From: Gammaproteobacteria bacterium
GTDB taxonomy: Bacteria; Pseudomonadota; Gammaproteobacteria; Pseudomonadales; Pseudomonadaceae
Direction: 5' to 3'
NCBI GenBank assembly: GCA_023475025.1
Contig: JAMCWB010000030.1
Location: 1,853-65,852, forward strand
DNA length: 64,000 bases
Below the pieces are notes generated by a model. The model was not told the DNA's origin and made no database searches. It saw nothing but the letters and a program-made list of their open reading frames with translations. Below, piece after piece: positions 1 through 64,000 of the stretch; within the stretch, counting starts at the first letter, position 1; each line of letters opens with the position of its first letter. The position numbers and the translations under genes are program-made.

Positions 1-2828
1 GTGAAATACGCCTGGCGTTGCAGGAGGGCATTGATCGTAAGACCCTGACCACACTGCGCAAGCGCTTCAGTCAGCTCAACCAGACCCGCCTGCGCCGTGT
101 CACCCAGGCGCTGGGCAACCGGCAGTATCTGGTACTGCAGCTGATCCCCCTGCTGTTTGATGTCAATCATCCGCTGCTGCCCGGCTATATTGCCGGGCAA
201 ACCCCTCACGGGTTGAGCGGCTATACACCGGATAACGACACCTTGCTGGCCGCGCAAAGCCTGACCCGCAGCTTTAGCTGGCGCAAACACCCGGCAGGCT
301 TCAACCCGCAGATTCACGGCCTGTACCTGATGGGCAGTGGCGGCACCATTGGGCAGTCGGACAAGAGCGACCTGGATATCTGGGTTTGCCATGATCCAGA
401 CTTGAACGAGGCCGAACGTCTGGAGCTGGCGAGCAAATGCCAGCTGATTACCGACTGGGCCGAGGCCCTCAATTGCGAGGCACATTTCTATCTGATCGAC
501 CCGGTGCGTTTCAGCCGGGGCGAACGTGATAGCGACCTGACCACGGAAGATTGCGGCAGCTCGCAGCATTATCTGTTGCTCGACGAGTTCTACCGCACTG
601 CCATTCAGCTCGCCGGGCGCTACCCGCTGTGGTGGATGGTGCCGGTTGAGGAAGAGCGCAATTATCCGGCCTTCACCGGCGAGTTACTCGGCAAGCGCTT
701 CCTGCGCGAGCGCGACACCCTGAATCTGGGTCACCTGGCTGAAATCCCCGCCGGTGAATATGTCGGTGCCGGGCTTTGGCAGCTGTACAAGGGCATCGAT
801 TCACCCTACAAATCCGTACTCAAACTATTGCTGACCGAGGTCTATGCCAACCATCACCCCGAGGTTGAATGCCTCAGCCTGACCTTCAAGCGCGCCGTGT
901 TTGCTGGTGAGCCGGATGCTGATGAGCTGGACCCTTACATCATGCTGTACCGCAAGGTTGAGGCTTATCTCAAAGCGCGTAATGACCCGGAGCGCCTGGA
1001 GCTGGTGCGCCGCTGCCTGTATTTGAAAGCGGATGTACGCCTGAGCCGGCGGGGCGGCATGCTGGACTGGAAGCGCCAGCTGATGGAGAAGCTGGTTGCC
1101 GAGTGGCAGTGGGATACCCGTCAATTGCAGCAGCTGGACAACCGTCGCCAATGGCGGGTGGAAGAAGTCAGCCGCGAACGCCGCCAACTGGTCAGTGAAC
1201 TGACCCACAGCTATCGCCTGCTGTCACACTTTGGCCGCAGCCATCAGGTGATCAATGCAATCAACAATCGCGACATGTCACTGCTTGGCCGCCGCTTGCA
1301 TGCAGCCTTTGAGCGCAAGGCAGGCAAGGTCGAGGTGATCAACCCCGGGATTGCCCCCGACCTGGCCGAACCCTTGCTGACACTGGCTACCGAGCAGGTC
1401 GACGATCAGACCAGCTGGAAGCTGCTGCGCGGCTCACTCAGCCTGCCGGAAGTGAACGACCACAAGCCCCTGAAACGCACCCGGCACATGATGGAATTGC
1501 TGGCCTGGGGCTATCGCAATGGTGTGATCGATGCCGCCAGCCGCTTTGTGCTGCATCCCGGTGACAGCGCCCTGAGTGAGTTTGAACTGAACAACCTGCT
1601 GGTGAGCTTACGCCAGACGTTCCCCTTGCCGCTGCCACTGCTGACCGAAACGGCCCTGTCCCGTGCCAGCCAGCCCTGCCAGGTGCTGCTGCTGGTCAAC
1701 GTCGGACTCGACCCGCTGCCTGCCAGCAGCCAACGCAACCTGCACCTGATCACCAGCCATACCGATGCGTTGGGCTACTCCGGCCTGCGTGACAACCTGA
1801 TCCTGAGTATCGACCAGATCACCCTGAACAGCTGGAATGAGTTACTGGTGAGTCGCTACGACGGTGAGCAGGCCTGCATACAGGCCTTGTGTGATTTTCT
1901 CAATCAGGGTCAGGCACACCAGCGCCTGCCCGAACTGCAAGTGGCCTGCTATTGCCGCAACCGTTCCAGCGCGATTGCCGAACGGGTAGAAAGCCTGTTC
2001 CGCGACGCTGCCGAGCGCTTGCTGGCAGAGCCGCCGCAGCAGTTTCTGTTGCAGGTACAGACCGGCTTTCGCCTGCTCGAACGGCGCAATGGCGTGATCG
2101 AGGTTACCGCACTGGAAGACCAGGAGGCACTGCAGCGCCATCTCGGCCGCAGCAAGCAACGGCATACCGGGCTCTATCTGGATAACTACGCACTGCAGGG
2201 CCAGGACCTGGCGCTGGTTCTGAGGCAGGACAAACCAGGACGCATTCAGGTGTTCTATCGCTTGCTCGGCAACCAGCAGGCTGAATTCTATGTGCTGGAT
2301 GAACGCGGCTCACTCTGGCGCCAACGGGCAGGCTATCAGGACGAGCAAACCCTGCTGCTGCCGTTGCTGCGCTTTTTGTACAGCGTGCGCCTGCGTCGTC
2401 AGATCAATCAGCCGCTGGATGCCCAGCGTAATCAGGATGAACTGCAGATTGGCGAGATACTGCCCGCCAGCGCCAATCACCCGACCCGTATCTTGCCGCG
2501 CCCGGTCCCGGAACTTAAGCTGGAAGCCGACTTCTACGCCGTTCAGGCGATTGCCGAACCCAGTGCCCAGCATAACAACTGGGTGGTGAGCATCTTTTGC
2601 GAGCATCGCGAGTTTTCTGCGCTCGAACATGGTGATCAATTGTTTGCCGCCGTCGCACGACATATCCTCGATCGCCGCCGCGAGCACTCCCGCTACCCCT
2701 GCTACATCACCGACCTTGACCTCTCGGCTGCCGACCCCGCCGGCAAGATGCAGACCATTCATTACCTGCGCTACCGCCAGCAGCTGGAGCAGGCACTGAA
2801 CCAGGCCATGGACAGCCTGCGCCAGTGA
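1..2828 (+). CDS. cyaA: Class I adenylate cyclase, N-terminus cut by window edge
   Basis: Track ORF 18..2828 (TTG) stays open back to base 3. It is 936 aa. The N-terminal EGIDRK..LIPLLFDVNHPLLPGY and the length are typical of class I CyaA. Synteny with lppL/lysA/dapF is Pseudomonas-like. Confidence 0.9.
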   Translation, partial: EIRLALQEGIDRKTLTTLRKRFSQLNQTRLRRVTQALGNRQYLVLQLIPLLFDVNHPLLPGYIAGQTPHGLSGYTPDNDTLLAAQSLTRSFSWRKHPAGFNPQIHGLYLMGSGGTIGQSDKSDLDIWVCHDPDLNEAERLELASKCQLITDWAEALNCEAHFYLIDPVRFSRGERDSDLTTEDCGSSQHYLLLDEFYRTAIQLAGRYPLWWMVPVEEERNYPAFTGELLGKRFLRERDTLNLGHLAEIPAGEYVGAGLWQLYKGIDSPYKSVLKLLLTEVYANHHPEVECLSLTFKRAVFAGEPDADELDPYIMLYRKVEAYLKARNDPERLELVRRCLYLKADVRLSRRGGMLDWKRQLMEKLVAEWQWDTRQLQQLDNRRQWRVEEVSRERRQLVSELTHSYRLLSHFGRSHQVINAINNRDMSLLGRRLHAAFERKAGKVEVINPGIAPDLAEPLLTLATEQVDDQTSWKLLRGSLSLPEVNDHKPLKRTRHMMELLAWGYRNGVIDAASRFVLHPGDSALSEFELNNLLVSLRQTFPLPLPLLTETALSRASQPCQVLLLVNVGLDPLPASSQRNLHLITSHTDALGYSGLRDNLILSIDQITLNSWNELLVSRYDGEQACIQALCDFLNQGQAHQRLPELQVACYCRNRSSAIAERVESLFRDAAERLLAEPPQQFLLQVQTGFRLLERRNGVIEVTALEDQEALQRHLGRSKQRHTGLYLDNYALQGQDLALVLRQDKPGRIQVFYRLLGNQQAEFYVLDERGSLWRQRAGYQDEQTLLLPLLRFLYSVRLRRQINQPLDAQRNQDELQIGEILPASANHPTRILPRPVPELKLEADFYAVQAIAEPSAQHNNWVVSIFCEHREFSALEHGDQLFAAVARHILDRRREHSRYPCYITDLDLSAADPAGKMQTIHYLRYRQQLEQALNQAMDSLRQ

Positions 2829-2883
2829 CCCTCAGGGCTGGTATACTGGCTGACAAGTTTACCGATTGCTCAAGGACGCCCCG

Positions 2884-3027
2884 ATGAAAATGCTCAGCGC
2901 TGCCTGCCTTCTCCTGCTCATGCTTGCCGGCTGCGGCCAGAAAGGCCCGCTGTACCAGCCCGAAGGTACCGCACAACCGACCAGCCAGGCCGAAGAAGAA
3001 GTCACCCAGCAACCTACGCAACGATGA
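2884..3027 (+). CDS. Small lipoprotein (LppL-like), 47 aa
   Basis: ATG at 2884 and TGA at 3025-3027. The signal peptide ends in a lipobox (MKMLSAACLLLLMLAGC). It is below the ORF-track size cut-off and lies directly upstream of lysA. Confidence 0.6.
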   Translation: MKMLSAACLLLLMLAGCGQKGPLYQPEGTAQPTSQAEEEVTQQPTQR

Positions 3028-3035
3028 GTGAGCGC

Positions 3036-4289
3036 ATGTCAGCTTTTGAATACCGTGATGGCGAACTCTTCGCCGACGATGTTGCCCTGCGCCAGGTCGC
3101 CCAGCAGTACGGCACACCCTGCTTTGTCTACTCACGCCAAGCCATTGAACAGGCCTGGCTGGCCTGGGATCAGGCCCTGAAAGACTGCTCGCGGCTGGTC
3201 TGTTTTGCCGTCAAGGCCAATTCCAATCTCGGCGTGCTGAATGTACTCGCTCGCCTTGGTGCCGGTTTCGATATCGTCTCTGGTGGTGAGCTGGAACGGG
3301 TACTGGCCGCTGGTGGCGATCCGGGCCGTGTGGTGTTCTCCGGCCTGGGTAAAACCGCCGAAGAAATGCGCCGTGCGCTGGAAGTAGGTATTTACTGCTT
3401 CAATGTGGAATCCACGGCCGAGCTGGAACGTCTGCAGCAGGTCGCCGCCGAACTCGGCGTCAAGGCGCCGGTCTCGCTGCGCGTCAATCCGGACGTGGAT
3501 GCGGGGACCCACCCCTATATCTCTACCGGCCTGAAAGAGAACAAGTTCGGTATCGATATTGCGGACGCCGGTGCGGTGTATCGCCATGCCGCCAGCCTGC
3601 CAAATATTGCCATTCACGGCGTTGACTGCCATATCGGCTCGCAACTGACCGAGGTCAGCCCCTTCCTTGATGCCTTGGATCGTTTACTGGTGCTGGTCGA
3701 CGAACTGGCTGCCGAAGACATCTGTATCCATCATCTGGATCTGGGTGGTGGCCTGGGCGTGACCTATGCCGACGAACAACCACCAAGCCCGGGCGATTAC
3801 CTGCAGCAGGTGCGCGAGCGCCTGGGTGAGCGCCAGCTGACCTTGCTGTTCGAGCCTGGGCGTTCGATCGTCGCCAATGCCGGCGTGCTGCTGACCCAGG
3901 TCAACCTGCTCAAGCCGACCGCGCACAAGAACTTTGCCATTATCGATGCGGCCATGAACGACCTGATCCGCCCGGCCCTGTACAGTGCCTGGATGGGTAT
4001 TGATCCGGTGCGCCCGCGTGACGATCAGCCAGCCCAGGTCTGGGATGTGGTTGGCCCGGTCTGCGAGACCGGTGATTTTCTCGGCAAGGACCGTGAACTT
4101 GCACTGGCCCCGGGCGATCTACTGGTGGTGCGTTCGGCCGGTGCCTATGGCTTTGTCATGAGTTCGAATTACAACACCCGACCGCGTGCCGCCGAGGTAC
4201 TGGTGGATGGCAGCCAGCACCATCTGGTGCGGCGACGCGAAACCGTTGCCGAACTTTTTGCCGGCGAAAGTCTGCTGCCCGAGGCCTGA
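3036..4289 (+). CDS. lysA: Diaminopimelate decarboxylase
   Basis: Track ORF 3024..4289. Met5 ([12 protein letters not shown]) was chosen because 3024 overlaps the lipoprotein stop. Motifs of the PLP-dependent decarboxylase family are present (FAVKAN, GGGLGV, CETGD). Confidence 0.93.
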
Positions 4290-4290
4290 C

Positions 4291-5121
4291 ATGCTGTTGC
4301 GATTCACCAAAATGCACGGGCTGGGCAACGACTTCATGGTCATCGATCTGGTCACCCAGCACGCCAGCCTCAACCCGAAACTGATCCGCCAGTGGAGTGA
4401 CCGGCGCTTTGGTATCGGCTTTGACCAGTTATTGCTGGTCGAGCCGCCAACCAACCCGGATATGGACTTTTGCTACCGCATTTTCAATGCCGACGGCAGT
4501 GAGGTGGAGCAGTGCGGCAATGGAGCACGCTGCTTTGCCCGCTTTGTGCAGGACAAGCGGCTGACCGCCAAAGACGAGATTCACGTGCAGACGGCCGGCG
4601 GCCCCATTGTGCTCAAGGTGCGACGTGACGGCCAGGTACGGGTCAATATGGGCGCGCCCCGGTTTGCACCCAGCGAAATCCCGTTCCAGGCTGACAGTGA
4701 AGCGCAAACCTACACGCTGGATGTTGGCGGGCAAAGACTGGATATCGCCACTGTCTCCATGGGCAACCCCCATTGCGTGACGCTGGTGGACAATCTGGAC
4801 ACCACCGAGGTTGAGCGACTTGGCCCGCTGATTGAAAGCCACCCGCGCTTTCCGCAACGGGTCAATGCCGGCTTTATGCAGCTACTGGATGCACACCATG
4901 TGCGCCTGCGGGTGTACGAGCGGGGTGCAGGTGAAACCCTGGCCTGTGGTACCGGAGCCTGCGCCGCGGCGGTAGCTGGCATTCGCCAGGGCCTGCTGCA
5001 ATCGCCGGTCAAGGTTGACCTGCCAGGCGGGCAACTCTTGATTGAATGGGCCGGAGCCGGTAAACCGGTCATGATGACCGGGCCAGCCACACGGGTATAC
5101 GAGGGGCAGATACGGGTATGA
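4291..5121 (+). CDS. dapF: Diaminopimelate epimerase
   Basis: ATG at 4291 gives [15 protein letters not shown]. Both catalytic Cys motifs are present (CGNGARC, ACGTGA). The gene immediately follows the lysA stop. Confidence 0.93.
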
Positions 5122-5834
5122 GCGACCAACGCGCCAAGGCCGATGAGCCATTGCCAAGTGCCGAGCAGGTAGCCAGCTACTTGCGCAAGCATCCGGCTTT
5201 TTTCGCCGAGTATGACGAACTGCTGCCGGAGCTGATTATCCCGCACGAGCGCGGGCATTCGATCTCGCTGGTTGAGCGCCAGGTAAAGTTACTGCGCGAA
5301 CGCAATATCGAGATGCGCAACCGCCTGAACCAGCTGATGGATGTAGCGCGGGACAACGACCGGCTGTTCGAGAAAAGCCGCCGTTTGATCCTTGACCTGC
5401 TCGAAGCAGAAAGCCAGGAACAGATCATCGCCCAGGTTGAAGACAGCCTGCGCAACGACTTTCAGGTGCCTTATGCCAGCCTGATCCTGTTCAGCGAAAC
5501 CGAACGTTTCAGCAACGCCCGTTGCGTCACCCATCAGGCAGCACGTGAGGCCATCGGCCACCTGCTCGACAGCGGCAAGACCCTGAGCGGCATCCTGCGC
5601 CCGGAGGAACTGGTGTTCCTGTTCGGCGACAGCGGCAAAGAAGTTGCCTCCTGCGCCGTATCACCTATTCAGTTCCAGGGCCTGCATGGCGTCCTCGCCC
5701 TGGGCAGCCGGGACTCCGGGCACTACAAACAGGCCAGCGGCACCCTATTCCTCGGCTTTATTGCCGATGCCCTGGGTCGCCTGCTGCTGCATCCGCCACA
5801 TATCCGCGACGAAGCACCGGCCAACGATGCCTGA
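5118..5834 (+). CDS. DUF484/YigA-like protein
   Basis: 238 aa with a 4-nt overlap on the dapF stop. It sits in the conserved dapF-yigA-xerC-yigB gene order. Confidence 0.75.
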
Positions 5835-6741
5835 GCAGCCAGCTCTGCTACCGATGCTTGATGCCTTCCTGCATCACTTGCAGGCAGAGCGTCAGGTATC
5901 AGCACAAACGGTAACCGCTTACCAGCGCGACCTGCAGGCGTTGGTCAGCGCCATGACCGAGCACGGCATGGACAGCTGGCAACAACTGGATCAAGCACAC
6001 TTACGGCCCTTGCTGGCGCGCCGGCACCAGCGCGGCCAGTCACCGCGCAGCCTGCAGCGCTGGCTGAGCGCAATCCGCAGTTTCTATCGCTACCTGCAGC
6101 GTGAAGGCCACTGCCAACATAACCCGGCGCTGGACCTGCGCGCACCCAAGGCTGGCCGCAAGCTACCCAAAACCCTGGATACCGACCGCGCCGCGCAACT
6201 GTTCAGCAACAGCACAGAGCCCGACTGGATTGCCCTGCGTGACACCGCCATGCTGGAGCTGTTCTATTCCTCCGGCTTGCGTCTGGCCGAACTGGCGGCG
6301 CTGAACACCCAGGATCTGGACCTGAGCCAGGGTGAAGTGCGGGTCACCGGCAAAGGCAACAAGACACGGATTCTGCCGGTCGGCCGTAAAGCCCGCGAAG
6401 CGCTTGACGTATGGCTGACAGCACACCCTCGATTGGAAGCCACCGGCAGTCCGCTGTTTGTCAGCCAGCGCGGCCAGCGTCTCGGCCATAGATCCATCCA
6501 GTTGCGGGTGCGCCAGGCTGGTCAACAGGCGCTCGGCCAGAACCTGCACCCGCATATGCTGCGACATTCCTTTGCCAGCCATATGCTGGAATCCTCCGGT
6601 GACCTGCGCGCAGTACAGGAACTGCTCGGGCACGCCGATATCAGCACGACGCAGGTCTATACCCATCTGGACTTTCAACACCTGGCGCAGGTGTATGATC
6701 GCGCCCACCCACGCGCCAAACGCAAAACGAGCGACTCATGA
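5827..6741 (+). CDS. xerC: Tyrosine recombinase XerC
   Basis: ATG at 5827 within track ORF 5644..6741, with an 8-nt overlap on the upstream stop. Recombinase motifs are present ([34 protein letters not shown]). Confidence 0.9.
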
Positions 6742-7445
6742 TCCAACTGTTGACCTTTGATCTGGACAATACCCTGTGGGAAACCGAATCCGTGGTGCAG
6801 GCTGCCGAAAAGATCCTGCTCAACTGGCTGGATCAACAAGCCCCTTTGTTTACCCGCAATCTGGACAGCGATGCGCGCCGCGCCTTGCGTCAGCAAGTGC
6901 TGGCCATGGACCCCGAGCTACGCCACCGGGTAACCGATTTGCGCATTGCCGTACTGCGCCACGGCTTGCTCCAGGCCGGCCATCCTGAAGCTGAAGCCGA
7001 GGCACTGGCCTTGCAGGGCTTTGCGGTATTTCTTGACGCGCGCCATGCCGTCGAGCTGTTTCCGCATGCCGAATCACTGCTGGCTGAGCTATCAAAACAC
7101 TATGCACTGGCGACCATTTCCAACGGCAATGCCGATGTGCGCCGGCTGGGCCTGGACAAGTATTTTCAGGCGATTGTTTCGGCGGACGAAGTCGGCATCA
7201 GCAAACCCGCACCAGAGCCCTTTATGGCTGCGCTTGAGCGCGTCGGCGTGGAACCGGGCAATGCCCTGCACATTGGCGACCACCCCTCCGATGACGTGCA
7301 TGGCGCCCGCAGCGTCGGCATGGCCAGCCTCTGGTTCAACCGCCTGAACGCGCCCTGGCCAGAGGAACTCTCGCCGGCGGATGGCGAAGTGAAATGCCTG
7401 AGTGAGATCCAGCCCTGGCTGAAGGCGAACGGCGGTAAGTCTTAG
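6738..7445 (+). CDS. HAD-superfamily hydrolase (YigB-like)
   Basis: N-terminal DxD motif (TFDLDNTLW) and C-terminal [12 protein letters not shown] overlap with the xerC stop. Confidence 0.8.
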
Positions 7446-7620
7446 GCTGGAAGCTGGGAGCTGGGAGCTGGGAGCTGGGAGCTGGGAGCTGGGAGCTGGA
7501 AGCTGGAAGCTGGAAGCTGGGAGCTGGGAGCTGGGAGCTGGGAGCTGGGAGCTGGAAGCTGGAAGCTGGAAGCTGGAAGCTGGAAGCTGGAAGCTGGAAG
7601 CTGGAAGCTGGAAGCTGGAA
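7446..7620. repeat. Perfect tandem heptanucleotide array (GCTGGRA) x25
   Basis: 175 nt starting one base after the HAD stop codon. Unit variants run as GCTGGAA x1, GCTGGGA x6, GCTGGAA x3, GCTGGGA x5, GCTGGAA x10, with no spacers. Confidence 0.95.
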
Positions 7621-7714
7621 GTATCAGGGTGTGGGTGGGTTGTTGGGCTGTCAAGCCTGGATCTGGCCCCGGCGCTTTTGATGCTCTGTGGATTGCTTAA
7701 AGCTCGATGAACAT

Positions 7715-7824
7715 GGATTGCCACGCCGCTGCGCGGCTCGCAATGACGCCCAGCAGGGGCGGCAGCACTGGGTGTGAGGTTACTGCACGCTGTCATTGCG
7801 AAGGCCGCAGGCCTGTGGCAATCC
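7715..7824. repeat. Pair of inverted REP-like palindromic units (33 nt each)
   Basis: GGATTGCCACGCCGCTGCGCGGCTCGCAATGAC (7715-7747) pairs with the inverted GTCATTGCGAAGGCCGCAGGCCTGTGGCAATCC (7792-7824). The termini GGATTGCCAC / CGCAATGAC are shared, and each unit is internally self-complementary. Confidence 0.6.
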
Positions 7825-7879
7825 ATCCGAACCCGCCACAAAAACCAACAATCGTCAGCCCGGCAACTCGGTCTTAAAC

Positions 7880-7907
7880 TTCCAGCTTCCAGCCTCTAGC
7901 TCCCAAA
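7880..7907. repeat. Short inverted copy of the heptamer array
   Basis: TTCCAGC TTCCAGC CTCTAGC TCCCAAA gives two perfect and two degenerate reverse-complement units of GCTGGAA. Confidence 0.55.
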
Positions 7908-7917
7908 CAATGAAGCC

Positions 7918-8229
7918 CTAGATCGGCCGGCTACCGTATTTGGACTCGGGTTTGCGCGGTGGGTCGTTCAAGACGTCGTCATTGACTTCCTGCACCTTGC
8001 CGCCACGGGCGAGGTACTCTTCGATCTGCTGGGCCAATAACTGACGCTCGCGCTCCTTGGCCGCCAGGGAGGCGCTTTCCAGCTCATCCTTGGAGCTGGC
8101 CGCCGTTTTCTTGCGCTTCTTGCTGACGGCGTCACTGTCGGCATCCTCCGTTTCCGGCAGATCGTCCAGTTCTTCGTCGTCTACCGCATCCATGTCATCA
8201 TCTAGATCATCAGCACTCACGGCAGCCAC
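7918..8229 (-). CDS. Small acidic protein, possibly a SutA-type RNAP-associated factor
   Basis: 103 aa with a D/E-rich N-terminal tail, a central helix (ERERQLLAQQIEEYLARGGKVQEV) and the C-terminal PPRKPESKYGSRPI. The resemblance to Pseudomonas SutA is from memory only. Confidence 0.5.
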   Translation of the reverse strand: MAAVSADDLDDDMDAVDDEELDDLPETEDADSDAVSKKRKKTAASSKDELESASLAAKERERQLLAQQIEEYLARGGKVQEVNDDVLNDPPRKPESKYGSRPI

Positions 8230-8320
8230 CCTTGTGGTTGGAAATCAGGCTATTTATAGCCCAACTGGAAATTTTAACCAGTCCTGACAACAACTTTTTT
8301 CGCAGGCCTGGACATTATCA

Positions 8321-8355
8321 CGCAGAAACGAAACAGGGCGCCCGAAGGCGCCCTG
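8321..8355 (-). terminator. Intrinsic terminator downstream of amtB
   Basis: Read on the minus strand: a 9-bp GC stem CAGGGCGCC / GGCGCCCTG with a 4-nt loop, followed by TTTCGTTTCTG. Confidence 0.6.
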
Positions 8356-8382
8356 TTGCTTGCTACAGCGTTCTACCCAGTA

Positions 8383-9624
8383 TTACTTCTGAGTGAACTC
8401 GGGGTAGGCTTCCATACCGCACTCGGCAATGTCCGCACCCTCATACTCTTCTTCTTCACTGATACGCAGACCGATAGTGGCTTTGATAATGCCCCAGACG
8501 ATCATGCTGGCAATGAACACCCAGGCGAAGATGGCAATCAGACCGACGACCTGCGGACCGAAGCTGGCATCAGCATTAGTCAACGGAACAGCCAGAACAC
8601 CCCAGATACCGGCAGTACCGTGCACCGAGATAGCACCCACCGGATCGTCCAGCTTCAGCTTGTCCAGTGCCAGGATCGAGAAGACCACGATCACGCCACC
8701 AACGGCACCGATCAGCATGGCCTGGAAGCCACCCGGAGCCAGCGGCTCGGCAGTGATCGAGACCAGACCGGCCAGTGCACCGTTGATCATCATAGTCAGG
8801 TCAGTCTTGCCGAACAGGATGCGTGACACGATCATCGCCGCAATCAGGCCACCAGCAGCAGACAGGTTGGTGTTGACCAGTACCTGAGCCACGTTGTTGG
8901 CTGACTCGATGTCCGACATTTTCAGCTCGGAACCACCGTTGAAGCCGAACCAGCCCATCCACAGGATGAACATACCCAGGGTAGCCAGCGGCAGGTTGGA
9001 GCCCGGAATGGCGTTGACCTGGCCATTGGCACCGTACTTGCCTTTACGCGCACCCAGCAGGATCACACCAGCCAGTGCACCGACGGCACCCGCCATGTGA
9101 ACGATACCCGAACCGGCATAGTCGGAGTAACCGATCTCGTCCAACCAGCCTTCGCCCCAGCTCCAGGCACCCTGGATCGGGTAGATGAAACCGGTCATGA
9201 CCACTGCGAAAGCCAGGAAGGCCCACAGCTTCATGCGCTCGGCAACAGCACCGGAGATGATCGACATACAGGCACCAGCAAACACCAGCTGGAAGAAGAA
9301 GTCGGAACGGTTGGAGTAGTAAGGCGCATCATCGCCGCCGGCCAGTACTTCTTCAACGGTGTTTTCCGCACCGATCAAAAAGCCCAGGCTGGGGAAGATG
9401 GAGCCAGCAGAGTCATACATGATGTAGTAACCGATGATGAGGTACATCACCGAGGCAATCGAGTACAGCGCAATGTTCTTGGCCAGAATCTCGGTTGTGC
9501 TTTTGGCGCGGACCAGGCCCGCTTCGAGCATGGCGAAACCAGCCGCCATCCACATGACCAGGATACCTGCTACCAGAAAGTAGAACGTATCAATGGCATA
9601 ACTAGTGTGAAGGATCTCTTCCAT
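8383..9624 (-). CDS. amtB: Ammonium transporter
   Basis: Track ORF 8383..9639, with the start placed at MEEILHTSY (9624). It is a polytopic membrane protein with Amt-family motifs and is paired with glnK. Confidence 0.93.
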   Translation of the reverse strand: MEEILHTSYAIDTFYFLVAGILVMWMAAGFAMLEAGLVRAKSTTEILAKNIALYSIASVMYLIIGYYIMYDSAGSIFPSLGFLIGAENTVEEVLAGGDDAPYYSNRSDFFFQLVFAGACMSIISGAVAERMKLWAFLAFAVVMTGFIYPIQGAWSWGEGWLDEIGYSDYAGSGIVHMAGAVGALAGVILLGARKGKYGANGQVNAIPGSNLPLATLGMFILWMGWFGFNGGSELKMSDIESANNVAQVLVNTNLSAAGGLIAAMIVSRILFGKTDLTMMINGALAGLVSITAEPLAPGGFQAMLIGAVGGVIVVFSILALDKLKLDDPVGAISVHGTAGIWGVLAVPLTNADASFGPQVVGLIAIFAWVFIASMIVWGIIKATIGLRISEEEEYEGADIAECGMEAYPEFTQK

Positions 9625-9675
9625 TGGTAAGCCCCCCATATAGGCTTAGATGCAATGTAGTTGGTTGAAACCGCC

Positions 9676-10029
<354 letters not shown>

Positions 10030-10176
10030 TTATTCAGACTTGCCCTGGGGGGACAGTGCAAGTCTATGCCGAGTTAGAGGCTTTTAGAAACGGACATTGG
10101 CTTTTCTCAAAGTCTCGCTGGTTTAAGTGGCATGCCCGGTGTTGGTCAGGCCAGCAAATCGCAGCTGACAAGGCCT

Positions 10177-10194
10177 TTGCACGTTCTTTGCCAG
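10177..10194 (-). promoter_or_regulatory. Candidate sigma-54 promoter for glnK-amtB
   Basis: The minus strand reads CTGGCAAAGAACGTGCAA, with correct GG-N10-GC spacing. It lies about 160 nt upstream of the glnK ATG and downstream of NtrC-like sites. Confidence 0.4.
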
Positions 10195-10257
10195 CTTTTG
10201 TTTTATTCATATATTTCATGCACTTATATCTTTTTAATGGCCCTCAGCCGGTATCAC

Positions 10258-10307
10258 GCACCCTTTTAGTGCGCATTTTTGGTGCATATCGCCTTTTCCC
10301 GGTGCAT
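10258..10307. promoter_or_regulatory. NtrC-like enhancer sites
   Basis: GCACCCTTTTAGTGC (GCAC-N7-GTGC dyad) plus two GGTGCAT half-sites. Their position relative to the -24/-12 candidate is appropriate. Confidence 0.35.
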
Positions 10308-10420
10308 CGTACTGATCGCGCCACCCAATACCAGCCAACGCTGGGCCTGAATCCAGCCACAGTGATACACTTGAACTTTCTGGCCGGATGCCCCGGCCAG
10401 CCCCGAACACTGGAAGCCCT

Positions 10421-10669
10421 ATGCTGCACAAGGTTCTGATAGGCGCGGTCAGCGGCCAGGCCGCCCGGCTATTAATGAGCGAAAAAGGCCTCTCACCGGC
10501 AGAAATGGAAAGTCGACTTAAAGTGCTGCTCAACAGCGCATTGAGTAAACTCGACGTCGTCAGCCGGGATGAATTCGAGACCCAGCAGGTGGTGCTGCAA
10601 CGCACCCGGGAAAAGCTGGAATCCCTGGAAAAGCGCGTCGCGCAACTGGAGCAGCAGCAGGAAGGCTGA
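10421..10669 (+). CDS. ubiK: UbiK/YqiC-family coiled-coil accessory factor
   Basis: ATG at 10421 within track ORF 10388..10669. It is 82 aa with a helical C-terminal LESLEKRVAQLEQQ. Its position between glnK and yifB matches Pseudomonas. Confidence 0.65.
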   Translation: MLHKVLIGAVSGQAARLLMSEKGLSPAEMESRLKVLLNSALSKLDVVSRDEFETQQVVLQRTREKLESLEKRVAQLEQQQEG

Positions 10670-10695
10670 GCTCTTATAACCTCAATGATCAAGGA

Positions 10696-12204
10696 GTGAT
10701 CATGTCTCTGGCTATCGTGCATAGCCGCGCCAAGCTGGGTATTCAGGCGCCGCTGGTCAGTGTTGAAGTCCATCTCGCCAATGGCATGCCAAGCATGACC
10801 CTGGTGGGGCTACCGGAAACCGCTGTGCGTGAGAGCAAGGACCGCGTACGCAGCGCCCTGAGCAATAGCCAGCTCGACTTCCCCGGCCTCAAGCGCATCA
10901 CCATCAATCTGGCACCGGCCGACCTGCCCAAGGAAGGCGGACGCTTTGATCTGGGCATCGCTCTGGGCCTGCTCTGTGCCAGCGGCCAGATTGATGCCAA
11001 GGTGCTGAACGCGCATGAATGTCTGGGTGAACTGGCCTTGTCTGGTGCCCTGCGCCCGGTGCAAGGCGTACTGCCTGCCGCTCTGGCCTGCCGTGAAGCA
11101 GGGCGCACCCTGGTGATCCCCAAGGACAACGCGCAGGAAGCAGCACTGGTTCGCGGCCTGACAGTGATTGCTGCCGACCACCTGCTGGACGTGGTTGCTC
11201 ACTTACGCGGCGAGACCTGCATTCCCCCTTTCAGCACCGACGCACCGCCACAGGCCGAGGCCTATCCGGATCTATCCGATGTGCAAGGTCAGGCCCAGGC
11301 CAAACGTGCCTTGCAGGTGGCCGCCAGCGGCGGGCATAACCTGCTGCTATTCGGCCCGCCCGGTACCGGCAAAACCCTGCTGGCCAGCCGCTTGCCCGGT
11401 ATCCTGCCGCCACTGAACGAGCAGCAGGCGCTGCAGGTGGCCGCCATCCAGTCCATTTGCGGGCAGGGCCCCTTGCAGCACTGGCCGCGCCGGCCCTTTC
11501 GTGCGCCCCATCATGGCGCATCCTCGGCGGCACTGGTCGGTGGCGGCAGTCATCCCCGTCCGGGCGAGGTCAGTCAGGCGCACCAGGGCGTCCTGTTTCT
11601 CGACGAGCTGCCCGAATTCGACCGCAAGGTGCTGGAAATGCTGCGCGAACCGCTGGAATCCGGCCAGATCCATATTGCCCGTGCGCGCGAGCAGCTGACC
11701 TTTCCAGCCCGCTTTCAATTGATCGCAGCGATGAACCCGTGCCCCTGCGGCTATCAGGGCGATCCTTCGGGCCGTTGCAGCTGCACGCCGGATCAGGTCA
11801 GCCGTTATCGCAGCAAGCTTTCAGGCCCCTTGCTGGACCGCATCGACCTGCATCTGCAAATGCATAATGAACCCGTCAGTCTGCGCCAGCAGACACCGGC
11901 CAAGCCAGACAGCGCGACGGCTGCTGCACTGGTCGCTGCTGCGCAGCAACGCCAGCTGCAGCGCCAGAGCTGTCTGAACGCACATCTGGACCTAGCTGGC
12001 CTGCGTGATCACTGCACCCTGAGTGATGCTGATGCCGGTTGGCTGGAGCAGGCCATTGAGCGGCTGGGACTATCCCACCGGGCCAGCCACCGGGTACTCA
12101 AGGTAGCGCGCACACTGGCCGACCTGGACGCAGAGCAAGGCATCAGTCGCAGCCATTTGGCCGAGGCCTTGCAGTATCGTCAACTGGATCGCCAACCGAA
12201 TTAG
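10696..12204 (+). CDS. yifB: YifB/ComM-family Mg-chelatase-like AAA+ ATPase
   Basis: Walker A LLLFGPPGTGKT, Walker B VLFLDELPEF, and a Cys-rich insert PCPCGY..CSC. Confidence 0.9.
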   Translation: MIMSLAIVHSRAKLGIQAPLVSVEVHLANGMPSMTLVGLPETAVRESKDRVRSALSNSQLDFPGLKRITINLAPADLPKEGGRFDLGIALGLLCASGQIDAKVLNAHECLGELALSGALRPVQGVLPAALACREAGRTLVIPKDNAQEAALVRGLTVIAADHLLDVVAHLRGETCIPPFSTDAPPQAEAYPDLSDVQGQAQAKRALQVAASGGHNLLLFGPPGTGKTLLASRLPGILPPLNEQQALQVAAIQSICGQGPLQHWPRRPFRAPHHGASSAALVGGGSHPRPGEVSQAHQGVLFLDELPEFDRKVLEMLREPLESGQIHIARAREQLTFPARFQLIAAMNPCPCGYQGDPSGRCSCTPDQVSRYRSKLSGPLLDRIDLHLQMHNEPVSLRQQTPAKPDSATAAALVAAAQQRQLQRQSCLNAHLDLAGLRDHCTLSDADAGWLEQAIERLGLSHRASHRVLKVARTLADLDAEQGISRSHLAEALQYRQLDRQPN

Positions 12205-12218
12205 AGAGAAATGAGCAC

Positions 12219-13901
12219 TCAGGCTTCGCCAATCAGGTCTTCACGGCACATCTGGTAGGCATCGAGGAAATAGCACAGCTCATCAAAGGCCAATGCCGGG
12301 CTGATGAAGTAGCCCTGAATCTGATCACAACCCATGCTGCGCAAGTGCTCCAGCTGGGCACGCTCCTCCACCCCTTCGGCCACCACTTCCAGCCCCAGGC
12401 TGTGCCCCATATCAACCATGGCCGACACCAGCTGGCGATCACTTTCCTGCAGATGGACACCCTTGACGAAGCTACGATCCAGCTTGAGCAGGTCAATCGG
12501 CAGGCTATGCAGGTGCACGAAAGAGGAAAAGCCGGTACCGAAATCATCCAACGAAAAACGTACGCCAAGCCCGACCATGCCCTCCATGGTCTGCAACACC
12601 TGCTCAGGGTGCTGCATCACCGCGGTTTCCGTCAGCTCGAACTCGAGAAAGCGCGGATCAACGCCGGTCTTTTCCAGCAGACGCTGCACGGTCGCCAGCA
12701 ACTGGCTGTCCTGAAACTGGCGGAAAGACATGTTCACTGCCACATGCACTGGCTGACGACGCCGCTGCAGACGGGCCAGGTCATGACAGGCGCGGGCAAT
12801 CACCCAATAGCCCATAGGTACGATCAGGCCGGTTTGCTCTGCCAGCGGAATAAATTCGTTGGGCCCAAGCAAGCCGCGCTCGGGGTGACGCCAGCGAATC
12901 AGGCCTTCCAGCCCGACAATACGGCCACTGGCCAGGTCAACCCGCGGCTGGTAATGCAACTCGAATTCGCCCCGGCGCAGCGCCTGGCGCAAGGAGGTCT
13001 CGAACTCGATCAGACTATTGGCCTGCAGGTTGAGGCGTTCATCATAGAAATGGAACTGACAGCCGCGCTGTTGTTTGGCTTGCTGCATGGCCATATTGGC
13101 ATGCAGCAACAGGGTATCCACGCTCTGACCCGCCTCCGGATAGGTGGCGATACCGATACTGCAGCCCAGTAGCAGGCCTTCAGAGCCCAGCAGAAATGGC
13201 TCAGCCAACTCACTCACCAGTTTCTGCGCAATCTGCAGCAAGTTGCTCGGCGAGCGGTAGTCTTCCAGCACCACGGCAAACTCATCGCTACCCATACGGC
13301 CGATAGTGTCGGTGTTACGCAATATGCTGCGCAGCCGCTGCACCACTTCCAGAATGATCTGATCGCCGGCCTCATGGCCAAGGGTATCGTTGACCCGGCG
13401 GAAGTTATCCAGATCAATAAAGAGCACAGCCAGGGGCTGATTGGCACGCAAGGCACGGTGCATGCCCTGGCGCAGCCGGTCCTGCAGCATCTGCCGGTTA
13501 CAGGTACCGGTCAGCGGGTCATAGCTGGCGGCATGGTCGAGGGCTGTTTGCAGGCTGTGGCGTTCAATGGCGTAGCGCAGACAACGCATGACTTCGCTGG
13601 CACTGGCCTGATCCCAGATGGTATCAGCAAGGGTAGCGGGCAGCTCGACCGGGTCCGGCTGGTCACTGAAGAAGATCAGCGGAACGCTGCACTCGGGCAT
13701 ATTTACCAGATACTTTTCCCGCACCAGCACGGCTGTGACCTCACCGGCGGCAATCAGCGCCTGCAGATCGGCCCAGGCGTCAAGACGCTCCAGACGATAA
13801 GGCTGACCGGGAATAGCAGCAAGACGACGGCACAATTGCACATAGGCACCGTGATCATCGTCCAGCAGTACTACATGCTGCACCTGGCTGTTAGCAGTCA
13901 A
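12219..13901 (-). CDS. Receiver-like / GGDEF / EAL c-di-GMP turnover protein
   Basis: A GGDEF-type domain with a degenerate GSDEF site, and an EAL-type domain (EFELTE, DDFGTGFSS, QGYF). Confidence 0.88.
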   Translation of the reverse strand: MTANSQVQHVVLLDDDHGAYVQLCRRLAAIPGQPYRLERLDAWADLQALIAAGEVTAVLVREKYLVNMPECSVPLIFFSDQPDPVELPATLADTIWDQASASEVMRCLRYAIERHSLQTALDHAASYDPLTGTCNRQMLQDRLRQGMHRALRANQPLAVLFIDLDNFRRVNDTLGHEAGDQIILEVVQRLRSILRNTDTIGRMGSDEFAVVLEDYRSPSNLLQIAQKLVSELAEPFLLGSEGLLLGCSIGIATYPEAGQSVDTLLLHANMAMQQAKQQRGCQFHFYDERLNLQANSLIEFETSLRQALRRGEFELHYQPRVDLASGRIVGLEGLIRWRHPERGLLGPNEFIPLAEQTGLIVPMGYWVIARACHDLARLQRRRQPVHVAVNMSFRQFQDSQLLATVQRLLEKTGVDPRFLEFELTETAVMQHPEQVLQTMEGMVGLGVRFSLDDFGTGFSSFVHLHSLPIDLLKLDRSFVKGVHLQESDRQLVSAMVDMGHSLGLEVVAEGVEERAQLEHLRSMGCDQIQGYFISPALAFDELCYFLDAYQMCREDLIGEA

Positions 13902-14064
13902 GAAATTTCCCCGATGGCCCTATAAAATTAATTAGATACAGTGTTTTTATAAAGTAGGTTATATCCAATTTTTTGCCACATACCAAGCCTAGCCTTTAGC
14001 CATCACTGCTGATTGTCAAGCGCAAGCTGATAGAATACTCGCTCAACTCAGGAGCCATGCCGCC

Positions 14065-16071
14065 GTGTCACGCCTCAACCCCCGCCAGCAGGAAGCCGTT
14101 CACTACATCAGTGGCCCGTTGCTGGTACTGGCCGGTGCCGGCAGTGGTAAAACCAGCGTCATTACCCGCAAGATCGCCTACCTGGTCCGTGAGTGCGGTA
14201 TCAAGGCCCGGCATATTGTTGCCGTGACCTTTACCAACAAGGCCGCTCGCGAGATGAAGGAGCGTGTCGGCCAACTGATCAAGGGCCCCGATGCGCGCGG
14301 GCTGACGGTTTCTACTTTTCATAACCTGGGCCTCAACATCATCCGCAAGGAACACCAGACACTGGGCTTCAAGCCCGGCTTTTCGATCTTCGACCAGCAG
14401 GATGCCCAGGCGCTGATTACCGATCTGATGCAGCGGGATTACGGCGCCGACGATGGTAGCGATGGCATTCAGCAGCAAATTTCCAGCTGGAAAAACGACC
14501 TTATCCTGCCGGATGAAGCCTTGGCTAATGCCCGCACACCCCAGGAGCAAACCGCCGCCAGCGTCTACATGCACTATCAGCGCACACTCAAGGCCTATAA
14601 TGCGGTCGATTTCGATGACCTGATTCTGATTCCGGTGATGCTGTTTCGCAATCACCCGGATGTGTTGGAAAAGTGGCAATTCCGCATCCGCTACATGCTG
14701 GTCGACGAATACCAGGACACCAACGCCAGCCAGTACCTGCTGGTGAAAATGCTGGTCGGCAATCAGGCGCGCTTTACCGTGGTCGGCGATGACGACCAGT
14801 CAATCTATGCCTGGCGCGGTGCGCGACCAGAAAATCTGGCGCTGTTGAAAGAGGATTTTCCCAGCCTCAAGGTAGTCATGCTCGAGCAGAACTACCGCTC
14901 GACCAGCCGTATTCTGCGCGCCGCCAACACCTTGATTGCCAATAATCCTCACGTATTTGAGAAGCAGTTGTGGAGCGAGCTGGGCTATGGCGATCCGATC
15001 CGGGTGATCCGTTGCCGCAACGAAGATGCCGAAGCCGAACGGGTCGCCACCGAGATCCAGACTGCGCATCTCAAGCATCGCCGGGCATGGAAGGACGTTG
15101 CCATTCTTTACCGCGGCAATCATCAGGCACGCTTGATGGAGCTCAAGTTGCAGCATCACCAGATTCCCTATCACTTGTCCGGCGGCACCAGCTTTTTCAG
15201 CCGCCAGGAAGTGAAGGACCTGATGTCTTACTTCCGTTTGCTGGTCAACCCGGATGACGACAACGCACTGCTACGGGTCATCAATGTACCGCGCCGCGAA
15301 ATCGGCCCGGCCACCCTGGAGAAACTGAGCAACTATGCCAACGGCCGCGAAATCAGCCTGTTTACTGCCTGCGGAGAAATGGGGCTGGCAGAACACCTCG
15401 ACGCCCGCTATCTCGAGCGCCTGCAACGCTTCCAGAGCTGGCTGGACGGCATTCGCCAGCGCTGCCAGCGGGAAGAACCCATAGGCGTGCTACGCGATAT
15501 GGTGCTGGATCTGGACTACGAGAACTGGCTGCGCCAGAACTGCTCCAGCGACGAGATTGCTGCCAAGCGCATGAGCAACGTCTGGTTTCTGCTCGACGCC
15601 CTGAAAAGCATTATCGAGCGGGATGAAGAGGGCAAAACCGATATTGAAGATGCGATCGCCAAACTGGTCCTGCGTGACATGCTCGATCGTCAGGAGGAGG
15701 AAGAAGACACCGACCGCGTCCAGCTGATGACTCTGCATGCCAGCAAGGGCCTGGAATACCCGCATGTATTCATTCTGGGGATGGAGGAAGAAATCCTGCC
15801 GCACCGCTCCAGCATTGAAGCCGACAGCGTGGAAGAAGAGCGCCGGCTGACCTATGTCGGCATTACCCGCGCCCGCCAGACATTGACCTTTACCTTCGCC
15901 GCCCGTCGACGCCAGTTTGGCGAAGTCATTGACTGCCTGCCCAGCCGATTCCTCGATGAATTACCCGACGATGACCTCGAATGGGAAGGCACCGACGACG
16001 CCCCACCAGAGCAAAAGCAGGCACGCGGAAACAACGCCCTGTCTGACATCCGCAGCCTGCTCGGCCGCTGA
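14065..16071 (+). CDS. rep: ATP-dependent DNA helicase Rep
   Basis: GTG start. SF1A motifs are present (AGAGSGKT, VDEYQDTN, TLHASKGLE), and the protein is 668 aa. Confidence 0.93.
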   Translation: MSRLNPRQQEAVHYISGPLLVLAGAGSGKTSVITRKIAYLVRECGIKARHIVAVTFTNKAAREMKERVGQLIKGPDARGLTVSTFHNLGLNIIRKEHQTLGFKPGFSIFDQQDAQALITDLMQRDYGADDGSDGIQQQISSWKNDLILPDEALANARTPQEQTAASVYMHYQRTLKAYNAVDFDDLILIPVMLFRNHPDVLEKWQFRIRYMLVDEYQDTNASQYLLVKMLVGNQARFTVVGDDDQSIYAWRGARPENLALLKEDFPSLKVVMLEQNYRSTSRILRAANTLIANNPHVFEKQLWSELGYGDPIRVIRCRNEDAEAERVATEIQTAHLKHRRAWKDVAILYRGNHQARLMELKLQHHQIPYHLSGGTSFFSRQEVKDLMSYFRLLVNPDDDNALLRVINVPRREIGPATLEKLSNYANGREISLFTACGEMGLAEHLDARYLERLQRFQSWLDGIRQRCQREEPIGVLRDMVLDLDYENWLRQNCSSDEIAAKRMSNVWFLLDALKSIIERDEEGKTDIEDAIAKLVLRDMLDRQEEEEDTDRVQLMTLHASKGLEYPHVFILGMEEEILPHRSSIEADSVEEERRLTYVGITRARQTLTFTFAARRRQFGEVIDCLPSRFLDELPDDDLEWEGTDDAPPEQKQARGNNALSDIRSLLGR

Positions 16072-16090
16072 TCAGCAGCGAGCATAAAAA

Positions 16091-16125
16091 ACCGCCGCAC
16101 CCGGCAGGGTAACGGCGGTTCTTTT
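16091..16125. terminator. Bidirectional terminator between rep and cytochrome c5
   Basis: Stem ACCGCCG...CGGCGGT flanked by an A-run upstream and TTCTTTT downstream. Confidence 0.55.
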
Positions 16126-16141
16126 CAAGCGATGTGCCGGA

Positions 16142-16585
16142 TCAGAGACCGGACATGTACTTGATAGACTCCATCAGCTCTTCATCGCTGCAGTTACCAC
16201 AAGTACCGCGCGGCGGCATGCCCGGCGGAATACCAGCGATGGCAGACTGCGTCAGCTCTTCCCAGCTATCGTTCCAGGCAGCCAGACGCTCGCCCCAGGC
16301 ATCAGCATCATTGGTAACCGGCGCACCCAACACGCCATTGGCGTGGCATGCGGTGCAGAACTGCTGATAAACCTGCTGGCCAGAACGCGCCTCAGCAACG
16401 TCACCACCGTTACCGGCAGGTGTTGCGGCAACTTCATCGGCGCAGGGGTCGCCCATCAGGCAAACATTGCCAACAGGCTTGATACGCTCAGCAATGGCCT
16501 GATCAACCGTTGAAGCGAAAGCACCGCCGGCAACCAGGGCAAGCATGGCTGCAGAGGCAGCCAGGAGTTTTTTCACAGTCGTCAC
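16142..16585 (-). CDS. cycB: Cytochrome c5
   Basis: Signal peptide plus a single haem site CTACH, 147 aa. Confidence 0.85.
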   Translation of the reverse strand: MTTVKKLLAASAAMLALVAGGAFASTVDQAIAERIKPVGNVCLMGDPCADEVAATPAGNGGDVAEARSGQQVYQQFCTACHANGVLGAPVTNDADAWGERLAAWNDSWEELTQSAIAGIPPGMPPRGTCGNCSDEELMESIKYMSGL

Positions 16586-16803
16586 CTTAACATCCTCATC
16601 GTAGCTTTAATTATGCGCTGGCAAACCGGCCACAAAACCGATTCACATAGCCAGTCAATGCCGCGAGTATACCGGTAAACCGCCTGCCGACAAAATAGCC
16701 AGAACACGCTTATCTGTAACCACCAGCATCAACCAGGATAAATTGCCCGGGCACAGCCGACGCTAGACGCAACAAGCCGCAATGCGTATCATTGCCGCCC
16801 TAC

Positions 16804-16880
16804 GCACCCGTAGCTCAGCTGGATAGAGTACCGCCCTCCGAAGGCGGGGGTCACAGGTTCGAATCCTGTCGGGTGCGCCA
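16804..16880 (+). tRNA. tRNA-Arg (anticodon CCG)
   Basis: Cloverleaf read by hand: acceptor GCACCCG/CGGGTGC, anticodon stem CCGCC/GGCGG with loop CTCCGAA, T-arm ACAGG-TTCGAAT-CCTGT, and an encoded CCA. Confidence 0.9.
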
Positions 16881-17035
16881 TCTCCCTTTAAAATCAACGA
16901 CTTACAACTACACGAACTCTCTTTTCTTGTGCCCAATTCGGCGGCTACAGAAAATAAGTACTCACTCGCCTTTTCAAAACACTTTGTCAGAATGACCCCT
17001 GCCCTCCAGCACTGAAAAAGCCTGAAAAAAGCTTT

Positions 17036-17064
17036 GTGCCCAGAATGTGCCCAAACCGTGCCCA
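17036..17064. repeat. Three direct GTGCCCA copies with exact 11-bp phasing
   Basis: Copies lie at 17036, 17047 and 17058, about 155 bp from the tRNA 3' end. Confidence 0.7.
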
Positions 17065-17288
17065 CTGATTTTTTTGCTTTTGGCAGCGACGGAGATTTTG
17101 AGTATAGCCCTCGTGCCCGTTTTCCATCGCTTGCAGGAATTTGGGTAGGTCAGTAGCGCTGTTTGTATGGTCAGGAAACTTCTTCCCCCAGATCACGCTA
17201 GCCCGTGCTGCTCGCTAAGCCCATTGACTAAACACATTGGGGCGTGGCCCGGGGAAGAGCGATTTACCCGCACTCAGAAGCTTGGAAA

Positions 17289-19082
17289 TTAACTTTCAAT
17301 ACTCAAAGCCCACCCCCTCCTGCCTAATGTCCGAAAGTCGCAACTCCCTGCAACCATTTGTTGATACTCGCGTGCGCCCTTAATTCCCCCGCGCAAGTAC
17401 CGATCGGATCCGCACTCAGCGCAATGAGCCTTGAATCCGGCTGGTTCCTGAAAAACAGGGCAAGCTGACCCACCGCATACAGGACAGACCTTCAATGCCC
17501 TGATCTCTTCGCTACGTTGTACCAGCTCATTCTCGAGCCGTATCGCATTGCCAGCCTTCAACACCTTATTCAGTTCGCCCAAGAGGTTTCCATCCAGCAC
17601 GTCCCTTACCTGGAGGGTTTTATTTTGTTGATCGACCCGCAGAGCAGAAGACCCCTTGGCCAGACTGAGAGCAGCAGTCGGGACTTTTATTAACGGTCGT
17701 CCATAGTTTTCCAACAGCAGTCCCTGCAAGACCCGATCAACCAATAAGCCAAATCGTTCCTCGCAGTACATATCCGAAGGGGAAAGCGGCACCCATTGCC
17801 CTTCAAAGGCGACCTGCGGCAGTTCTTGATCAAGTGCGGGCCAGGCGATGATCCGGTTGGTAGTAAGCTTCTGTTCAGAGGGGGCTTCCGCTGTCAGCCA
17901 AGGTACAACAGTCAGCAGTACCGCATCAGCGCTCACCAATTCCCACTCCAAGCCATTTTGTCGCAACGCCAGGGACCTGCCTGCCCAGTCCCCCTGGTCT
18001 TTCCCCCCTAGATACGGCTGCAGCGCTCGGCGTAAAACAAGGCCTGCGTAACGCGAATAAGCTTGAGCGAGATGCCGATTTCTTCTGAAACGCTCTTCAG
18101 CAGTTACTTTAGTTCCTGCCTGGCTGCGACCCAAAAGATCCCATAGAGCAGCCACATGCCGGTAGCTCGGATCATGGCTGAGGATATTCGTGCGATGCAA
18201 TCCGCTTTCAACCTGAGCGTTGCGGTCTACCAGCGTATACAGGCCACTTTGCTGCAACCCCCGGATTGCCTTTTGCAGGCTCTGCAGCGTGCTCAGTGAT
18301 TCATTCAAGAGCGCAGAGACTTTGCTGGTAGCACTCTGATCAAAGGTCCTACCCCATATATCACATACTGCATGGGCCAACCGATGATTGATATCGGCGG
18401 ACTCATAAAACTCCATAGCCTGGTCAAGTGTCGCCTGCAAACTACCAAGGGCCGATAGTCGATTACGCAGATGTCTGTCGATCTTGTCCAACAGCCTTGC
18501 GTATACACGGTTCTCGTAGATGCCGTAATCATCCTCACTGAAACGAGCCATTACCTTTCTTGGAATAACCCCGCTCAATGTTTGCCGCTGCCAATATTCG
18601 GAGTGGGACGCGAGGTGCACCAGCGCACCTTTTGACAACCTGCGTGCACGGGCTATATCTGTGACTTCATCCTCATAATGCATATCCAGTCGTGGTCGCT
18701 TGGAGATTCGGTGCAGATGCCCTTTGTTGAGCACCTCCCGCAACTTCTCTTCAAATGTCTGGAGATGTGCCTGATCATCTACAACTGCTGCTGGCATCAG
18801 AGGAGAAGGCAGCGTTTCCCCCTTCTGAATGTCAGCATCTATAGTGATAATTGCATTGAATAGCAGGTCGGCATTCGCAGTGTCGGCCTGTCCTGGAAGG
18901 ATGAAGGTTAGAATCTGCTTATCAAGCTGGCATCGCTGCCCACCGTCATCAACCAGTAGCCCCGAGAAGTCGGGCGTGTGACCATTCAAGGTGAGCCCTG
19001 TAGAGCCAGCCCAATAGCGCCCAGGCGCAACCTGCGGGGGCAGCGTCTTAAGCTGCGCCCCTGTCAGCCTATCCAACCACAT
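17289..19082 (-). CDS. McrC-like (DUF2357-type) partner protein with C-terminal zinc ribbon (CnuC-like)
   Basis: 597 aa with a 1-nt start/stop overlap on the McrB-like gene. DDYGIYENRVYARLL resembles the conserved ENR motif of McrC-family proteins. The C-terminal CPVCGG...CAECG is a zinc ribbon. No clear PD-(D/E)xK triad was seen by eye. Confidence 0.5.
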   Translation of the reverse strand: MWLDRLTGAQLKTLPPQVAPGRYWAGSTGLTLNGHTPDFSGLLVDDGGQRCQLDKQILTFILPGQADTANADLLFNAIITIDADIQKGETLPSPLMPAAVVDDQAHLQTFEEKLREVLNKGHLHRISKRPRLDMHYEDEVTDIARARRLSKGALVHLASHSEYWQRQTLSGVIPRKVMARFSEDDYGIYENRVYARLLDKIDRHLRNRLSALGSLQATLDQAMEFYESADINHRLAHAVCDIWGRTFDQSATSKVSALLNESLSTLQSLQKAIRGLQQSGLYTLVDRNAQVESGLHRTNILSHDPSYRHVAALWDLLGRSQAGTKVTAEERFRRNRHLAQAYSRYAGLVLRRALQPYLGGKDQGDWAGRSLALRQNGLEWELVSADAVLLTVVPWLTAEAPSEQKLTTNRIIAWPALDQELPQVAFEGQWVPLSPSDMYCEERFGLLVDRVLQGLLLENYGRPLIKVPTAALSLAKGSSALRVDQQNKTLQVRDVLDGNLLGELNKVLKAGNAIRLENELVQRSEEIRALKVCPVCGGSACPVFQEPAGFKAHCAECGSDRYLRGGIKGAREYQQMVAGSCDFRTLGRRGWALSIES

Positions 19083-21523
19083 TATCTGACATCCTCCAGA
19101 CGGCGAATATCAGCCTCCAGCAGCTGGTTGCAACTCGTTGGCTCACCGCCAAAGCCTGCATCAATCCAGAAAGTTTCCAGTGCATTCTGTACCGCTTTCA
19201 ATGCATCAAGGCTTACATCGTAACGACCGGTGACCTTGCCTTTTCGCATCACGCGCGTGGACAACAGGTGGTCCAGGGCTTCACCCTCGGACCCTCCCGC
19301 TGCCTTGATGACTGGGATGAAGCGCATTGCCTGCTTCTCAAAACGGTTCCCCCAACCCAAATCAAAATCCTTTTCCAGTAGTGTGGTCAAGGGGGCCTCG
19401 CTGAGCCATTTCAGCAAATCCCCGACCTCCTCCCCGTGCTTATTACATGCCTCATCAAAGGACTTGTTAAGTGAACTGTACGAAAAGCTTGTCGGATCGT
19501 AGCGCCTGACACCGAAGCGGTCGTCCTGCTTCGGCAGGGTCATCACATGAGCACGGTCATAGGTTTTATCGGCGAGCTCGTTAGTAGTTTCGTCATGGTT
19601 GGCAGTCCCGATAAACCAGACGTTACCCGGCACAAGTATTTTGCGCCCTTCGCGCAGCATCACCGGTGCATTAGGCATCGCCGTTTCCGCTAGACTGATC
19701 AACCTCTCGTCAGGGTTGTTCTTCTCAAGAGCGGACAAAAATTCAGCAAAATATTGCTCTGGCCGGGAGAGGTTCATCTCATCGAGCAGAATGACGTTAC
19801 AAGTATCCTTCCAGCGGGGCGTTTGAGCTTTATACAAGGCTTGCAGACAGTCCTTTTCATAAAAGCGCCGCTCGAAAGCGTTGTAATGGCCAAGCAAATC
19901 ATCACGGTCACGCCATCCTGCCTGCACAGCAATATCAGTACAGAACCCCCCCATTGCTTTAGCAAATGCTTTAGCCAGACTGGTTTTTCCTGTACCGCTG
20001 ATACCCTGAAAGACATGCAGCTGACTCATCGCCAGCCCACCGATCAGGGTACGAATATCTTCAAGACGATAAAACAGTTCAACGCTATCTTCTGCCTGGG
20101 CAATACGGTGCTGGAGCTCCTCAGCAAACTGCTCGAGCCCTGGCACAGGTTCATGCTCCATACTCGCGCGGTACTCCCGTTCCGTATCCATCAGCGACAT
20201 GGCCGGGAACGGCGTCTGGGTTTTCTGAGCGTTAGTCAGCTGATCAATACGGCTTTCAAGATCATCAATATGCACAGTCAGCGTGTTCTTGTGCTGTTCG
20301 AGTACACGTTTTTCGCGCGCTACAGCCTCAAGCTCAGTGGCAGCGACACGCCTCACGCTCAACTCACGTCTTAATTCGTCTCGCTCTGGCATAAGTGCCG
20401 CAAGATCCCGCTCAAGGTCAGCTTTACTACCACGCAGGTAATCGAGCTCTCGCTGTAGTTCGGCACTATCCGATTGTTCCAGCCGGCGTTTGAGAGAGTT
20501 ATTGTCCTGTCGCAAGTTATCGAGCTGCTCCAGAATGTCCGTCGCAGAGTGCTCACCAAGTGTCTGTTCCAACTCTCGCATACCCAAGAGTTGCTCCTTC
20601 AGCGCCTCGGTTTTCCCCCAAGCGCTGTCCAGCTGCCGCTCCAGCCTCGCCACAGCCTGCTCATGACTGGCGCGCTCCGCCTTCATTTCCAGGGTAACCC
20701 GCTGCTCCAGCTCTTGCTCTGCACCCTTGAGATCTGTCCATTCACGATCCAGCCTTCCACGGGCTCGATCCAGGTCCAGCTTGCTCTTACTTATTTCATG
20801 CTCGCGCTCATCTAGGAGCCTGACCCGCTTGGACTCCTCCTCTGAGCAGTTGAACTTGATCTCTGCCAGACGGCGCGCAGCCTCGCTCAGCTCGTCATCA
20901 AGCCTGCGCTTCTCATCTCTGAGCTCCTGCAGAATATCAGCCTGCTGTTTGAACAGCTCCTGCTGGCGCCGCTCAAGCTGACGCAGGGCCTGCTCATTCT
21001 GTTCCACAAAGCCAGCCTGGGCCTCGGCTTCACGCAGGCTCAGGGAGCGCCCAGTCTCCAAGAGTGCCGACTTCTGTTGCGCCAACTCAGCCTGTTCGGC
21101 AGACAGGGCGGCCCTTGCATCGTCATGGGTTTTTCTCTCCGCCTCGAGTGCGTCCCGCTCGATAACCAGCTTCTGCTCACGCTCCTCAATATCAGCAACC
21201 AGTCTGTTGGCTTCCTCCCAGCGACCGGAGTACTCATCCTTCAGTCGCTCCTTGAGTTTAACCAGCTCTTTACAGAATTCCGCGAAGCGCTCAATCCAAC
21301 GACCGAGCTCCGCATCCTCATCAGACTCGAATCTGTCCAGTACAACGCTCAGCCATTCCTGGTCGACAGGAATATCCATACTCATATCAAACGACTGGTA
21401 AACTTTGGAGGCACTCTCAAAAGACGCAGTCCACTTGTTATCCAACCCTGGGCGAGCCATTAAGACAGCGCCAGCCAACTGCTGGGCATTCTTGCTCGAA
21501 TTCTTCTTCGCCATTACATCCAT
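19082..21523 (-). CDS. Coiled-coil fused McrB-like AAA+ GTPase (CnuB-like)
   Basis: 813 aa. Residues about 80-440 are an E/R/L/Q-rich heptad-like coiled coil. The C-terminal AAA+ module has Walker A GISGTGKT, Walker B ILLDEMN and a McrB-type NxxD-like motif GTANHDET. Confidence 0.7.
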   Translation of the reverse strand: MDVMAKKNSSKNAQQLAGAVLMARPGLDNKWTASFESASKVYQSFDMSMDIPVDQEWLSVVLDRFESDEDAELGRWIERFAEFCKELVKLKERLKDEYSGRWEEANRLVADIEEREQKLVIERDALEAERKTHDDARAALSAEQAELAQQKSALLETGRSLSLREAEAQAGFVEQNEQALRQLERRQQELFKQQADILQELRDEKRRLDDELSEAARRLAEIKFNCSEEESKRVRLLDEREHEISKSKLDLDRARGRLDREWTDLKGAEQELEQRVTLEMKAERASHEQAVARLERQLDSAWGKTEALKEQLLGMRELEQTLGEHSATDILEQLDNLRQDNNSLKRRLEQSDSAELQRELDYLRGSKADLERDLAALMPERDELRRELSVRRVAATELEAVAREKRVLEQHKNTLTVHIDDLESRIDQLTNAQKTQTPFPAMSLMDTEREYRASMEHEPVPGLEQFAEELQHRIAQAEDSVELFYRLEDIRTLIGGLAMSQLHVFQGISGTGKTSLAKAFAKAMGGFCTDIAVQAGWRDRDDLLGHYNAFERRFYEKDCLQALYKAQTPRWKDTCNVILLDEMNLSRPEQYFAEFLSALEKNNPDERLISLAETAMPNAPVMLREGRKILVPGNVWFIGTANHDETTNELADKTYDRAHVMTLPKQDDRFGVRRYDPTSFSYSSLNKSFDEACNKHGEEVGDLLKWLSEAPLTTLLEKDFDLGWGNRFEKQAMRFIPVIKAAGGSEGEALDHLLSTRVMRKGKVTGRYDVSLDALKAVQNALETFWIDAGFGGEPTSCNQLLEADIRRLEDVR

Positions 21524-23001
21524 TCCTTAAAACATGCGGTAAAGCCCAGCGCGTACTGTATGCTGTCCAGCGCCATACGCGTCGTGAGTTGAATTGGTTC
21601 TTTCCCTGTGTATTCGCTCTGGGCGTGGCTGCTCTTGTTGCGCAGGTCGGCCACCTTCAGCAGCTTATCCAGTTGCAACTCGCTAGGACCTAGAGCCCTG
21701 AGCGGATGCCCCGGCTCATCGAGCGTACCCATTGCTGCAGCAAACAGCAGAGCCTTGAGCGAGGAAACTGGGCTGGAGCAAGCCCTGATCACCTGATCCA
21801 GACTCTGCCTTGAAAGCGCAACGCTTACCGGCCCGGTCAACGCAGGAACCGGCAGCGCAGAAAGGAGCTGTTGATTCAAACTGAAGTTGTTTTTTTTCAG
21901 CTTTGGCAACTGCCCCTCATTAGCTGGGTAAGTCCGGATCAGCCATTGCATGACCACTTCCAGCAGTTTCTGACTTTCCACCAGCGCGGCATCCAGCTCC
22001 TGCCCACTATGGTCATCCCTTAGTTTCTCGCGACGCACCAACAACGCGCCCAAATGGCGTTTGATATCTGGCTGCCGCTCTACCCAAGGATATTCAACCA
22101 GGATCTGAAACTCCGTTTGCTGTCGGAGTGCTTGCAACCACTGCTCCACGCTCTGCTCATCGGTACGTGGGATGCTTACGAGATTCTCAAGGTAAGTAAG
22201 GAGATGGGCGTTCTGCTCAACCAGCTGCAGAAATGCTTCGTTCAGCCACCAAGCGTTTTCACGCAGACCGAAGGGGTCCTTGACCGACCACAAATCCAGT
22301 CCGTCACTATCGCCAGTCACCCATACCAACACACGGGCGGATTGCGCAACATCATCCAACCGCTGCACACCCTGCAAACTGACCTGTTCAGGTAACCCGG
22401 TCCATTGGCCAAGCTGCTGGCTGGCGCTATAGTCTTCACGATAGTCACGATAAGCCCGCATCAAGGTGTCGTGGTCCAGCGCAGGCAACTCGGTGCGTGG
22501 CACTGAAAACTTGAAAGGCCTGTAGGTTTTACCTGTTCTTCGCTCCGTCAAGAACTCCGGAAAGTGGGCCAATGGGTCCACAGGCTCTATCTGGCTCAAC
22601 TGGACAACCAGCCGTGGCCAGAAGCGGCCATCTACTGCATCCTGCAGCAAATAACCGGATTTCATGTTGGTCTCAGCCACGTCCTCATCATCCAGCAAGC
22701 TCTCGCCTTTAGCTGTAAGCGCATCGGCGCTATCTACAAGCCATCCGTTGCTGACCCCTTGCGCAAGTATCAACTTGATCAGGTTAAGGTGGAGCCCGGT
22801 CAGAGCCGCCATATCTTCCGGGCGCGCGGTTCTTGCGCGCACCAGCCCCAGCACGGCGCGCTGTAACAGATTCAACTGCGACCGCTTTGGATCGGGATAC
22901 AGAACACGATGAACCAGTACGGGCCAGAGCAGCGACCGTTTCTTACCAAACGGTTTGGGGCCAAATGAGAGATACATACCAGACTCAGCGAAGACTGCCA
23001 T
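21514..23001 (-). CDS. wHTH-like / HEPN-motif protein (predicted RNase)
   Basis: Track ORF 21514..23085. The start was moved to ATG 23001, which is preceded by GGAGGTGAGC. The C-terminal ADLRNKSSHAQ is an Rx4H HEPN signature. The rest has no recognisable motif. Confidence 0.55.
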   Translation of the reverse strand: MAVFAESGMYLSFGPKPFGKKRSLLWPVLVHRVLYPDPKRSQLNLLQRAVLGLVRARTARPEDMAALTGLHLNLIKLILAQGVSNGWLVDSADALTAKGESLLDDEDVAETNMKSGYLLQDAVDGRFWPRLVVQLSQIEPVDPLAHFPEFLTERRTGKTYRPFKFSVPRTELPALDHDTLMRAYRDYREDYSASQQLGQWTGLPEQVSLQGVQRLDDVAQSARVLVWVTGDSDGLDLWSVKDPFGLRENAWWLNEAFLQLVEQNAHLLTYLENLVSIPRTDEQSVEQWLQALRQQTEFQILVEYPWVERQPDIKRHLGALLVRREKLRDDHSGQELDAALVESQKLLEVVMQWLIRTYPANEGQLPKLKKNNFSLNQQLLSALPVPALTGPVSVALSRQSLDQVIRACSSPVSSLKALLFAAAMGTLDEPGHPLRALGPSELQLDKLLKVADLRNKSSHAQSEYTGKEPIQLTTRMALDSIQYALGFTACFKEWM

Positions 23002-26000
23002 GCTCACCTCCACACATCTGGTGGAACGCAGCCAGAGCGGGTACCGCCTCTTGTGCCTCCGGGGCGGTAGCCAGCGCTGAGTCACCGACGCAGATCAACA
23101 TTTGCCTCTGACGGCTCATGGCAACGTTCATACGGTTGGGCAGCCTCAAGAACCCAAATTGCCGGTTGAGCTGCTTTTCCCGCTCGGCATCCCCCTCACT
23201 TCCCTGCCCCGGTGTTACAGGTTTATAGGTTCGAACACATGACAACAGCACAACATCAAACTCCTTGCCCTGGAACGCGTCGACAGAGCCAACCCGTAGC
23301 CGCTCTTCAGAGTTGACGGAGCCGTCCCCGCGCACCTTTCTTGTCCATTTGAAGATCTCATGGGGTTCGTAAGCTCCGTTGCGCAGCACCATCAGCGGTA
23401 CGCCATCGATGCGCTGCTCAGAGAGCTTCTCCATGATCAACTCGCGCTGTGCTGCATAGAAGGTTATGACACCCACCGATAGACTATCGCCACCAGCCTG
23501 CAGCAACCTCACTACCTCCTCGGCAATGCGCAGCGCCTCTACCTCCCTCACGCGACTTGTGCCTGAGCGCATCTCCTTACCCTGCCCCGCAGGCACATCT
23601 ATCCACTGGCAGACGCGGTCACGATAATGGCTAGCCAAAGGGCCAAGTCCGGCAAGGAAAGTCTCAGAAAAAACAAAATCCGCGGCGTCACGACCAGAAC
23701 GAATTCGCCCCAGCCCTTGGGATTCGTAAAATTGAGTACTTATAAAGTCACCAAGTAATGGGTGCATCCGGAACTGGGTGTCCAACATAACCACGCGACG
23801 GATATTGTCCTGCCTTTCAAGATCTTGCAGCTTGATACGCATTCGCTCGAACAGGCTCGAGCGAAAGGCCGCCAACTGCAGCTCGGTAAGCTGGTGCTCC
23901 GCCTGCAGCTGGCCCTCGATATCTGGCTCCAGCATGTGTGGTAACTGTCTGTCATCCCCGACCAAGACTATTCGGCGCTTTGCCATGGCCATAGGCACAA
24001 ACAGATCCAACGGGTTGGCACGGGCAGCCTCATCAATAACCACGGTATCAAATTCGATATCCGTGCTATCCAGATTCGATACTGATTTGAGGTTTGCCAT
24101 CTGCCTTCCTGCTGCCTGCTGGCAGGTAGCACCAACCACCATTGAATACTCATGCACGACCGCCTGTGCGGCGGCCCGGTCAATCGCCAGGCTATCCGCC
24201 AGCTGCTCCAGCACCCCGGCTACCCCCTGCTTACGCTGGCGCAGCCGGGTCTCCAGGTGTCGTTCAATCTCATCCAGCAGTGCCACCCCCTCTGGATCTG
24301 CCTGCTGCCTCAAGCTCACTGGTCGATAATCTGGCATATAAAGATCAAGTAACCGAGGCTTCCAGGCAGCCAGGTTTTGCAGCGTGGAGTCTTGAGTCTC
24401 TGTGCTATCCGCCGCCTCTTCCAGCACAGCAAACAGATCCGGATTGGTGTCTATGCCTTGACGCTTCAACCAACTGAGCAGGTCCCATGCGCGGTCCGGG
24501 CCATCGTCGTTAAATGAGGTCTCATCGACGCGAAGCGCTCTAACCCTTCTCAGAACCTGAACATTATGACCATCAACCGAAGTAGTAGGCGCCTGCCTTT
24601 GCAGTTGCTCGATGTACTCCTCGACCTGACTTTCAAGCCGCGGTGGCATTACCAAGCCACTTACCTCCAGCTCGCGCAACCCGTTCAAAATGCTCACGAA
24701 GCTCTCAGCCTGACTCCCGGGCGAAGCACCGGCAATTCTTGCCAAAGCCAGTTGGGTCGACAGATTCCGGACAAGCTCCAGTTCAGGATATTTGCCGTAC
24801 TGCTCGATCACCTTACCCTGCAGATGCTCGACCTGACGATCCAGCCATGGATCAATCAGGGAATCTTCTTCCTGCGCTCCCCGCTTACCACCCACTCGAG
24901 CCCCGGGCAGGCCAAACACATCGCTACGATCCAACGCGTTATCGACGGCGTCATGCTGGAAACTGCTGATCAGCACTTGCGCAGCAATATTATTCTCTTC
25001 AGCCTCTTCCGCGAGGCGGCGCTGCAGGGCTGCTATGACCTGAGTCTTACCGGTTCCTGGGGGGCCAATTATGATGGCCATATCAGGCGTGTTCAGTGCC
25101 GTATCCAACGCCAGGATCTGCTTCTCAGTGGGCTTGCCTCCCTTGAAGGTTTCCAATGCATACGGCGTCAGCCCCTTGATTGGACGGCGCCTGGAAGCGG
25201 GCACAGCCACACCTTCCAGCAACCACTTCAACTGGGGTAGTCGTTTCCCGGAATCAATCGACTGTTTTGCTGCCAGACGACGTTTACCCACCGTCCGCTG
25301 GCCGGCCAGCGACAGATAGATCCAGCCCTCAGGCTTTCTAGGGCGAATACTGCGGCGATTTGAAACTGGCTTGAAAACAACGCAGTTCTGCTCAAAGCGA
25401 ATTGTGCCCCGCGGATTATCCTGCTCAGCCTTCACTTCATCCGTAGTCAGTTCCTCAGCCCAGTCAGGGCGATCAACGCTGAGATCGACCTGCGTGCCTG
25501 CAGCAAGGTCCAGGTTGCGCCAACGTGAACGAAACTCTCTGTAATCGTCCAATGAGGCTGGCGTCAGTCGCCAGACGTTTTCGCGGCCCTCTTCATGCCC
25601 TTCCCATTCCACAAAGCGCAGGGCACGCAAGGTTTCAGCCTGAGTCAGCGCGGTTTGCCACTCCCTATCGTTGTAGAGATTCCATAGCTCCAGATAACTG
25701 GCACTGTCGCGCAACGCTGCATCAAGCGCCGCCCGATAACCAGGGCTGGCAAGAACAGCGGCAACCGACGCATCACGAAACGCAAACTGACCCAGGAGCA
25801 ATGAAAAGGCACCATCCCGGCGCGTATGACGGGTAATTCGCTTGATCAGTAACCCTTGATCCGCGCCCTGTTGCACATCTGCCCGCCAGCCCTTGCCCAC
25901 CAGCTGGAAAGCGCCACGGGATGTGCTGTTACTGAATCGTGCCACTGTGAGCCAGTCGCCCTCAGCTTGGTCGCGCACAAGAAAAGTCTCAGCCAACCAA

Positions 26001-26374
26001 TCGCAGGCCAGCTCAATACGCTGGTCGGGGATTTCCTGCTTGCTGTAGAGGTCTTCCACTATCAGCTCATCAACTCCGAGCTCAAGCTCCATGGCAGAAA
26101 TCTCAACTGGCGCACAGTACTGCACCAAAAGCTTGTCAGCCTGTTTGCTAGTGAGCAGCCAGCGTGTCTGATCCCTTAGAACCAAGCGGCTGAACAGGCC
26201 ATGATCAGCCCTCGCACAACTGACTCGAATCCGTTCATCTTTCTGCACAGCCAGCCATTCATCTTGATAGGCCTGCAGAAGCATCGCCTGCCCCACTTGA
26301 AAGCCGTCTGTTGATTCATCTGAGCTGAGAACCAGGACATCCTCGGACAGCAGGGGAAAGTGTTTAAAGTCCAT
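22985..26374 (-). CDS. Upf1/DNA2-like SF1B helicase with about 430-aa unknown N-terminal region (CnuH-like)
   Basis: 1129 aa. Helicase motifs are IIGPPGTGKT, VVIDEAARA, VLVGDDRQLP, VDAFQGKEFDVVLLS and NVAMSRQRQMLICVGD. Confidence 0.8.
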   Translation of the reverse strand: MDFKHFPLLSEDVLVLSSDESTDGFQVGQAMLLQAYQDEWLAVQKDERIRVSCARADHGLFSRLVLRDQTRWLLTSKQADKLLVQYCAPVEISAMELELGVDELIVEDLYSKQEIPDQRIELACDWLAETFLVRDQAEGDWLTVARFSNSTSRGAFQLVGKGWRADVQQGADQGLLIKRITRHTRRDGAFSLLLGQFAFRDASVAAVLASPGYRAALDAALRDSASYLELWNLYNDREWQTALTQAETLRALRFVEWEGHEEGRENVWRLTPASLDDYREFRSRWRNLDLAAGTQVDLSVDRPDWAEELTTDEVKAEQDNPRGTIRFEQNCVVFKPVSNRRSIRPRKPEGWIYLSLAGQRTVGKRRLAAKQSIDSGKRLPQLKWLLEGVAVPASRRRPIKGLTPYALETFKGGKPTEKQILALDTALNTPDMAIIIGPPGTGKTQVIAALQRRLAEEAEENNIAAQVLISSFQHDAVDNALDRSDVFGLPGARVGGKRGAQEEDSLIDPWLDRQVEHLQGKVIEQYGKYPELELVRNLSTQLALARIAGASPGSQAESFVSILNGLRELEVSGLVMPPRLESQVEEYIEQLQRQAPTTSVDGHNVQVLRRVRALRVDETSFNDDGPDRAWDLLSWLKRQGIDTNPDLFAVLEEAADSTETQDSTLQNLAAWKPRLLDLYMPDYRPVSLRQQADPEGVALLDEIERHLETRLRQRKQGVAGVLEQLADSLAIDRAAAQAVVHEYSMVVGATCQQAAGRQMANLKSVSNLDSTDIEFDTVVIDEAARANPLDLFVPMAMAKRRIVLVGDDRQLPHMLEPDIEGQLQAEHQLTELQLAAFRSSLFERMRIKLQDLERQDNIRRVVMLDTQFRMHPLLGDFISTQFYESQGLGRIRSGRDAADFVFSETFLAGLGPLASHYRDRVCQWIDVPAGQGKEMRSGTSRVREVEALRIAEEVVRLLQAGGDSLSVGVITFYAAQRELIMEKLSEQRIDGVPLMVLRNGAYEPHEIFKWTRKVRGDGSVNSEERLRVGSVDAFQGKEFDVVLLSCVRTYKPVTPGQGSEGDAEREKQLNRQFGFLRLPNRMNVAMSRQRQMLICVGDSALATAPEAQEAVPALAAFHQMCGGEHGSLR

Positions 26375-26380
26375 ATGCCA

Positions 26381-27790
26381 TCACCACCTGAACTGCCAGA
26401 AGATGTGCGAAGCGTCTAGATCGCCCACGTGAACCCGATAAGGTTCCGCATGCTGGCCACGCAAACTGTGTTTCAGTCCTTGATAGACCTCGAGGGCCTT
26501 TTTGGTCTGCCCGCGCTGGAGAGTCAGCCGACCTTCCAGCAGAGGGTAAATACCCAACCCTTTTTCTGTGAACTCAACACGGATATGGTCGGCGGGCCAA
26601 CGGTCGTAACTGAAGGTTGGCATCAACCGCTTCAGCTCCAGATCTGCCCCAAGTTGCAACCAGACCTTGCGGCCAGTTGCCATTTCAACGTCGTCTGCCG
26701 CTTCCTGGCTGTCTTCATCTTTTAGCTGAACGACAAACTCCTCGAACAACACCGCAGTGCTGTCGAGGGGGGTATCGCAAAAGAAGCAGCACTGGTCATC
26801 GAGCGAGTTAATTTCCTGCGGCACCAGGGTGCTGCCGCCACACCCATTGCAGGCAATCAGGCGCTCATCGATTTCGCTGAGCGCTTCCAGCCACTCAGCC
26901 ATACCCGGCCGCTCCGCCGGGTTATCTCGCCCTTGCTCAAAACAACGAGCAAAAAGCGCAGGCAGTTTGCTGTGCTCGATGAGCTGGATTGGCAGATTTA
27001 TAAAGCAGGCATTGGCATCATCGTGCGGGTCATGGATCCATGGTCGCTCGCCACGCAGTGCCGCATCTTCTTCCTCTGGCTCGCAATCACTGATCAAGTC
27101 ACCCTTGAACGGGTGATTGTGGGTCAGCAACTGATAGGCGATAACAGCAAAGCTCCAGGCATCGGTGAGACTGGACAAAAGGGAGTCACCGCGAACGACC
27201 TCGGGCGCTCCATAATCTACGGTGTGCAATGACAGGCCACTATGAGACTCCAGACTGATATTGTCGCAATCGATCAGCCATGTTTCGGCGTGGGCTGAAT
27301 CGTCTGATACAAATATATTGCTGGGTGACAGGTCGCCATACAGCATGCCTCGGGCGTGCAGTTGATTAAGCGTTCTGGCCAACTGACAGAGAATGCGCAC
27401 ACGACGACGAAGCCCACCCTGGCGCAGGTAATCAGCAGATGCTTCTTCGCCTGCCTCTACATAGCTCTCGAGCAATCGTTGCAAAGGCTCCAACCCATCC
27501 ATCAACTCCATAACATAACCACAGCGCGGCTCTGCAAGTGGCGATAGCGGACGAGCCAGTTTCAGACCGGCAAGATCCTGACGAATCAGCCACGCAATGT
27601 GTTTCTGCCAGCGCCGGCGAGCCTGAGGGTCTTTATTTGTGAACCCCTTGATAAGAACCTGTGGGTACTGGGTGTGGTAGACAATACCTTGACCACCACG
27701 GCTGAGCTCTTCGCACAGCTCGTAGATTGAACCCTTGGTGTCTTGCACCATGCGCTTGGGTCGCGCGCTTGTCTTTGCGGTCATCTGCAT
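26381..27790 (-). CDS. Ser/Thr protein kinase with C-terminal zinc ribbon (TerY-P kinase)
   Basis: Gly-rich loop GGQGIVY, catalytic loop YGDLSPSN, DCD in place of DFG, and YGAPE. A CNGCGG...CCFFC motif follows. TGATG coupling to the PP2C gene. Confidence 0.85.
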   Translation of the reverse strand: MQMTAKTSARPKRMVQDTKGSIYELCEELSRGGQGIVYHTQYPQVLIKGFTNKDPQARRRWQKHIAWLIRQDLAGLKLARPLSPLAEPRCGYVMELMDGLEPLQRLLESYVEAGEEASADYLRQGGLRRRVRILCQLARTLNQLHARGMLYGDLSPSNIFVSDDSAHAETWLIDCDNISLESHSGLSLHTVDYGAPEVVRGDSLLSSLTDAWSFAVIAYQLLTHNHPFKGDLISDCEPEEEDAALRGERPWIHDPHDDANACFINLPIQLIEHSKLPALFARCFEQGRDNPAERPGMAEWLEALSEIDERLIACNGCGGSTLVPQEINSLDDQCCFFCDTPLDSTAVLFEEFVVQLKDEDSQEAADDVEMATGRKVWLQLGADLELKRLMPTFSYDRWPADHIRVEFTEKGLGIYPLLEGRLTLQRGQTKKALEVYQGLKHSLRGQHAEPYRVHVGDLDASHIFWQFRW

Positions 27791-28482
27791 CAGTCCATTC
27801 TGAAAATGCCGGCTATGGTCTTGTCATCACCGTGTCGGGGTGTCGACCATCCGTTCAGTTCACGCGTCAGCCATTGACGCATCTGGCGTTTACTTGAGCG
27901 CCGCTGGCGCTGGTAAATCGCCTCGAAAAAAGACTCAAGATGCTCAGGAATAAGATCGTCGGAAATACCATCCGTCATCAGCAGCACACCATCGCCCGGG
28001 CGACCGAGTTCGATGTCAGTACTGTTGATCGTCTGGAGATCAGCCTGAGCCAGCGTTAGTGTCTGATTGCCGAACCCCTGGCGCTGCTCGGTGATTACGC
28101 GGAACTCACCATGACTTCTTACCAGGAGCAAACCGTCACCTATCTGCCCAGCTACGCCCTTTCCACAAGCATCGACCAGAGCCCAGATACAGGTCGCCTC
28201 ATACGCGCTGTGCCTGGCCCCGAAACGGTTCAGCCAGGCATCCCGCAGAGCGCAACCGACCTTATCATGCTTCAGGTCTGACCCCTGCCGAGCCAACTGT
28301 CTGAACAGCCGAACAGCTCTAGCTGAACCATAATGGCTTAGCGGCCGACTACCCAGCCCATCGGCTACGGCGATACACCAGCCACCTTTCAATCCGCGGA
28401 TACAGAGCGCATCCTGATTCGGAGCACCCTCCTGCACATGTGCAGGCCCGCGAACCGAGGAGCCTCCTGCTGAAAGTCGCAT
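27790..28482 (-). CDS. PP2C-family protein phosphatase (TerY-P phosphatase)
   Basis: NQDAL..., VADGLGS and LLMTDGISDDL metal-binding motifs. TGATG coupling on both sides. Confidence 0.85.
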   Translation of the reverse strand: MRLSAGGSSVRGPAHVQEGAPNQDALCIRGLKGGWCIAVADGLGSRPLSHYGSARAVRLFRQLARQGSDLKHDKVGCALRDAWLNRFGARHSAYEATCIWALVDACGKGVAGQIGDGLLLVRSHGEFRVITEQRQGFGNQTLTLAQADLQTINSTDIELGRPGDGVLLMTDGISDDLIPEHLESFFEAIYQRQRRSSKRQMRQWLTRELNGWSTPRHGDDKTIAGIFRMD

Positions 28483-29168
28483 CAGAACTCCCAGTCTTGA
28501 TCATCACCTTTTTGAATCTGCAGGGGTGTGGACTGATTGGGTGTAGCTGACTGACTGCGAGCGCTGACGCTCATGGTCACCGCACGGAAGAAGCGATGAA
28601 TGTCTGCGGCATTTTCTGCGCGAAACAGCGGAGCTTCGGGGTCATTGGCAAAGGTGCTGAGCATGTCCTCATCCGCATCGGCACCGATCGCCATGGCAAA
28701 GCGGGTTGCCTTGGCGCTCCGTTCACCCTTGGCCAGACGCTGAAACGGCCCCTGCCACTCATCGTTCGGGTAGCCATCAGAGACCAGTACAACAACCGGT
28801 CTATAGGCGCGAGAGGGAACGCTGTCCTTGTCTTCAATCATGTCGCTCAGCAGCGTCAGTGCGCCACCCAACGGAGTCATACCTTCAGCGGTCAGTGGCG
28901 TGAAACCGCTCAACTGATGCGCTGGCGTCAGGGGCAAGCTGACGGAAGCTTGATTGCCACCAAAAGTAATCACGCTGACCTGAATCTCGGCGCGCAAACG
29001 ACTTTCACCAGCAAAACTTTGGATCATGTCCTTGAGCCCCTTGTTAAGGGCTTCGATCTTGCCATCGACGGACATGCTGCCACTGGTATCGGCCAACACG
29101 ATGATCGGCAGAGGTCGGGCGGTTTGAACCTGGAATTTCTTCAACTCAGACATCAATGTCTTCCTCAA
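28482..29168 (-). CDS. TerY-like von Willebrand factor A protein
   Basis: MIDAS DTSGS, downstream GMTPLG and VLVSDGYPND, 228 aa. Confidence 0.85.
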   Translation of the reverse strand: MRKTLMSELKKFQVQTARPLPIIVLADTSGSMSVDGKIEALNKGLKDMIQSFAGESRLRAEIQVSVITFGGNQASVSLPLTPAHQLSGFTPLTAEGMTPLGGALTLLSDMIEDKDSVPSRAYRPVVVLVSDGYPNDEWQGPFQRLAKGERSAKATRFAMAIGADADEDMLSTFANDPEAPLFRAENAADIHRFFRAVTMSVSARSQSATPNQSTPLQIQKGDDQDWEF

Positions 29169-29252
29169 TAGTTACTCGGCACATGCGATAGTTGCCGAAA
29201 AATACAACCGGGGATCTTGATACTTTTACTTTCGAATTGACCAAAACGATGC

Positions 29253-30149
29253 TTAGCGCATTACCTTGTTCCAGTCGATGCCATAGCCAGCGGCGTCCAG
29301 CTCACGAGCAAGCGCTTGTTTCCAGCCGCCACTTTTATCCATGTTTTCCCACACCACTCCGGCAAAATCGCTCGGAATCTCAAGCTCCCCACTTTTCAGT
29401 GCACAGACCCGCTCCCGCCCCAGTCGACCTATGAAATAGCCCAACTCCAGCAATACGTTCTGTCTTGCTCTGAGTTCCGGGGTACCACCCTTTACGCACC
29501 CTTCGTCATCCGGCGTTAGCAACACAACAGCGAACCCGACATCACTGTGGGCGACCACCTTTTCGATGATGGTGCGCCCCTGGTTGGCTTGTTCATGCAG
29601 GATGATGGCTTCCAGGCCCATGCGCTCAAGGAACCGCGCAACCGACTCGCGTGCACCATCATCGTGGCCGTGGACGATAAAAACCTTGCTTGAAAAGGGG
29701 AGCTTAAGCGTAGTACCCGTATCGCCACGAGAATTCACATAGCTCTTATAGTCGCGCACAAAAGGAATAATAAGCTGGCCAGTGAGGGTATGAATTCCAG
29801 CTATGACCTTGTTCCCGGAATGAAAATAATGGAGGCAAAAATTGATCGCATAATCAGGATCTGCAGCCAGCTTTTGTATTAAAAGCAGCGTCAAACCTAA
29901 TGATGCTTTATGATCATCCGGCCAAGCCAGCTTGGCGCTTCCCATCATGCCAGTTGCGGCTTTTCCACTTTCCTCAAGGAAAGCCTCCAAATCGACGCCA
30001 GCAGTAAGCTCGTCATTAAAAGGCGCAAGATCAGAATGCTTAAGCAGCTGGGCCAGCTTGCGCAAGGGACGCTCGAAAGTCTGCATCTGAGAATTTTGCA
30101 GATCCAGTACGGCATGGTTGATTTCAGTAAAAAGATCCTGACCCATCAC
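29253..30149 (-). CDS. Two-domain protein with C-terminal bacterial TIR-like nucleotide-binding domain
   Basis: The C-terminal half reads KVFIVHGHDDGARESVARFLE..VVLLTPDDEG..RARQNVLLELGYFIGRLGRERVC..PSDFAGVV. This matches the TIR-like family seen in Cap12/PycTIR effectors. The N-terminal 150 aa are unrecognised. Confidence 0.7.
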   Translation of the reverse strand: MMGQDLFTEINHAVLDLQNSQMQTFERPLRKLAQLLKHSDLAPFNDELTAGVDLEAFLEESGKAATGMMGSAKLAWPDDHKASLGLTLLLIQKLAADPDYAINFCLHYFHSGNKVIAGIHTLTGQLIIPFVRDYKSYVNSRGDTGTTLKLPFSSKVFIVHGHDDGARESVARFLERMGLEAIILHEQANQGRTIIEKVVAHSDVGFAVVLLTPDDEGCVKGGTPELRARQNVLLELGYFIGRLGRERVCALKSGELEIPSDFAGVVWENMDKSGGWKQALARELDAAGYGIDWNKVMR

Positions 30150-30430
30150 TGACCTCCTTCTGATTGCAATCTGGCTTCTGCTGCTTTTTGCAGGATCTGC
30201 TCCCGATATTTTTCCTTCATCTGAATAACTAACGGCCCGACAATCGAATTGGACGCATATTCCGTAACCCGTAGATCAATAGTCTGGCTAATCTGATTGA
30301 TCGCTGACTCAATACTGGAAGGGTCATAAGGGTTAAATTTTACAACCCCAAGTTCACCATCCAACTCGGAGAGAGCACGCTGAGCGTCCTCGAGCTGTTT
30401 TTGCAGCTTATCAAAACCTTTGATTTTCAT
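30146..30430 (-). CDS. Small helical protein, unknown function
   Basis: Track ORF 30146..30448 (TTG). ATG 30430 is preferred because of AGGAGG 6 nt upstream. The stop overlaps the TIR-like start by 4 nt. Confidence 0.6.
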   Translation of the reverse strand: MKIKGFDKLQKQLEDAQRALSELDGELGVVKFNPYDPSSIESAINQISQTIDLRVTEYASNSIVGPLVIQMKEKYREQILQKAAEARLQSEGGQ

Positions 30431-30503
30431 TGAATGCCTCCTGGCCAATTGATGTTCGACTCACTTCTCACCTTCCTAAGTAAAGGCGAGACACTGAGTT
30501 CTA

Positions 30504-30520
30504 AGCGAACATCGTGCCAA
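30504..30520 (-). promoter_or_regulatory. Sigma-54 (-24/-12) promoter P2
   Basis: The minus strand reads TTGGCACGATGTTCGCT, with correct GG-N10-GC spacing. It is about 60 nt upstream of the small-protein ATG and matches P1 at 16 of 17 positions. Confidence 0.65.
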
Positions 30521-30590
30521 AATATAAAACCCAATAAAAACAGCGCGTTGCGCAAGCGACGCATAGCTCTCCGCTTCACACATAACAACA

Positions 30591-30612
30591 AATATTACAT
30601 TTTGGTAATATT
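30591..30612. promoter_or_regulatory. AT-rich inverted repeat about 85 bp upstream of P2 (candidate enhancer/UAS)
   Basis: AATATTAC-N6-GTAATATT, followed by a third TATTAC. Confidence 0.35.
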
Positions 30613-30646
30613 TATTACCGCCACACAGTTGCCTTGGGAGGCGGCG

Positions 30647-31561
30647 CTACTCCTCAAAATAATCCGAGTCCAACCGTTTCACCTCGTAGGTCGCTATCGT
30701 GGAGACTCCAACCCCGGTGTCGATCATCAGGCTCACCAGCTTCTCGCCGTCAATCAGCACGATACGGGTATCAATGAGCGAGGCATACTCTATCGCTTCT
30801 GAGCTGAAGCTGGATGTAGTCAGGAAAACCCCTTTCTTGGCTCTCTGGCCCTGGAGCGCGCCGGCGAATTTCTGTATTTCGGGGCGGCCTACGGTACCTT
30901 CCCAACGCTTGGCCTGCAGGTAGATGACATCCAGGCCGAGCCGATCTTCCTTGATAACGCCATCAATACCGCCGTCGCCGGAGCGGCCGAGCGTCTGTCC
31001 TGCGTCCTTGCGCGAGCCGCCATAGCCGAGCCTTACCAGCAGCTCGACGACCAGGCGCTCGAAGAATGCTGGGGACGCAGCCTTGATTCTGGTTATGAGT
31101 TCTTCCTTTAGCTCCTCACGGACGGTCTGATAACCAAACTCCATATGTTCCGATGGTGTCAGTGTGTCCGTTTCGATGGAGCCCACCGGGGTGGCTGCTG
31201 CAGGCTTTTCGGGTTTGCTCCCCGACTGGAACGCTGTGTACTCATCAAACTGGCGCAGGTAGGACATATTTATTGGAGCTGCATCCTGCGCCAGCGCCTC
31301 CAGCCCTCGCTGGGTTATCCGATAGCGGGCTCGGCTGGGCGATTCAATCAGGCCGGCACCTTTGAGATGGGTTTTTGCCCAGCCTATGCGGTTATCAAAC
31401 AGCCGTGCGTAGCCACTGGGCAGCATTTCGGCCAGCTCGTCCTCGGTCAGCTGAAAATACCCGGCAAGATACTCGTTGGTTTCACGATTAGTCCGCACCG
31501 CTCCGTCAGCGAGGTGCTCCAGCAGAGGGCGCATGATTGTCTGGAAGTCGGGTATTGCCAT
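30647..31561 (-). CDS. mrr: Mrr-family type IV restriction endonuclease
   Basis: N-terminal Mrr_N-like wHTH and C-terminal catalytic core GDGGIDGVI...LQAKRW. Confidence 0.85.
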   Translation of the reverse strand: MAIPDFQTIMRPLLEHLADGAVRTNRETNEYLAGYFQLTEDELAEMLPSGYARLFDNRIGWAKTHLKGAGLIESPSRARYRITQRGLEALAQDAAPINMSYLRQFDEYTAFQSGSKPEKPAAATPVGSIETDTLTPSEHMEFGYQTVREELKEELITRIKAASPAFFERLVVELLVRLGYGGSRKDAGQTLGRSGDGGIDGVIKEDRLGLDVIYLQAKRWEGTVGRPEIQKFAGALQGQRAKKGVFLTTSSFSSEAIEYASLIDTRIVLIDGEKLVSLMIDTGVGVSTIATYEVKRLDSDYFEE

Positions 31562-31616
31562 GTTGTCGGTGTTCCTTTCCTGGATGGCCTTAGTTGGCTT
31601 ATTGACCGAAGTTAGT

Positions 31617-32777
31617 CTACAGCTGGCCGGAGAAGGCTTGTTGGCTCAACGAGCTGGCTAATCTCTCCTGTGCTGCGAGAGCATCCAGAAGACGACCTCG
31701 GTGCGACTCAAAAGCTTTATAACGATCAAGGAAAGCTATTTGCTGCGCGTGCGGGGGCAAGGCCACTGGTGTTTTTGCAATCAACCCAACATTCAATGTG
31801 GGCTGGGCTACTGCACGAGTTTCCCGCTTGAAATAGCCTTGAACTACCGGACTCTGTAGGTAGCGATAAACATACTCGCGGTTTACGCCTTCACGAATAG
31901 GTATCCGCGTGACTGCTCGCGCAATATTCCATCCAATCATTGCATCGCTGGCCCAACCGACACGACCAATAGTGCCTACGCAAGCGATCAGAATTTCATT
32001 TCCTTTCAGCTTTGATTTCCTATGCTTCGAATCAATGCTTGCCGACACTCGCCTTAGCTGGGCGACGTCAGGAGTAACATCAGAAAGATCTCCAGACCTT
32101 ACCAATGGAACACCGTCCTCTTCGTGATCACCCGGCTGAACAACGCCGTAGTTCAATTTGTCATTGGGATCAATGAGCGTAGAAAGCTCAACGACATTCC
32201 ACCCCTTCGGATTCGTCACCGGATCACCAAACATCTCCAGAAACACGGCGCGGAGGAAGTCGTCGGCGAGCTGGATGGCTTGCTGGCGTTTGCGGCGAAT
32301 GGCGTCGGCCTTGTCGAGGATGGCGGCGATGCGCTTTTGTTCGGGCAGGGGTGGGAGGGGGATTTCTACTGCTTCAAGCTTGCCTTTAGTAATGTGCTTA
32401 AGGCCAACCCCGCCATGAGCCTGATCAATAATCAGGTCCAGCTTAGAATTTATTGCATATCGAAGATAATTTTTATCGATATGACGCTCATCAATATCAA
32501 CCCTAAAAATATGTTGATTTAGAAAGCCCTTGCCCCGATTCCAGAAGAATGCACCAAAGGAAGTCCCTGGAGTGCCAGACCAAGAGAAAAGCAAGTCCCC
32601 CGGATCCACGTGGAATCTTTTTTCCACCTCAAAATCGCAATAATTGAAAGGTTTAGTTTCATCATTGAGATTTTGGATTCGAACAATAGGAGTGCCCGAG
32701 GCCGACCACTCCTCCGGCTTAAATGCTCTCCCGTTCTGAAGGCTGCATACACTTCCAAAGGGAACGAGATTCATCAC
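31617..32777 (-). CDS. hsdS: Type I R-M specificity subunit
   Basis: 386 aa in a two-TRD layout with conserved LPPLPEQKRIAAILD and LPPHAQQIAFLD spacer helices. 4-nt overlap with hsdM. Confidence 0.88.
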   Translation of the reverse strand: MMNLVPFGSVCSLQNGRAFKPEEWSASGTPIVRIQNLNDETKPFNYCDFEVEKRFHVDPGDLLFSWSGTPGTSFGAFFWNRGKGFLNQHIFRVDIDERHIDKNYLRYAINSKLDLIIDQAHGGVGLKHITKGKLEAVEIPLPPLPEQKRIAAILDKADAIRRKRQQAIQLADDFLRAVFLEMFGDPVTNPKGWNVVELSTLIDPNDKLNYGVVQPGDHEEDGVPLVRSGDLSDVTPDVAQLRRVSASIDSKHRKSKLKGNEILIACVGTIGRVGWASDAMIGWNIARAVTRIPIREGVNREYVYRYLQSPVVQGYFKRETRAVAQPTLNVGLIAKTPVALPPHAQQIAFLDRYKAFESHRGRLLDALAAQERLASSLSQQAFSGQL

Positions 32778-34378
32778 AACATTCCCTCCAACTCATCCAG
32801 ATCCGCCATGATCTCCCGCTCCAGCGCCTTCAACCGCTGCAGTATCACCTTCGGGTCTTCGTATACTTCTTCCTCGTACACCACTTCCTTGTAGCGGTTG
32901 ATGGACAGATCGTACTTGTTGGCGGCGATATCGGCGGCGGGGACGACGAAGGCTTTCCGGGTCTTGTCACCAAAGATGGTGTCGATGCTGGAGGCCTTGA
33001 GGTTGCTTTCGACCATCTGCCGGTACTTGTGCCACTGGCCGATGGCATCGGGCAGGTCGTTGCTGCCCTCGCCTTTCAGCTCGGCGCGCTTGTCATCCAG
33101 CGAGTAGCCGTCGGCCTGCAGGTCATAAAACCACACACGCTCGGTGCTGCCGCCCTTGGTGAAGATGAGGATGGCGGTGCTGACGCCGGCGTAGGGTTTG
33201 AACACGCCGCTAGGCAGGCTGACGATGCCTTCGAGCTGGTTGTTGTCGAGCAGCTCCTGACGCAGTTGCTGGTGGGCCTTGGATGAGCCGAACAGCACAC
33301 CGTCCGGCACGATCACGGCGGCGCGACCACCGAGTTTGAGCGAGCGCAGGATGTGGGCGACAAACAGCAGCTCGGTCTTCTTGGTTTTCACCAGACCGAG
33401 CACGTCGGGGTTGGTGTTGCTTTCATCCAGGCTGCCTTTGAATGGCGGGTTGGCCAGCACCACATCGAAAAAGTTTTCTTCCTGCTCGGGGTAGTGCTCC
33501 TTGATCGATTTGCTCAGGGAGTCCTGGTACAGGATGTTGGCGCCATGCACGCCGTGCAGCATCATGTTCATGCTGGAGACGCGCAGCATGGTGGTATCGA
33601 AGTCGAAGCCCCAGAACATGCTGCGGTTGATGTGCTCACGGTAAGGCTCCAGCAGGTCGCCGGTGTAATGTTTGTTGCCGTCTTCATCGGTAAAGATGCC
33701 GGCTTCGCTGGAGTGCTCGCGGTTAAGGTATTCCATGGTGCGGGCGAGGAAGCCGGCGGTACCGCAGGACGGATCGCAGATAACATCGGTAGGCTGCGGG
33801 GCAACCAACTCGATCATGGCGTCGATGATGTGGCGAGGCGTGCGGAACTGACCGTTGATGCCGGCGGTGGTCAGTTTGCTCAGCAGGTATTCGTAGATAT
33901 CGCCCTTTACATCACTCTGGTTCAGCGGCAGGTCGTTGACCATTTCCACGGCGGAGGTCAGCACCGATTCGTTCTTGATCTCCAGATCGGCGTCCTGCAT
34001 GTATTCGCCGATATGCCCCAGCCCCTCCAGTGCACTGCCTTCATCACCCAGGCCATCGGCGTTGTCAGACTGCTTGCCCAATTTGGCAAAGTAGGGGTAA
34101 ACCTTGTGCCGGAGGTGGCTGTGCAGCTCCTTGCCGCTCATGTTGCGGAAGTTTTTCCAGCGCAGCAGCTGGCCTTCCGGGGTATTGGGAAACAGCCGGT
34201 CAAAGACCTTGCCGGTGCGATTGGCCTTGCGCTCGGCGACGTCTTCCTGCATGTCGAGCATGCGGGCGAACATCAGGTAGCTGATCTGTTCGATCACTGT
34301 CAGCGGGTTGGTGATGCCGCCGGTCCAGAATTTTTCCCAGAGTTTGTCTATGTCGTTACGGATTTTGCCAGTGAGCAT
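32774..34378 (-). CDS. hsdM: Type I R-M N6-adenine DNA methyltransferase
   Basis: Motif [11 protein letters not shown] and motif IV NPPFKGS, with an HsdM N-terminal domain. Confidence 0.92.
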
Positions 34379-34385
34379 GGGTGTT

Positions 34386-35450
34386 TCAATTGTCCTGTTG
34401 TGGTGTATCTGATTGGTATCGGGCGGCTGCTTCCTTCAGGCGCAGCACTCTTTCCCGTTCGCGCTCCAGTTCCCGTGCCAGTTCCTCTTCAGTGGGCAGG
34501 GCTGTGAGGTATTTGGAGGCGAACAATTGCTTGCTTTCGCTGAGCACGGAGTATTTGGCGACGGTGTTATTGCGCTCGCTGCACAGAATCAGCCCGATGG
34601 TCGGGTTGTCGTCGGGGCGGCGTTTGTGTTCTTCATACATGCGCACATACATGTCCATCTGGCCCACGTCCTGGTGGGTGAGCTTGTGCATTTTCAGGTC
34701 GATCAGCAGAAAGCATTTGAGATGAAAGTTGTAGAACACCAGATCGATGAAGTAGTCGCCGTCATCGGTGCGGATGCGTTGCTGGCGTTCGACGAAGGCA
34801 AAGCCCTTGCCCAGCTCCAACAGGAACTGCTGCAGGTTGGAGATGATGCCCTGTTCGAGGTCGCTTTCCTGCCAGGTTTTATCCGGCAGGTTGAGAAAGT
34901 CGAGGATGTAGGGGTCGCGCAGGTAATGTTTGGGATCATCCTGCAGCGGCTCGGTTTTCTCCTGTGCTTCCTGCTCGACAGTGGACTTGTCCTTGCTGGC
35001 GAGCAGGCGCTCGTAATACAGCGTGCCGATCTGGCGCTCCAGTGCGCGGACGCTCCAGTTCTCATCCGCCGCCTCATCCGCATACCACTGCCTGGCAGCA
35101 GGGTTCTCAATACGCATCAGGGTTCGATAGTGGCTCCAGCTCAAAACACTACGCAGTGTGTAGTGTTTTGGGAAAGTCAGGTAGAACTGCCGCATATTGC
35201 GCAGGTTGCCCACATCAAACCCTTTGCCAAACTCGGCCTGCAGGCGCTCTGACAACTGTTTGAGCTGCTGCTTGCCGTACTCTGCCCGCTGCTGCCCTTG
35301 CTGCTCCTGCTCTACAATCAAGCGGCCGATATGCCAGTAGGCCTGAACCATGTGCTGGTTGACCGCCTGCCTGACCTGCTGGCGGGCCTGGGCAATGACT
35401 TCTGCTATGGCCTGATAAAGCGTGCCCGGCACCAGATCCTTACTGGCCAT
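34386..35450 (-). CDS. YhcG/DUF1016-type PD-(D/E)xK nuclease-like protein
   Basis: Start placed at ATG 35450 (AGGAGG 7 nt upstream) within track ORF 34386..35489. The core reads [20 protein letters not shown]. The gene is inserted between hsdR and hsdM. Confidence 0.8.
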
Positions 35451-38400
35451 GCTGAGCCTCCTGCTTGATGAATGGTTCAAGCACTGCAATCAGATCGCCG
35501 ACGTCATCCGGCGTGAACACACCGTCGATGCCCTCATGGGAAATGCTGTCGAAGGGAGGCTCATAGAGTTTGTCGACAACGATGCTGCCGTGTTGGGCTA
35601 TATAGTTTTTCAGCAGGTTCATAAAGCGCACCTGCTGGGCGGTCAGCGTCGGGTGGTTGTGCAGGAAGCGCTTGAAGTGCTCCTCGATGGCCTGCGGGTC
35701 AAGCCCGATAATCTCGCGCACGGTCAGGTGCAGCTGATCGGCAGTGCGCCCGTAGAACTCATTGAGCACCTCCAGGCTGACGCCGGGGTGGCTGGTGAGG
35801 ATGGTCGAGGTCAGGGTTTTCAGCTCCGGCTCGGCAATCGGCTCACCCTGGCGGATTTTCTGCAGGGTCGGGTTAGCAGCCAGCATGGCGTCAAGGATGT
35901 CCTTAAGCCGACGGCGGTAGATCATGGCTTCGTTGGCGCCAGCGATATACACCTGACGCTCATTGTTCTGGATGTTGCCATCACGGGTGCGCGTGCTGCC
36001 GATGTCGTAGCCGGGGCCCGTGCCGCTCTGGCGGTATTTCATGATGCTGCGCAACTCCTTGCGGGCATGCTCCAGCTTGGCAATGCTCGGCTGCTGCCAG
36101 AACGCAGCACTGCGTACTTCGGCAATCACTGCATCCTTCTGGCGCACGGCATTGATGTTCACTGCGAGCCTATCCAGCTCGGCCAGCAGTTCGGTCTTTC
36201 CGTCCTCGAAGCAACTGGCCTGCACTACCAGACAGCACTGAATACCGGCGATCAGCTTGTCGAAGGCCGTCGCGTGCTTGTCACGCAACACCCGGGCGGA
36301 CATCAGCGGGGCAATGGTGTTGCTCAACAGGTGTTGGGTTTTGCTGTCGAGTGTCTTGAGCATCGGAGTTTGTTGCAGCTGGTGCACCACCCGCAGCTCA
36401 CGCTTAACCGCCACACTGGTGTCCGGCAGATCATTGATGTCTGCCTGCAGCAACTCGACGGCCACATCAAAGGCGTCAGCGTGGTTGGCCTTGAGCGCGG
36501 CCTGCGCCAGTTGCAGGCGCGCTTCGAAGGTGGTCTGCAGCAGCGACTTGCTGCCGGTGTCCTCCGGCTCCAGGTATTCCTGCTCGAAGAAATCGAAGTT
36601 GCCGTAGTGATCGAAAATGAGGAATTCGCTCTTGTGCTTGCCCGGCCCAAACAGATTGGGACGCAGGCGGGTGCCGCGGCCGATCATCTGCCAGAATTTG
36701 ACCCAGCTCTTCACTGGTTTGGCAAAGACCAGATTGACTACCTCGGGTACGTCGATGCCGGTGTCGAGCATGTCCACCGAGATGGCGATACGGAAGTCGT
36801 TGTCCGGTTTCTTGAATTCCTTGATCAGTGTTTCCACATGCGGAATGGCGTTGTGGATCACCTTGCAGACCTTGCTGCCATATTGCGGATACAGCTTGCA
36901 GAACAGTTTTTCCAGGTGCTCGGCATGATCCTGACGCTGGGCGAAGACGATGGTCTTGCCCACCAGTGAGCCAGTGTCATCCTGGATGCCATTATTGATC
37001 AGGTTCTCGAGGATGATGCGGTCGGTGTCTTCACTGAAGATCTTGCGGCCGATGTCCTTGCCGGCGATGGTGGTCTGCCGGGCTTCTTCCTCTCCCAGGT
37101 CCTCTTCCAGCTGACGTTGCTGTGCTTCGCTGAGCTGGCTGTAATGGATGCCGTCACGCAGAAAATCGGTGGTCAGGTCCTTGACCCGGAAGGGCACCAG
37201 ATAGGGTGGCTCGTTGTTGATGGCCGCATCCAGCCCGAATTCAAAGGTCGGGTCGGTGGTTTCACAGTCGAACAGGTCGAAGGTATTGCGACTGATGAAT
37301 TTAACCGGTGTCGCGGTCAGCCCGACCTGCATGGCATCGAAGTAATCAAACAGGTCGCGGTACTTGTTGTAGATGCTGCGATGGCTTTCGTCGGCGATGA
37401 TCAGGTCGAAAAAGCCAACATCCAGCTGGGCAAAGCGGTTCATCATGCCCGGATAGGTGGCAATGAAGATGCGAGCGGTCTGATCCACCTTGCTGGTTTC
37501 ACCAATGACGCAACGCGGCTCACTGGGGAGATTCTGCTTGAAGGCATCATCGGCTTGCACGCGCAGTTCCTTGCGATCACAGAGAAACAGCACGCGCTTG
37601 GCCCAGCCGGTACGCAGCAGTAATTCCGCTAGGGCGATGGCAACACGGGTCTTGCCCGTGCCAGTGGCCTGAATGATCAGCGCCTTGCGCCGCTGGCTCT
37701 GGAAGTGCGCGGCGACAGTCTTGATTGCTTCGATCTGGTAGGGCCGATCGGCAATGCTCAACTGCGGGTTGTGCTTTTCCAGCGCCTGGACCCGATATTG
37801 GCGCTGGTAAATCAGGTATTCCAGGCTGTCCTTGCTGTAGAGGCCGTACACCGGGCGATAGGTGTTGTACTGGGCATCGTCCCAGATGAAGGTTTCATAG
37901 CCGTTGCTATAGAAAATTACTGGCCGCTGCATGCCCATGCGTTCAAAACCATCGGCATACATACGCGCTTGTTCACGTCCAGCTTGCAGGCTGACGTTGC
38001 CAGACTTCTTCGCCTCGATCACGGCGAGTGGCTGGCCGTTGTCGCCCCACAGCACATAGTCAGCACGACCTTTACCGGACGGGTTATCCGGGAAATCCAC
38101 CTCGACTTCATGCCCTACCTGCGCAGGGTTAGCCACATCCCAGCCGGCCTGCAGCAGCATCGCATCAATCAATAGGGTTCGGGTCTTGGCTTCATTCCAC
38201 TGCAGGCTGTCGGCTACCTGCTGGCTCTCGCGTTGGCGTTTCTGTTGATCGGGGCGGGCCGGCGGCTCAAGCTTCTCAATATTGCGGGTGCGCTGCTGTT
38301 CCAGCTCGGCAATCACCTGCTGCAAGGCTTCCTGCTTCTGGGACAGCTCTTTTTCGTAATTGGATACCGACTGCTGCAACCCCTTGATGGCCGCCGTGGG

Positions 38401-38835
38401 GTCGGCAACCTCAACAAACTCGGGAATGGTGTCGTGCTGCACACCGTAGTATTTGACGGCCATATACATGGCCAGCTGGTGCGATGTCTTCAATGCCAAC
38501 TGGGCATTGCGCAGGTCGCCTTCCGCACCATGGGCGGCGTCATTGCCCTGGATACGCAAAAAATTGATCTGATGGATCAGCGATTTGCTCACGCAGTCGG
38601 CAAATACCGGGTTTTTCACCAGATCGTAAAAGCTGGCCTGGGGCAGACGTGGAAGCGTCTCTTCCTTGTAGATGGTTTTGGTCAGCTCTTCGGCAAAGCT
38701 GCGCAACCGGGTCAACGCGCTGCCGGGGTCGACATGCAGTACCGCTTCGGCCAGCCCGCCAAGATTGGCCAGCACTTCATTGCCGGGGCGCAGAAATTCA
38801 AAATTCACTGATGTCATAAAGGCTATTGTGTCCAT
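35440..38835 (-). CDS. hsdR: Type I restriction enzyme R subunit with N-terminal DUF4145-like module
   Basis: Nuclease GRADYVLW...VIEAKKS, helicase QATGTGKT and ADESHRS, and an EcoEI-R-type C-terminal domain. The N-terminal 110 aa carry RIQGNDAAHG. The start is uncertain (38835 or Met7 at 38817). Confidence 0.9.
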   Translation of the reverse strand: MDTIAFMTSVNFEFLRPGNEVLANLGGLAEAVLHVDPGSALTRLRSFAEELTKTIYKEETLPRLPQASFYDLVKNPVFADCVSKSLIHQINFLRIQGNDAAHGAEGDLRNAQLALKTSHQLAMYMAVKYYGVQHDTIPEFVEVADPTAAIKGLQQSVSNYEKELSQKQEALQQVIAELEQQRTRNIEKLEPPARPDQQKRQRESQQVADSLQWNEAKTRTLLIDAMLLQAGWDVANPAQVGHEVEVDFPDNPSGKGRADYVLWGDNGQPLAVIEAKKSGNVSLQAGREQARMYADGFERMGMQRPVIFYSNGYETFIWDDAQYNTYRPVYGLYSKDSLEYLIYQRQYRVQALEKHNPQLSIADRPYQIEAIKTVAAHFQSQRRKALIIQATGTGKTRVAIALAELLLRTGWAKRVLFLCDRKELRVQADDAFKQNLPSEPRCVIGETSKVDQTARIFIATYPGMMNRFAQLDVGFFDLIIADESHRSIYNKYRDLFDYFDAMQVGLTATPVKFISRNTFDLFDCETTDPTFEFGLDAAINNEPPYLVPFRVKDLTTDFLRDGIHYSQLSEAQQRQLEEDLGEEEARQTTIAGKDIGRKIFSEDTDRIILENLINNGIQDDTGSLVGKTIVFAQRQDHAEHLEKLFCKLYPQYGSKVCKVIHNAIPHVETLIKEFKKPDNDFRIAISVDMLDTGIDVPEVVNLVFAKPVKSWVKFWQMIGRGTRLRPNLFGPGKHKSEFLIFDHYGNFDFFEQEYLEPEDTGSKSLLQTTFEARLQLAQAALKANHADAFDVAVELLQADINDLPDTSVAVKRELRVVHQLQQTPMLKTLDSKTQHLLSNTIAPLMSARVLRDKHATAFDKLIAGIQCCLVVQASCFEDGKTELLAELDRLAVNINAVRQKDAVIAEVRSAAFWQQPSIAKLEHARKELRSIMKYRQSGTGPGYDIGSTRTRDGNIQNNERQVYIAGANEAMIYRRRLKDILDAMLAANPTLQKIRQGEPIAEPELKTLTSTILTSHPGVSLEVLNEFYGRTADQLHLTVREIIGLDPQAIEEHFKRFLHNHPTLTAQQVRFMNLLKNYIAQHGSIVVDKLYEPPFDSISHEGIDGVFTPDDVGDLIAVLEPFIKQEAQHGQ

Positions 38836-38846
38836 GCTGGTTGAAT

Positions 38847-38863
38847 AGCGAAGATCGTGCCAA
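38847..38863 (-). promoter_or_regulatory. Sigma-54 (-24/-12) promoter P1
   Basis: The minus strand reads TTGGCACGATCTTCGCT, with GG-N10-GC spacing. It begins 3 nt after the activator's stop codon and ends 12 nt before the hsdR ATG. Confidence 0.65.
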
Positions 38864-38865
38864 CA

Positions 38866-40350
38866 CTATTCAATGCCGTACTTCTCCATCCAGTTAGTCA
38901 GCGTTTGCTGGCTTTTCAGACCCAGTAATTTGGCTGCTCGGGTCTTGTTACCTGCTGTCTGCTGCAGTGCCTGCTCTAGGTAAGGGCGCACAAATTCGCC
39001 AAGTAGCGCTTGTATATCAATGCCTTGAGAGACATCGAGCCCAGTTGACTTGTCCATCTTAGCAGGCATATCAAACAACGCACCGGCCATATCCTGTTGT
39101 TCGATAGTATCACCTTGGCACCAAAGTGCAGCCCGCACTAGTGTCGCTTGCAGTTCACGAACATTTCCTGGCCACGCATGCTGAAGTACAAGTTTTTTTC
39201 CTTCAGCAGAAATTTTCTTACCGGCCAGAGCGGTATCCTGCCTGCCGATTACCGCCAGCAGCGCTTCGCACAGCAGCAACAAATCACCCTCCCGCTCCCG
39301 CAAAGGCGGCAGATGCAGTACGCCCACTGCAACCCGGTAAAATAGATCTTCACGAAAGCAACCCGCTGCAACATCCGCCATCAGATTGCGGTGGGTCGCA
39401 GCAACCAGCCGGACATCCACACGTTGCTCTACTGACCCGCCCACTGGCGTACACACCCCTTCCTGCAACACTCTCAGTAGACGGACCTGAACGTCGGCCG
39501 CCAGCTCACCAAACTCGTCAAGGAAAAGGGTGCCACCGTCAGCCTGCTGGAAAACCCCAAGCCGGTCAGCAATGGCACCGGTAAAAGCCCCCTTTTTGTG
39601 ACCAAACAATGTTGAGTCGATCAACTCGGAAGGAATGGCGCCACAGTTCACCGCTACAAAGGGCTTGGCTGCTCGCGGCCCAGCATTATGGATCGCCCTG
39701 GCAAACAGCTCTTTGCCGGTACCGGTTTCACCATAGATCAGCACAGGTACCAGCTTTTGCGCTAGCACCTCTGCCTGCTGCTTAAGCAACAGCATGGTTT
39801 TATTTCGCGTGATGATATTGTCGAAGGCCGCATTAACCGGTGCCGCCTGCATGAGCATGTTGTTCAAACTGGCGGCACTGATTTCTGCGGCAGCCGGCAC
39901 ATACTCCGCAGCGATCTCAAAGGGTATGTCGATCTGCTGAACGCCCTGCTCCAGCGAGGATTGGTAATAGAGGGCGGGATAGCGCGTCTTGCCCAGCAGA
40001 ATCCATACTGCCTGCATCGCAGGCGTACCCGGACTGAGCAAAATGGCCAGAGGCTCACCGCTGCTCTGCAGCCTGCGCAAATGACGCTCTGCAGCCTGAT
40101 AAATCTCGGCAAAGTTGACCGGTGAGCTCAGGGGCTCGTGGTAAACATTCAGCGGCGTTTCGGTATTCTCCGCCAGCCAGGCGCGGTAGCTCTCCAGCTG
40201 CTCTGGCGGATAGGAACAAAGCAGTTCAGCCCTGGCAAAGCTGCCAGCATGCAATGTAGAAAGCACAGGGCCCGGCAGACCGCCAGCCGGCGCTTTGAGA
40301 TCATTCCCGCCAATCCAGCTCACCAGAATCGGCAACTGCTTTTTCACCAT
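38866..40350 (-). CDS. RtcR-like sigma-54-dependent activator (CARF - AAA+ - Fis HTH)
   Basis: The N-terminal CARF-type signature LLSPGTPAMQAVWILLGKTRYPALYYQSS parallels E. coli RtcR HITTGTHVAQICWFLL. The AAA+ module has GETGTGKE and GAFTGA. The C-terminal HTH reads NKTRAAKLLGLKSQQTL. ATG 40350 is preferred over TTG 40362. Confidence 0.8.
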   Translation of the reverse strand: MVKKQLPILVSWIGGNDLKAPAGGLPGPVLSTLHAGSFARAELLCSYPPEQLESYRAWLAENTETPLNVYHEPLSSPVNFAEIYQAAERHLRRLQSSGEPLAILLSPGTPAMQAVWILLGKTRYPALYYQSSLEQGVQQIDIPFEIAAEYVPAAAEISAASLNNMLMQAAPVNAAFDNIITRNKTMLLLKQQAEVLAQKLVPVLIYGETGTGKELFARAIHNAGPRAAKPFVAVNCGAIPSELIDSTLFGHKKGAFTGAIADRLGVFQQADGGTLFLDEFGELAADVQVRLLRVLQEGVCTPVGGSVEQRVDVRLVAATHRNLMADVAAGCFREDLFYRVAVGVLHLPPLREREGDLLLLCEALLAVIGRQDTALAGKKISAEGKKLVLQHAWPGNVRELQATLVRAALWCQGDTIEQQDMAGALFDMPAKMDKSTGLDVSQGIDIQALLGEFVRPYLEQALQQTAGNKTRAAKLLGLKSQQTLTNWMEKYGIE

Positions 40351-40464
40351 CCATGCCCCCAAACAGCCATTCTTGTCTGTCCACTACACAAGCCAACAGA
40401 ACTGCTTAGTGCTCAGCTCACTACAACCTGAAAAGCTCAGCCATCACAACGCAGTTTATGCCAT

Positions 40465-40725
40465 TCAATTGCTACGGCCTTGGTCATCAAGGTCACTGAC
40501 TCGCTCGCTAGGAACGTATTCAACCAAGTCTTCTATCTTGCAATCAAAGTAACGGCACAGCCCATCAATATGCTCAGTACTGGTGCTGAATCCCCGCCGA
40601 TTGATCATCTTCGACAAGGTTACCCGGTGGATGCCGGCACCCTCCGCCACTTCCGCGATGGTAATGCGGCGCCCCTCCTCAAACTCCCTGCGGGCGATCA
40701 TTTCTTTGATCTTGAAACGAAGCAT
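40465..40725 (-). CDS. XRE-family HTH regulator
   Basis: 86 aa with the HTH ITIAEVAEGAGIHRVTLSKMINRR. It is divergent from the xis/int genes. Confidence 0.8.
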   Translation of the reverse strand: MLRFKIKEMIARREFEEGRRITIAEVAEGAGIHRVTLSKMINRRGFSTSTEHIDGLCRYFDCKIEDLVEYVPSERVSDLDDQGRSN

Positions 40726-40835
40726 ATTGGCTACATCCGTTACTTATATTTTTCAAATGTTAGCAATTGGCTGCAAAAAAAGCTTGCCTAACGAACCCGT
40801 CGAAGCTATACATATACACATGTAGCCAATTAGCT
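40726..40835. promoter_or_regulatory. Divergent promoter/operator region with ATTGGCT repeats
   Basis: A 10-bp perfect inverted repeat TTGGCTACAT (40727-36) / ATGTAGCCAA (40820-29), plus a third ATTGGCTGC at 40766-74. Confidence 0.5.
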
Positions 40836-40860
40836 ACATATGAAGCCCAAGGAGAACGTT

Positions 40861-41094
40861 ATGACTACTCAATACCTAACCACCGACGAGCTTGCAGCTC
40901 GCATCAAATATGACGCCAGAACAATTCGCGACCGACTCAAGGATAGCGTTTTGCTTGAGGGCGTTCACTACATCCGACCCTTTGGTGGACGCAAAATTCT
41001 TTATATCTGGGAAGCCATTGAGCGAGACATGGGCGGCACATCCAACAGCCCTCTTGCCATCCCCATGGCCAACGGAGGTGTCATGCATGGCTAG
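40861..41094 (+). CDS. AlpA/excisionase-family small DNA-binding protein
   Basis: ATG 40861 after AAGGAG. The sequence LTTDELAARIKYDARTIRDRLKD..GVHYIRPFGGRKILY is typical of Xis/AlpA HTH proteins. It overlaps the int start by 8 nt. Confidence 0.75.
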   Translation: MTTQYLTTDELAARIKYDARTIRDRLKDSVLLEGVHYIRPFGGRKILYIWEAIERDMGGTSNSPLAIPMANGGVMHG

Positions 41095-42292
41095 TATCCG
41101 TGTACGAGAACAGACAGGAAAACTGTTCTTCGACTTCCGTTACCGTAACAAACGATGCCGTGAGCAAACGGCCCTGGATGACACACCTACCAACCGGCGC
41201 AAGCTGGAAGGGATTTTGAAAAAGGTCGAGGCCGAAATCACTCTGGGGACGTTCGAGTATGCTCGGTATTTTCCGGGCAGCAAAAATGCCCAAAAGTTTG
41301 GCGAGGCCGCGACAGCTCAGGCGCAACTCAAGCACCACGCAACGCCACTTTTTAGTGACTTTGCCGATACCTGGTTTGCCGAAATGCAGGCTCAGTGGCG
41401 ACGCTCGCACATTGATACGGTGGCAGGCACTTTGCGCGCCTACTTGAAGCCAGAATTTGGTGAGAAAGAGGTCGGCTCCATCACCAAGGCAGAGATTTTA
41501 TCTTTCCGTTCCCAGCTCGCCAAAGTCAGAAACGGTAAAGACAAACCGCTGTCAGCAGAGAGAATCAACCACATCATGACGCCTTTGCGCATGATCCTTA
41601 ACGAAGCAGCCGACCGGTACGAGTTTACCTCACCCTATCAGGGCATCAAATCGCTAAAGGTACCGCGGACTGATGTAGAGCCGTTTACCGTCGACGAGGT
41701 CAAGCTGATCCTGCAAACGGTGAGGGCCGATTTTAAAAACTATTACACCGTGCGCTTTCTGACCGGAATGCGCACCGGTGAAATTGATGGGCTGCAGTGG
41801 CAATTTGTCGACTTTGAACGCCGACAAATTTTGGTGCGCCAGGCTCTGGTCAGAGACGAGCTGGTTTACACCAAAAATGATGGATCATTCCGCACCATTG
41901 ATATGTCCGGTCCAGTCTATGACGCACTGCAGGAGCAGCATAAAGCGACCGGTCAATTCGACTACGTGTTCTGCACGCGCAACGGCAAGCCTATCGCCCA
42001 CCGCAATATCACCCAACGGGTGTGGTACCCCTTGTTGCGGCACCTGGGACTACGTAAACGGCGGCCCTATCAAACCCGCCATACCGCAGCAACGCTTTGG
42101 CTGGCAGCAGGCGAATCGCCGGAATGGATTGCCCGCCAAATGGGCCATACCACCACCGAAATGCTGTTCCGCGTTTATTCCCGCTATGTGCCCAACCTCA
42201 CACGCCGTGACGGCTCTGCCATGGAACGTTTGCTGGTCAGTGAATTCAACCAAGCCAGCCATTCCGATGCTCAGGAGAAAGAACATGCTTAA
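41087..42292 (+). CDS. int: Tyrosine integrase with N-terminal arm-binding (DUF3596-type) domain
   Basis: ATG 41087 after GGAGG, within track ORF 40892..42292. The N-terminus reads IRVREQTGKLFFDFRYRNKRCRE. Catalytic motifs are GMRTGEI, TRHTAATLW and VYSRY. Confidence 0.88.
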   Translation: MASIRVREQTGKLFFDFRYRNKRCREQTALDDTPTNRRKLEGILKKVEAEITLGTFEYARYFPGSKNAQKFGEAATAQAQLKHHATPLFSDFADTWFAEMQAQWRRSHIDTVAGTLRAYLKPEFGEKEVGSITKAEILSFRSQLAKVRNGKDKPLSAERINHIMTPLRMILNEAADRYEFTSPYQGIKSLKVPRTDVEPFTVDEVKLILQTVRADFKNYYTVRFLTGMRTGEIDGLQWQFVDFERRQILVRQALVRDELVYTKNDGSFRTIDMSGPVYDALQEQHKATGQFDYVFCTRNGKPIAHRNITQRVWYPLLRHLGLRKRRPYQTRHTAATLWLAAGESPEWIARQMGHTTTEMLFRVYSRYVPNLTRRDGSAMERLLVSEFNQASHSDAQEKEHA

Positions 42293-42530
42293 GATATCCG
42301 CTCACACCTGCCGCCGCCTTGCTAGAGCCATCCAGGTTGCATTGCGAATCCCCGAGGGAGATGCGCTGGTCTTTTTGATTGGACGCGGCCACGAAGCATC
42401 CAATCTGGATGCGCTGGAGACCTGGGTGACTGAAACATTGCCACAACTGGAAGAAGAGTGTGGCAAGGCGGTGCTGCCCTATTTGCTTGATCGCCTGGAA
42501 AGCACTCTGGACCAGTGGGGGGCAGCCTGA
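42285..42530 (+). CDS. Small hypothetical protein (81 aa)
   Basis: ATG 42285 in the frame of track ORF 41778..42530. It overlaps the int stop by 8 nt and the next gene by 1 nt. Confidence 0.45.
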   Translation: MLKISAHTCRRLARAIQVALRIPEGDALVFLIGRGHEASNLDALETWVTETLPQLEEECGKAVLPYLLDRLESTLDQWGAA

Positions 42531-43468
42531 TGAACAGCTCACTGCCATCCACCTTTTCAAATAACGATGCAGATGCCTTTTGGTTGACTGGCTGCCTGGA
42601 AACCCAACAGGCCTATCAGGTATCGCCTCTGAAATCCTGTATTTTCCTCGTTTTGGAAAATCTTGCAGGGCGCCATGAGGTTCTAGCAGCCCTGGATAAC
42701 CATCCGGGGTCATGGCCAACCAATGGAGTAGTCGCCGTCTCAATGCACGTCACGGCCCATGGGGGCTTTTTGACCGTTGACGATCAGAAGCTATTAACAA
42801 CCCATGCTTTTCAGTCACTCAGCCATCTACCCGCCAGCAAAGTGGGCTCAGTCACGACCGTAATGGACGTTGAGCGGTGGATAGACAGCTGCCCATACCC
42901 AACACTGCAACGCTTCGCCTATCAGGTACTTGGAGAGCCCAATATTGGCTGTCGATTTTTTAGCTACCCAGCAAGCGCTAACCACCACCACTGCTATCCG
43001 GGTGGGTTGGCTGAGCACAGTCTGGAGGTGGCTCAGTCAGTCTATGCCGTAAGCAGCAGCTTCTCTGAGCATGAGCGCTGGCTAGCCGCGCTCGCTGGCC
43101 TGCTCCATGACCTCGGTAAGGTACGAAGCATGCAGCCAGATGGGCGACGAACAGAAACTGGATATTTGGTGAGTCACGAGCTGCTGGGATATGAGCTAGC
43201 TATTCCGGCCCTCAACACGCTGGAAAAAGAATGGCCAGACGGCGCCAATGGGCTTCGATACCTGTTTGAGTGGCTGATCAAGCCAAAGCAGCAACGACCA
43301 GTATTGCCCGTTGCCCTGGCCATCAAGCAGGCAGACATCATGAGTGCTGCCGCCAATAACCGGCAAAAAGTCTTCAGTGATAAGCCTGTCTGGCAGACCT
43401 TTGCCCGATGCGATGGACCTGGCCCTGAAAGTACCTTCTGGCTGCCAAGGCCGCCGCACGCTGACTAA
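42530..43468 (+). CDS. HD-domain protein of the TraI_2 / MOBH-relaxase-like type
   Basis: HHHCYPGGLAEHSLEV...LLHDLGKV is an HD signature as found in the N-terminal part of MOBH relaxases. At 312 aa it lacks a helicase part. Confidence 0.55.
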   Translation: MNSSLPSTFSNNDADAFWLTGCLETQQAYQVSPLKSCIFLVLENLAGRHEVLAALDNHPGSWPTNGVVAVSMHVTAHGGFLTVDDQKLLTTHAFQSLSHLPASKVGSVTTVMDVERWIDSCPYPTLQRFAYQVLGEPNIGCRFFSYPASANHHHCYPGGLAEHSLEVAQSVYAVSSSFSEHERWLAALAGLLHDLGKVRSMQPDGRRTETGYLVSHELLGYELAIPALNTLEKEWPDGANGLRYLFEWLIKPKQQRPVLPVALAIKQADIMSAAANNRQKVFSDKPVWQTFARCDGPGPESTFWLPRPPHAD

Positions 43469-43613
43469 GGGAGGTCAGTGCTGCCATGGTTGTACGTCAG
43501 CCGCAAGCTTGACTTGGGCGAAAGCCATGCCAGTATAAATACTGATTATCCATACAGCTTTATGGCGAAAGGTAAGCCTTTAGCCCGCTATCAGTTTCCT
43601 ATCGGAGCTTAAT

Positions 43614-44012
43614 ATGCCCACTCTCAATGAAATGACTAACCTGCTGTTCGGCGATGGAGAGCCAATGCAGGGCGCCACCTTCTCGCTGGAAGAGGCGATT
43701 GAACAAGCCAAGTCCTATGCCACGCACAAGCCCTTCAGGATTGTCCGTGACTGGATATGGGCTGATCTGGATGTGGGCGAGAAAATCGCCCTGGATCTGG
43801 AGTCACGAGGTATCAACCCGGTGATGGTCTATGCGCATGAGGTCATGTACGACAGCACTTCGCGCTTCGAACCCGGCAATTGGGTAAGGACCACACCTCT
43901 TATACGGTTTACTCCACCTGGCTTTTTTGAAACCCGAAACACGGTCTATGTCTTGATAGGTGAAGGCAAACGTAAAACAACATCGCTGGACGCCATTATG
44001 AGCATTCACTGA
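43614..44012 (+). CDS. Hypothetical protein
   Basis: 132-aa ORF with a plausible RBS context and no recognisable motif. Confidence 0.4.
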   Translation: MPTLNEMTNLLFGDGEPMQGATFSLEEAIEQAKSYATHKPFRIVRDWIWADLDVGEKIALDLESRGINPVMVYAHEVMYDSTSRFEPGNWVRTTPLIRFTPPGFFETRNTVYVLIGEGKRKTTSLDAIMSIH

Positions 44013-44145
44013 CCCAGCCAACGGCATGCGTTTGGAGGGTGCAGACATTGAGGCGGGTAGTGACAGCTGATGGAAGGCTGCCCTGCCCGCTGTACTGAGC
44101 CCCCCATTCTTACCCACTTGGGCCTATCAGTAAGGAGCCAGAACC

Positions 44146-44457
44146 ATGGAAATTCGTGATGGATTGTCGGCATCCATTCAAGCAGATTTTGAAAAGTCGC
44201 TTGGTGAGGTGCCCCGTCTGCTGGAAAGCCTTGATGACCCATCTAGCAAAGATCTACTGGCAGACATTGCCGCCACAGAAGCTCTTGCACTTAGCCTGCT
44301 GGTGTTTGGCAGTACGGCAAAAGCAAAGCACTACCTGCAAAAATCCAACACTCGTCTTGCTGGCATGACCCCACTGCACGGCATCCAAACCGGCGCCAAT
44401 GCGCGAGATCGTGTCATCGCTGATCTGATCAGGCTGATAGAAGGCTATGTTTTCTGA
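44146..44457 (+). CDS. DUF2384 (MbcA/ParS/Xre antitoxin toxin-binding domain) protein
   Basis: 103 aa after AAGGAG. The C-terminal AKHYLQKSNTRLAGMTPLHGIQTGANARDRVIADLIRLIEG fits the DUF2384 pattern. Confidence 0.6.
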   Translation: MEIRDGLSASIQADFEKSLGEVPRLLESLDDPSSKDLLADIAATEALALSLLVFGSTAKAKHYLQKSNTRLAGMTPLHGIQTGANARDRVIADLIRLIEGYVF

Positions 44458-44914
44458 GCAGGCGCGGAGTATTACGGTCTGTATTCAAATAACTCACATA
44501 AAGAGCAGCATGCAGATGGTTACGCAAGAAAATGACCTGCCGGGCGAGAACGAGAGCCACATGATTGGCTTGCGTGCGGCCATTACAATCCTCAAGGGTT
44601 GGAAAGCCAGCCGAAGCCAGATTCAGAAAATATTGGGCATTTCCAGCTACGCTCTGGACCGAGTCACCGCCGGAAATGCTCCATCCAAGCTGGATGGCGA
44701 GCAGGCTGAGCGCATCAGCATGGTGCTGAACATCCACGCCGCCATGCGCACGCTTTTTGAAAATCCAGCAAACGTATACGGTTTTATGAGACGCCCCAAC
44801 GACAATGATTTTTTTAACGGCCGCGCACCGCTCGATGTTATTGCTGAGGGCCGCCTGCAGGACCTTGTCGAAACGCATCGGCGCATCGAAAGCCTTAGCA
44901 ATGGCACTTGGTGA
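44447..44914 (+). CDS. Xre-like HTH + DUF2384 antitoxin-like protein
   Basis: KILGISSYALDRV plus FMRRPNDNDFFNGRAPLDVIAEGRLQDLVETHRRIE. The start is ambiguous (44447 or 44510). Confidence 0.6.
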   Translation: MFSEQARSITVCIQITHIKSSMQMVTQENDLPGENESHMIGLRAAITILKGWKASRSQIQKILGISSYALDRVTAGNAPSKLDGEQAERISMVLNIHAAMRTLFENPANVYGFMRRPNDNDFFNGRAPLDVIAEGRLQDLVETHRRIESLSNGTW

Positions 44915-45247
44915 GGTGTCCATGACAACGGCACCGCAGCTTGCTGCACGACAAGTACGTGAATGCGATAAGTCGCGAGCCCCAATAACAAGGGCAAGAG
45001 CACTGCCATTGCAGCTCCGAGGCTGGTCGGTTCCATTAGCAGCATAAACGCAATACCCGCGGCTGCTGTGAGAAAAGCCGCATAGTTGAAAGTTTTCTCA
45101 AGGGTGCGGCAGTCCATGTTCACTGAAGGTCCCTTGATCCGTGAACTGATTTATTTGAAGCCAAACCTCAAATACGCGCTGGCTCGCCAAAGGCAGCAGC
45201 CTGCCATGAGCATCATTGCTGACAACGTAACGCACAGGAGAGACCCC

Positions 45248-45556
45248 ATGAAAATCCGCGAGACAAAAAACGTTCTGGTCACTACCGATGTGCTCTGTGA
45301 TGTATGCGGCACATCCACCACAAAACCCGGCACCCCTGCGCAGTATGGCGTGCTGTCAGCCCACTGGGGCTATGGTTCGCAGCATGATGGTGAACGGTAT
45401 GAGGTGCACCTGTGTGAGGGCTGCTTTTTCAGCACCCTGACAGGACTGCGACGTCAGCGGATGGTTGAGCATTTGTTCGACGAAGTATCCGATCAGGCGA
45501 TAAAACCTGACGCACCGTTCGGTCTGGTTGAACGTGATAACTATTTCAAGGACTGA
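45248..45556 (+). CDS. Small Cys-pair (zinc-ribbon-like) protein
   Basis: ATG 45248 after AGGAGA, within track ORF 45086..45556. It carries CDVCG...CEGC. Confidence 0.45.
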   Translation: MKIRETKNVLVTTDVLCDVCGTSTTKPGTPAQYGVLSAHWGYGSQHDGERYEVHLCEGCFFSTLTGLRRQRMVEHLFDEVSDQAIKPDAPFGLVERDNYFKD

Positions 45557-45605
45557 GTAATACCGCGCCTCAGTAACCCTCAGCCATACGGAGAACCGTC
45601 CGGAC

Positions 45606-46094
45606 TCAACAGCCGTGCAAAAGCCGCTCTCGCAGCCGTTGTACTGTCTGTTCGCAGGACAAACCCAACGCGGGATCAGCATGAATCAGTTGAGGCAGCT
45701 TCTCGTCGGGCCAGCCTCGGGCATCATCATCAATGGCCAGCCAGTCGCAGGGTGAGTTCATTCGAGCCAGATAGGCCTGAATCTGCTCGTAGCGTGTCTG
45801 TAGGTCCCAAAACGTTGCTGCTCCAGATTCGCCGATTTTCATTTTTGAGTGCCAGGTGGCGCCAACCACCAAAGCTCTTAAGCATTCCGGTAACGCATTG
45901 CAGGCACGCCTGAATCCGAGATGACGTGCCCAACTCGTTGACAGGACAATCCTCACATCAGCGCCCTCAATCGCTGACAGTAGCTGTGGTACCCACATGA
46001 AAAGCTCACCCGGTCCACGCAGCACCGGGCGCCCGCGCTTCAGGTAGACCTCGTCAGGGTGCAGCACCCCGTCATAGTCCAGGAACAACAGCAT
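45606..46094 (-). CDS. HAD-like phosphatase of the RNA-repair associated (HAD_SAK-like) type
   Basis: Start at ATG 46094 (AGGAGG 5 nt upstream) gives MLLFLDYDGVLHPDEV, placing the DxD nucleophile motif at the N-terminus. The C-terminal WLAIDDD is also present. Confidence 0.55.
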   Translation of the reverse strand: MLLFLDYDGVLHPDEVYLKRGRPVLRGPGELFMWVPQLLSAIEGADVRIVLSTSWARHLGFRRACNALPECLRALVVGATWHSKMKIGESGAATFWDLQTRYEQIQAYLARMNSPCDWLAIDDDARGWPDEKLPQLIHADPALGLSCEQTVQRLRERLLHGC

Positions 46095-46244
46095 GAGTCC
46101 TCCTGCCATAAATGCTTCGTCCGAGCTGTGAATGTCATGCACACCATTGCCACGCTCCGCTGATGGGCTTGTCTGAACGGAAAGCCCTTTCTCCGGCAAC
46201 CAGCATTGATTAGCCGCAGAGCCGTCGGAACCACTACCGTGAGC

Positions 46245-46889
46245 CTAGATACGACTTGCCAGATCCAGCACTATCGACGGGTTAATGGGCTGGTATTGCT
46301 CGTTACAGGTGCAGGCATTAATCAGGGTGAGCGGTCCGCGCCGATAGGTGCCGTACCCTTCATGAATATGCCCAAAGATATGAGCTTTGAGGGACAGCCT
46401 GTCAATGCGCTGCAACAGCTCAATACACCCAACATGCCTGAGCCCCAGCGCTAGCTCAACCTCATCTCCGATCCCCCTCGGCGGGCCGTGGGTGATCAGC
46501 ACATCCGTTTTGTCAGGGATGCGCGACCAGGCATCGTACAGCGGTGGACCCGGGTCCAGCATGAATGCCCAATTCATAAATGTGGGTGTCCAGGGCGAGC
46601 CCCAGAAACGAATGCCTTCAATTTCAACGCCACTGTCCTCAAGGTAAATCGCGTGACTGAGCGCCTCGCGTGCCTGCTCCGGGCTGTCCTGGAATGCCCA
46701 GTCATGGTTACCGGCGATCACGACCTTGTACCTGTGAGGCAGTGTACCCTGCCAGTCATTCAGCTCCTCAACATTGTCCAGCGTGCCCTGCCCCAGGCTA
46801 TGACCGGCGTGGATCAGCACATCGCCATCTGGAATGTCCTGGATGCTGCGATGCATGCTATGTGTGTCGGAGATACAAACGAGTTTCAT
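46245..46889 (-). CDS. Calcineurin-like metallophosphoesterase
   Basis: Motifs ISDTH, GDVLIHAG, GNHD, THGPP and GHIHEG. Confidence 0.85.
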   Translation of the reverse strand: MKLVCISDTHSMHRSIQDIPDGDVLIHAGHSLGQGTLDNVEELNDWQGTLPHRYKVVIAGNHDWAFQDSPEQAREALSHAIYLEDSGVEIEGIRFWGSPWTPTFMNWAFMLDPGPPLYDAWSRIPDKTDVLITHGPPRGIGDEVELALGLRHVGCIELLQRIDRLSLKAHIFGHIHEGYGTYRRGPLTLINACTCNEQYQPINPSIVLDLASRI

Positions 46890-47527
46890 CGGCTTGTCTG
46901 TGGTGGGCTGTGAGTTGCAGTATCGGTCGGCTGGCTGAGCAGTTCATCCAGTAGCGACCAGTCCAGAAATGGCAGTAAGCGTGCGATATTCCTGGCGTCA
47001 TCAACCCCGCGGTGGGGCTGGCCGTCAAATTCCAGCTCATGATGAGCCAGTGCATGGGCAAGGCTGGTTTTCTTGTGCTGCCTGGTGGTACGTCGCCAGA
47101 GCTTCTTCAAGTTCAGGTGCGGCAGGCTTAGCAGTTGTGAATCGGCACTGTCGAGGGCGCATTGTGCTGTCAGCTGGCTCAGATCGTAGTTGCCCCAGCT
47201 GCACCAGAGTGCATCCGCTGCGACGTCGTTCAGCCAAGCGTTCATCTGGACAACAGCATCTGCAAGCGGTGGTGCGTTATCAACCATGGCTTGCGTGATA
47301 TGCGTCAGTTCAATGCAGAACTCACTGAGCACGGGTTGGCGTTGGGGTCGCACCATGAAGGAGCGCGTATCCAGCACAGTGCCATGCTGGTTGCTCAGCG
47401 CGCAGCCAATCTCGATAATTTCCATCGTGTGAATGCTTTGCGCCGTACCCTCTGGCGTGCTGGCGTCCCAGCACGTGGCTTCAAGGTCAACCACGAGAAT
47501 TGGCGAATTATTTTCCTGCATTGGCAT
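46886..47527 (-). CDS. DEDDh 3'-5' exonuclease (ERI-1/KapD-like)
   Basis: Motifs LVVDLEATCW, EIIEIGC and HRGVDDARN. 4-nt overlap with the phosphoesterase gene. Confidence 0.8.
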   Translation of the reverse strand: MPMQENNSPILVVDLEATCWDASTPEGTAQSIHTMEIIEIGCALSNQHGTVLDTRSFMVRPQRQPVLSEFCIELTHITQAMVDNAPPLADAVVQMNAWLNDVAADALWCSWGNYDLSQLTAQCALDSADSQLLSLPHLNLKKLWRRTTRQHKKTSLAHALAHHELEFDGQPHRGVDDARNIARLLPFLDWSLLDELLSQPTDTATHSPPQTSR

Positions 47528-48011
47528 TAGCCTTGCCTTTAGTCAGATAGCCAATAAACATACATTCAAGAAGACCGCTTTGCCTAAAAATTGAGCCGTC
47601 AATGAGGCTTGGCGCAAGCCACCACAAGACCCGCAGCCTCACAGAACACCCCTATCATGTGATCCTGCAGTTGAAGGTCCAGTGTGGCAGCTTTCGGCCA
47701 GAAGCAGTCGCTCGTCAATAGCTTCTCTCCACCCATGACAACCATTCATTAGGGAACCTGTTGCTCTGCTGAAGCTTTTGTCACGTTTTTATATGGGCAG
47801 CGTCGTATAAGAAAGACTTCACCAGCCGAGTATGGCCTGGATCCAGAAAGCCACAAATGCGCAACATATTGTGATGGTGTGCCTCGCGATATCTACATAT
47901 TGATATTCTCGACAGGTGAAAGTAGTCTATGGTTACTGGCCACAGACTAAAGAGGAAGCGGAGCCGGCTCATATGCAGCGTGCGTTGATATGAGCAGGGT
48001 AGCGCCAAGAG

Positions 48012-49211
48012 GTGAACTTATGGCAGTACTGCTGGACGCACTCTATGACTAAATCTAAAACTGCCACTGGGCGCTTCGACACCGACGACGTGACGAAACG
48101 TGTCGTATGGACTCAGGCTGCAGGCCACTGTGAGCTGTGTGGCACCGACCTCATGTACGACTACCGGGCAGGTAAGCCCATGAACTGGGGAGAGGTTGCT
48201 CACATCCTGCCAGCGAGTCCAAAGGGCCCCCGGGGTCGGTCTGACCATGACGAAGCAAAGGCTGCGTCGCTTACCAACGACACAGCCAATCTCATGCTTC
48301 TCTGCCCTGGCTGCCATGACAAAATTGATCGGGATGCTGATGGATATCCAGAAAGCGATCTTAGCGGCCTGCACCAAGCGTACCTGGAGCGAGTCCGGCT
48401 AGCGGCAACCACTCCTGACGGTGGAAGAGCGATTCCAGTTATTGTCCAAAGTCAGCATTTCGCAACGAACAACGACATCCCCGTTCGTGATCTGTTGGTG
48501 GCAATGTCCTCTGAGGGACTGACGGCATTCGATCATCCCATCAAGATCACTTTTCCAGCCCCAAGCCATCGTGGCCGGGATGACCACTACTGGCAGAGCA
48601 TCAAGGACAGCATTCAGCACGAATTAGAGCAGCAGTTAAAACGCCGCGGAGGAGCATGTGGTGACGCTCCTGCGCTTGCCGTAGTGGGCGTGGCAGACAT
48701 CCCAGCGTTGATCATGCTGGGACAGTCCTTAGGTGATCGATCCAAGCGCCTGCTTTTCTCGTTCAACCGTGAGCACCAACTACGTTGGCCTGACCAGTCA
48801 GCCGAACCTCCCGAGTTTGTGTTCACCCCGCCCTCGGATGGAGAAGGCCCACTGGCTCTGGTATTGTCTATCTCCGCGCAAGTCCCAGCTCGCGATGTCG
48901 AAGAGGCACTACCTGGTGCGCGTATCGCTGGGCTGAGCATCCCAGTGCCCAGCTATGCGATGGTTCAGAACCGTCGCGTGATACACGCGTTTCGCGACGC
49001 TCTACAAAAGCACTTGAGCCGGCTTGAGGCCATGACTGCAGACACAGTCCATGTGTTTGCGGCGATTCCCGCTGCTTTGGCTATTGAGTTCGGGGCCTTG
49101 CTTACTACGCAACATCAACACGCTTACCTGATCTTCGATCGAGATAAAGACAACCAAAACAGGTTCACGCCAACACTACAGTTGGGCCACCAAGCCCAGG
49201 AGGTTCGTTGA
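48012..49211 (+). CDS. cap5: CBASS effector Cap5-like: HNH endonuclease fused to SAVED domain
   Basis: HNH motifs CELCG...EVAHILP...LLCPGCHDKID followed by about 270 aa of SAVED-like C-terminus. GTG start at 48012 (alternative ATG at 48045). 4-nt overlap with the CD-NTase gene. Confidence 0.75.
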   Translation: MNLWQYCWTHSMTKSKTATGRFDTDDVTKRVVWTQAAGHCELCGTDLMYDYRAGKPMNWGEVAHILPASPKGPRGRSDHDEAKAASLTNDTANLMLLCPGCHDKIDRDADGYPESDLSGLHQAYLERVRLAATTPDGGRAIPVIVQSQHFATNNDIPVRDLLVAMSSEGLTAFDHPIKITFPAPSHRGRDDHYWQSIKDSIQHELEQQLKRRGGACGDAPALAVVGVADIPALIMLGQSLGDRSKRLLFSFNREHQLRWPDQSAEPPEFVFTPPSDGEGPLALVLSISAQVPARDVEEALPGARIAGLSIPVPSYAMVQNRRVIHAFRDALQKHLSRLEAMTADTVHVFAAIPAALAIEFGALLTTQHQHAYLIFDRDKDNQNRFTPTLQLGHQAQEVR

Positions 49212-50464
49212 TGTCCATGAGCAATGAACAGACCAAGCGCGGAAGCTGGGAGCACTTTCTGCTCCGCGCCGCGAAGGAGATCTCACTGTCCGAATCACAG
49301 TACGAGAAGATCAACGACCGATACTCCCAGCTTGAGAAGATTCTCAACGCTTCCGACAATCCACTTCTGGCGGAGGCGCACATTTTTGTCCAAGGCTCCA
49401 TGCGCCTGAAGACAACGATCAAACCCGTTTCTGGCGCCCCAGAGGATCTGGACACCATCGACGCGGACGCCATTATTTGGCTCCCTCATGCACAGGGTGC
49501 TAGAGCTAGAGAGGTTCTGGATGCAATTGAGGAACGCTTCAAGGCTGGCAGCCGTGTCCAGGAGGAAATCAAGCAACTACGCCGAGGCATCCGGATCATC
49601 TATGCTGACGAAAACCCTGGATTCCACATTGATGTCACGCCCGCGCGAGCCATCAATGGGAATTCTCAAGGCAATGGCGAAGGCAAGCTGGAAGTACCGG
49701 ATCGAGAGACTGGGTGGAAGGCGAGTAGCCCGATCCCCTACTCAAAGTGGTTGCAGGTCGCGTCAACGCAACCCATCTCCTTGGCGGAACATATGGCTGT
49801 CGCGAAAAGCCAGCGCGCTTTTGATGCCGCCACTCAGGATCCGCTGCCGCAGTATCAGGACTATCTCGATCAAGACCCACTTCGGGCAACGATCAAGCTG
49901 CTGAAGCGTCATCGGGATGAGTGGGCCATCCGCACCAAAAATACGGATCATCGTCCGATTTCGGCAGTCATCACCACTCTCGCTACCCACGCCTACGTTG
50001 ATGTGGCGAAAGAGTCCCAGTCGACGCCGCTAAGGCCGCTAGATGCCATCCTCGAAATCGTCCGAAGGATGCCGGATCACATTAAGTACCGGGGCAACGA
50101 ATGCCAGGTTTGCAACCCGGCAGATAGCGGCGAAAACTTCGCTGAAAAATGGAATAGGCCGCTCGATGGACATCGCTACCGCCGGGCATTCCAGGAATGG
50201 CACGAGAATGCCAGCGTATCGGTCTCGCTGGGACTTGAAAGCTACGAGTCCGCAGAAGCGTTTGCCAAGGCCGTGAACGAAAACTTCGGCATTGGTCCTA
50301 CCCTCATTTCGGCAGTTAATAGCGAAATTCCGCCCAACTGGACGATGCCTGGCCGGCCTGATGGCACCACCCGAAACGCCACATTAATGGGCACTATGTT
50401 TGGAGGCGTGAGCGGGACTGCGAGCTCTCAGGAGGATGTGAGGCCAGTTGGGCGTCTTGGTTGA
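49208..50464 (+). CDS. CD-NTase (cGAS/DncV-like nucleotidyltransferase)
   Basis: Motifs QGSMRLKT, DIDADAI and HIDVTPA fit the GS...DxD...D pattern. The protein ends in ...VGRLG with a terminal Gly. Confidence 0.75.
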   Translation: MMSMSNEQTKRGSWEHFLLRAAKEISLSESQYEKINDRYSQLEKILNASDNPLLAEAHIFVQGSMRLKTTIKPVSGAPEDLDTIDADAIIWLPHAQGARAREVLDAIEERFKAGSRVQEEIKQLRRGIRIIYADENPGFHIDVTPARAINGNSQGNGEGKLEVPDRETGWKASSPIPYSKWLQVASTQPISLAEHMAVAKSQRAFDAATQDPLPQYQDYLDQDPLRATIKLLKRHRDEWAIRTKNTDHRPISAVITTLATHAYVDVAKESQSTPLRPLDAILEIVRRMPDHIKYRGNECQVCNPADSGENFAEKWNRPLDGHRYRRAFQEWHENASVSVSLGLESYESAEAFAKAVNENFGIGPTLISAVNSEIPPNWTMPGRPDGTTRNATLMGTMFGGVSGTASSQEDVRPVGRLG

Positions 50465-52232
50465 TCAGACGGATACGTCTCTGCAGCGTGGTATAGCCGC
50501 GCTGCGAGGTGCTCTTGGCGAAGATGCCGCACAGGCACTGCTTCAGCCTGCGGTCGCTCGGACCGGTGAAGCTGCGAGCTACTACTTTCCTCTGCCAGTT
50601 GACTATACGGGCACGGAGCGGCGGCTACGCATCAGCTTTCCCAAGAATTTCCCCCGCAGTGGATTGAGGCTTACAGTCGAGCCCTCGCCATGGCTTGTAT
50701 GGCCTCACGCGATGGAAGTCGGGCTCTGCCTGCATGGTTTCCAGGAGCGCCCAGTGATGGGCACCCCTGAATACGTGGTGTCGGATAGCCTGGCGCGGTT
50801 AGGCAAGATCGTAAATTTGTCCCGGATGGGTTCATGTGCGGCTGACCGAGATGCCGAATTTCGTCGCGAAATCACATCGTACTGGTCTAGGCAGCAAGGG
50901 CTATCTCTACAGAACCTTATCCTTTTGGATCGCCCTCAAGTTGCCTCGAAGCTGTATGCCCTTAGCGATCCTCGACAGACGTTACCATCTGGCCAAGAAA
51001 CAGTCTGGCTCGCCACGGATTTGGCATCCCTGAAAAGACACTGCCGGCGGACGATTGGCCGATCTCCAAGGATGCGAGCACCGGAGGCCCCAGGATTCTA
51101 CGCAAAGCTTCGGAGCTATCCGGACCTGCGCCTTCCCGCTCCTGAGCTACTGCTCACATGGCTCTTGCCGCATCTCGCTCCTAATGACAGAACGCAGCTG
51201 GTGGCTTGGTTCAATGAGCGTAGCTCACTGCCCAACCGCTGGATCGCTTTGGAGCTCCCTGGGGATGCCAGCGCCCCAATCTACTGCCTGAACGTTCGCG
51301 CATACGGCCCACAGCTGGATCGAGGATCGAGGTTTTACCTGCGATCAGCGCGGCGCCGGCCTGCAGTTGCAGTCAATCATCCCCCAGTTCTGATCCGAGC
51401 AACGGCGCTGGATGTGCTGGATCGAACAGAGATTTTATCCCGTGACCTCAGTGGCGTGGCGCAGAAACTAGAAGGGGCTCGCGTCGTTTGCGTTGGGGTA
51501 GGTTCGTTGGGTAGCACCGTTGCCCTACAGTTGGCGCGTTCGGGTGTTGGCCATCTGACACTCATTGACCCAGACCACTTGGTCTCGGCAAATCTTGGCA
51601 GACATGTGCTCGGTGCCGATGATCTCGGTCTCCCCAAGGCAGAAGCGCTTCAGGAGAAAATTCGCAAAGACCTGCCCACTACGGAAGTCGCGGCGTTTGC
51701 CACCTTCGCCGAAGTGGTGATGTACAAGAATCCCGAGGTTTTTGATAAAGCGGATCTGGTAGTGGTTACTACCGCTGACTGGCAGTCGGAGGTGGCGTTG
51801 TGGGGGGCCAAGTCGAATGGCACCTCTTGGGGTTTACTCCAGGCCTGGAGTGAGCCTCATACACAGGTGGGGCATGTGCTCCTTGCACCACCTGGTGCAT
51901 TTGATGCTCGGGGCCTATTCACAGACAACGGTGATTTTAAGCACAAGTTCACCGAGTGGCCGGAAGGTGGGGTCGTCGCCCTTCCCGCCTGCGGGGAGAG
52001 TTTCATCCCAGGAGGTTCTCTTGGGATGGCGAACATTGCTTCGATGGTTTCTCAAGCTGCATTACGAGTGTTGAGTGGCATCATCGACAGCCCGAGCTGG
52101 GTCAGCAGCATTAATAGACCTGATGACGTGGTTAGGCTGGGAGGTAACTACCTCGGGCCTGAGCTACCTGCCGGAATGCAGCAGGCCCAGCTGGAGCGCG
52201 ATTGGCCGAAAGCATCGGAGAAAAGTAAATGA
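50448..52232 (+). CDS. cap2: Cap2 (E2-like + E1/ThiF-like fusion)
   Basis: Rossmann motif CVGVGSLGSTVALQLARSGVGHLTLIDPD..NLGRH and an N-terminal E2-like region. TTG start after GGAGGA. Confidence 0.8.
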   Translation: MGVLVDQTDTSLQRGIAALRGALGEDAAQALLQPAVARTGEAASYYFPLPVDYTGTERRLRISFPKNFPRSGLRLTVEPSPWLVWPHAMEVGLCLHGFQERPVMGTPEYVVSDSLARLGKIVNLSRMGSCAADRDAEFRREITSYWSRQQGLSLQNLILLDRPQVASKLYALSDPRQTLPSGQETVWLATDLASLKRHCRRTIGRSPRMRAPEAPGFYAKLRSYPDLRLPAPELLLTWLLPHLAPNDRTQLVAWFNERSSLPNRWIALELPGDASAPIYCLNVRAYGPQLDRGSRFYLRSARRRPAVAVNHPPVLIRATALDVLDRTEILSRDLSGVAQKLEGARVVCVGVGSLGSTVALQLARSGVGHLTLIDPDHLVSANLGRHVLGADDLGLPKAEALQEKIRKDLPTTEVAAFATFAEVVMYKNPEVFDKADLVVVTTADWQSEVALWGAKSNGTSWGLLQAWSEPHTQVGHVLLAPPGAFDARGLFTDNGDFKHKFTEWPEGGVVALPACGESFIPGGSLGMANIASMVSQAALRVLSGIIDSPSWVSSINRPDDVVRLGGNYLGPELPAGMQQAQLERDWPKASEKSK

Positions 52233-52720
52233 CGGCGATCGCGTGGCAATGGACCTGGCCCGGGCTAAACACTCCTCTGTTGGTATCGCAGGAGGTTGCG
52301 AGCCTGCTGGAGAGCTACAGGCAGAAGCACTTTGATGTAGAGCGTGGGGGGCAGCTATTCGTCGACCCTTCAAGCGTGGCCGGACTGGTACTGGCATTGG
52401 CTACTCCCCCTCATAACGATGATCGGGCTGGTAGGACCTGGCTGGATTTGAATGCTCGTCGCTGTCGAAAGGAAATTGAGCAGGCTAATGCCGCAGGTCT
52501 CCGCCTGGTAGGCTACTGGCATACCCACCCGCAAAGCATTCCTATGATCTCCCCCACGGATATCGGGAGCTTTTCCAGGTTCGCCGCGCACTACACCCAA
52601 GAGCTGCCGCACCCGCTGGCAATCATCGTGGGCAACTCCAGCAGCCACGAAGGCATAAAGGCTTGGTCTTTCAGGGATGGGCGCTATGTTGAAGCTGTTT
52701 GGGGCAGTTGGCCAGGTTAG
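52229..52720 (+). CDS. cap3: Cap3 (JAB/JAMM isopeptidase)
   Basis: ERGGQLF and the JAMM motif GYWHTHPQSIPMISPTD. 4-nt overlap with cap2. Confidence 0.8.
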   Translation: MTAIAWQWTWPGLNTPLLVSQEVASLLESYRQKHFDVERGGQLFVDPSSVAGLVLALATPPHNDDRAGRTWLDLNARRCRKEIEQANAAGLRLVGYWHTHPQSIPMISPTDIGSFSRFAAHYTQELPHPLAIIVGNSSSHEGIKAWSFRDGRYVEAVWGSWPG

Positions 52721-53277
52721 TGGTTACATGCCTCCTCCAGCATGAGAGCGAAAAGCTCCCCCTGGAATCGTGCGTCGTCCAACGCGTTATGGTTGGGTGC
52801 GCTTTGGGGGTTGAAACGAGCGGTCATTTGGGAGGATTTAGTTTCCCTCCAGCGGCATCCGGTAACCCCCATGTAATACGCCTTCATGTCGAGCGCGGTG
52901 AACCCAAAGGGGTTCGTCCCAGAATACTTGTGGAAGTAGTAGTTGACGAACGACCAGTCAAACGGGGCATTCAGCCCCACGAAAACGATTTTCTGATCTG
53001 CCGAACATACCTGGTTCAACCATTGCTCCAGCTCGAGCATCGCCACCTGGGGGGGAAGCCCTTCTCTTTCAAGCTTACAGAGATCGAGACCAGTTACGGC
53101 GACTGCCTCCGGATCATGTTTTACGCCGTCCGGTTGGAGCTCAAGATAGATCGATTGAGTAGGCTCTGAAACGAGGCACGCCCCAATAGAGAGCAGACTA
53201 TAAATGCCCGGTACGGGGCCGGAAGTCTCGACATCGACAGAAACATAAAGCTCATCGTTCATTATCGTGCTCCTCAT
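52717..53277 (-). CDS. DnaQ-like DEDD 3'-5' exonuclease
   Basis: Motifs VSVDVETSG, GLNAPFDWSF and HNALDDAR. It is convergent with cap3, and their 3' ends overlap by 4 nt. Confidence 0.75.
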   Translation of the reverse strand: MRSTIMNDELYVSVDVETSGPVPGIYSLLSIGACLVSEPTQSIYLELQPDGVKHDPEAVAVTGLDLCKLEREGLPPQVAMLELEQWLNQVCSADQKIVFVGLNAPFDWSFVNYYFHKYSGTNPFGFTALDMKAYYMGVTGCRWRETKSSQMTARFNPQSAPNHNALDDARFQGELFALMLEEACNH

Positions 53278-53363
53278 ATTTCAGACAGCATGCTGGAGGT
53301 CATAAGTCTCTACAAGCTTTGTAGCTATCCAATGACTGCTTCTGGCCGACAACTGCCCGCCAA

Positions 53364-53406
53364 GCGGCTTTTTGAGCCGCAACGAAAAAAGCCACCCGAA
53401 GGTGGC
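53364..53406 (-). terminator. Twin hairpins; the second is an intrinsic terminator on the minus strand
   Basis: GCGGCT-TTTTG-AGCCGC and GCCACC-CGAA-GGTGGC. On the minus strand the second is followed by TTTTTT. Confidence 0.5.
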
Positions 53407-53419
53407 TTTAATCTGAATC

Positions 53420-53444
53420 TGGAGCGGGAAACGGATATCGAATC
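53420..53444 (-). other. tRNA-Gly 3'-end fragment (possible att remnant)
   Basis: The minus strand reads GATTCGATATCCGTTTCCCGCTCCA. The last 13-14 nt equal the acceptor 3' strand plus CCA of Pseudomonas tRNA-Gly(GCC) as I remember it. The T-stem cannot pair and no tRNA body follows. Confidence 0.45.
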
Positions 53445-53957
53445 AAAGCCCTAACGTATTGATTCAAAATAAAAAGCACCGATCCCAAAAATCAGGACAG
53501 ACTAAATTCTGGACTAACCTCAACGTAGCGTCAACATCAATTGACTACCCAGATCCAAGCATGTCCACTGACATCCGCTTCTGCTAACAGATGTCCTCTC
53601 TTACCAAGGCAGCTAGCAAGTACGTCGCCCGCCAACACTGCACACACTTACAATGAGGCTCCACGAAAGATCGCCGGTAGGGGCTCTCATCTACCCACTG
53701 CCATACCGTCCGCTGCAGCCCCCAAGTAGATCAGCAGCAATTGACAGGCCTGCCCCGGAGAGATCGCAAATATCCTCCCAGCGGACAGATGACAATGCAG
53801 CAGGAAACGGCAGTTTCTGAATACGGTCGAAGAGCAAGGCACGCCTTGGCAATGAATGATATTTGACAAAATACAAAAATGTTCAAATATTGTCATCCAG
53901 TACTATTAGAGAAAACATAATCTCTACCAACCCATTCATATAAAAGGGAGATGGCAA

Positions 53958-54794
53958 GTGGCAAGAACATGGCTGATTACCGGAGCCAGCCGAGGGCTGG
54001 GTTTTCATATCGCGCAGTCGGCTCTTGCCGTCGGCGACAACGTCATTGCAACCGGCAGGAGTTCGCTCGCTGTCGCTGAAGCCTTTGGCGATTGCGGAGA
54101 CCAGCTGCTTGCCTTACCCCTTGATGTAACCCGCCAAGAGCAGGTGCAGCAGGTTGTGAATAAAGCCATCGAGCATTTCGCCTGCATCGATGTGCTGGTC
54201 AATAATGCGGGCTTTGGGCAACTGGGCCCTTTTGAGGAAAATACTCCGGCAGCGGCGCATGAACAGTTCGCAACCAATGTATTCGGGCTGTTCGATATGT
54301 GTCGGGCGGTCTTGCCGATAATGCGTGAGCGAAAACAAGGCCACGTTTTCAACATCGCCTCCATAGCCGGCCTGGCGGGCATGGGCGGTGCGGCGTTGTA
54401 CTGCTCGTCGAAATTCGCTGTGGCAGGCTTTTCTGAGGCATTGGCCCAGGAAGTGGCCGGATTTGGCATCAAGGTCACCAGCGTGGCACCAGGTGCGTTT
54501 CGCACGGATTTTCTCGACGCCAGCTCAGCGCGTTTTGGCAACAATCAACTGACTGACTATGCCGAGTTTTCCGCCAAGGTCAAAGCCTCATCGGCAAACG
54601 GCAATCATGCTCAGCCGGGGGATCCGGCAAAACTTGGTGCGGCGATTGTGCAACTGGCCCTCGACCCACAGGCACCTGTTCACTTCATAGTTGGCTCCGA
54701 TGCTCTGAAGATGGCCTCCAACCGGCTGACGACACTGCAACAGGAAATTGAAAAGTGGCATCAGCTATCAGCTTCCACTGATGGGGCACCCTGA
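53958..54794 (+). CDS. Short-chain dehydrogenase/reductase
   Basis: GTG start. Motifs TGASRGLG, NNAG and YCSSK. Confidence 0.88.
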   Translation: MARTWLITGASRGLGFHIAQSALAVGDNVIATGRSSLAVAEAFGDCGDQLLALPLDVTRQEQVQQVVNKAIEHFACIDVLVNNAGFGQLGPFEENTPAAAHEQFATNVFGLFDMCRAVLPIMRERKQGHVFNIASIAGLAGMGGAALYCSSKFAVAGFSEALAQEVAGFGIKVTSVAPGAFRTDFLDASSARFGNNQLTDYAEFSAKVKASSANGNHAQPGDPAKLGAAIVQLALDPQAPVHFIVGSDALKMASNRLTTLQQEIEKWHQLSASTDGAP

Positions 54795-54869
54795 GGCACA
54801 CGCCAAGGATGGCGCCCCATCAATGGAAGCTGATAGCCAACTGTTTCGCCGGCATAACCCCGGCACACT

Positions 54870-55733
54870 CTATTCAGCTTTCACGTAGAAGCCTACCGCA
54901 ACGATGTAGTCTCCGGTCTTTTCGAACAGAGTGACCTTGGGCTCGCTCCTTCTGGTTACCGGGTTGGGCCAGAGATAGTTTATACGACCCTTGTCATGTG
55001 CCTCGACGGCCTCCAGGATCTGTTGGCCAATGGGTTGCTGATCGGCAGAACGAATTTTCCGGAAATCACTGTTTATCAGCCTCAGGTTGTAGCCGTGGGC
55101 AACGAAACGCTCGGTTTTCCGGTCGACAACGAAGGCATATAGATCATCCCTGAGGAATTGCGCATCCAGCGCGTTGATGCGTTCGAACGTATCAACCGGG
55201 TCCTCAGTGACAGCTTTCAGTACATGATCCAGCAGTACCAGAGTTTCCTCCTCCGTGGAGCGTGGAATGTAGTAACCAACCGCAAATATCTTGTCGTCCA
55301 CCCGCTGGAAGAACACTCGCTTGCGTTCGAAACGACCTTCCTGCCAGTTCATCCAGCGGTAATCGGCATGGTGGATGTCATCTGCCTCGGGTAGTGCCAG
55401 AGCGCGCTGGAATCGCTCCCTGAGCTCCTCATTCAGCGCCTGGCTGACATCACGACCCACCAGGTTGACCGAAGGCCCGCCGCTGGCCAGCATGACGCCA
55501 GCGGTATCGATGACATACACATACAGCTCGTCGTCGACGAACTCGCCCTGGCGACTGAAAGCCGCCATAGCGCTATCACCTTTTTCCCGATAGTGGGCAA
55601 TCGCCTTGGTCAGCAGGGTGGTTGCGCGATCGGCCTCTTGCACCAGGCTGCCTTGCGGAATGCCCTGGGCGAAGACGCCCACACAGGCCAGAATTCCCAG
55701 CATCAAAATGATATGTCGACAGATCAGCAACAT
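54870..55733 (-). CDS. Secreted/periplasmic double Cache-like domain protein
   Basis: The start at 55733 gives a signal peptide MLLICRHIILMLGILACVGVFAQG. Two repeated Cache-like halves are present (YVYVIDTAG.., YAFVVDRKT..). Confidence 0.55.
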   Translation of the reverse strand: MLLICRHIILMLGILACVGVFAQGIPQGSLVQEADRATTLLTKAIAHYREKGDSAMAAFSRQGEFVDDELYVYVIDTAGVMLASGGPSVNLVGRDVSQALNEELRERFQRALALPEADDIHHADYRWMNWQEGRFERKRVFFQRVDDKIFAVGYYIPRSTEEETLVLLDHVLKAVTEDPVDTFERINALDAQFLRDDLYAFVVDRKTERFVAHGYNLRLINSDFRKIRSADQQPIGQQILEAVEAHDKGRINYLWPNPVTRRSEPKVTLFEKTGDYIVAVGFYVKAE

Positions 55734-55786
55734 GATATTGTCTCCCGTTCGATTTTCCGCACCCTCGGCAAAAGCGCTGGGCCCCA

Positions 55787-56911
55787 TCAAAGGTTGCGGC
55801 TGATGATTTCCTTCATGATTTCCGAGGTACCGCCGTAAATCCGGGCAACTCTGGCATCCACCCAGGCACGACCAATCTTGTACTCGCTCATGAAACCGTA
55901 GCCACCGTGCAATTGCAGCAGTTCATCGAGCAGTTTGCCCTGAAGTTCGGACCCCATGAGCTTGGCCATGGCCGCCACATCCGCCGGCAGATCACTACGC
56001 ATGACCCGCTCCAGGCAACTGTCCACAAAGGCCCTGAGCATGGTTGCCTGGGCCTTGACTTCGGCCAGTTTGAAGCGGGTATTCTGAAAATCGAAAACCG
56101 GCTTGCCGAATACCTTGCGCTCACGGGTATATTCGATGGTTTCCTCAAGCAGCGTCTCGATCGACTGGGCTGCCCGCAGGGCGATGATAAGGCGCTCCCA
56201 GGCCAACTGGTGGGTCAGGTACTTGAATCCCAGATTCTCCTCGCCCAGACGATTGCTGACCGGCACCCGCACTTCATCAAAGAACAACTCTGCGGTGTCC
56301 TGCCCCTTCAGGCCAATTTTCTCCAGCAAACGACCCCTGGAAAAACCTTGGCGATCGGTTTCCACGCAGACCAGGGTCAGTTCCTTACTGGTGGGGTCCA
56401 GCTTGGTTGCGGTGACGACCAGATCCGCGTTGCCGCCGTTGGTAATGAAGGTCTTTTGGCCGGAGACAACATACTCATCGCCATCGCGCCGTACCTGGGT
56501 ACGCATGGAGCGCAGGTCACTGCCAATGCCCGGTTCACTCATGGCAATAACGCCGATTGTTTCGCCACTGACCATTTTCGGCAGCCACTTGAGCTTTTGC
56601 TCTTCAGAACCATAGGCGACGATATAGGGCGCGACAATCTCGGAATGGGTGGTAAAGCCTACCGCCGTCGCATTGACTCTGGCCAACTCTTCGATCATTA
56701 CCGCCGAGTGGCCAAAATCACCGCCCGACCCGCCATACTCTTCCGGCACTGTCGAGCACAACAGCCCCATCTCGCCGGCTTTCAGCCAGATGTCCTTCGG
56801 GACGATGCCCTGCTTTTCCCACTCCGGCAAATACGGCGCTATTTCACGCTCGATAAAGCGGCGCGCCTGGTCTCTGAACATATTGTGGTCTTCACGAAAT
56901 ACGCTACGCAT
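55787..56911 (-). CDS. Acyl-CoA dehydrogenase
   Basis: 374 aa with ACAD N, middle and C domains, including MSEPGIGSD and the catalytic-region YGGTSEI. Confidence 0.9.
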   Translation of the reverse strand: MRSVFREDHNMFRDQARRFIEREIAPYLPEWEKQGIVPKDIWLKAGEMGLLCSTVPEEYGGSGGDFGHSAVMIEELARVNATAVGFTTHSEIVAPYIVAYGSEEQKLKWLPKMVSGETIGVIAMSEPGIGSDLRSMRTQVRRDGDEYVVSGQKTFITNGGNADLVVTATKLDPTSKELTLVCVETDRQGFSRGRLLEKIGLKGQDTAELFFDEVRVPVSNRLGEENLGFKYLTHQLAWERLIIALRAAQSIETLLEETIEYTRERKVFGKPVFDFQNTRFKLAEVKAQATMLRAFVDSCLERVMRSDLPADVAAMAKLMGSELQGKLLDELLQLHGGYGFMSEYKIGRAWVDARVARIYGGTSEIMKEIISRNL

Positions 56912-56938
56912 CGTGATAGTCTCCTTTGAGCAGGCTTG

Positions 56939-57739
56939 TCATTGATCTTTGTAGTCCGGTTTGCGCTTTTCCACGAAGGCACTCACCGCTTCCCGATGAT
57001 CGTCCGTGTGATGCGCCAGCGCCTGATAAGCTGCTGACAGCTCCAGCAGTGAGTCGAGACGCATATGTTGCCCCTCGCGCAACAGGCGTTTGCACAGGCG
57101 CAGCGCATGCCCGGGATTGCTGGCAATGCGCCCGGCCAGAGCCAGGGCCTCGGATTCGAGCTCCTCCGGTGTGCAAACCTGCTCGACAAGTCCCCACTCC
57201 AGTGCCTTGACGGCATCGATGGTGTCACCGGTGAACGCCATCAGGCTGGCTTTCGGGATACCGATAATCCGCGGCAACAGCCAGGCGCCCCCATCACCGG
57301 GCACGATACCCAGCTTGACGAAGCTTTCAGCGAACAGCGCCGTGCTACTGGCAATCCGGATATCACACATGCAGGCCAAGTCCAGCCCGGCGCCAATGGC
57401 CGGACCATTGACCGCGGCGATCACCGGAATATCCAGTTCATACAGCGCCAGCGGAATGGTCTGGATGCCATTGCGATAGGTATCGCGCAGCTCATAGGGC
57501 GAACCGGCAAAGATGCCCTCGCGGTTTTGCATGTCCTTGATGTTGCCACCGGCACAAAAGGCCTTGCCGTTGCCGGTCAATACCATGACCCTTGCGCTGC
57601 GATCACGCTTCAGCTCGGCACAAAGGTCGACGAATTCCTGCATCTGGGCGGGTTCGGAAAGCGCATTGCGACTTTCCGGGCGATTCATGCGCACCACCAC
57701 CACACCGGCGTTACGCTCTACCTGCAAAAATTGACTCAT
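56939..57739 (-). CDS. Enoyl-CoA hydratase/isomerase
   Basis: Start at 57739 (ATGA overlap with the upstream stop). Crotonase motifs are FCAGGNIKDM and AAVNGPAIGAGLDLA. Confidence 0.88.
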   Translation of the reverse strand: MSQFLQVERNAGVVVVRMNRPESRNALSEPAQMQEFVDLCAELKRDRSARVMVLTGNGKAFCAGGNIKDMQNREGIFAGSPYELRDTYRNGIQTIPLALYELDIPVIAAVNGPAIGAGLDLACMCDIRIASSTALFAESFVKLGIVPGDGGAWLLPRIIGIPKASLMAFTGDTIDAVKALEWGLVEQVCTPEELESEALALAGRIASNPGHALRLCKRLLREGQHMRLDSLLELSAAYQALAHHTDDHREAVSAFVEKRKPDYKDQ

Positions 57740-58809
57740 GGGTGTAGTCCTTGTGGAACGGCCAGTTCTTGTTGTTGAGGATGAGTTACAAGGGGCCAAA
57801 AGCCCCGGTCACCGGCGGCACAGGCATATTCACCCAGCAACCGGCTCCAGAATGTCGAAGAGCCGAACTCACTGCGCCACGCCCACAGGCGGCGGGTCAG
57901 CAACTGCAATGAATATTCCTGGGTAAAGCCGATCGCGCCATGCACCGAGTGGCCAATGCTCGCCCCTTGACTGGCAGCATCCGAGGTACTGATTTTCGCC
58001 ACCGCAATACACAATGCGGCCAGGCGGCTGTCCGACTCAGCGAAAGCCGCTTCAGCAGCCACACTCGCCGCCGCCGTCTGCTCGGCCAGCACCGCCAGTT
58101 GCTGCTGGATAGCCTGGAATGCAGCAATCGGGCGCCCAAACTGCTTGCGTTCAGCGGCATACCCCGAGGTCAGCTCCATCAAGGCCGCCAACGCACCGGC
58201 GATCTGCGCCGAACGCAGCATTGCCCCGCCAGTCAGCAGTACCGAGGCTGGCAGATCTTCAGGCAAGGCCGCCGAAGCCATCAGTGGTGCGGAAGAAAAC
58301 CGCAAGGTATCGCGAGGCTCACCGGCAATATTAGTACCCGGAACAACCGCTTCGGCCGTCGCCGGCTCAAGCAACACGACCCGATAGCCGGTTTTTTCAT
58401 TGCCTGTCAGTGCCACGACCAGCTCCGCATGGCGACCCCACGGGACTTGTCGCAACTCGCCGGAAACCCGGTCGCCAGTCCATTCCAGGGAGGAATCCAC
58501 GGCGATGGTCAGAATGCCGCTGCGAGCTCCAATACCTGAACGCTCGAGCAGCCAGTTGCCCAGCAGCATCTCTACCAGCGGAACCGGCGCGGCATGGCGT
58601 CCGGCGGCGCGAGCAATCACGAACAGATCGGGCCAACTGGCCTCGGCGCCTCCAGCCTGCTCCGGCGCACCGGCCAGCAGGATGCCATTGTCTTCCAAGG
58701 CCCGCCAAAGATCCGTAGACCAGTTGCCAGACTCGGCAGCCCGGACATACTCGGGTGTCGCGATATCAGCTAGCAGGCGCTCTATGGTCGACTCAAAAAG
58801 TTCTCGCAT
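57736..58809 (-). CDS. Acyl-CoA dehydrogenase-family protein (probable non-catalytic or beta subunit)
   Basis: 357 aa with an ACAD fold. The gene is translationally coupled to the preceding ACAD gene. Confidence 0.75.
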   Translation of the reverse strand: MRELFESTIERLLADIATPEYVRAAESGNWSTDLWRALEDNGILLAGAPEQAGGAEASWPDLFVIARAAGRHAAPVPLVEMLLGNWLLERSGIGARSGILTIAVDSSLEWTGDRVSGELRQVPWGRHAELVVALTGNEKTGYRVVLLEPATAEAVVPGTNIAGEPRDTLRFSSAPLMASAALPEDLPASVLLTGGAMLRSAQIAGALAALMELTSGYAAERKQFGRPIAAFQAIQQQLAVLAEQTAAASVAAEAAFAESDSRLAALCIAVAKISTSDAASQGASIGHSVHGAIGFTQEYSLQLLTRRLWAWRSEFGSSTFWSRLLGEYACAAGDRGFWPLVTHPQQQELAVPQGLHP

Positions 58810-59960
58810 TATCGAAGCCCCAGTCCGCGCGCAATGATTCCACGAAGGATTTCACGAGTACCGCCGCGCAATGAAAAGGAAGGTGCCATCTGGGTCAGAT
58901 AGGCCAGCACCTGGGCATGCTCGGAGCCACCGCCCACCTGGGGCTGCTCCTCTATGAGCAGTTGCAATATCTCCGGCAGATCCTGCTCGAAGACGTTGCC
59001 AAGATCCTTGACGCATGAAGCGGCCCAGGCCGGGTTCTGCCCGTCACTCAGTTGCCTGGTCACTGCCAGCGACATATTGCGCAGCGTTACTAGGCGAGCG
59101 GTGATGCGGCCAAAATCGCGGGCCTGTAAAGCGTCGGGTTTCGAGCCGATAGCCTTGATGGCAGTGTGTATCAGAGCAATGCTGCTCAAAAAACGTTCCG
59201 GTCCACTGCGCTCGAAGGCCAGCTCGGCGGTGACCTGCTGCCAGCCTTTCCCCTCCTCCCCGATCAGGGCGTCGGCGTCGAGGCGCACATCGTCGAAAAA
59301 CACTTCATTGAAGTGCTCTCCCCCCGCCAGATCCGCAATCGGCCGAATGGTGATGCCAGGCAAGTTCAAGTCGATGATGAATTGCGACATGCCGCCGTGC
59401 CGACCACTTTCTTCCTTGTCTCCGGTACGAACCAAGGCGATCATGTAATGCGAGTGCTGCGCATTGGTGGTCCAGACTTTCTGCCCGTTGAGCAGCCAGC
59501 CACCCTCGATGCGTTTGGCATTGGACTTGATCGATGCCAGATCGGACCCGGAGTTCGGCTCGCTCATGCCAATGCAGAAGTAGCTTTCACCACGGCAAAT
59601 GGGCGGCAGATAGTGCTCTTTCTGGCTTTCTGTGCCGAAGCGCAGAATCAGCGGCGCGCTTTGCCGGTCGGCAATCCAGTGCGCCGATACTGGCGCTCCA
59701 GCGGCCAGCAGCTCTTCGATAATGACATAACGCGCAAATGGCGAGGCTTCAGCGCCACCATAGCGTTTCGGCAGCGCCATGCCCAGCCAGCCCTTTTGTC
59801 CGAGCAGGCGACTGAATTGGGCGTCGAACCCCATCCACGAATAGGCACGCTTCACCGCTGGATAATCCTGCAGGGCATCATCGACGAACGACCTGACGTC
59901 TAGCCGAAGCGCTTCCGCCTCGGCCGGTATGCTGCTGTAACTAAACTGGGAAATACTCAT
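58809..59960 (-). CDS. Acyl-CoA dehydrogenase (probable alpha subunit)
   Basis: Start at 59960 (MSISQF) within track ORF 58809..60014. Motifs GMSEPNSGSD and RGGTREI. Confidence 0.85.
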   Translation of the reverse strand: MSISQFSYSSIPAEAEALRLDVRSFVDDALQDYPAVKRAYSWMGFDAQFSRLLGQKGWLGMALPKRYGGAEASPFARYVIIEELLAAGAPVSAHWIADRQSAPLILRFGTESQKEHYLPPICRGESYFCIGMSEPNSGSDLASIKSNAKRIEGGWLLNGQKVWTTNAQHSHYMIALVRTGDKEESGRHGGMSQFIIDLNLPGITIRPIADLAGGEHFNEVFFDDVRLDADALIGEEGKGWQQVTAELAFERSGPERFLSSIALIHTAIKAIGSKPDALQARDFGRITARLVTLRNMSLAVTRQLSDGQNPAWAASCVKDLGNVFEQDLPEILQLLIEEQPQVGGGSEHAQVLAYLTQMAPSFSLRGGTREILRGIIARGLGLR

Positions 59961-60072
59961 CAACAAGACACCTTCGATTACGCGACGCAACCCGGAAAGC
60001 AAGTTTGTCGGCAAACCCCTGCCCGGCTTCCGGCAAAAACCGGATAGCCAGGCAAGGCGCTAGGCCACTGGC

Positions 60073-61383
60073 TCAAATAGCGGTTTTTGCATCCGCCTGG
60101 GCAAACATCGAATTGATGTCACCTGAGGTTACCGGCTTGCCATCCTTGCGGGTGACTTCCGCGCCGCCCAATCCCAGAGCAGGCTCGGTGCTCACATGAG
60201 TAGCCAGAGCCCGCAGCGCGCCAACGGTGCAGTTTTCACGGCCCAGAATGGAGAACGGGTCGTAGGAAAACTCGCGCATGGCGTTGAGATGGGTGACCTT
60301 GTCGATCTGTTGCCGGGTCAGATGCTTGAGACCAGCCCAAGTGGTTTCCGGCGATTCTGGCCAGGTGCAATCCGAGTGCGGGTAATCGCTTTCCCAGGTC
60401 ACCATGTCCTCGTTCATGAACTGCAGGTTCTGCAAGCCGAAGTTGTCTTCGATAAAGCAGGTAATGAAGTGTTTGAAAAACACATCGCTGGGCATTTTTC
60501 CGTCGAAATCGGCGTTGGTCCAAGCATGATGATGGCGATGGGTGAAGTCAGCCCGTTCCAGCAGATAGGGAACCCAGCCAATACTGCCTTCAGACAATGC
60601 CATGCGCAGGGTCGGGAATTTTTTCCACATTGGCGCCCAGATCCAGTCCGCTGCCGCGTTCGCAATGGAAATTGGCATGGTGGTAATCCAGGCGTCGATC
60701 GGCGACAGATCCGAGGCATGCTCTGCTTTGCCGCCGGAACCGATATGGCAGCAGATGACGACGTTGTTGTCGGCACAGGCCTTCCACAGTGGATCCCAGT
60801 AATCGTCATGGATGGACGGATAGCCCAGTCTCGCGGGGTTGTCCGAGAATGACAGCGCATGCACGCCCTGGGCGGACAGGCGCTTCACTTCGGCGACTGC
60901 TGCATTCATGTCCCAGAAGGGTACCAGCATCAGGGGAATGAAGCGGCCCGGTACGGCGTTGCACCAGTCATACAGATGCCAGTCGTTGTAGGCCCGGATC
61001 GCAGCCAGGGCAATTTCCCTGTTCGAATGAGCCTGAAAGCGCTGGCCGGCAAAACCGGGAAAGGTAGGGAAACACAAGGAACCCAGCACGCCATTGGCGT
61101 TCATGTCATCGACACGGGCCTTGACGTCCCAGGTGCCACGCCGCATCTGGTCATAGCCAAGCGGTTCCATTCCGTACTCTTCCTTGGGACGCCCAACCAC
61201 CGAGTTGAGCCCCATATAGCCGGTTGCTTCGTCTTCGAATATCCATACATCACGCTCACCGCGCTTTTCGACGTGCGGCTCACGGCCTTTGAACTTTTCC
61301 GGCATGTGGTGTTTGAAAGCATCCGGTGGCTCGATGGCATGATCGTCCACACTGACGAGGATAAGGTCTTCGAGTTTCATCAT
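60073..61383 (-). CDS. Amidohydrolase-2 family metal-dependent hydrolase
   Basis: 436 aa with N-terminal VSVDDHAIEP (HxH-type region) and an ACMSD-like overall pattern. Confidence 0.7.
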   Translation of the reverse strand: MMKLEDLILVSVDDHAIEPPDAFKHHMPEKFKGREPHVEKRGERDVWIFEDEATGYMGLNSVVGRPKEEYGMEPLGYDQMRRGTWDVKARVDDMNANGVLGSLCFPTFPGFAGQRFQAHSNREIALAAIRAYNDWHLYDWCNAVPGRFIPLMLVPFWDMNAAVAEVKRLSAQGVHALSFSDNPARLGYPSIHDDYWDPLWKACADNNVVICCHIGSGGKAEHASDLSPIDAWITTMPISIANAAADWIWAPMWKKFPTLRMALSEGSIGWVPYLLERADFTHRHHHAWTNADFDGKMPSDVFFKHFITCFIEDNFGLQNLQFMNEDMVTWESDYPHSDCTWPESPETTWAGLKHLTRQQIDKVTHLNAMREFSYDPFSILGRENCTVGALRALATHVSTEPALGLGGAEVTRKDGKPVTSGDINSMFAQADAKTAI

Positions 61384-61568
61384 GTTCCCCTTCGCTTTTC
61401 GCGGATTGTGATTGTTGGATGATCATAGATCACATGAGGGTAGATTTAAACACAATTTTGATTTTTGTTTAATTGTTTTTTGTTTGCCCACACACTACCA
61501 CCACGGCTAACGCCGCAAAGCCGTCCAGACAGGTCTCTGAACGGCTCGCTCACAGCATCCCGGCCTGC

Positions 61569-62843
61569 TCAGTCCCAGATCACATGCAGATAATGCGGGC
61601 CTCGTAGTTGCGCACCGGTAATCTCGGGAGCCGGCTTCGCCGGATCGAGCCTGATGTTAGGCAACATGTCCAGCACGGCATTGAGCGCGCAGTTGATTTC
61701 CGTCTTGGCCACGAACTGCCCAATACACATATGCGGCCCGAAACCGAAGCCGAATGAGGGGCGCTGGCGACGATCAATGTCGAAGGTGTCGGCATTCTCG
61801 AAAAACTCTTCATCGCGGTTGGCCGAGCTGACGATGCAGGAAACCATCGCTCCTTTGGGAATCTTGACGCCACGAATCTCGGTATCTTCCGAGGCTTGGC
61901 GAACCTTGAAGGTCGCCACCGGCTCATAGCGAATCGATTCGTCAATTGCCTTGTTGACCAGGCTGCGATCATTGCGCACGCGCTCGAGCAGTTCTGGATT
62001 CTCCAGCAGCAACGTCATCAGGGTGCCGAAGGTGCGGGTGGTGGTTTCTCCCGCCGCAGGCAGGAGCGAGCGCACAAAGGTGGTTATCTCGTGATCATCG
62101 AGCGAACGGCCTTCGTACTCGGCTCGAATCAGACGACTGATGAGATCGTCTCCTTCACCCCCCGCTGCGCGACGCTCCGCAACCACGACCTTGATAGCAT
62201 CGTAAAGCGCCACCACCGCTTCCATTGCCGCTTTCTTGGCTGCCTGAGCCTTGGCGGGATCGACCTGCGGCCCTGCCAGAATGGCTAGCGCCCAGGCGGC
62301 ATATTGCTTGATCTTCTCGGGCTGGTCATTGGGGAAACCAATCAGTGAATAAATCACCCTGATCGGAAAATACAGCGCAAAATCCATCAGATCCGCGCCT
62401 TTTTGCGGAACCATGGGCGTCAGGAATTCCTCGCGGATAACCTTGTCTATGCGGTCTTCTTTCCAGCGGTTGACCGTATCCGGCATAAATACCGGTTGCA
62501 GCAGGTTACGCATGTTCTTGTGTTGATCACCATCCATGGCCGTCAGGATCAGGCCATCGAAAAACGCGCCCAGACCTTCGGCGATGAAGCCGCTGGTAAA
62601 TTTGCTGGCATCGCGCATGACGTGCATCACATCGTCATATTTGAACAATGTGTAGCATGGACGATTCGGATCGACCCCGGCGATCGAGGGAACGCCCAGT
62701 CGCTCCATGAAGTTCCCCTCAAGCACGGGGCTCTGCTCGCGCATGTCGGCATAAGCCGCATGCAGGTCTATGTCGCTGCCCTGGTAATTGCTTGCCACAT
62801 CGGTAAATACCTTTTCCAGTTCGCTTTTTGCCTGGTCAGACAT
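61569..62843 (-). CDS. Cytochrome P450
   Basis: Haem-binding loop FGFGPHMCIGQ, an ExxR motif, and I-helix AAGETT. Confidence 0.92.
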   Translation of the reverse strand: MSDQAKSELEKVFTDVASNYQGSDIDLHAAYADMREQSPVLEGNFMERLGVPSIAGVDPNRPCYTLFKYDDVMHVMRDASKFTSGFIAEGLGAFFDGLILTAMDGDQHKNMRNLLQPVFMPDTVNRWKEDRIDKVIREEFLTPMVPQKGADLMDFALYFPIRVIYSLIGFPNDQPEKIKQYAAWALAILAGPQVDPAKAQAAKKAAMEAVVALYDAIKVVVAERRAAGGEGDDLISRLIRAEYEGRSLDDHEITTFVRSLLPAAGETTTRTFGTLMTLLLENPELLERVRNDRSLVNKAIDESIRYEPVATFKVRQASEDTEIRGVKIPKGAMVSCIVSSANRDEEFFENADTFDIDRRQRPSFGFGFGPHMCIGQFVAKTEINCALNAVLDMLPNIRLDPAKPAPEITGAQLRGPHYLHVIWD

Positions 62844-63029
62844 GACGATCTCCTCTTGTTGTTCTTGATATTCAGGCTGCTATCGGGCCACGGAAGCCCG
62901 GCAGTTCTTCCGAGCTTATACCTGATACCGATGAATTTGAACCTTTTTAAATATTTTGATCAACAAATCACTTTTCTTTGACCGGTAACTCATCCAGCAC
63001 GGCTAAAAACACATGGATGCCCAGCAGCT

Positions 63030-63545
63030 TTATTGTTCATCCTCATAGGCCTGCTGAACGTAGGTCATACGGCCACCAGCCAACATCAAGGCGCAATACA
63101 TGTTCAGTTCGGTAATCTGGGCCTGGCTGAAACACCGTGACAGCGCAACGTAATGTCGGTCATCCAGCATCATGTAGTCACCGGCAAACAACTCGGCAAA
63201 TTGCAGCGCCGCCTGCTCGGCTTCGGTGAAGCGATCACTGTCGGTCGCCAGGCAGGCAACATCCTCCTCACTCACCTCGCCCGATTTCCGCGCCAGCTGA
63301 CAAGCTTTGCAGGTCGTAACGCTGGCAATTTTCAGGCGGACCAGTTCCTTGAGCCGTTCGCCCAGCAGACTATGGGAGTGAAACTGCTCAAGCAGCGCCA
63401 GCCAAGCCTCCGCCAGGGGCGGACGATGGGCCCAGACCTGCACAGGTACACTGGAGCTGAGCATTCCCGAGCGCAATCCGCGCTCCAGAGCGCTTGCCAG
63501 CGAATCCGGTAAGGCCGGCAACGGAACAGGTGAAATCCTCGACAT
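63030..63545 (-). CDS. Carboxymuconolactone decarboxylase/AhpD-like protein
   Basis: Start at 63545 within track ORF 63030..63590. It carries a CKACQ motif and is helical. Confidence 0.6.
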   Translation of the reverse strand: MSRISPVPLPALPDSLASALERGLRSGMLSSSVPVQVWAHRPPLAEAWLALLEQFHSHSLLGERLKELVRLKIASVTTCKACQLARKSGEVSEEDVACLATDSDRFTEAEQAALQFAELFAGDYMMLDDRHYVALSRCFSQAQITELNMYCALMLAGGRMTYVQQAYEDEQ

Positions 63546-63582
63546 ACGAGCTACCTTGCACCGCTCTCGCGGTGCGGTTGTA

Positions 63583-64000
63583 TTAGGCAATACGCTCGAT
63601 CAGCGTCGCCGTACCCAGACCACCGGCGCAGCAGATCGCCTGCATCGCATAGCGACCCTTGCGACGTTCGAGTTCATTCAGCATCGAGGTCATGATCCGT
63701 GCACCGCTGGCGCCGAGCGGATGACCAAGGGCAATGGCGCCGCCATTGACATTCAGCCGTTCAGCCGGCGCACCGGTCTCCCTCAGCCAGGCAAGCGGCA
63801 CCGAGGCGAAAGCCTCGTTGACTTCAAACAGATCCACTTCATCAATGCGCAAACCCGCCTTGGCCAGAATCTTCTGCGTGGCGGCAATCGGACCTGTCAG
63901 CATCAGCGTCGGGTCCGCGCCTACCGTGGTAATGGCCTTGATCCGCGCCCGAGCTTTCAGGCCGAGCCGAGCCGCTGTCTCGGCGGACATCAGCAACAGC
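63583..64000 (-). CDS. Thiolase (acetyl-CoA acyltransferase), C-terminal part only; gene continues beyond the window
   Basis: C-terminal thiolase motifs NEAFA, NVNGGAIALGHPLGASG and CAGGLG. The frame is open to base 64000. Confidence 0.88.
   Translation of the reverse strand, partial: LLLMSAETAARLGLKARARIKAITTVGADPTLMLTGPIAATQKILAKAGLRIDEVDLFEVNEAFASVPLAWLRETGAPAERLNVNGGAIALGHPLGASGARIMTSMLNELERRKGRYAMQAICCAGGLGTATLIERIA

Follow-up and report, generated by a model that had tools for sequence, protein, structure and literature searches.

Two predicted sigma-54 promoters in an RtcR-associated Type II CoCoNuT superoperon of a Halopseudomonas-like gammaproteobacterium

The window analysed here, a 64-kb stretch of DNA (64,000 nucleotides), carries a 23-kb array of defence genes headed by an RtcR-like activator, and the question that it raises is whether this array is one transcript or several units. 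The ORF listing and a junction script gave 15 co-directional minus-strand genes at 17289-40350, and the listing likewise held 15 long minus-strand ORFs within 17289-40362; the 17 ORFs of the preliminary description were a miscount, its own enumeration also coming to 15. NCBI annotates exactly 15 successive proteins in the source MAG, from MCL5042053 (CnuC) to MCL5042067 (activator), and 13 of the 15 are matched exactly; CnuB and the Ser/Thr kinase (STK) gave no exact match with the start codons chosen here. From 5' to 3' the order is activator, hsdR-yhcG-hsdM-hsdS, mrr, small ORF-TIR, VWA-PP2C-STK and cnuH-cnuE-cnuB-cnuC (Table 1). In agreement with the tight spacing described earlier, the script found TGATG junctions at 28482 and 27790 (1-nt overlaps), overlaps of 4 nt at 30146-30149 and 32774-32777 and of 1 nt at 19082, and exactly three gaps above 50 nt: hsdS-mrr (55 nt), mrr-small ORF (198 nt) and TIR-VWA (84 nt). 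Longest-ORF "overlaps" of 50 and 101 nt vanish once the annotated starts are used, with YhcG starting at 35450 (11-nt overlap) and CnuE at 23001 (17-nt overlap). The annotated activator start is the ATG at 40350, not the TTG at 40362, and an alternative HsdR start at 38817 yields the 1125 aa of NCBI. Fourteen successive same-strand neighbours, mostly overlapping or a few nucleotides apart, are far beyond chance. The host of this tRNA-Arg-flanked defence island is a Halopseudomonas-like gammaproteobacterium.

Table 1. Features of the defence locus, listed in the direction of transcription, with window coordinates.
Feature	Position	Strand	Basis or remark
RtcR-like CARF-AAA+ (sigma-54 interaction)-Fis-type HTH enhancer-binding protein, 494 aa	38866..40350	-	exact NCBI match MCL5042067
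P1, predicted sigma-54 -24/-12 element TGGCACGATCTTCGC	38848..38862	-	1 mismatch to TGGCAC-N5-TTGC
HsdR, Type I restriction subunit, N-terminal DUF4145	35440..38835	-	Pfam ResIII, HSDR_N, EcoEI_R_C, Helicase_C, DUF4145
YhcG/DUF1016 PD-(D/E)xK nuclease, 354 aa, inside RM cassette	34386..35450	-	exact NCBI match MCL5042065
HsdM methyltransferase	32774..34378	-	Pfam N6_Mtase (E=9e-62), HsdM_N; exact NCBI match MCL5042064
HsdS specificity subunit, 385 aa	31617..32774	-	Pfam Methylase_S, two stretches; exact NCBI match MCL5042063
Mrr-type Type IV restriction endonuclease	30647..31561	-	Pfam Mrr_N, Mrr_cat; PADLOC mREase_IV (E=5e-90)
GTAATAAATATTAC palindrome (GTAA-N6-TTAC), putative upstream activating sequence	30605..30618	-	single occurrence in the 64-kb window
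P2, predicted sigma-54 -24/-12 element TGGCACGATGTTCGC	30505..30519	-	within the 198-nt mrr-small ORF gap
Small protein, 94 aa	30146..30430	-	annotated MCL5042061; AGGAGG precedes gene
TIR-domain protein, CAP12/Pycsar-type TIR C-terminal, helical N-terminus	29253..30146	-	Pfam CAP12-PCTIR_TIR (E=4e-39)
TerY-like VWA protein, first of conserved seven-gene block	28482..29153	-	Pfam VWA, VWA_2
PP2C phosphatase	27790..28482	-	Pfam PP2C_2 (E=3e-37)
Ser/Thr kinase, C-terminal zinc ribbon (CNGC 314, CFFC 335)	26381..27790	-	Pfam Pkinase; PADLOC kinase families
CnuH, Upf1-like SF1 helicase	22985..26374	-	Pfam AAA_11, AAA_12; NCBIfam IGHMBP2-family helicase
CnuE, wHTH + helical C-terminal domain	21514..23001	-	invariant R454-N455-x3-H459, HEPN-type motif
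CnuB, ~360-aa coiled-coil-like helix + McrB-like NTPase	19082..21523	-	Pfam AAA_5; PADLOC PDC-M26A
CnuC, McrC-like: N-terminal small beta domain, DUF2357 helical region, beta-rich region, zinc ribbon	17289..19082	-	
tRNA-Arg(CCG)	16804..16880	+	left edge of low-GC defence island; ARAGORN, Rfam, GC profile

The locus belongs to the RtcR-associated Type II CoCoNuT superoperons, a class that Bell et al. 2024 (PMC11090510) identified by computational means, and its gene order follows the predicted one, as the preliminary description had proposed. The block of seven genes that begins with VWA was compared with 18 related metagenome loci, of which 11 hold it whole and seven lie on contigs that end within it; the order was identical in all 11 loci spanning the block, and the VWA protein is 59-91% identical across 14 of the related loci. 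The earlier statement that no such locus had been tested is outdated. A homologous core of seven genes, the Obs locus (obsA to obsG/cnuC) cloned from P. aeruginosa, protects against PP7, LeviOr01 and MPK7, with protection in P. aeruginosa extending over RNA (ssRNA) phages and one DNA phage, and its ectopic expression without an activator is sufficient for defence (bioRxiv 10.64898/2026.04.06.716636). That assay concerned the core of seven genes; the present locus also has the activator and the restriction-modification (RM) genes.

The activator matches PADLOC RtcR_PspF2--CARF_AAA_HTH over its full length (E=2.5e-204), contains the Pfam domains Sigma54_activat, AAA_lid_14 and HTH_8, and shows weak Csx1/Csm6 CARF matches at aa 40-136 (PADLOC). 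Its architecture is RtcR-like, but against the NCBIfam RtcR equivalog aa 65-484 reach 318 bits, under the 650-bit cut-off, and no rtcBA genes lie near it. Because the score is so far under the ortholog cut-off and rtcBA is absent nearby, the protein, judged by its sequence, is an RtcR-like paralog and not RtcR or an ortholog of it. RM systems had been linked with RtcR-like proteins before (PMC4012209).

Directly behind this gene lies the first of two sigma-54 promoter-like sites, both of which had been proposed earlier and are borne out by motif match and by conservation in relatives. P1 begins 3 nt past the activator stop codon, and the hsdR ATG follows 12 nt downstream of its -12 GC. A P1-like site was found 0-45 nt past the stop of the activator homolog in eight of the 10 closest full-length relatives listed, from several phyla (L001-L005 and L008-L010); a ninth, L006, has TTGGCACGAAATATGC, judged by eye, and L011 lacks such a site. 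In five more distant relatives the site lies ~105-110 nt downstream of the activator homolog. P1 is kept right behind the activator gene in loci of Pseudomonas, Halioglobus, Geobacter, Polaromonas, Planctomycetota and Spirochaeta, always with hsdR-hsdM-hsdS downstream, and every activator-linked HsdR keeps LRxxGNxAAH at its N-terminus. Within the cassette, HsdR matches PADLOC REase_I with 1459 bits, and YhcG matches Pfam YhcG_C (E=4e-57) and DUF1016_N (E=4e-48) as well as PADLOC PDC-S02 (E=4e-150).

The second site, P2, is identical to P1 at 14 of 15 bases, and the palindrome starts 99 nt upstream of its TGGCAC. GTAA-N6-TTAC occurs once in the 64-kb window (0.17 expected) and recurs at -79 to -102 in eight of 13 related P2 regions. 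Of 14 related loci, 13 carry a P2-like site (TGGCA[CT]-N5-..[GC]C) 49-75 nt ahead of the VWA start; the background expectation is 0.013 such sites per 130 nt. Between P2 and VWA in our locus come the 94-aa protein, whose stop overlaps the TIR gene start and which is present on 29 contigs with no match in Pfam, PADLOC or NCBIfam, and the TIR protein, which matches PADLOC PDC-S35 (E=1e-71) and, weakly, the NCBIfam Cap12 NADase.

These sites bear on the view that the whole array is a single 23-kb polycistronic superoperon with only an activator-proximal promoter, in which gene order sets the timing, restriction first and CoCoNuT last. This timing model is that of the preliminary description and of Bell et al. 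The shared orientation of all genes, with only three gaps above 50 nt, agrees with it, as does the recurrence of the order RM then CoCoNuT in relatives (PMC11090510); in addition, the terminator scan flagged no terminator-like site in these three gaps, and their folding was no better than that of shuffled sequence. Since no clear intrinsic terminator separates the P1 and P2 units, read-through from P1 into CoCoNuT is possible. However, the largest gap contains the second sigma-54 element with its own enhancer-like palindrome, a GC-rich hairpin and then a T-run come shortly before P2, and P2 directly precedes the CoCoNuT block in those 13 loci regardless of the upstream genes. We therefore consider a single superoperon quite improbable. 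Because the second promoter and palindrome are kept ahead of the CoCoNuT block, the locus is predicted to comprise at least two sigma-54 units rather than one transcript. The proposal of DNA restriction first and an RNA response later, tuned by a CARF sensor, is thus weakened in its timing by transcription distance, the CoCoNuT half carrying a predicted promoter and enhancer-like palindrome of its own.

Alternatively, the array could be a mosaic of independent co-oriented defence systems, in which the activator controls only the adjacent Type I RM genes and CoCoNuT is constitutive or under another enhancer-binding protein. The activator-P1-hsdRMS cassette does stand alone in many phyla, with no CoCoNuT genes within 10 kb downstream, and P1 lacks the palindrome seen at P2 (GTAA-N6-TTAC is absent from the 400 nt preceding P1 in the window and from the equivalent stretch in all relatives). 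Moreover, Mrr and the small ORF/TIR pair are variable inserts missing in most relatives, and the cloned core functions without the activator, as noted above. Against this, the core elements of P1 and P2 are nearly identical, and Bell et al. reported a systematic RtcR-CoCoNuT linkage in Pseudomonas (PMC11090510). In two related loci (L095 and L096) the palindrome, P2 and VWA come immediately after an activator gene of the same family (67% identity), an arrangement that ties the activator to the promoter of CoCoNuT; in two others (L093 and L094) only an HsdR remnant lies between. We regard the mosaic as unlikely, and a two-promoter RtcR-associated Type II CoCoNuT locus as the best explanation overall and a probable one.

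Profile searches and alignments upheld every domain assignment made earlier, from the CARF/sigma-54 activator through the McrC-like protein; on the structural side, Foldseek recovered neither a HEPN fold for CnuE nor a McrC-like fold for CnuC. CnuH matches PADLOC MkoA (E=3e-81), and its sequence motifs place Walker A at 437-444 and Walker B (VVIDEA) at 778-783, ~335 aa apart; ~400 aa N-terminal of the helicase have no assigned domain, and SmpB-like and RelE-like domains have been described previously in CnuH. In CnuE the RNxxxH columns are invariant among 39 aligned sequences, with Pfam wHTH-PRTase_assc in 38 of the 39 members and HEPN_RiboL-PSP in 10; its full-length AF2 model (pLDDT 83) matched only MarR-type wHTH folds in Foldseek.

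The last two genes could be read as an ordinary McrBC, a Type IV restriction enzyme that cleaves DNA, with unrelated neighbours. The best PDB sequence matches of the CnuB NTPase profile are indeed E. coli McrB (6hz4/6ut6/7vsr, E=9e-4), and CnuC matches Pfam DUF2357 at 23.2 bits (cut-off 23.3 bits), PF09823 being precomputed on ~13 of the 120 CnuC homologs listed. Yet CnuB has the signature NxD (GTANHDE) rather than NxxD, which, like Walker A (GISGTGKT) and Walker B (LLDEMN), is invariant in 14 homologs. Its N-terminus is ~360 aa of coiled coil, not a DNA-binding domain, with SMC/Rad50 matches in NCBIfam; residues 80-440 are 67% A/E/L/Q/R/K and contain a total of three prolines, of which one precedes residue 438. 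In CnuC, the invariant alignment columns of the beta-rich region contain no conserved D/ExK and no catalytic motif, and four cysteines (C533, C536, C554 and C557) form the zinc ribbon; its profile matched no PDB sequence and its full-length AF2 model (pLDDT 83, pTM 0.81) no PDB fold. The cnuE-cnuB overlap and the inheritance of the seven genes as a block also argue against such an enzyme, which we consider extremely improbable.

In the two-promoter arrangement, the CARF domain would sense a signal of infection or of damage to RNA; the example of RtcR suggests RNA ends bearing a 2',3'-cyclic phosphate. The AAA+ domain would then open sigma-54 complexes at both P1 (hsdR-yhcG-hsdM-hsdS, possibly with mrr) and P2 (small ORF-TIR-VWA-PP2C-STK-cnuH-cnuE-cnuB-cnuC), and restriction (HsdR), TIR and CoCoNuT would therefore be induced in parallel rather than sequentially on one 23-kb transcript. 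Inside CoCoNuT, the TerY-P triad (VWA/PP2C/STK) may act as a phosphorylation switch, the CnuH helicase together with CnuE as a wHTH-HEPN RNase may cleave RNA, and CnuB/CnuC may serve as a McrBC-like NTPase scaffold with an inactive nuclease. HEPN cleavage products would bear cyclic-phosphate ends, which could feed back to the CARF sensor. The arrangement and the defence by its core are already published; what is apparently new here is only the two predicted sigma-54 promoters that can be read from the locus.

The locus, a run of co-directional minus-strand genes between 17289 and 40350, agrees in gene content, gene order and domain matches with the published RtcR-associated Type II CoCoNuT superoperons (Bell et al, 2024; PMC11090510). 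Because the features of the published class are matched, the preliminary description classified the locus correctly, as a member of that class. The ORF listing and a junction script gave 15 long minus-strand ORFs between 17289 and 40362, not the 17 previously claimed; the gene list accompanying that claim also comes to 15. Thirteen of the 15 translations are identical to NCBI proteins of one Gammaproteobacteria bacterium MAG, and the accession run from MCL5042053 (CnuC) to MCL5042067 (activator) has exactly 15 slots. No exact match was obtained for CnuB in the contig-index look-up, a differing annotated start being the probable cause. The tight spacing reported earlier was reproduced by the junction script, including 1-base stop/start overlaps at 28482, 27790 and 19082, 4-base overlaps at 30146-30149 and 32774-32777, and three gaps longer than 50 nt (55, 198 and 84 nt); the reading frames of cnuE and cnuB overlap as well. 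Apparent overlaps of 50 and 101 nt are an effect of taking the longest ORF; under the annotated starts (YhcG 35450, CnuE 23001) the overlaps measure 11 and 17 nt. The start of the activator is the ATG at 40350, not the TTG at 40362. Profile scans supported the family assignments in the array, with weaker annotation for CnuE, CnuB and CnuC and no family match for one small protein.

Features of the CoCoNuT locus in 5' to 3' order, followed by other features of the window
Feature	Coordinates (strand)	Description	Evidence or position
Activator	38866-40350 (-)	CARF-AAA+-HTH sigma-54 activator	PADLOC RtcR_PspF2, full length, E=2.5e-204
P1	38848-38862 (-)	Putative sigma-54 -24/-12 element, TGGCACGATCTTCGC	Starts three bases 3' of activator stop
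HsdR		Type I RM subunit with N-terminal DUF4145	Pfam/PADLOC/NCBIfam profile scans
HsdR aa 1-110	38500-38835 (-)	DUF4145 domain	
YhcG/DUF1016		PD-(D/E)xK nuclease	Inside RM cassette; profile scans
HsdM, HsdS		Type I RM subunits	Profile scans
Mrr		Type IV restriction endonuclease	Profile scans
Palindrome	30605-30618	GTAA-N6-TTAC, candidate enhancer site	
P2	30505-30519 (-)	Putative sigma-54 -24/-12 element, TGGCACGATGTTCGC	In 198-nt gap after mrr
Small ORF and TIR	29154-30504 (-)	Region between P2 and VWA	
Small protein		94 aa	No family match (Pfam, PADLOC, NCBIfam)
TIR protein		CAP12/Pycsar-type TIR	PADLOC candidate PDC-S35
VWA, PP2C		TerY-P triad members	Pfam VWA, PP2C_2
Ser/Thr kinase (STK)		Kinase with zinc ribbon	Pfam Pkinase; two CxxC pairs (CNGC/CFFC) after kinase domain
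CnuH		Upf1/IGHMBP2-like SF1 helicase	Pfam AAA_11 + AAA_12, NCBIfam IGHMBP2 family
CnuE		495-aa protein	
CnuB		813-aa protein	
CnuC		597-aa protein	
Perfect TGGCAC-N5-TTGC	9027-9041 (+)	TGGCACCGTACTTGC	Outside island
tRNA-Arg(CCG)	16804-16880 (+)		Left edge of low-GC island
XRE-family HTH gene (-) and neighbours	40465-42292		XRE gene 114 nt upstream of activator
HD-domain and DUF6957 proteins	42515-44012 (+)		Just past integrase
Phosphatase/exonuclease trio	45606-47527 (-)	Three co-directional genes	
Type II CBASS operon	48012-52720 (+)	Complete	SAVED_HNH (PADLOC) E=5e-231; CD-NTase E=4e-235

Type II CoCoNuTs are defined by a coiled-coil CnuB with an NxD signature, a reduced, zinc-ribbon CnuC without the catalytic motif, a CnuH that is UPF1-like and contains a large insertion, a CnuE combining a wHTH with a single HEPN motif, a TerY-P triad with a zinc ribbon on its kinase, and an overlap between cnuE and cnuB (PMC11090510). 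In the CnuH of the locus, about 335 residues lie between Walker A (437-444) and Walker B (778-783), forming a large insertion after Walker A; residues 1-400 had no profile match in Pfam, PADLOC or NCBIfam. The TerY-P triad is directly 5' of cnuH, with its order unchanged, wherever the contig extends upstream, and is complete in 14 of 18 related loci. Both a wHTH and a single HEPN-motif domain (RxxxxH), as in Type II CoCoNuTs, were found in CnuE: residues R454, N455 and H459 are invariant in a 39-sequence alignment and make up a single RNxxxH motif, and Pfam assigns wHTH-PRTase_assc to 38 of the 39 homologs and HEPN_RiboL-PSP to 10. When the full-length AlphaFold model of CnuE (pLDDT 83) was compared with the PDB using Foldseek, MarR-type winged helices were retrieved, and the C-terminal HEPN-like bundle was left unmatched.

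The last two genes could also be read as canonical McrBC (E. coli; PDB 6hz4, 6ut6), with which they share an AAA+ NTPase with Walker A and B motifs and a partner encoded immediately 3', here with a borderline DUF2357 match. Within the C-terminal 345 residues of CnuB, GISGTGKT, LLDEMN and GTANHDE are invariant among 14 homologs, and a 14-sequence profile of the NTPase domain had E. coli McrB as its best PDB matches (E=9e-4); this profile was required, as a search of the PDB with the single CnuB sequence failed to recover McrB. However, the NHD of CnuB aligns with the NTAD of McrB GLMNTAD and is one residue shorter, making it NxD and not NxxD. Where canonical McrB has a DNA-reader domain, CnuB has a coiled-coil-like N-terminus: A/E/L/Q/R/K account for 67% of residues 80-440, which contain three prolines in total, one of them before residue 438, and the N-terminal stretch gave weak SMC/Rad50 coiled-coil matches in NCBIfam. 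CnuC scored 23.2 bits against DUF2357, just under the Pfam cut-off of 23.3 bits, and PF09823 is precomputed on ~13 among the 120 CnuC homologs listed. Its residues C533, P534, C536, C554 and C557 are invariant, the four cysteines corresponding to a ribbon with two CxxC pairs. In contrast to the McrBC partner, CnuC appears to lack the nuclease catalytic residues, and no invariant D...(D/E)xK was present in its beta-rich region (360-435) in the homolog alignment. The CnuC model, although confident (pTM 0.81), had no meaningful Foldseek match in the PDB, with no PD-(D/E)xK nuclease fold recovered, and a search of PDB sequences with the CnuC profile was also empty. We rejected canonical McrBC membership on the NxD signature and the lack of a conserved catalytic triad.

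A second candidate was a split type I Mokosh system (MkoA kinase-helicase plus MkoB), since the PADLOC MkoA models match STK in their kinase part and CnuH in their helicase part, and the CnuE N-terminus weakly matches MkoB. In the locus, however, kinase and helicase are separate genes, the effector motif is of HEPN type and not a PLD nuclease, and Mokosh has no counterpart of VWA, PP2C or CnuBC. This assignment of STK, CnuH and CnuE was rejected, since a PLD effector is missing and the three genes are co-inherited with VWA, PP2C and CnuBC.

RtcR-like CARF activators have been described at the 5' end of CoCoNuT loci, especially in Pseudomonas (PMC11090510), and RtcR-like CARF-NtrC-HTH proteins were already linked to RM systems in 2014 (PMC4012209). 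The superoperon order, in which the CARF-ATPase-HTH gene is 5', a Type I RM system (here with HsdR, HsdM and HsdS all found) follows and the CoCoNuT genes come last, all co-directional, is present in the locus and can be partly seen in three metagenome loci (L093, L094 and L098). As in Fig 8 of Bell et al (eLife 2024; PMC11090510), there is an activator, a Type I RM system, a TerY-P triad and the order CnuH-CnuE-CnuB-CnuC, and the host is again in the Pseudomonadaceae. Additional to that arrangement are YhcG within the RM cassette, Mrr, and the small ORF and TIR gene between the promoter and VWA, and neither the sigma-54 promoters nor the palindromic enhancer-like site are described in that paper. 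What is new here is confined to a member with these extra inserts and to promoter and enhancer elements that are apparently undescribed.

The activator itself differs from the RtcR of the rtcBA regulon (E. coli, Salmonella), with which it shares the CARF-AAA+-HTH enhancer-binding architecture and a sigma-54 promoter. Its match to the NCBIfam RtcR equivalog begins at residue 65 and reaches 318.5 bits, half the 650-bit ortholog cut-off. Unlike RtcR, which is divergent from its targets, the activator is co-directional with its own; these putative targets are restriction and CoCoNuT genes, and RtcA and RtcB are absent among the window ORFs scanned, so that there is no rtcBA adjacency. In all activator-linked HsdRs, across phyla, the N-terminal DUF4145 motif LRxxGNxAAH is kept; the same domain also matches the N-terminus of the PADLOC candidate PDC-M16A. 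One CnuE homolog carries the NCBI name 'DUF4145 domain-containing', which hints at a HEPN-like relationship for DUF4145.

Two sigma-54 promoter-like sites had been claimed for the locus, and a search with the pattern TGGCAC-N5-TTGC found both as minus-strand intergenic sites, with one mismatch each. P1, before hsdR, and P2, before the TIR/CoCoNuT block, agree at 14 of 15 bases; both have the GG-N10-GC spacing with TGGCAC/TTGC-like boxes, and both are conserved in relatives. The sole perfect instance of the pattern in the window lies on the plus strand outside the island (Table). Aligning the P1 and P2 regions directly to each other gave no information, and a direct-repeat search of the locus gave chance-level short repeats and nothing else.

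For P1, we scanned the activator protein against one genome per species. In 8 of the 10 closest full-length relatives listed, a P1-equivalent is found 0-45 nt after the activator stop, and hsdR-hsdM-hsdS always comes next. These eight are distributed over Pseudomonas, Metapseudomonas, Halioglobus, Geobacter, Polaromonas, Planctomycetota and Spirochaeta. A ninth relative listed (L006) has the P1-like TTGGCACGAAATATGC, identified by eye, and the remaining one (L011) had no P1-equivalent; in five more distant relatives the site is ~105-110 nt 3' of the activator stop. The first hsdR ATG is 11-13 nt past the -12 GC of P1 in six loci (the window, L001-L004 and L093), which is the predicted position of the sigma-54 transcript start. 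A second ATG, 18 nt downstream, is the start used by NCBI, and the callers accordingly differ between 1131 aa and 1125 aa (38817-38835 (-)). From either ATG, the transcript would have little or no leader and no Shine-Dalgarno, so judging from the spacing the hsdR mRNA may be leaderless or near-leaderless. In several relatives (L001, L002 and L093) the -12 region of P1 is inside an inverted repeat, e.g. GGTCCT-N8-AGGACC, which could be an operator; the repeat is not present in the window.

For P2, a metagenome scan with CnuH retrieved 18 loci. The order from VWA through CnuC is kept in all 18 as far as it can be read, with 11 contigs spanning the whole block. The VWA start is included in 14 loci, and 13 of these have a TGGCA[CT]-N5-..[GC]C element 49-75 nt upstream of it, against a background rate of 0.013 per 130 nt. 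In the window, P2 and VWA are separated by the small ORF and the TIR gene. Since P2 directly adjoins VWA in the 13 relatives, these two genes resemble an insertion that captured the CoCoNuT promoter, and by position they look like they are under the control of P2.

Both the window and eight of the CnuH-scan loci have a palindrome, GTAA-N6-TTAC, that begins 79-102 nt upstream of TGGCA. The palindrome occurs once in the 64-kb window, where 0.17 occurrences are expected, and its position and symmetry fit a putative enhancer (UAS) for a Fis-type HTH. No copy of the palindrome turned up in the 400 nt preceding P1 in the window or at the matching distance in 8 relatives, and the window also has none within the activator gene's 3' end or in the region upstream of that gene. 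In two of the metagenome loci (L095 and L096), the palindrome, P2 and VWA come straight after the activator gene; in a third (L093), what follows the activator gene is P1, a 64-codon HsdR remnant, P2 and VWA. These arrangements tie the activator family to the CoCoNuT promoter.

The array is embedded in a low-GC island (0.50-0.58 vs ~0.60 in the flanks), which has a tRNA gene at its left edge; the tRNA-Arg 3' end has no repeat copy (att) elsewhere in the window, and an Rfam search had tRNA as its sole match. The XRE-family HTH gene upstream of the activator has equal spacing on a Tara Oceans contig. Beyond it are a divergent AlpA-like gene and a tyrosine integrase, which is mid-island and not beside the tRNA, and then an HD-domain protein with weak Cas3-HD similarity and a DUF6957 protein. 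Farther along, three co-directional genes encode a HAD_SAK_2 phosphatase domain, a calcineurin-like metallophosphatase (PADLOC candidate PDC-S10, E=8e-92) and a DEDDh/RNase T exonuclease, and may form an RNA-end-processing or defence module. The CBASS operon that follows comprises an HNH-SAVED effector, a CD-NTase, an E1/E2 ThiF-like Cap2 and a JAB Cap3.

The reading that fits the locus best is of two or more sigma-54 units governed by a single CARF-type enhancer-binding protein, and not of one 23-kb transcript. Neither a terminator scan nor RNA folding of the 3' flank and the three long gaps did better than shuffled sequence; just upstream of P2 there is a GC-rich hairpin followed by a T-run. 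With no terminator-like site flagged in any gap, read-through from P1 is possible. This bears on the earlier proposal that DNA restriction acts first and an RNA-targeting response later: the order of RM and then CoCoNuT genes agrees with it, but the idea that the CoCoNuT is late because it is transcribed last is weakened by P2. Two promoters suggest a change in the published timing model, with parallel induction instead of distance along one transcript.

A fuller model, which we regard as possible though somewhat short of probable, is that the activator directly fires both P1, giving a leaderless or near-leaderless hsdR (AUG at the start or within ~20 nt of it), and the enhancer-equipped P2, so that the restriction subunit, TIR and CoCoNuT would be infection-inducible in parallel; the activator-P1-HsdR(DUF4145) module would then be ancient and phylum-spanning, with CoCoNuTs attached later. 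HEPN-type cleavage would generate cyclic-phosphate RNA ends that could feed back on the CARF sensor, the hypothetical cleavers being CnuE and possibly the HsdR DUF4145 N-terminus (LRxxGNxAAH).

The statement that no such locus had been assayed is outdated. In an April 2026 preprint (bioRxiv 10.64898/2026.04.06.716636), Obangsin (Obs), a seven-gene locus of P. aeruginosa PMM16 with transposon hits in obsC and obsG, was assayed in P. aeruginosa and found to protect against the ssRNA phages PP7 and LeviOr01 and the DNA phage MPK7. Its authors consider Obs a Type II CoCoNuT homolog, and obsA to obsG/cnuC correspond, matched by description, to VWA through CnuC here. Obs was assayed from a plasmid without the activator and RM genes that the present locus has.

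[quoted passage not shown] Its value is that of a compact, well-resolved example with readable control elements, namely a pair of conserved, putative sigma-54 promoters and one candidate enhancer site. The conservation of the activator-P1-hsdR cassette poses the question of how a Type I RM system tolerates an inducible restriction subunit, and the control elements make the hypothesis of a CARF-tuned, echeloned defence experimentally addressable.

Follow-up and report, generated by a model that had tools for sequence, protein, structure and literature searches.

Introduction

Type II CoCoNuTs were defined by Bell et al. (eLife 2024; PMC11090510), who predicted that these systems cut RNA. In the passages of that paper that define the group, the CoCoNuT GTPase CnuB carries a long coiled coil N-terminal to its GTPase domain and a signature in which NxxD has shrunk to NxD, with E or D as the usual next residue. 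It adjoins an McrC homologue, CnuC, with a DUF2357 N-terminal domain; if this homologue is nuclease-dead, a closely linked, often overlapping gene supplies a HEPN or some other nuclease. For Type II, the same passages describe a CnuC that keeps the PD-(D/E)xK fold although its catalytic residues are inactivated, and that has a zinc ribbon with two cysteine pairs, reduced from three; a CnuE with an elongated wHTH and exactly one RxxxxH HEPN domain; and a UPF1-like SF1 helicase, CnuH, in which a large helical insertion follows Walker A. CnuH also has an SmpB-like (SPB) OB-fold at its N-terminus, a RelE/colicin D-like (RTL) domain that separates SPB from the helicase, and the stalked OB-fold known from UPF1, SMUBP-2, and SEN1. 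A TerY-P triad in the same operon is a frequent, not a core, feature.

The system type has been known since 2023/2024, and experimental tests date from 2025-2026. A cloned "CoCoNut Type II" protects PAO1 (PMC12735699). [quoted passage not shown] For all CoCoNuTs, RNA as the target, assembly into a complex, and what GTP hydrolysis does are so far predicted.

Other systems also resemble parts of the locus described here. Type III-A CoCoNuTs, as far as they are described in the passages of PMC11090510 that deal with them, also combine TerY-P, CnuH, a HEPN-bearing CnuE, a coiled-coil CnuB, and an association with RtcR-like genes; however, their CnuE has two HEPN domains (RxxxxH and a C-terminal RxH), and their CnuC is fused to an Hsp70-like NBD/SBD and HEAT and lacks the nuclease fold and the zinc ribbon. 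In Mokosh type I, one protein, MkoA, has an RNA helicase behind a kinase-like N-terminus, and the effector MkoB is a PLD-family nuclease. Escherichia coli McrBC pairs an AAA+ GTPase, which has a DNA-binding N-terminal domain, Walker A and B motifs, and an asparagine signature, with a DUF2357-containing partner that has a PD-(D/E)xK lysine.

Gene content and packing of the locus

The window analyzed here is a 64,000-nt stretch of DNA from an uncultured gammaproteobacterial MAG, and the locus is known here from sequence alone. Positions 17289-26374 of the minus strand hold four translationally coupled genes, cnuH-cnuE-cnuB-cnuC. Together with the TerY-P triad, they very probably constitute a full Type II CoCoNuT system of anti-phage defence forming the distal part of a codirectional superoperon of about 23 kb (Table 1). 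Apart from the SPB and RTL domains and the CnuC fold, all of the Type II features tested agree with the definition of Bell et al. Gene set, gene order, and overlapping frames are those of the published Type II core, none of which, as set out in the passages describing it, differs in the window. The locus is an ordinary further Type II CoCoNuT of an already-known system type, and its architecture is not new. A preliminary description had assigned it to the CoCoNuT branch of McrBC-type systems and had named a Upf1-like helicase, a HEPN protein, a coiled-coil McrB, and a McrC-like zinc-ribbon protein next to TerY-P genes; it was right on every point tested. It had left the subtype unassigned; judged from the proteins encoded, the subtype is Type II, because CnuE has one HEPN domain and CnuC has a zinc ribbon and no Hsp70 module.

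Table 1. Features of the superoperon, with positions counted from the first nucleotide of the window
Feature	Position	Strand	Evidence
CnuC: McrC homologue (DUF2357), C-terminal zinc ribbon, 597 aa	17289..19082	-	Pfam, alignment
CnuB: coiled coil (~71-440) and McrB-like GTPase, 810/813 aa	19082..21523 (probable start ATG 21514)	-	AAA_5, McrB match, alignment
CnuE: elongated wHTH, helical linker, single HEPN RNase domain, 495 aa	21514..23001	-	Pfam, alignment, AF2
CnuH: UPF1-like SF1B helicase, 1129 aa	22985..26374	-	AAA_11, AAA_12, IGHMBP2 family, AF2 and Foldseek
Ser/Thr kinase, C-terminal CxxC...CxxC zinc ribbon and 120-aa tail (TerY-P)	26381..27790	-	Pkinase 8e-14
PP2C phosphatase (TerY-P)	27790..28482	-	PP2C_2 3e-37; 1-nt overlap with each neighbour
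TerY-like VWA protein, gene 1 of seven-gene unit	28482..29168	-	VWA 1e-12, VWA_2 4e-11
TIR-domain protein (CAP12/Pycsar-type TIR; PADLOC candidate PDC-S35)	29253..30146	-	PF10137 4e-39; PDC-S35 1e-71
94-aa ORF of unknown family	30146..30430	-	Stop overlaps TIR start (TGATG)
P2, putative sigma-54-type promoter-like site, TGGCACGATGTTCGCT	30504..30519	-	74 nt upstream of the 94-aa ORF opening the TIR/TerY-P/Cnu block
Mrr-type Type IV restriction endonuclease	30647..31561	-	Mrr_cat 9e-36, Mrr_N 6e-31; PADLOC mREase_IV 5e-90
HsdS, Type I specificity subunit	31617..32777	-	Methylase_S 6e-30, two stretches
HsdM, Type I methyltransferase	32774..34378	-	N6_Mtase 9e-62, HsdM_N
YhcG/DUF1016 PDDEXK nuclease-family protein, inside Type I RM block	34386..35489	-	YhcG_C 4e-57, DUF1016_N 4e-48
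HsdR, Type I restriction subunit, 1131 aa	35440..38835	-	ResIII, HSDR_N, EcoEI_R_C, Helicase_C
P1, putative sigma-54-type promoter-like site, TGGCACGATCTTCGCT	38847..38862	-	Between RtcR-like stop and hsdR start
RtcR-like sigma-54-dependent transcriptional activator, 498 aa, head of superoperon	38866..40362	-	Sigma54_activat 2e-64, HTH_8

The seven-gene unit comprises the TerY-P triad (VWA, PP2C, and kinase-zinc ribbon genes) upstream of cnuH-cnuE-cnuB-cnuC. Among 50 related species loci, order and strand of the seven genes were identical in all 41 that had enough flank, so strictly that the joint conservation of the four cnu genes anticipated in the preliminary description was borne out. The same overlaps recur in ORF calls from these 41 independent loci, in which start sites were chosen nearest the start expected from the window genes. 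Because gene order and overlaps recur in this way, the tight packing is far beyond chance. The VWA homologues are 52-89% identical and hold the same position in related loci, and the kinase translation shows CNGC...CFFC after the kinase domain, as in the TerY-P kinase with a zinc ribbon described for Type II in the corresponding passages of PMC11090510. The TerY-P triad is thus conserved within the operon. Pseudomonas relatives of the window proteins showed 65-86% identity across all seven genes.

Overlaps of 17, 10, and 1 nt had been proposed for the cnu genes, of which the first and last stand. The cnuH TGA (22985-22987) lies within cnuE, whose ATG at 23001 gives a 17-nt overlap and is preceded by the Shine-Dalgarno sequence GGAGGTGA, as read from the sequence of the junction; cnuB TAA and cnuC ATG share TAATG, a 1-nt overlap with GGAGGA upstream. 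The overlap of cnuE (TAA at 21514-21516) with cnuB is 10 nt if the first cnuB ATG (21523) is used. The fourth cnuB codon is itself an ATG (21514). Since this methionine is invariant in homologues, AAGGA lies 9 nt upstream of it, and the 813-aa sequence is absent from the protein collection, the true start is probably Met4, which would yield 810 aa and a TAATG 1-nt overlap in place of the 10-nt one, a modestly new detail. The TerY-P genes overlap by 1 nt each, and a 6-nt gap separates the kinase gene from cnuH. Translational coupling of the seven genes suggests that their products are made in fixed proportion and act as a complex.

CnuB and CnuC

The GTPase domain of CnuB carries Walker A (GISGTGKTS), Walker B (LLDEMN), and the signature N642-H-D644-E. 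N642, H643, D644, and E645 are invariant in 21 CnuB homologues, and the signature asparagine pairs with that of NTAD in an alignment with E. coli McrB. Consistent with the McrB-type GTPase recognized earlier, AAA_5 was the Pfam match, and E. coli McrB was the best solved (PDB) relative in a profile search (1.3e-5; next AAA+ protein, 4e-3). The AAA+ domain is therefore closest to McrB, with the shortened NxD signature of the CoCoNuT clade followed by E. PADLOC PDC-M26A matched CnuB at 1e-38. No Pfam match to a C-terminal HTH was found in CnuB.

The long coiled coil N-terminal to the GTPase is supported by composition, periodicity statistics, and profile matches. Residues ~71-440 are 74% E/K/R/Q/L/A/D, with a heptad a/d score of z=4.5 and a 3.5-3.6-residue periodicity of z=4.9-6.1 against shuffles, and profile matches include the coiled coils of SMC4 and dynactin. 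The coiled coil of about 360 residues that had been described thus appears to be present, although the 3 Pro and 10 Gly in it make it nearly rather than wholly uninterrupted.

CnuC, the adjoining McrC homologue, matched DUF2357 at 4.7e-5, with 23.2 bits against a cutoff of 23.3 and hence just under it; 9 of 13 family members match. Its zinc ribbon, C533-P-V-C536...C554-x-x-C557, has the two cysteine pairs of Type II, with C533, P534, C536, C554, and C557 invariant in 13 homologues, and distant relatives retain four to five CxxC motifs. Both results agree with the McrC-like zinc-ribbon partner first reported. No lysine was invariant or 90% conserved in any column of the CnuC alignment, and the (D/E)xK site therefore appears to be missing; VPW and AWP stand in the conserved strands at the places expected for PD and (D/E)xK. 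CnuC is predicted to have an N-terminal beta-sandwich and, in its C-terminal half, an inactive PD-(D/E)xK fold. Residues 1-110 had no Pfam match.

These features bear on whether the locus is instead a conventional McrBC-type system for modification-dependent DNA restriction, in which CnuBC would cut modified phage DNA and the helicase and HEPN protein would be accessory. That McrB is nearest to the GTPase domain among solved structures would fit such a system, as would the setting amid DNA restriction genes (Type I RM, Mrr) and the activity of the P. aeruginosa homologue against one DNA phage. That homologue also protects against RNA phages, however, and canonical McrBC Type IV restriction was rejected on the NxD in place of NxxD, the coiled coil in place of a DNA-reader domain at the CnuB N-terminus, and the lack of a conserved lysine in a CnuC that has acquired a zinc ribbon relative to McrC. 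The only intact nuclease motif found among the four Cnu genes is the HEPN site of CnuE, which belongs to an RNase family. We consider DNA restriction by CnuBC highly unlikely, and a Type II CoCoNuT the better reading of the pair.

CnuE and CnuH

The cnuE product is 495 aa counted from its ATG, within an open frame that reaches 23085. The C-terminal Rx4H motif noted previously is R454-N-K-S-S-H459, in which R454, N455, and H459 are invariant across 33 homologues; no second conserved R/H pair was found in their alignment. In Pfam, 32 of the 33 family members matched wHTH-PRTase_assc and 14 matched HEPN_RiboL-PSP. The AF2 model (pLDDT 81) matched MarR-type wHTH domains at 1.6-2.3 A over ~66 residues. 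CnuE therefore combines an elongated wHTH with exactly one RxxxxH HEPN domain, and the protein once thought to have no recognizable family is the published CnuE. Its gene shares 17 nt with cnuH and 1 or 10 nt with cnuB, here and likewise in the 41 loci, in the tight association of a HEPN gene with a nuclease-dead McrC.

The single HEPN motif also distinguishes the locus from Type III-A, the reading that we regard as the least probable of all. Both types, as described in PMC11090510, have TerY-P genes, share the N-terminal module of CnuH, carry HEPN in CnuE, and are associated with RtcR-like genes. Type III-A was nevertheless rejected, since CnuE has no second conserved RxH, and CnuC, at 597 aa, has an invariant zinc ribbon and no Pfam match to Hsp70 or HEAT; the absence of a C-terminal HTH match in CnuB also argues against it.

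In keeping with the SF1B helicase proposed initially, CnuH matched AAA_11 (4e-30), AAA_12 (5e-36), and the IGHMBP2 family (2e-36). The AAA_11 match was stretched over residues 417-812 for a 257-position profile, in agreement with the large insertion after Walker A of Type II CnuH. The ~430-aa N-terminus, previously left unassigned, was modeled with AF2 (residues 1-425, pLDDT 82) and compared with the PDB by Foldseek (top 50 matches). The model contains a beta-barrel (14-101), an alpha/beta, putatively RelE-like domain (103-201), and stalk helices with a barrel (204-374), in which helices 204-249 and 357-374 flank a beta domain (252-354). SETX (8ftm) ranked first (prob 0.91) and IGHMBP2 (4b3g) tenth, with UPF1 (2xzl and 6ej5) and Sen1 also among the matches; E-values for these UPF1-type matches were just 0.01-0.1 because the query is multi-domain. 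The model thus points to a UPF1/SMUBP-2/SEN1-type OB-fold with a helical stalk. The beta-rich domain at 14-101 is confidently modeled (pLDDT ~90); the 50 best PDB matches of the whole 425-aa query did not include SmpB. The alpha-alpha-beta4-6 domain at 103-201 gave weak RelE matches (3bpq, prob 0.84; 2khe, 0.69) and matched the toxin 6af4, with E-values of 0.14-0.3. [quoted passage not shown] With this module and CnuE accounted for, the suggestion that the locus may be a variant architecture is unsupported.

PADLOC models raise a further reading, that of two separate neighbours working independently: a module like Mokosh type I, with kinase, MkoA-like helicase, and MkoB-like effector, and a Type IV McrBC that lacks a nuclease. 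CnuH matched MkoA at 2.6e-81, covering the helicase core and part of the N-terminus; the kinase matched the N-terminal kinase part of MkoA at 7e-11; and the wHTH-bearing N-terminus of CnuE matched MkoB at 2.8e-6. DefenseFinder-style tools label the homologous P. aeruginosa genes in this way, and in the table of an END-nuclease preprint (PMC12191111) the homologous genes appear as "Mokosh," "Mokosh (no nuclease)," and "Type IV RM (no nuclease)." However, the MkoB match covers just model positions 11-123 of 610, and CnuE has HEPN in place of PLD, for which no match was found. Kinase and helicase are in separate genes, and the module is joined to an McrBC-like pair plus VWA and PP2C genes. On these grounds a Mokosh type I identity was rejected. 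Two independent neighbours also fit poorly with an order and strand kept in every locus with enough flank, with cnuE overlapping cnuB and cnuB overlapping cnuC; neither half has a full effector set alone, CnuC being without a conserved lysine; and in P. aeruginosa, protection is lost with insertions both in obsC, third of seven and thus at the kinase position here, and in obsG/cnuC. Two neighbours acting alone are accordingly unlikely, and a single seven-gene Type II CoCoNuT is preferred.

Predicted mode of action

In the proposed model of the Type II CoCoNuT, CnuH, a UPF1-like helicase for RNA or ssDNA that has further nucleic-acid-binding domains at its N-terminus, would load on target RNA and hand it to CnuE, whose single HEPN RxxxxH site would be the cutter. 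CnuB may form an McrB-like GTPase ring, and its coiled coil together with nuclease-dead CnuC would serve as scaffold or translocase and sensor, not as DNA cutter. The kinase/phosphatase pair may gate activity. Phage RNA is predicted to be cleaved as a result, or host RNA along with it (abortive infection).

The superoperon and its putative promoters

As in the Figure 8 legend of PMC11090510, an RtcR-like gene and a Type I RM system are codirectional with the Type II genes. Between Mrr and TerY-P the window also holds a small-ORF and TIR cassette inserted behind P2, and TIR is missing from the ancillary genes of that legend. The N-terminal 150 aa of the TIR protein matched no family, and the 94-aa ORF had no Pfam match; both genes are absent from all 50 related loci, and the cassette is a second modestly new feature.

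The best NCBIfam match of the activator was RtcR (NF038308, 9e-95, residues 69-488), at 318 bits against an equivalog cutoff of 650 and hence below it. A CARF domain at its N-terminus is no more than hinted at; Pfam did not detect one, and the best CARF hit was Csm6_CARF at E=0.19. In the related loci L022-L025, L031, and L032 an activator homologue sits immediately upstream of the VWA gene, and in L035-L049 one lies farther off. Bell et al. predict RtcR control, and the passages of PMC11090510 on this subject give no promoter sequence; two sigma-54-type promoter-like sites are visible in the window. P1, ~12 nt from the annotated hsdR ATG, has one mismatch to TGGCAC-N5-TTGCW, with GG and GC retained. 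P1 and P2 agree at 15 of 16 positions, and P2 likewise has one mismatch to the sigma-54 consensus. No upstream activator site common to P1 and P2 was found. This near-identical pair, one site heading each operon block, is the third modestly new feature, and both sites may function as promoters.

Because of the RtcR homology and these two sites, we infer RtcR-like control, in which the activator would drive transcription of the Type I RM/Mrr block from P1 and then of the TIR cassette, TerY-P, and cnuHEBC from P2. The RtcR-RtcBA RNA repair regulon is alike in having a sigma-54 activator and -24/-12-type elements; in contrast, the window activator is codirectional with its putative targets, and these are defence genes, not RtcA/RtcB. 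In related loci, sites of the same TGGCACG-N4-TCGCW type as P2 were enriched ~24-fold in the 600 nt before the VWA gene (8 in 24.6 kb versus 11 in 820 kb).

Four genes with the architecture of a Type II CoCoNuT core

The four minus-strand ORFs proposed in the preliminary description to form a CoCoNuT-like core were confirmed in coordinates and length; in the MAG annotation, they carry the names 'AAA domain-containing protein' or 'hypothetical protein'. Direct reading of the junctions upheld the reported 17-nt overlap between cnuH and cnuE (cnuH TGA at 22985-22987; cnuE ATG at 23001, preceded by GGAGGTGA) and the 1-nt overlap between cnuB and cnuC (TAATG, with GGAGGA upstream). The 10-nt overlap reported for cnuE and cnuB exists solely if the first cnuB ATG is taken as the start. 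The cnuB frame offers two ATGs at a spacing of 9 nt (21512-21523, minus strand), and both are forced by the coding of the conserved cnuE C-terminus (...EWM*). Since codon 4 (Met4, ATG 21514) encodes a methionine that is invariant among homologues and has a properly spaced AAGGA 9 nt upstream, and since the 813-aa form of CnuB was not found in the protein collection, the true start is probably Met4 and this overlap is more likely also 1 nt (TAATG).

CoCoNuTs have been defined by a McrB homologue of the NxD clade, a long coiled coil, a McrC homologue that in many cases is nuclease-dead, and HEPN or other nucleases encoded in close linkage (PMC11090510). In the passages of that paper devoted to Type II, CnuH is an SPB-RTL-OB/stalk-helicase with an insertion after Walker A, and CnuE, which combines an elongated wHTH, a coiled coil and one RxxxxH HEPN domain, is followed by CnuB and by a reduced CnuC with an Ig-like domain, DUF2357, an inactivated PD-(D/E)xK domain and a zinc ribbon that often has two CPxC motifs. 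Reading frames often overlap, a TerY-P triad with a zinc ribbon on its kinase is usual, and superoperons are described with RtcR homologues at the head and Type I RM genes between, especially in Pseudomonas (PMC11090510). All testable features of the locus agree with this Type II architecture. The identification as a CoCoNuT was sound, and the suggestion that the locus might be a variant architecture was not borne out.

CnuB contains Walker A (GISGTGKTS) and Walker B (LLDEMN) motifs and an invariant N642-H-D644-E645. A PDB search with the single CnuB sequence gave marginal matches to McrB (E=0.15), and coiled coils dominated the matches of a full-length profile, so that a profile of the GTPase domain only was required. 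With this C-terminal-domain profile, E. coli McrB was the best solved relative (1.3e-5). The signature asparagine of CnuB aligned with that of the McrB NTAD, and NxxD is therefore shortened to NxD. Residues 71-440 consist to 74% of E/K/R/Q/L/A/D with three prolines, display heptad and 3.5-3.6-residue periodicity (z = 4.5-6 over shuffles) and retrieved the SMC4 and dynactin coiled coils from the PDB. Both the McrB-type GTPase and the long coiled coil reported for this protein were thus recovered.

CnuH matched AAA_11, AAA_12 and the IGHMBP2 family (2e-36), which identifies it as a UPF1-like SF1B helicase, as first described. The AAA_11 match spread the 257 profile positions over 396 residues, indicating a large insertion after Walker A. 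A homologue search with the N-terminus of CnuH returned 28 matches, mostly fragments; these sufficed for AlphaFold2 to model residues 1-425 from 17 sequences at a mean pLDDT of 82. Residues 14-101 of the model form a beta-rich domain and residues 103-201 an alpha/beta domain; within 204-374, long helices flank a second beta domain. Foldseek against the PDB ranked senataxin first, with IGHMBP2, UPF1 and Sen1 within the top 26. The RelE toxins 3bpq and 2khe were also among the matches, and SmpB was not in the top 50 PDB matches of this multi-domain model. With several domains in the query, the E-values of all matches stayed modest (0.01-0.3). The helicase matches are to the stalk/barrel module of the UPF1-like family.

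The CnuE family, of which 120 clusters were found, consists of proteins of about 496 aa. The C-terminal Rx4H noted earlier in the 495-aa protein proved to be an RNxxxH motif (R454, N455, H459) that is invariant across homologues; no second conserved Arg/His pair was found in these homologues. The wHTH-PRTase-associated Pfam family was matched by 32 of 33 CnuE members and HEPN_RiboL-PSP by 14 of 33. In an AlphaFold2 model (pLDDT 81), MarR-type winged helices matched at 1.6-2.3 A over ~66 residues. Foldseek with whole multi-domain models gave no match at E<0.001, and with the whole CnuE model it recovered the wHTH and not the HEPN domain; the HEPN call therefore rests on the Pfam matches of family members and on the invariant motif.

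CnuC matched DUF2357 at 4.7e-5, just below the Pfam cutoff; 9 of 13 family members also matched this domain. The CPxC...CxxC zinc ribbon of CnuC is invariant, in keeping with the McrC-like zinc-ribbon protein originally proposed. A search of PDB sequences with the CnuC profile gave no match, even at E<=10. No lysine is conserved anywhere in the CnuC alignment, and the conserved strands read VPW and AWP at the positions expected for PD and (D/E)xK. These alignment features support an inactivated nuclease. A classical DNA-cutting McrBC system, to which the relationship of CnuB to McrB might point, is contradicted by the tested features. The same is true of a Type III-A CoCoNuT, which has two HEPN domains and a CnuC fused to Hsp70/HEAT without a zinc ribbon; in this locus both are absent.

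A conserved unit of seven genes

Immediately upstream of cnuH, on the same strand, is the TerY-P triad, made up of genes for a VWA protein, a PP2C phosphatase and a Ser/Thr kinase that bears a zinc ribbon of the form CxxC...CxxC; the three genes are linked by 1-nt overlaps, and 6 nt separate the kinase gene from cnuH. A scan with the CnuE profile, using one genome per species, yielded 50 loci. By tblastn with the window proteins, the order VWA-PP2C-kinase-CnuH-CnuE-CnuB-CnuC and its strand were identical in 41/41 loci with enough flank, including those of Pseudomonas, Stutzerimonas, Aeromonas, Marinobacter, Marinomonas, Aquitalea and Massilia and more distant loci of Myxococcota, Planctomycetota and Verrucomicrobiota. 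The gene overlaps recurred across these loci in ORF calls, in which the start site taken was the one closest to that predicted by the window proteins. The recurring order, strand and overlaps decisively favour the joint conservation on which the preliminary description had staked its four-gene core, and the unit is seven genes, not four.

Related loci L035-L050 (e.g., L040, 10001-16100, and L047, 9950-16129), from Myxococcota, Planctomycetota, Verrucomicrobiota and others, have the same seven-gene order, a CnuE with a single RDRAAH motif and a longer CnuC (~600-715 aa) with 4-5 CxxC motifs. Assignment of these loci to Type III-A was considered and rejected on the single RDRAAH motif and the CxxC motifs of CnuC. 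From their sequences they look like Type II systems with fuller zinc ribbons, and the two-motif ribbon of the window CnuC appears to be reduced from that state.

With PADLOC, CnuH aligned to MkoA at 2.6e-81 (model positions 349-1081) and the separate kinase to the MkoA N-terminus (positions 10-222); taken together, the kinase gene and cnuH (22985-27790, minus strand) align with the single MkoA model from end to end. The wHTH-bearing N-terminus of CnuE aligned to MkoB 11-123. These alignments relate the cnuHE-kinase module to Mokosh type I, from which it differs in being split and in bearing HEPN instead of PLD; it works like such a system without being a member. The DefenseFinder labels tabulated for a P. 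aeruginosa island that lies beside RtcR and whose genes match in size include 'Mokosh' and 'Type IV RM (no nuclease)' (PMC12191111). Such automated labels are accounted for by the relationship of cnuHE and the kinase with MkoA/MkoB; the reading that they suggest, two independent systems consisting of a Mokosh-like one and a nuclease-less McrBC, is contradicted by the tested features.

Predicted function of the Type II CoCoNuT

CoCoNuTs are among the few bacterial defence families predicted to target RNA and have now been shown to be active against RNA phages. [quoted passage not shown] A 'CoCoNut Type II' system has also been cloned and tested in PAO1 (PMC12735699). Protection has been seen only in homologues such as Obs (bioRxiv 10.64898/2026.04.06.716636); for the present locus, the analysis showed translational coupling, strict co-inheritance, intact HEPN, Walker and NxD motifs, and a CnuC without a nuclease lysine. 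In the proposed mechanism, the RtcR-like protein would sense damaged RNA and activate sigma-54 transcription, CnuH would engage RNA and pass it to the HEPN site of CnuE, CnuB and CnuC could serve, by way of the coiled coil, as a scaffold or translocase driven by GTP, and TerY-P may gate activity through phosphorylation, with cleavage of phage RNA or bulk RNA as the predicted outcome.

Superoperon, promoter-like sites and genomic setting

The seven genes form the distal end of a codirectional run (table). Categorically, the locus is nothing new; it is a clean, complete example, in which an RtcR-like activator, Type I RM, Mrr, TIR, TerY-P and CnuHEBC lie codirectionally beside a tRNA gene. Pfam showed no CARF domain in the N-terminus of the RtcR-like protein and assigned neither the 94-aa ORF nor the kinase tail nor the first 150 aa of the TIR protein to a family.

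Features of the codirectional run, in gene order
Feature	Coordinates	Strand	Remarks
RtcR-like sigma-54 activator	38866-40362	-	best NCBIfam match RtcR, 9e-95, under equivalog cutoff
Sigma-54-type site 1	38847-38862	-	in 30-nt gap from activator to hsdR
HsdR, YhcG-family nuclease, HsdM, HsdS	after activator	-	codirectional
Mrr	after HsdS	-	codirectional
Sigma-54-type site 2	30504-30519	-	in gap from Mrr to small ORF, before small-ORF/TIR/TerY-P/Cnu block
94-aa ORF	30146-30430	-	TGATG coupling to TIR gene
TIR protein	29253-30146	-	PF10137; PADLOC PDC-S35, 1e-71
TerY-P, then CnuHEBC	distal to TIR gene	-	end of codirectional run
cnuH	22985-26374	-	1129 aa ORF
cnuE	21514-23001	-	495 aa ORF
cnuB	19082-21523	-	813 aa ORF from first ATG
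cnuC	17289-19082	-	597 aa ORF

A sigma-54 consensus scan found only two minus-strand sites with <=1 mismatch, and these are near-identical (TTGGCACGAT[C/G]TTCGCT). Among the related loci, TGGCACG-N4-TCGCW lies between the RtcR-like gene and the VWA gene where the two abut (L022, L023, L024 and L032, of which L023 is from Pseudomonas sp. P7548), and the 600 nt preceding VWA are enriched ~24-fold in sites of this type. As consensus matches, the two sites and the elements in relatives are promoter-like and constitute putative promoters; no upstream activator sequence common to the two sites was found. The matching pair gives a concrete, testable form to the published proposal that CoCoNuTs are turned on by RtcR-like proteins.

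The small-ORF and TIR genes sit between Mrr and TerY-P behind the second site, and none of the 50 related CoCoNuT loci contained an equivalent of this cassette. Coupling of TIR to a CoCoNuT is absent from the list of ancillary modules in the Figure 8 legend of the defining paper (PMC11090510). The PDC-S35-type TIR protein is presumably NAD-depleting. A tentative and rather doubtful possibility is that the RtcR-like activator fires the ~23-kb block as one RNA-damage-inducible regulon from two near-identical sigma-54 promoters, and that the cassette was captured in this lineage directly behind the second promoter, so that a TIR suicide effector is co-induced with the CoCoNuT RNase. The site pair, the cassette behind the second site and the corrected cnuB start are mildly new.

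A tRNA-Arg(CCG) gene (16804-16880, plus strand) lies 409 nt from the cnuC stop, and a tyrosine integrase gene (Arm-DNA-bind_2 and Phage_integrase; 40892-42292, plus strand) lies just past the RtcR-like gene. The ~24-kb defence block has the appearance of an island linked to the tRNA gene; comparison of the tRNA-Arg 3' end and the following 450 nt toward the integrase side revealed no flanking direct repeat of >=13 nt.

Elsewhere in the window, a CBASS-like operon (48012-52232, plus strand) would be a second defence system. It encodes an HNH-SAVED effector at 48012-49211, a SMODS/DncV-like nucleotidyltransferase at 49208-50464 and a ThiF/E1-like protein at 50448-52232; a small ORF (52229-52720) comes next. 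Three adjacent genes at 45606-47527 (minus strand) have an RNA-end-processing flavour that may be relevant to RtcR-like regulation of the region: one encodes an RNase T-like exonuclease, another a calcineurin-like metallophosphatase, and the third a protein with HAD_SAK_2, the HAD domain found in RNA repair proteins of the 'Swiss Army Knife' kind.

Follow-up and report, generated by a model that had tools for sequence, protein, structure and literature searches.

The window analyzed here, a 64,000-nucleotide stretch of gammaproteobacterial DNA (GCA_023475025.1, JAMCWB010000030.1:1853-65852), carries a cassette of seven full-length genes in the order VWA, PP2C, Ser/Thr kinase, UPF1-like SF1 helicase, cnuE, coiled-coil McrB-like GTPase, and McrC-like DUF2357 protein with a zinc ribbon. 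These genes, and the RtcR-like gene described below, lie on the minus strand. The first three constitute a TerY-P triad (26381 to 29168) identified by Pfam: VWA (28482 to 29168; 1.2e-12), PP2C phosphatase (27790 to 28482; PP2C_2, 3.1e-37), and Ser/Thr kinase (26381 to 27790; Pkinase, 8.2e-14), the last with a C-terminal Cys-rich ribbon. The helicase gene cnuH (22985 to 26374) encodes a 1,129-aa UPF1-like SF1 protein (AAA_11, 4.2e-30; AAA_12, 5.1e-36; PADLOC MkoA, 2.6e-81). The protein is extended by a long stretch at its N terminus and has an insertion following Walker A; its AAA_11 match spans residues 417 to 812 for a profile of 257 positions. On the other side of cnuE, cnuB (19082 to 21523) encodes an 813-aa protein combining a coiled coil with a McrB-like AAA+ GTPase (AAA_5, 5e-6; PADLOC PDC-M26A, 1.4e-38). 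Residues 167 to 451 gave SMC/Rad50 coiled-coil-type matches, and the McrB match was weak. Its translation reads GTANHDE at the NxD signature, which the literature uses as a criterion for GTPases of the coiled-coil nuclease tandem (CoCoNuT) clade. The last gene, cnuC (17289 to 19082), encodes a 597-aa McrC-like protein assigned by profile matches to DUF2357 (4.7e-5, borderline at 23.2 bits versus a cutoff of 23.3) and to a C-terminal, Lar-type zinc ribbon (CPVC...CAEC; 9.7e-4).

All 53 related loci keep this gene order as far as their contigs reach, at identities from 73% down to 22%, and cnuE lies directly after cnuH in every one of them. The placement of this gene between a helicase and a McrB/McrC-like pair, as proposed in an earlier note on this DNA, reflects a strictly conserved operon. 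In each related locus long enough to show it, the TerY-P triad stands in the same order ahead of cnuHEBC. An RtcR-like sigma-54 enhancer-binding protein is encoded at 38866 to 40362 (NCBIfam RtcR, 9.3e-95, below the equivalog cutoff; Sigma54_activat, 2.4e-64). Its gene heads the co-directional gene array of the window and, in several related loci, stands immediately 5′ of the VWA gene; sigma-54-type promoter motifs are present at the window locus. In the interval separating the RM module from the cassette, the window holds a TIR gene, a small ORF, and Mrr. No direct repeat of the tRNA-Arg gene of at least 14 nt was found as an island boundary.

The cnuE ORF can be read either from a GTG (21514 to 23085) or from an internal ATG (21514 to 23001), the latter yielding 495 aa. 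The earlier note had moved the start to this ATG, and several features of the sequence support ATG 23001 as the true start: a Shine-Dalgarno GGAGG (23007 to 23011), read directly, lies 5 nt 5′ of it; homologue N termini read MA(A/V)F; and the resulting 17-nt overlap of cnuE with the helicase stop is identical in related loci. Homologues of the window protein (120 of them) are about 496 aa in length. GTG 23085 was rejected as the start, given that the 28-residue extension it would add is missing in homologues and falls within the helicase coding region. At its 3′ end, the stop of cnuE is overlapped by the cnuB start by 10 nt.

Three regions can be distinguished in the full-length AlphaFold2 (AF2) model of CnuE (pLDDT 83.5). 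A winged helix-turn-helix (wHTH) at residues about 45 to 112 (22666 to 22869) is indicated by Pfam PF24409, the PADLOC MkoB profile, Foldseek, and AF2 helices at residues 45 to 55, 61 to 68, 72 to 84, and 97 to 112. PF24409 (wHTH-PRTase_assc) matched 36 of 36 homologues (best E = 9.5e-10) and the window protein itself below threshold (E = 0.0026), while the MkoB profile (positions 11 to 123 of 610) matched the first ~130 residues of CnuE (E = 2.4e-6). In a Foldseek search with the full model, this segment returned MarR-family winged helices (probability about 1.0, E about 0.3), and the wHTH was the only part of the model matched in the PDB. The segment that the earlier note had quoted as a winged helix lies inside the PF24409 stretch and is borne out by these MarR-like matches.

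Because the full model has MarR-family repressors as its best Foldseek matches, CnuE could be taken as chiefly a DNA-binding transcription regulator of its own operon, with the C-terminal domain as a sensor. We judge this very unlikely. The MarR matches span only about 70 to 85 residues at E about 0.3, and the wHTH is of the PF24409/MkoB N-terminal type, which is known fused to nucleases and not as a stand-alone repressor. Moreover, cnuE lies mid-operon with translational overlaps on both sides, and a dedicated RtcR-like regulator is present. The region that follows the wHTH, residues about 113 to 332 (22006 to 22665), is an alpha/beta and helical linker by AF2 secondary structure and gave no match in Pfam and NCBIfam scans; coiled coils between wHTH and effector have been reported for the CoCoNuT effector protein (Bell et al., PMC11090510).

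The third region, residues about 333 to 495 (21517 to 22005), is an all-helical domain and a predicted HEPN RNase on the basis of AF2, PF18735, and invariant residues. The AF2 model of residues 275 to 495 was all-alpha (pLDDT 90.6, pTM 0.88), and E348, S414-L415-K416, H432-P433, R454, N455, and H459 are invariant among 36 homologues. The stretch ADLRNKSSHAQ (residues 451 to 461; window 21619 to 21651) includes R454-N-K-S-S-H459 (21625 to 21642), which its conservation and position in the AF2 model mark as a predicted catalytic R-phi-x3-H motif; the R454 codon occupies 21640 to 21642 and that of H459, 36 residues from the C terminus, 21625 to 21627. In shuffled CnuE sequences, a bare Rx4H arose by chance in 45% and RNx3H in 1.4%, so the motif on its own counts for little. 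Motif conservation, which the earlier note had made a test of its reading, is extensive: R454, N455, and H459 are invariant in the 36 aligned homologues (36 to 82% identity), which have only 38 invariant columns altogether, and R[ND]x3H is kept in 256 of the 278 domain matches from 272 relatives.

AF2 and DSSP place a helix at residues 444 to 458, a loop (pLDDT < 50 at 459 to 464), and a further helix at 474 to 489, and the domain-only model agrees; in these predicted structures, the motif spans the point where the first helix ends and the loop leading to the last one begins. HEPN domains carry their motif at this place, in the form R-x4-6-H with a polar N, D, or H after R (Anantharaman et al. 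2013, PMC3710099). In CnuE this polar residue is N455, a HEPN-typical feature by the same description. The invariant E348, in a context other than Ex3[KR], lies in a long helix (333 to 357) that precedes the motif and may correspond to HEPN helix-2.

Among profile matches to the C-terminal domain, PF18735 (HEPN_RiboL-PSP) alone recurred, being detected in 15 of the 36 homologues. One of these 15 exceeded the Pfam gathering score (P0095, 29.3 bits versus a cutoff of 28.4), with P0085 at 28.0 bits. Family consensus sequences matched PF18735 and no other family (E = 1.6e-4 to 0.038). The window protein gave no match to Pfam HEPN families at E ≤ 0.1, and a Pfam scan of ten distant representatives found the wHTH and no HEPN family. 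The HEPN fold is a four-helix up-down bundle. The fold around the motif was compared with known HEPN structures, as the earlier note had suggested, and Foldseek returned no significant match: the C-terminal model had no match in PDB and BFVD at E ≤ 0.001, and its best HEPN-containing matches were Csm6 (6tug; E = 3.7, TMq = 0.35) and 1wwp (E = 5.7). Family HMM profiles had zero matches among PDB sequences at E ≤ 10, hhalign of the C-terminal alignment against the DUF4145 (HEPN-clan) N terminus of the neighboring HsdR was not significant, and a word-indexed homology search with the same alignment recovered fragments of the same family and nothing else. From (i) the conservation of the motif, (ii) its position in the AlphaFold model, and (iii) the near-threshold HEPN_RiboL-PSP matches in homologues, we infer that the C-terminal domain is a predicted HEPN domain.

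The domain might instead be a helical module, derived from or resembling HEPN, that has lost RNA cleavage and serves as an RNA-binding or dimerization scaffold, with the cutting of nucleic acid left to another subunit (CnuC, or CnuH, in which a RelE-like domain has been reported). The Foldseek searches, without a significant match to solved HEPN RNases, and profile scores near threshold would fit such a module, and noncatalytic HEPN families exist (PMC3710099). We nevertheless consider it improbable: homologues at 36 to 82% identity all keep R, the polar N, and H, and the motif is retained in 256 of 278 matches, whereas inactive HEPNs typically lose it (PMC3710099). In addition, the McrC-type PD-(D/E)xK nuclease domain retained in Type II CnuC is reported to be inactivated (PMC11090510), which leaves the predicted HEPN as the only recognizable nuclease.

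The 495-aa protein is CnuE, a typical representative of a family published in 2024, and the finding is already known. Where the earlier note had left the protein unassigned, the literature has the family as CnuE (PMC11090510). Type II CoCoNuT was described by Bell, Sahakyan, Makarova, Wolf, and Koonin (eLife 2024, PMC11090510); its CnuE consists of a wHTH and one HEPN domain and is predicted to be the RNA-cutting subunit of an anti-phage system, a prediction that coincides with the RNA-cleaving arm of the helicase/McrBC system envisaged in the earlier note. The assignment of cnuE (21514 to 23001) as a wHTH-HEPN effector of Type II CoCoNuT draws on its ORF, its homologues, its operon position, and the published description. 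A single domain match occurs in the 495 aa of the window protein. Relatives of about 740 aa have two domain stretches, the second with R-G-H, and Type III-A CnuE has been described with two HEPN domains, the second with RxH (PMC11090510). A profile scan of CnuC gave no match to an Hsp70 domain, a result that favors Type II over Type III-A. With one predicted HEPN domain, a length of 495 aa, and a CnuC that has a zinc ribbon and lacks Hsp70, we rejected Type III-A CnuE. The TerY-P triad (VWA, PP2C, STK-ZnR) is frequent in Type II CoCoNuT and is not core to it (PMC11090510). As a whole, the locus is best explained by a CnuE effector subunit of Type II CoCoNuT acting by the RNA-cutting mechanism proposed below, a reading to which we assign a probability of roughly 0.8.

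Under this mechanism, the C-terminal domain of CnuE would be a HEPN, metal-independent endoribonuclease; cleavage by such enzymes leaves a 2′,3′-cyclic phosphate. Because each chain has one HEPN, two copies would have to pair, building a composite active site. The wHTH may dock CnuE onto CnuH, whose ATP-driven translocation along RNA would feed the nuclease, and CnuBC could use coiled-coil contacts for GTP-dependent assembly or for recognizing the target. The timing of firing would be controlled by the kinase/phosphatase pair together with the RtcR-like sigma-54 activator. Phage RNA would be cleaved as a result, and possibly also host RNA, the latter leading to dormancy. A more speculative proposal, which we think unlikely to hold, is that the TerY-P kinase and PP2C gate CnuE directly, making it a phospho-switched HEPN nuclease by adding phosphate to, and removing it from, the loop that starts at the predicted catalytic H459. 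This loop (H459-A-Q-S-E-Y-T-G-K; family consensus SHAxSxxTGK) is Ser/Thr/Tyr-rich and disordered (pLDDT < 50); it is conserved in the 44 to 82% identity group, whereas the Type II clade furthest from the window protein has a loop shorter by 7 residues.

Many HEPN effectors are promiscuous, as in Csm6, the collateral activity of Cas13, and toxin HEPNs, and this speaks for an active nuclease engaged in pure abortive infection, that is, indiscriminate degradation of host and phage RNA after activation as opposed to selective restriction of foreign RNA. Bell et al. likewise propose a back-up role in PCD or dormancy (PMC11090510). Targeting is suggested instead by the specificity modules (helicase, SmpB-like, and McrB-type), and a 2026 preprint on Obs (bioRxiv 10.64898/2026.04.06.716636) reports protection. 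We regard pure abortive infection as a real but minority possibility. [quoted passage not shown]

As a discovery, the locus adds little to CnuE of Type II CoCoNuT: the family, architecture, operon, and predicted role were published in 2024, and the preprint has since reported defense of P. aeruginosa against RNA phages by a Type II CoCoNuT. Its value is that of a clean, intact example, with seven full-length genes, an RtcR-like regulator, and sigma-54-type promoter motifs. The central claim at stake, that this McrBC-type branch would restrict RNA rather than DNA, bears on the predicted catalytic role of the CnuE HEPN motif in defense.

In a comparison with published Type II CoCoNuT (PMC11090510), we found no difference in kind. 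Both CnuE proteins have an N-terminal elongated wHTH and one C-terminal (predicted) HEPN with RxxxxH. In both, cnuE follows the UPF1-like CnuH gene, its frame overlaps the start of cnuBC, and TerY-P lies upstream; CnuB combines a coiled coil with NxD, and CnuC combines DUF2357 with a zinc ribbon. Also shared are a co-directional superoperon that includes Type I RM and has an RtcR-like gene at its head, and gammaproteobacterial hosts. The window adds the TIR gene, the small ORF, and Mrr. Within Obs, obsE would by its position be the counterpart of the window CnuE. Type III-A CnuE has the wHTH, a first HEPN with R[ND]x3H, and the operon position in common with the window protein but is about 730 to 745 aa long, with a second HEPN bearing R-G-H (P0203, P0232, P0257, P0272), against 495 aa and one domain here. 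Its CnuC has Hsp70-like and HEAT domains, whereas the window CnuC contains a zinc ribbon and gave no match to Hsp70.

Mokosh type I follows the same logic as the window cassette, an RNA-type SF1 helicase with a wHTH-nuclease. Among the PADLOC MkoA/MkoB models (PDLC03920, PDLC03922), MkoA is matched by the window helicase (2.6e-81) and, over its N-terminal kinase part, by the separate kinase of the window (6.9e-11). The MkoB N terminus and CnuE share a wHTH type, but the match goes no further than position 123 of the 610-position profile, and CnuE ends in a predicted HEPN. The MkoB effector is a PLD nuclease. Pfam and NCBIfam scans of the window protein detected no PLD family, and membership in MkoB was rejected because there is no PLD domain and the match is confined to profile positions 11 to 123 of 610. 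Mokosh is without the McrBC-like pair that the window cassette has.

Finally, CnuE shares with solved or assayed HEPN RNases (Csm6/Csx1, Cas13, the RNase L KEN domain, PrrC/RloC, and RiboL-PSP PF18735) an all-helical domain, the R-phi-x3-H motif where predicted helix-3 passes into the loop, and a conserved acidic residue upstream of it, and dimeric active sites would be expected likewise. Neither by sequence nor by Foldseek is it significantly similar to any solved member, and it contains a large helical insert between putative helix-2 and helix-3. The predicted HEPN domain of CnuE has a helicase and a McrBC-like GTPase as its partners instead of CARF or crRNA.

The minus-strand open reading frame that ends at 21514 has two possible starts, GTG at 23085 (523 aa) and ATG at 23001 (495 aa). 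The choice of ATG in the earlier note is upheld by the N termini of homologues, which begin with MA(A/V)F in the alignment, by a Shine-Dalgarno sequence (GGAGG, 23007-23011) 5 nt ahead of the codon, and by a 17-nt overlap, recurring in related loci at 38% and 46% identity, between cnuE and the helicase gene ahead of it, at that gene's stop. GTG 23085 was rejected as the start. Within the 495-aa form of the protein, CnuE (21514-23001, minus strand), ADLRNKSSHAQ occupies residues 451 to 461; the R454 codon lies at 21640-21642 and the H459 codon at 21625-21627, 36 residues from the C terminus.

Taken alone, this motif is weak evidence: Rx4H arose in 45% of shuffles of the protein and RNx3H in 1.4%. 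Strong evidence comes from the conservation of R-N-x3-H across homologous sequences. Of the 120 homologues that a database search retrieved, nearly all have a length of about 496 aa, and most belong to Pseudomonas, Aeromonas, Marinobacter, Marinomonas, and other Gammaproteobacteria. Only 38 columns were invariant in an alignment of 36 homologues (36 to 82% identity), and R454, N455, and H459 were among them, in agreement with the R-N-x3-H signature first read near the C terminus. When the C-terminal HMM profile was run against the full set of 1.84 billion representatives, 147 clusters matched. The earlier note had made its claim dependent on retention of the motif in homologues, and in the full collection of 272 proteins 256 of 278 domain matches indeed keep R[N/D]x3H, the exceptions being mostly fragments or Rx5H variants.

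The C-terminal region (residues 275 to 495), modeled alone, was wholly helical (pLDDT 90.6, pTM 0.88). Its motif has the form R-phi-x3-H with N at the phi position, and a polar N after R is typical of HEPN motifs (Anantharaman et al. 2013, PMC3710099). Modeling places it at the C-terminal tip of helix 444-458 and the beginning of the loop before the last helix (474-489), which is its position in HEPN domains (PMC3710099). A long helix that precedes the motif helix contains the invariant acidic residue E348, and between the two comes a helical insert, of a kind common in HEPN domains (PMC3710099). PF18735 (HEPN_RiboL-PSP) was the only Pfam family repeatedly matched by the domain (15 of 36 homologues): with a gathering score of 28.4 bits, the homologue P0095 passed at 29.3 bits, and P0085 and P0090 fell just short. 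PF18735 was also the best match of consensus sequences from three family HMMs (E = 1.6e-4 to 0.038), and some homologues carry the database names "DUF4145" and "Apea-like HEPN." The window protein itself had no HEPN match in Pfam at E ≤ 0.1. Foldseek searches of the C-terminal model against PDB and BFVD gave nothing significant (Csm6 6tug, E = 3.7, TMq 0.35; HEPN structure 1wwp, E = 5.7), family profiles had no matches among PDB sequences, and hhalign against the DUF4145 domain of the neighboring HsdR was not significant. Motif, topology, and profile matches thus give good support to a predicted HEPN identity of the C-terminal domain, which fold comparison did not demonstrate.

Pfam PF24409 (wHTH-PRTase_assc) covers the N-terminal ~110 residues in all 36 homologues (best E = 9.5e-10), with the window protein below threshold (E = 0.0026). 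A full-length AlphaFold2 model (mean pLDDT 83.5) retrieved only MarR-family winged helices from PDB by Foldseek, over 70 to 85 residues (probability about 1.0, E about 0.3). Both results bear out the winged helix proposed from the sequence. Residues from about 113 to 332 are mixed alpha/beta and helical and have no family assignment.

CnuE is encoded by the fifth of seven minus-strand genes. The first three form a TerY-P triad: VWA (28482-29168), PP2C phosphatase (27790-28482, sharing a boundary base with the gene on either side), and a Ser/Thr kinase with a Cys-rich C terminus (26381-27790). They are followed by cnuH (22985-26374), an 1,129-aa SF1 helicase with AAA_11 and AAA_12 matches and a large insertion after Walker A (PADLOC MkoA, 2.6e-81). 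Downstream of cnuE, and overlapping its stop by 10 nt (21514-21523), cnuB (19082-21523) encodes 813 aa that comprise a long coiled-coil (SMC/Rad50-type matches, residues 167 to 451) and a McrB-like AAA+ domain (AAA_5; PDC-M26A, 1.4e-38) whose signature, GTANHDE, is NxD followed by E. The last gene, cnuC (17289-19082), shares one base with cnuB (19082); its 597-aa product contains DUF2357 and a zinc ribbon (CPVC...CAEC). Such tight frame junctions suggest translational coupling across the whole cassette. We fetched 53 related loci and placed all seven proteins by tblastn: the genes were collinear on one strand in 53/53 loci as far as the contigs reach, with CnuE identity from 73% down to 22%, so that the position first noted for cnuE, between a helicase and a McrBC-like pair, is a conserved one. 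At 22 to 28% identity, the cnuE start lies about 1.9 to 2.5 kb from the cnuB start. This spacing fits relatives of ~730 to 745 aa (P0203, P0232, P0257, and P0272; loci L037 to L053) from Myxococcota, Alphaproteobacteria, Planctomycetota, and other hosts, in which a first domain with R-D-x3-H is joined by a second C-terminal HEPN-like domain whose motif is shortened to R-G-H.

The cassette closes a co-directional array of roughly 23 kb headed by a gene for an RtcR-like sigma-54 enhancer-binding protein (38866-40362, minus strand; NCBIfam RtcR, 9.3e-95, below the equivalog cutoff). Between them, all on the minus strand, lie a Type I RM system (hsdR, 35440-38835; hsdM; and hsdS) with a YhcG/DUF1016 PD-(D/E)xK gene (34386-35489) placed between hsdR and hsdM, a Type IV endonuclease of the Mrr type (30647-31561), and an inserted pair immediately ahead of the TerY-P triad, comprising a 100-aa helical ORF without family assignment (30146-30448) and, overlapping it by 4 nt, a CAP12/Pycsar-type TIR protein (29253-30149; Pfam, 4e-39; PADLOC PDC-S35, 1.4e-71). 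None of the 53 related loci has a TIR homologue. At the N terminus of HsdR lies a DUF4145 domain of the HEPN clan (38521-38751; 23.6 bits versus a 23.1-bit cutoff; LRIQGNDAAH), the array's second HEPN-type module. Two near-identical sigma-54-type −24/−12 motifs occur on the minus strand: TGGCACGATCTTCGC (38848-38862), within the 30 nt that separate the RtcR-like gene from hsdR, and TGGCACGATGTTCGC (30505-30519), between mrr and the block running from the small ORF through TIR and TerY-P to CoCoNuT. Motifs of this type are not above chance across the window (8 versus 8.9 expected). In 10 of 43 related loci, mostly those with an adjoining RtcR-like gene, TGGCA[CT]N5T[TC]GC matches the plus strand just once across the entire locus, upstream of the VWA gene, at 38 to 74 nt in six loci and about 260 or 570 nt in others. 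These patterns suggest RtcR-like/sigma-54 control of the superoperon from two putative promoters. A tRNA-Arg(CCG) gene (16804-16880, plus strand) and a tyrosine integrase gene (40892-42292, plus strand) bracket the roughly 24-kb defense block (GC 55.3% versus 59.4% in the left flank); no tRNA-Arg repeat of at least 14 nt was found elsewhere in the 64-kb window, so the island ends are not fixed by it.

The architecture, conservation, and operon linkage of CnuE are matters of direct observation. HEPN domains whose motif is intact cleave RNA without need of a metal and produce 2′,3′-cyclic phosphate ends, with R and H essential where tested (PMC3710099). With one HEPN per chain, CnuE would be expected to dimerize. 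Its wHTH may dock it onto CnuH, as Bell et al. suggested from multimer models (PMC11090510), and it could then cut RNA threaded by the helicase, either selectively for phage RNA or collaterally, as in abortive infection. CnuBC would add GTP-dependent assembly or recognition via coiled-coils, with TerY-P providing possible post-translational control and the RtcR-like activator possible transcriptional control. We found no biochemical study of any CnuE in the literature, and the remaining value of the window cassette is as a substrate for a catalytic test of this protein. In P. aeruginosa PMM16, transposon insertions were isolated in obsC and obsG of Obs, a seven-gene Type II CoCoNuT, and the cloned cassette protects PAO1 from RNA phages PP7 and LeviOr01 and DNA phage MPK7; this 2026 preprint leaves the mechanism open and reports no HEPN mutant (bioRxiv 10.64898/2026.04.06.716636).

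The cassette is a Type II CoCoNuT system as defined by Bell, Sahakyan, Makarova, Wolf, and Koonin (eLife 2024, PMC11090510). In that work, CnuH, a UPF1-like SF1 helicase, carries a helical insertion; CnuB belongs to the NxD clade of McrB-like GTPases and has a coiled-coil; and Type II CnuC combines DUF2357, an inactivated PD-(D/E)xK domain, and a zinc ribbon; TerY-P is often associated, and cnuHE frames often overlap the cnuBC start. All of the published features that we tested are present in the window locus. The protein, which the earlier note called unassigned, is an ordinary orthologue of the published CnuE family, and ENA already contains a protein 99% identical to it; the observation was confirmed and its interpretation supported, for a family already known. 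PADLOC aligned the helicase with MkoA of Mokosh type I, the separate kinase with the MkoA N-terminal kinase part, and the CnuE N terminus with MkoB (profile positions 11 to 123 of 610, E = 2.4e-6), suggesting that the CnuH-CnuE pair works like the Mokosh type I pair. CnuE as MkoB itself was rejected, since the PLD domain is absent and a predicted HEPN domain stands in its place. [quoted passage not shown] The R-G-H domain of the ~740-aa relatives reproduces this Type III-A feature and thereby confirms the window protein as the single-HEPN Type II form. With its RtcR-like head gene and terminal CoCoNuT, the array matches the published CARF/RtcR-CoCoNuT superoperons as well as what Figure 8 of PMC11090510 describes.
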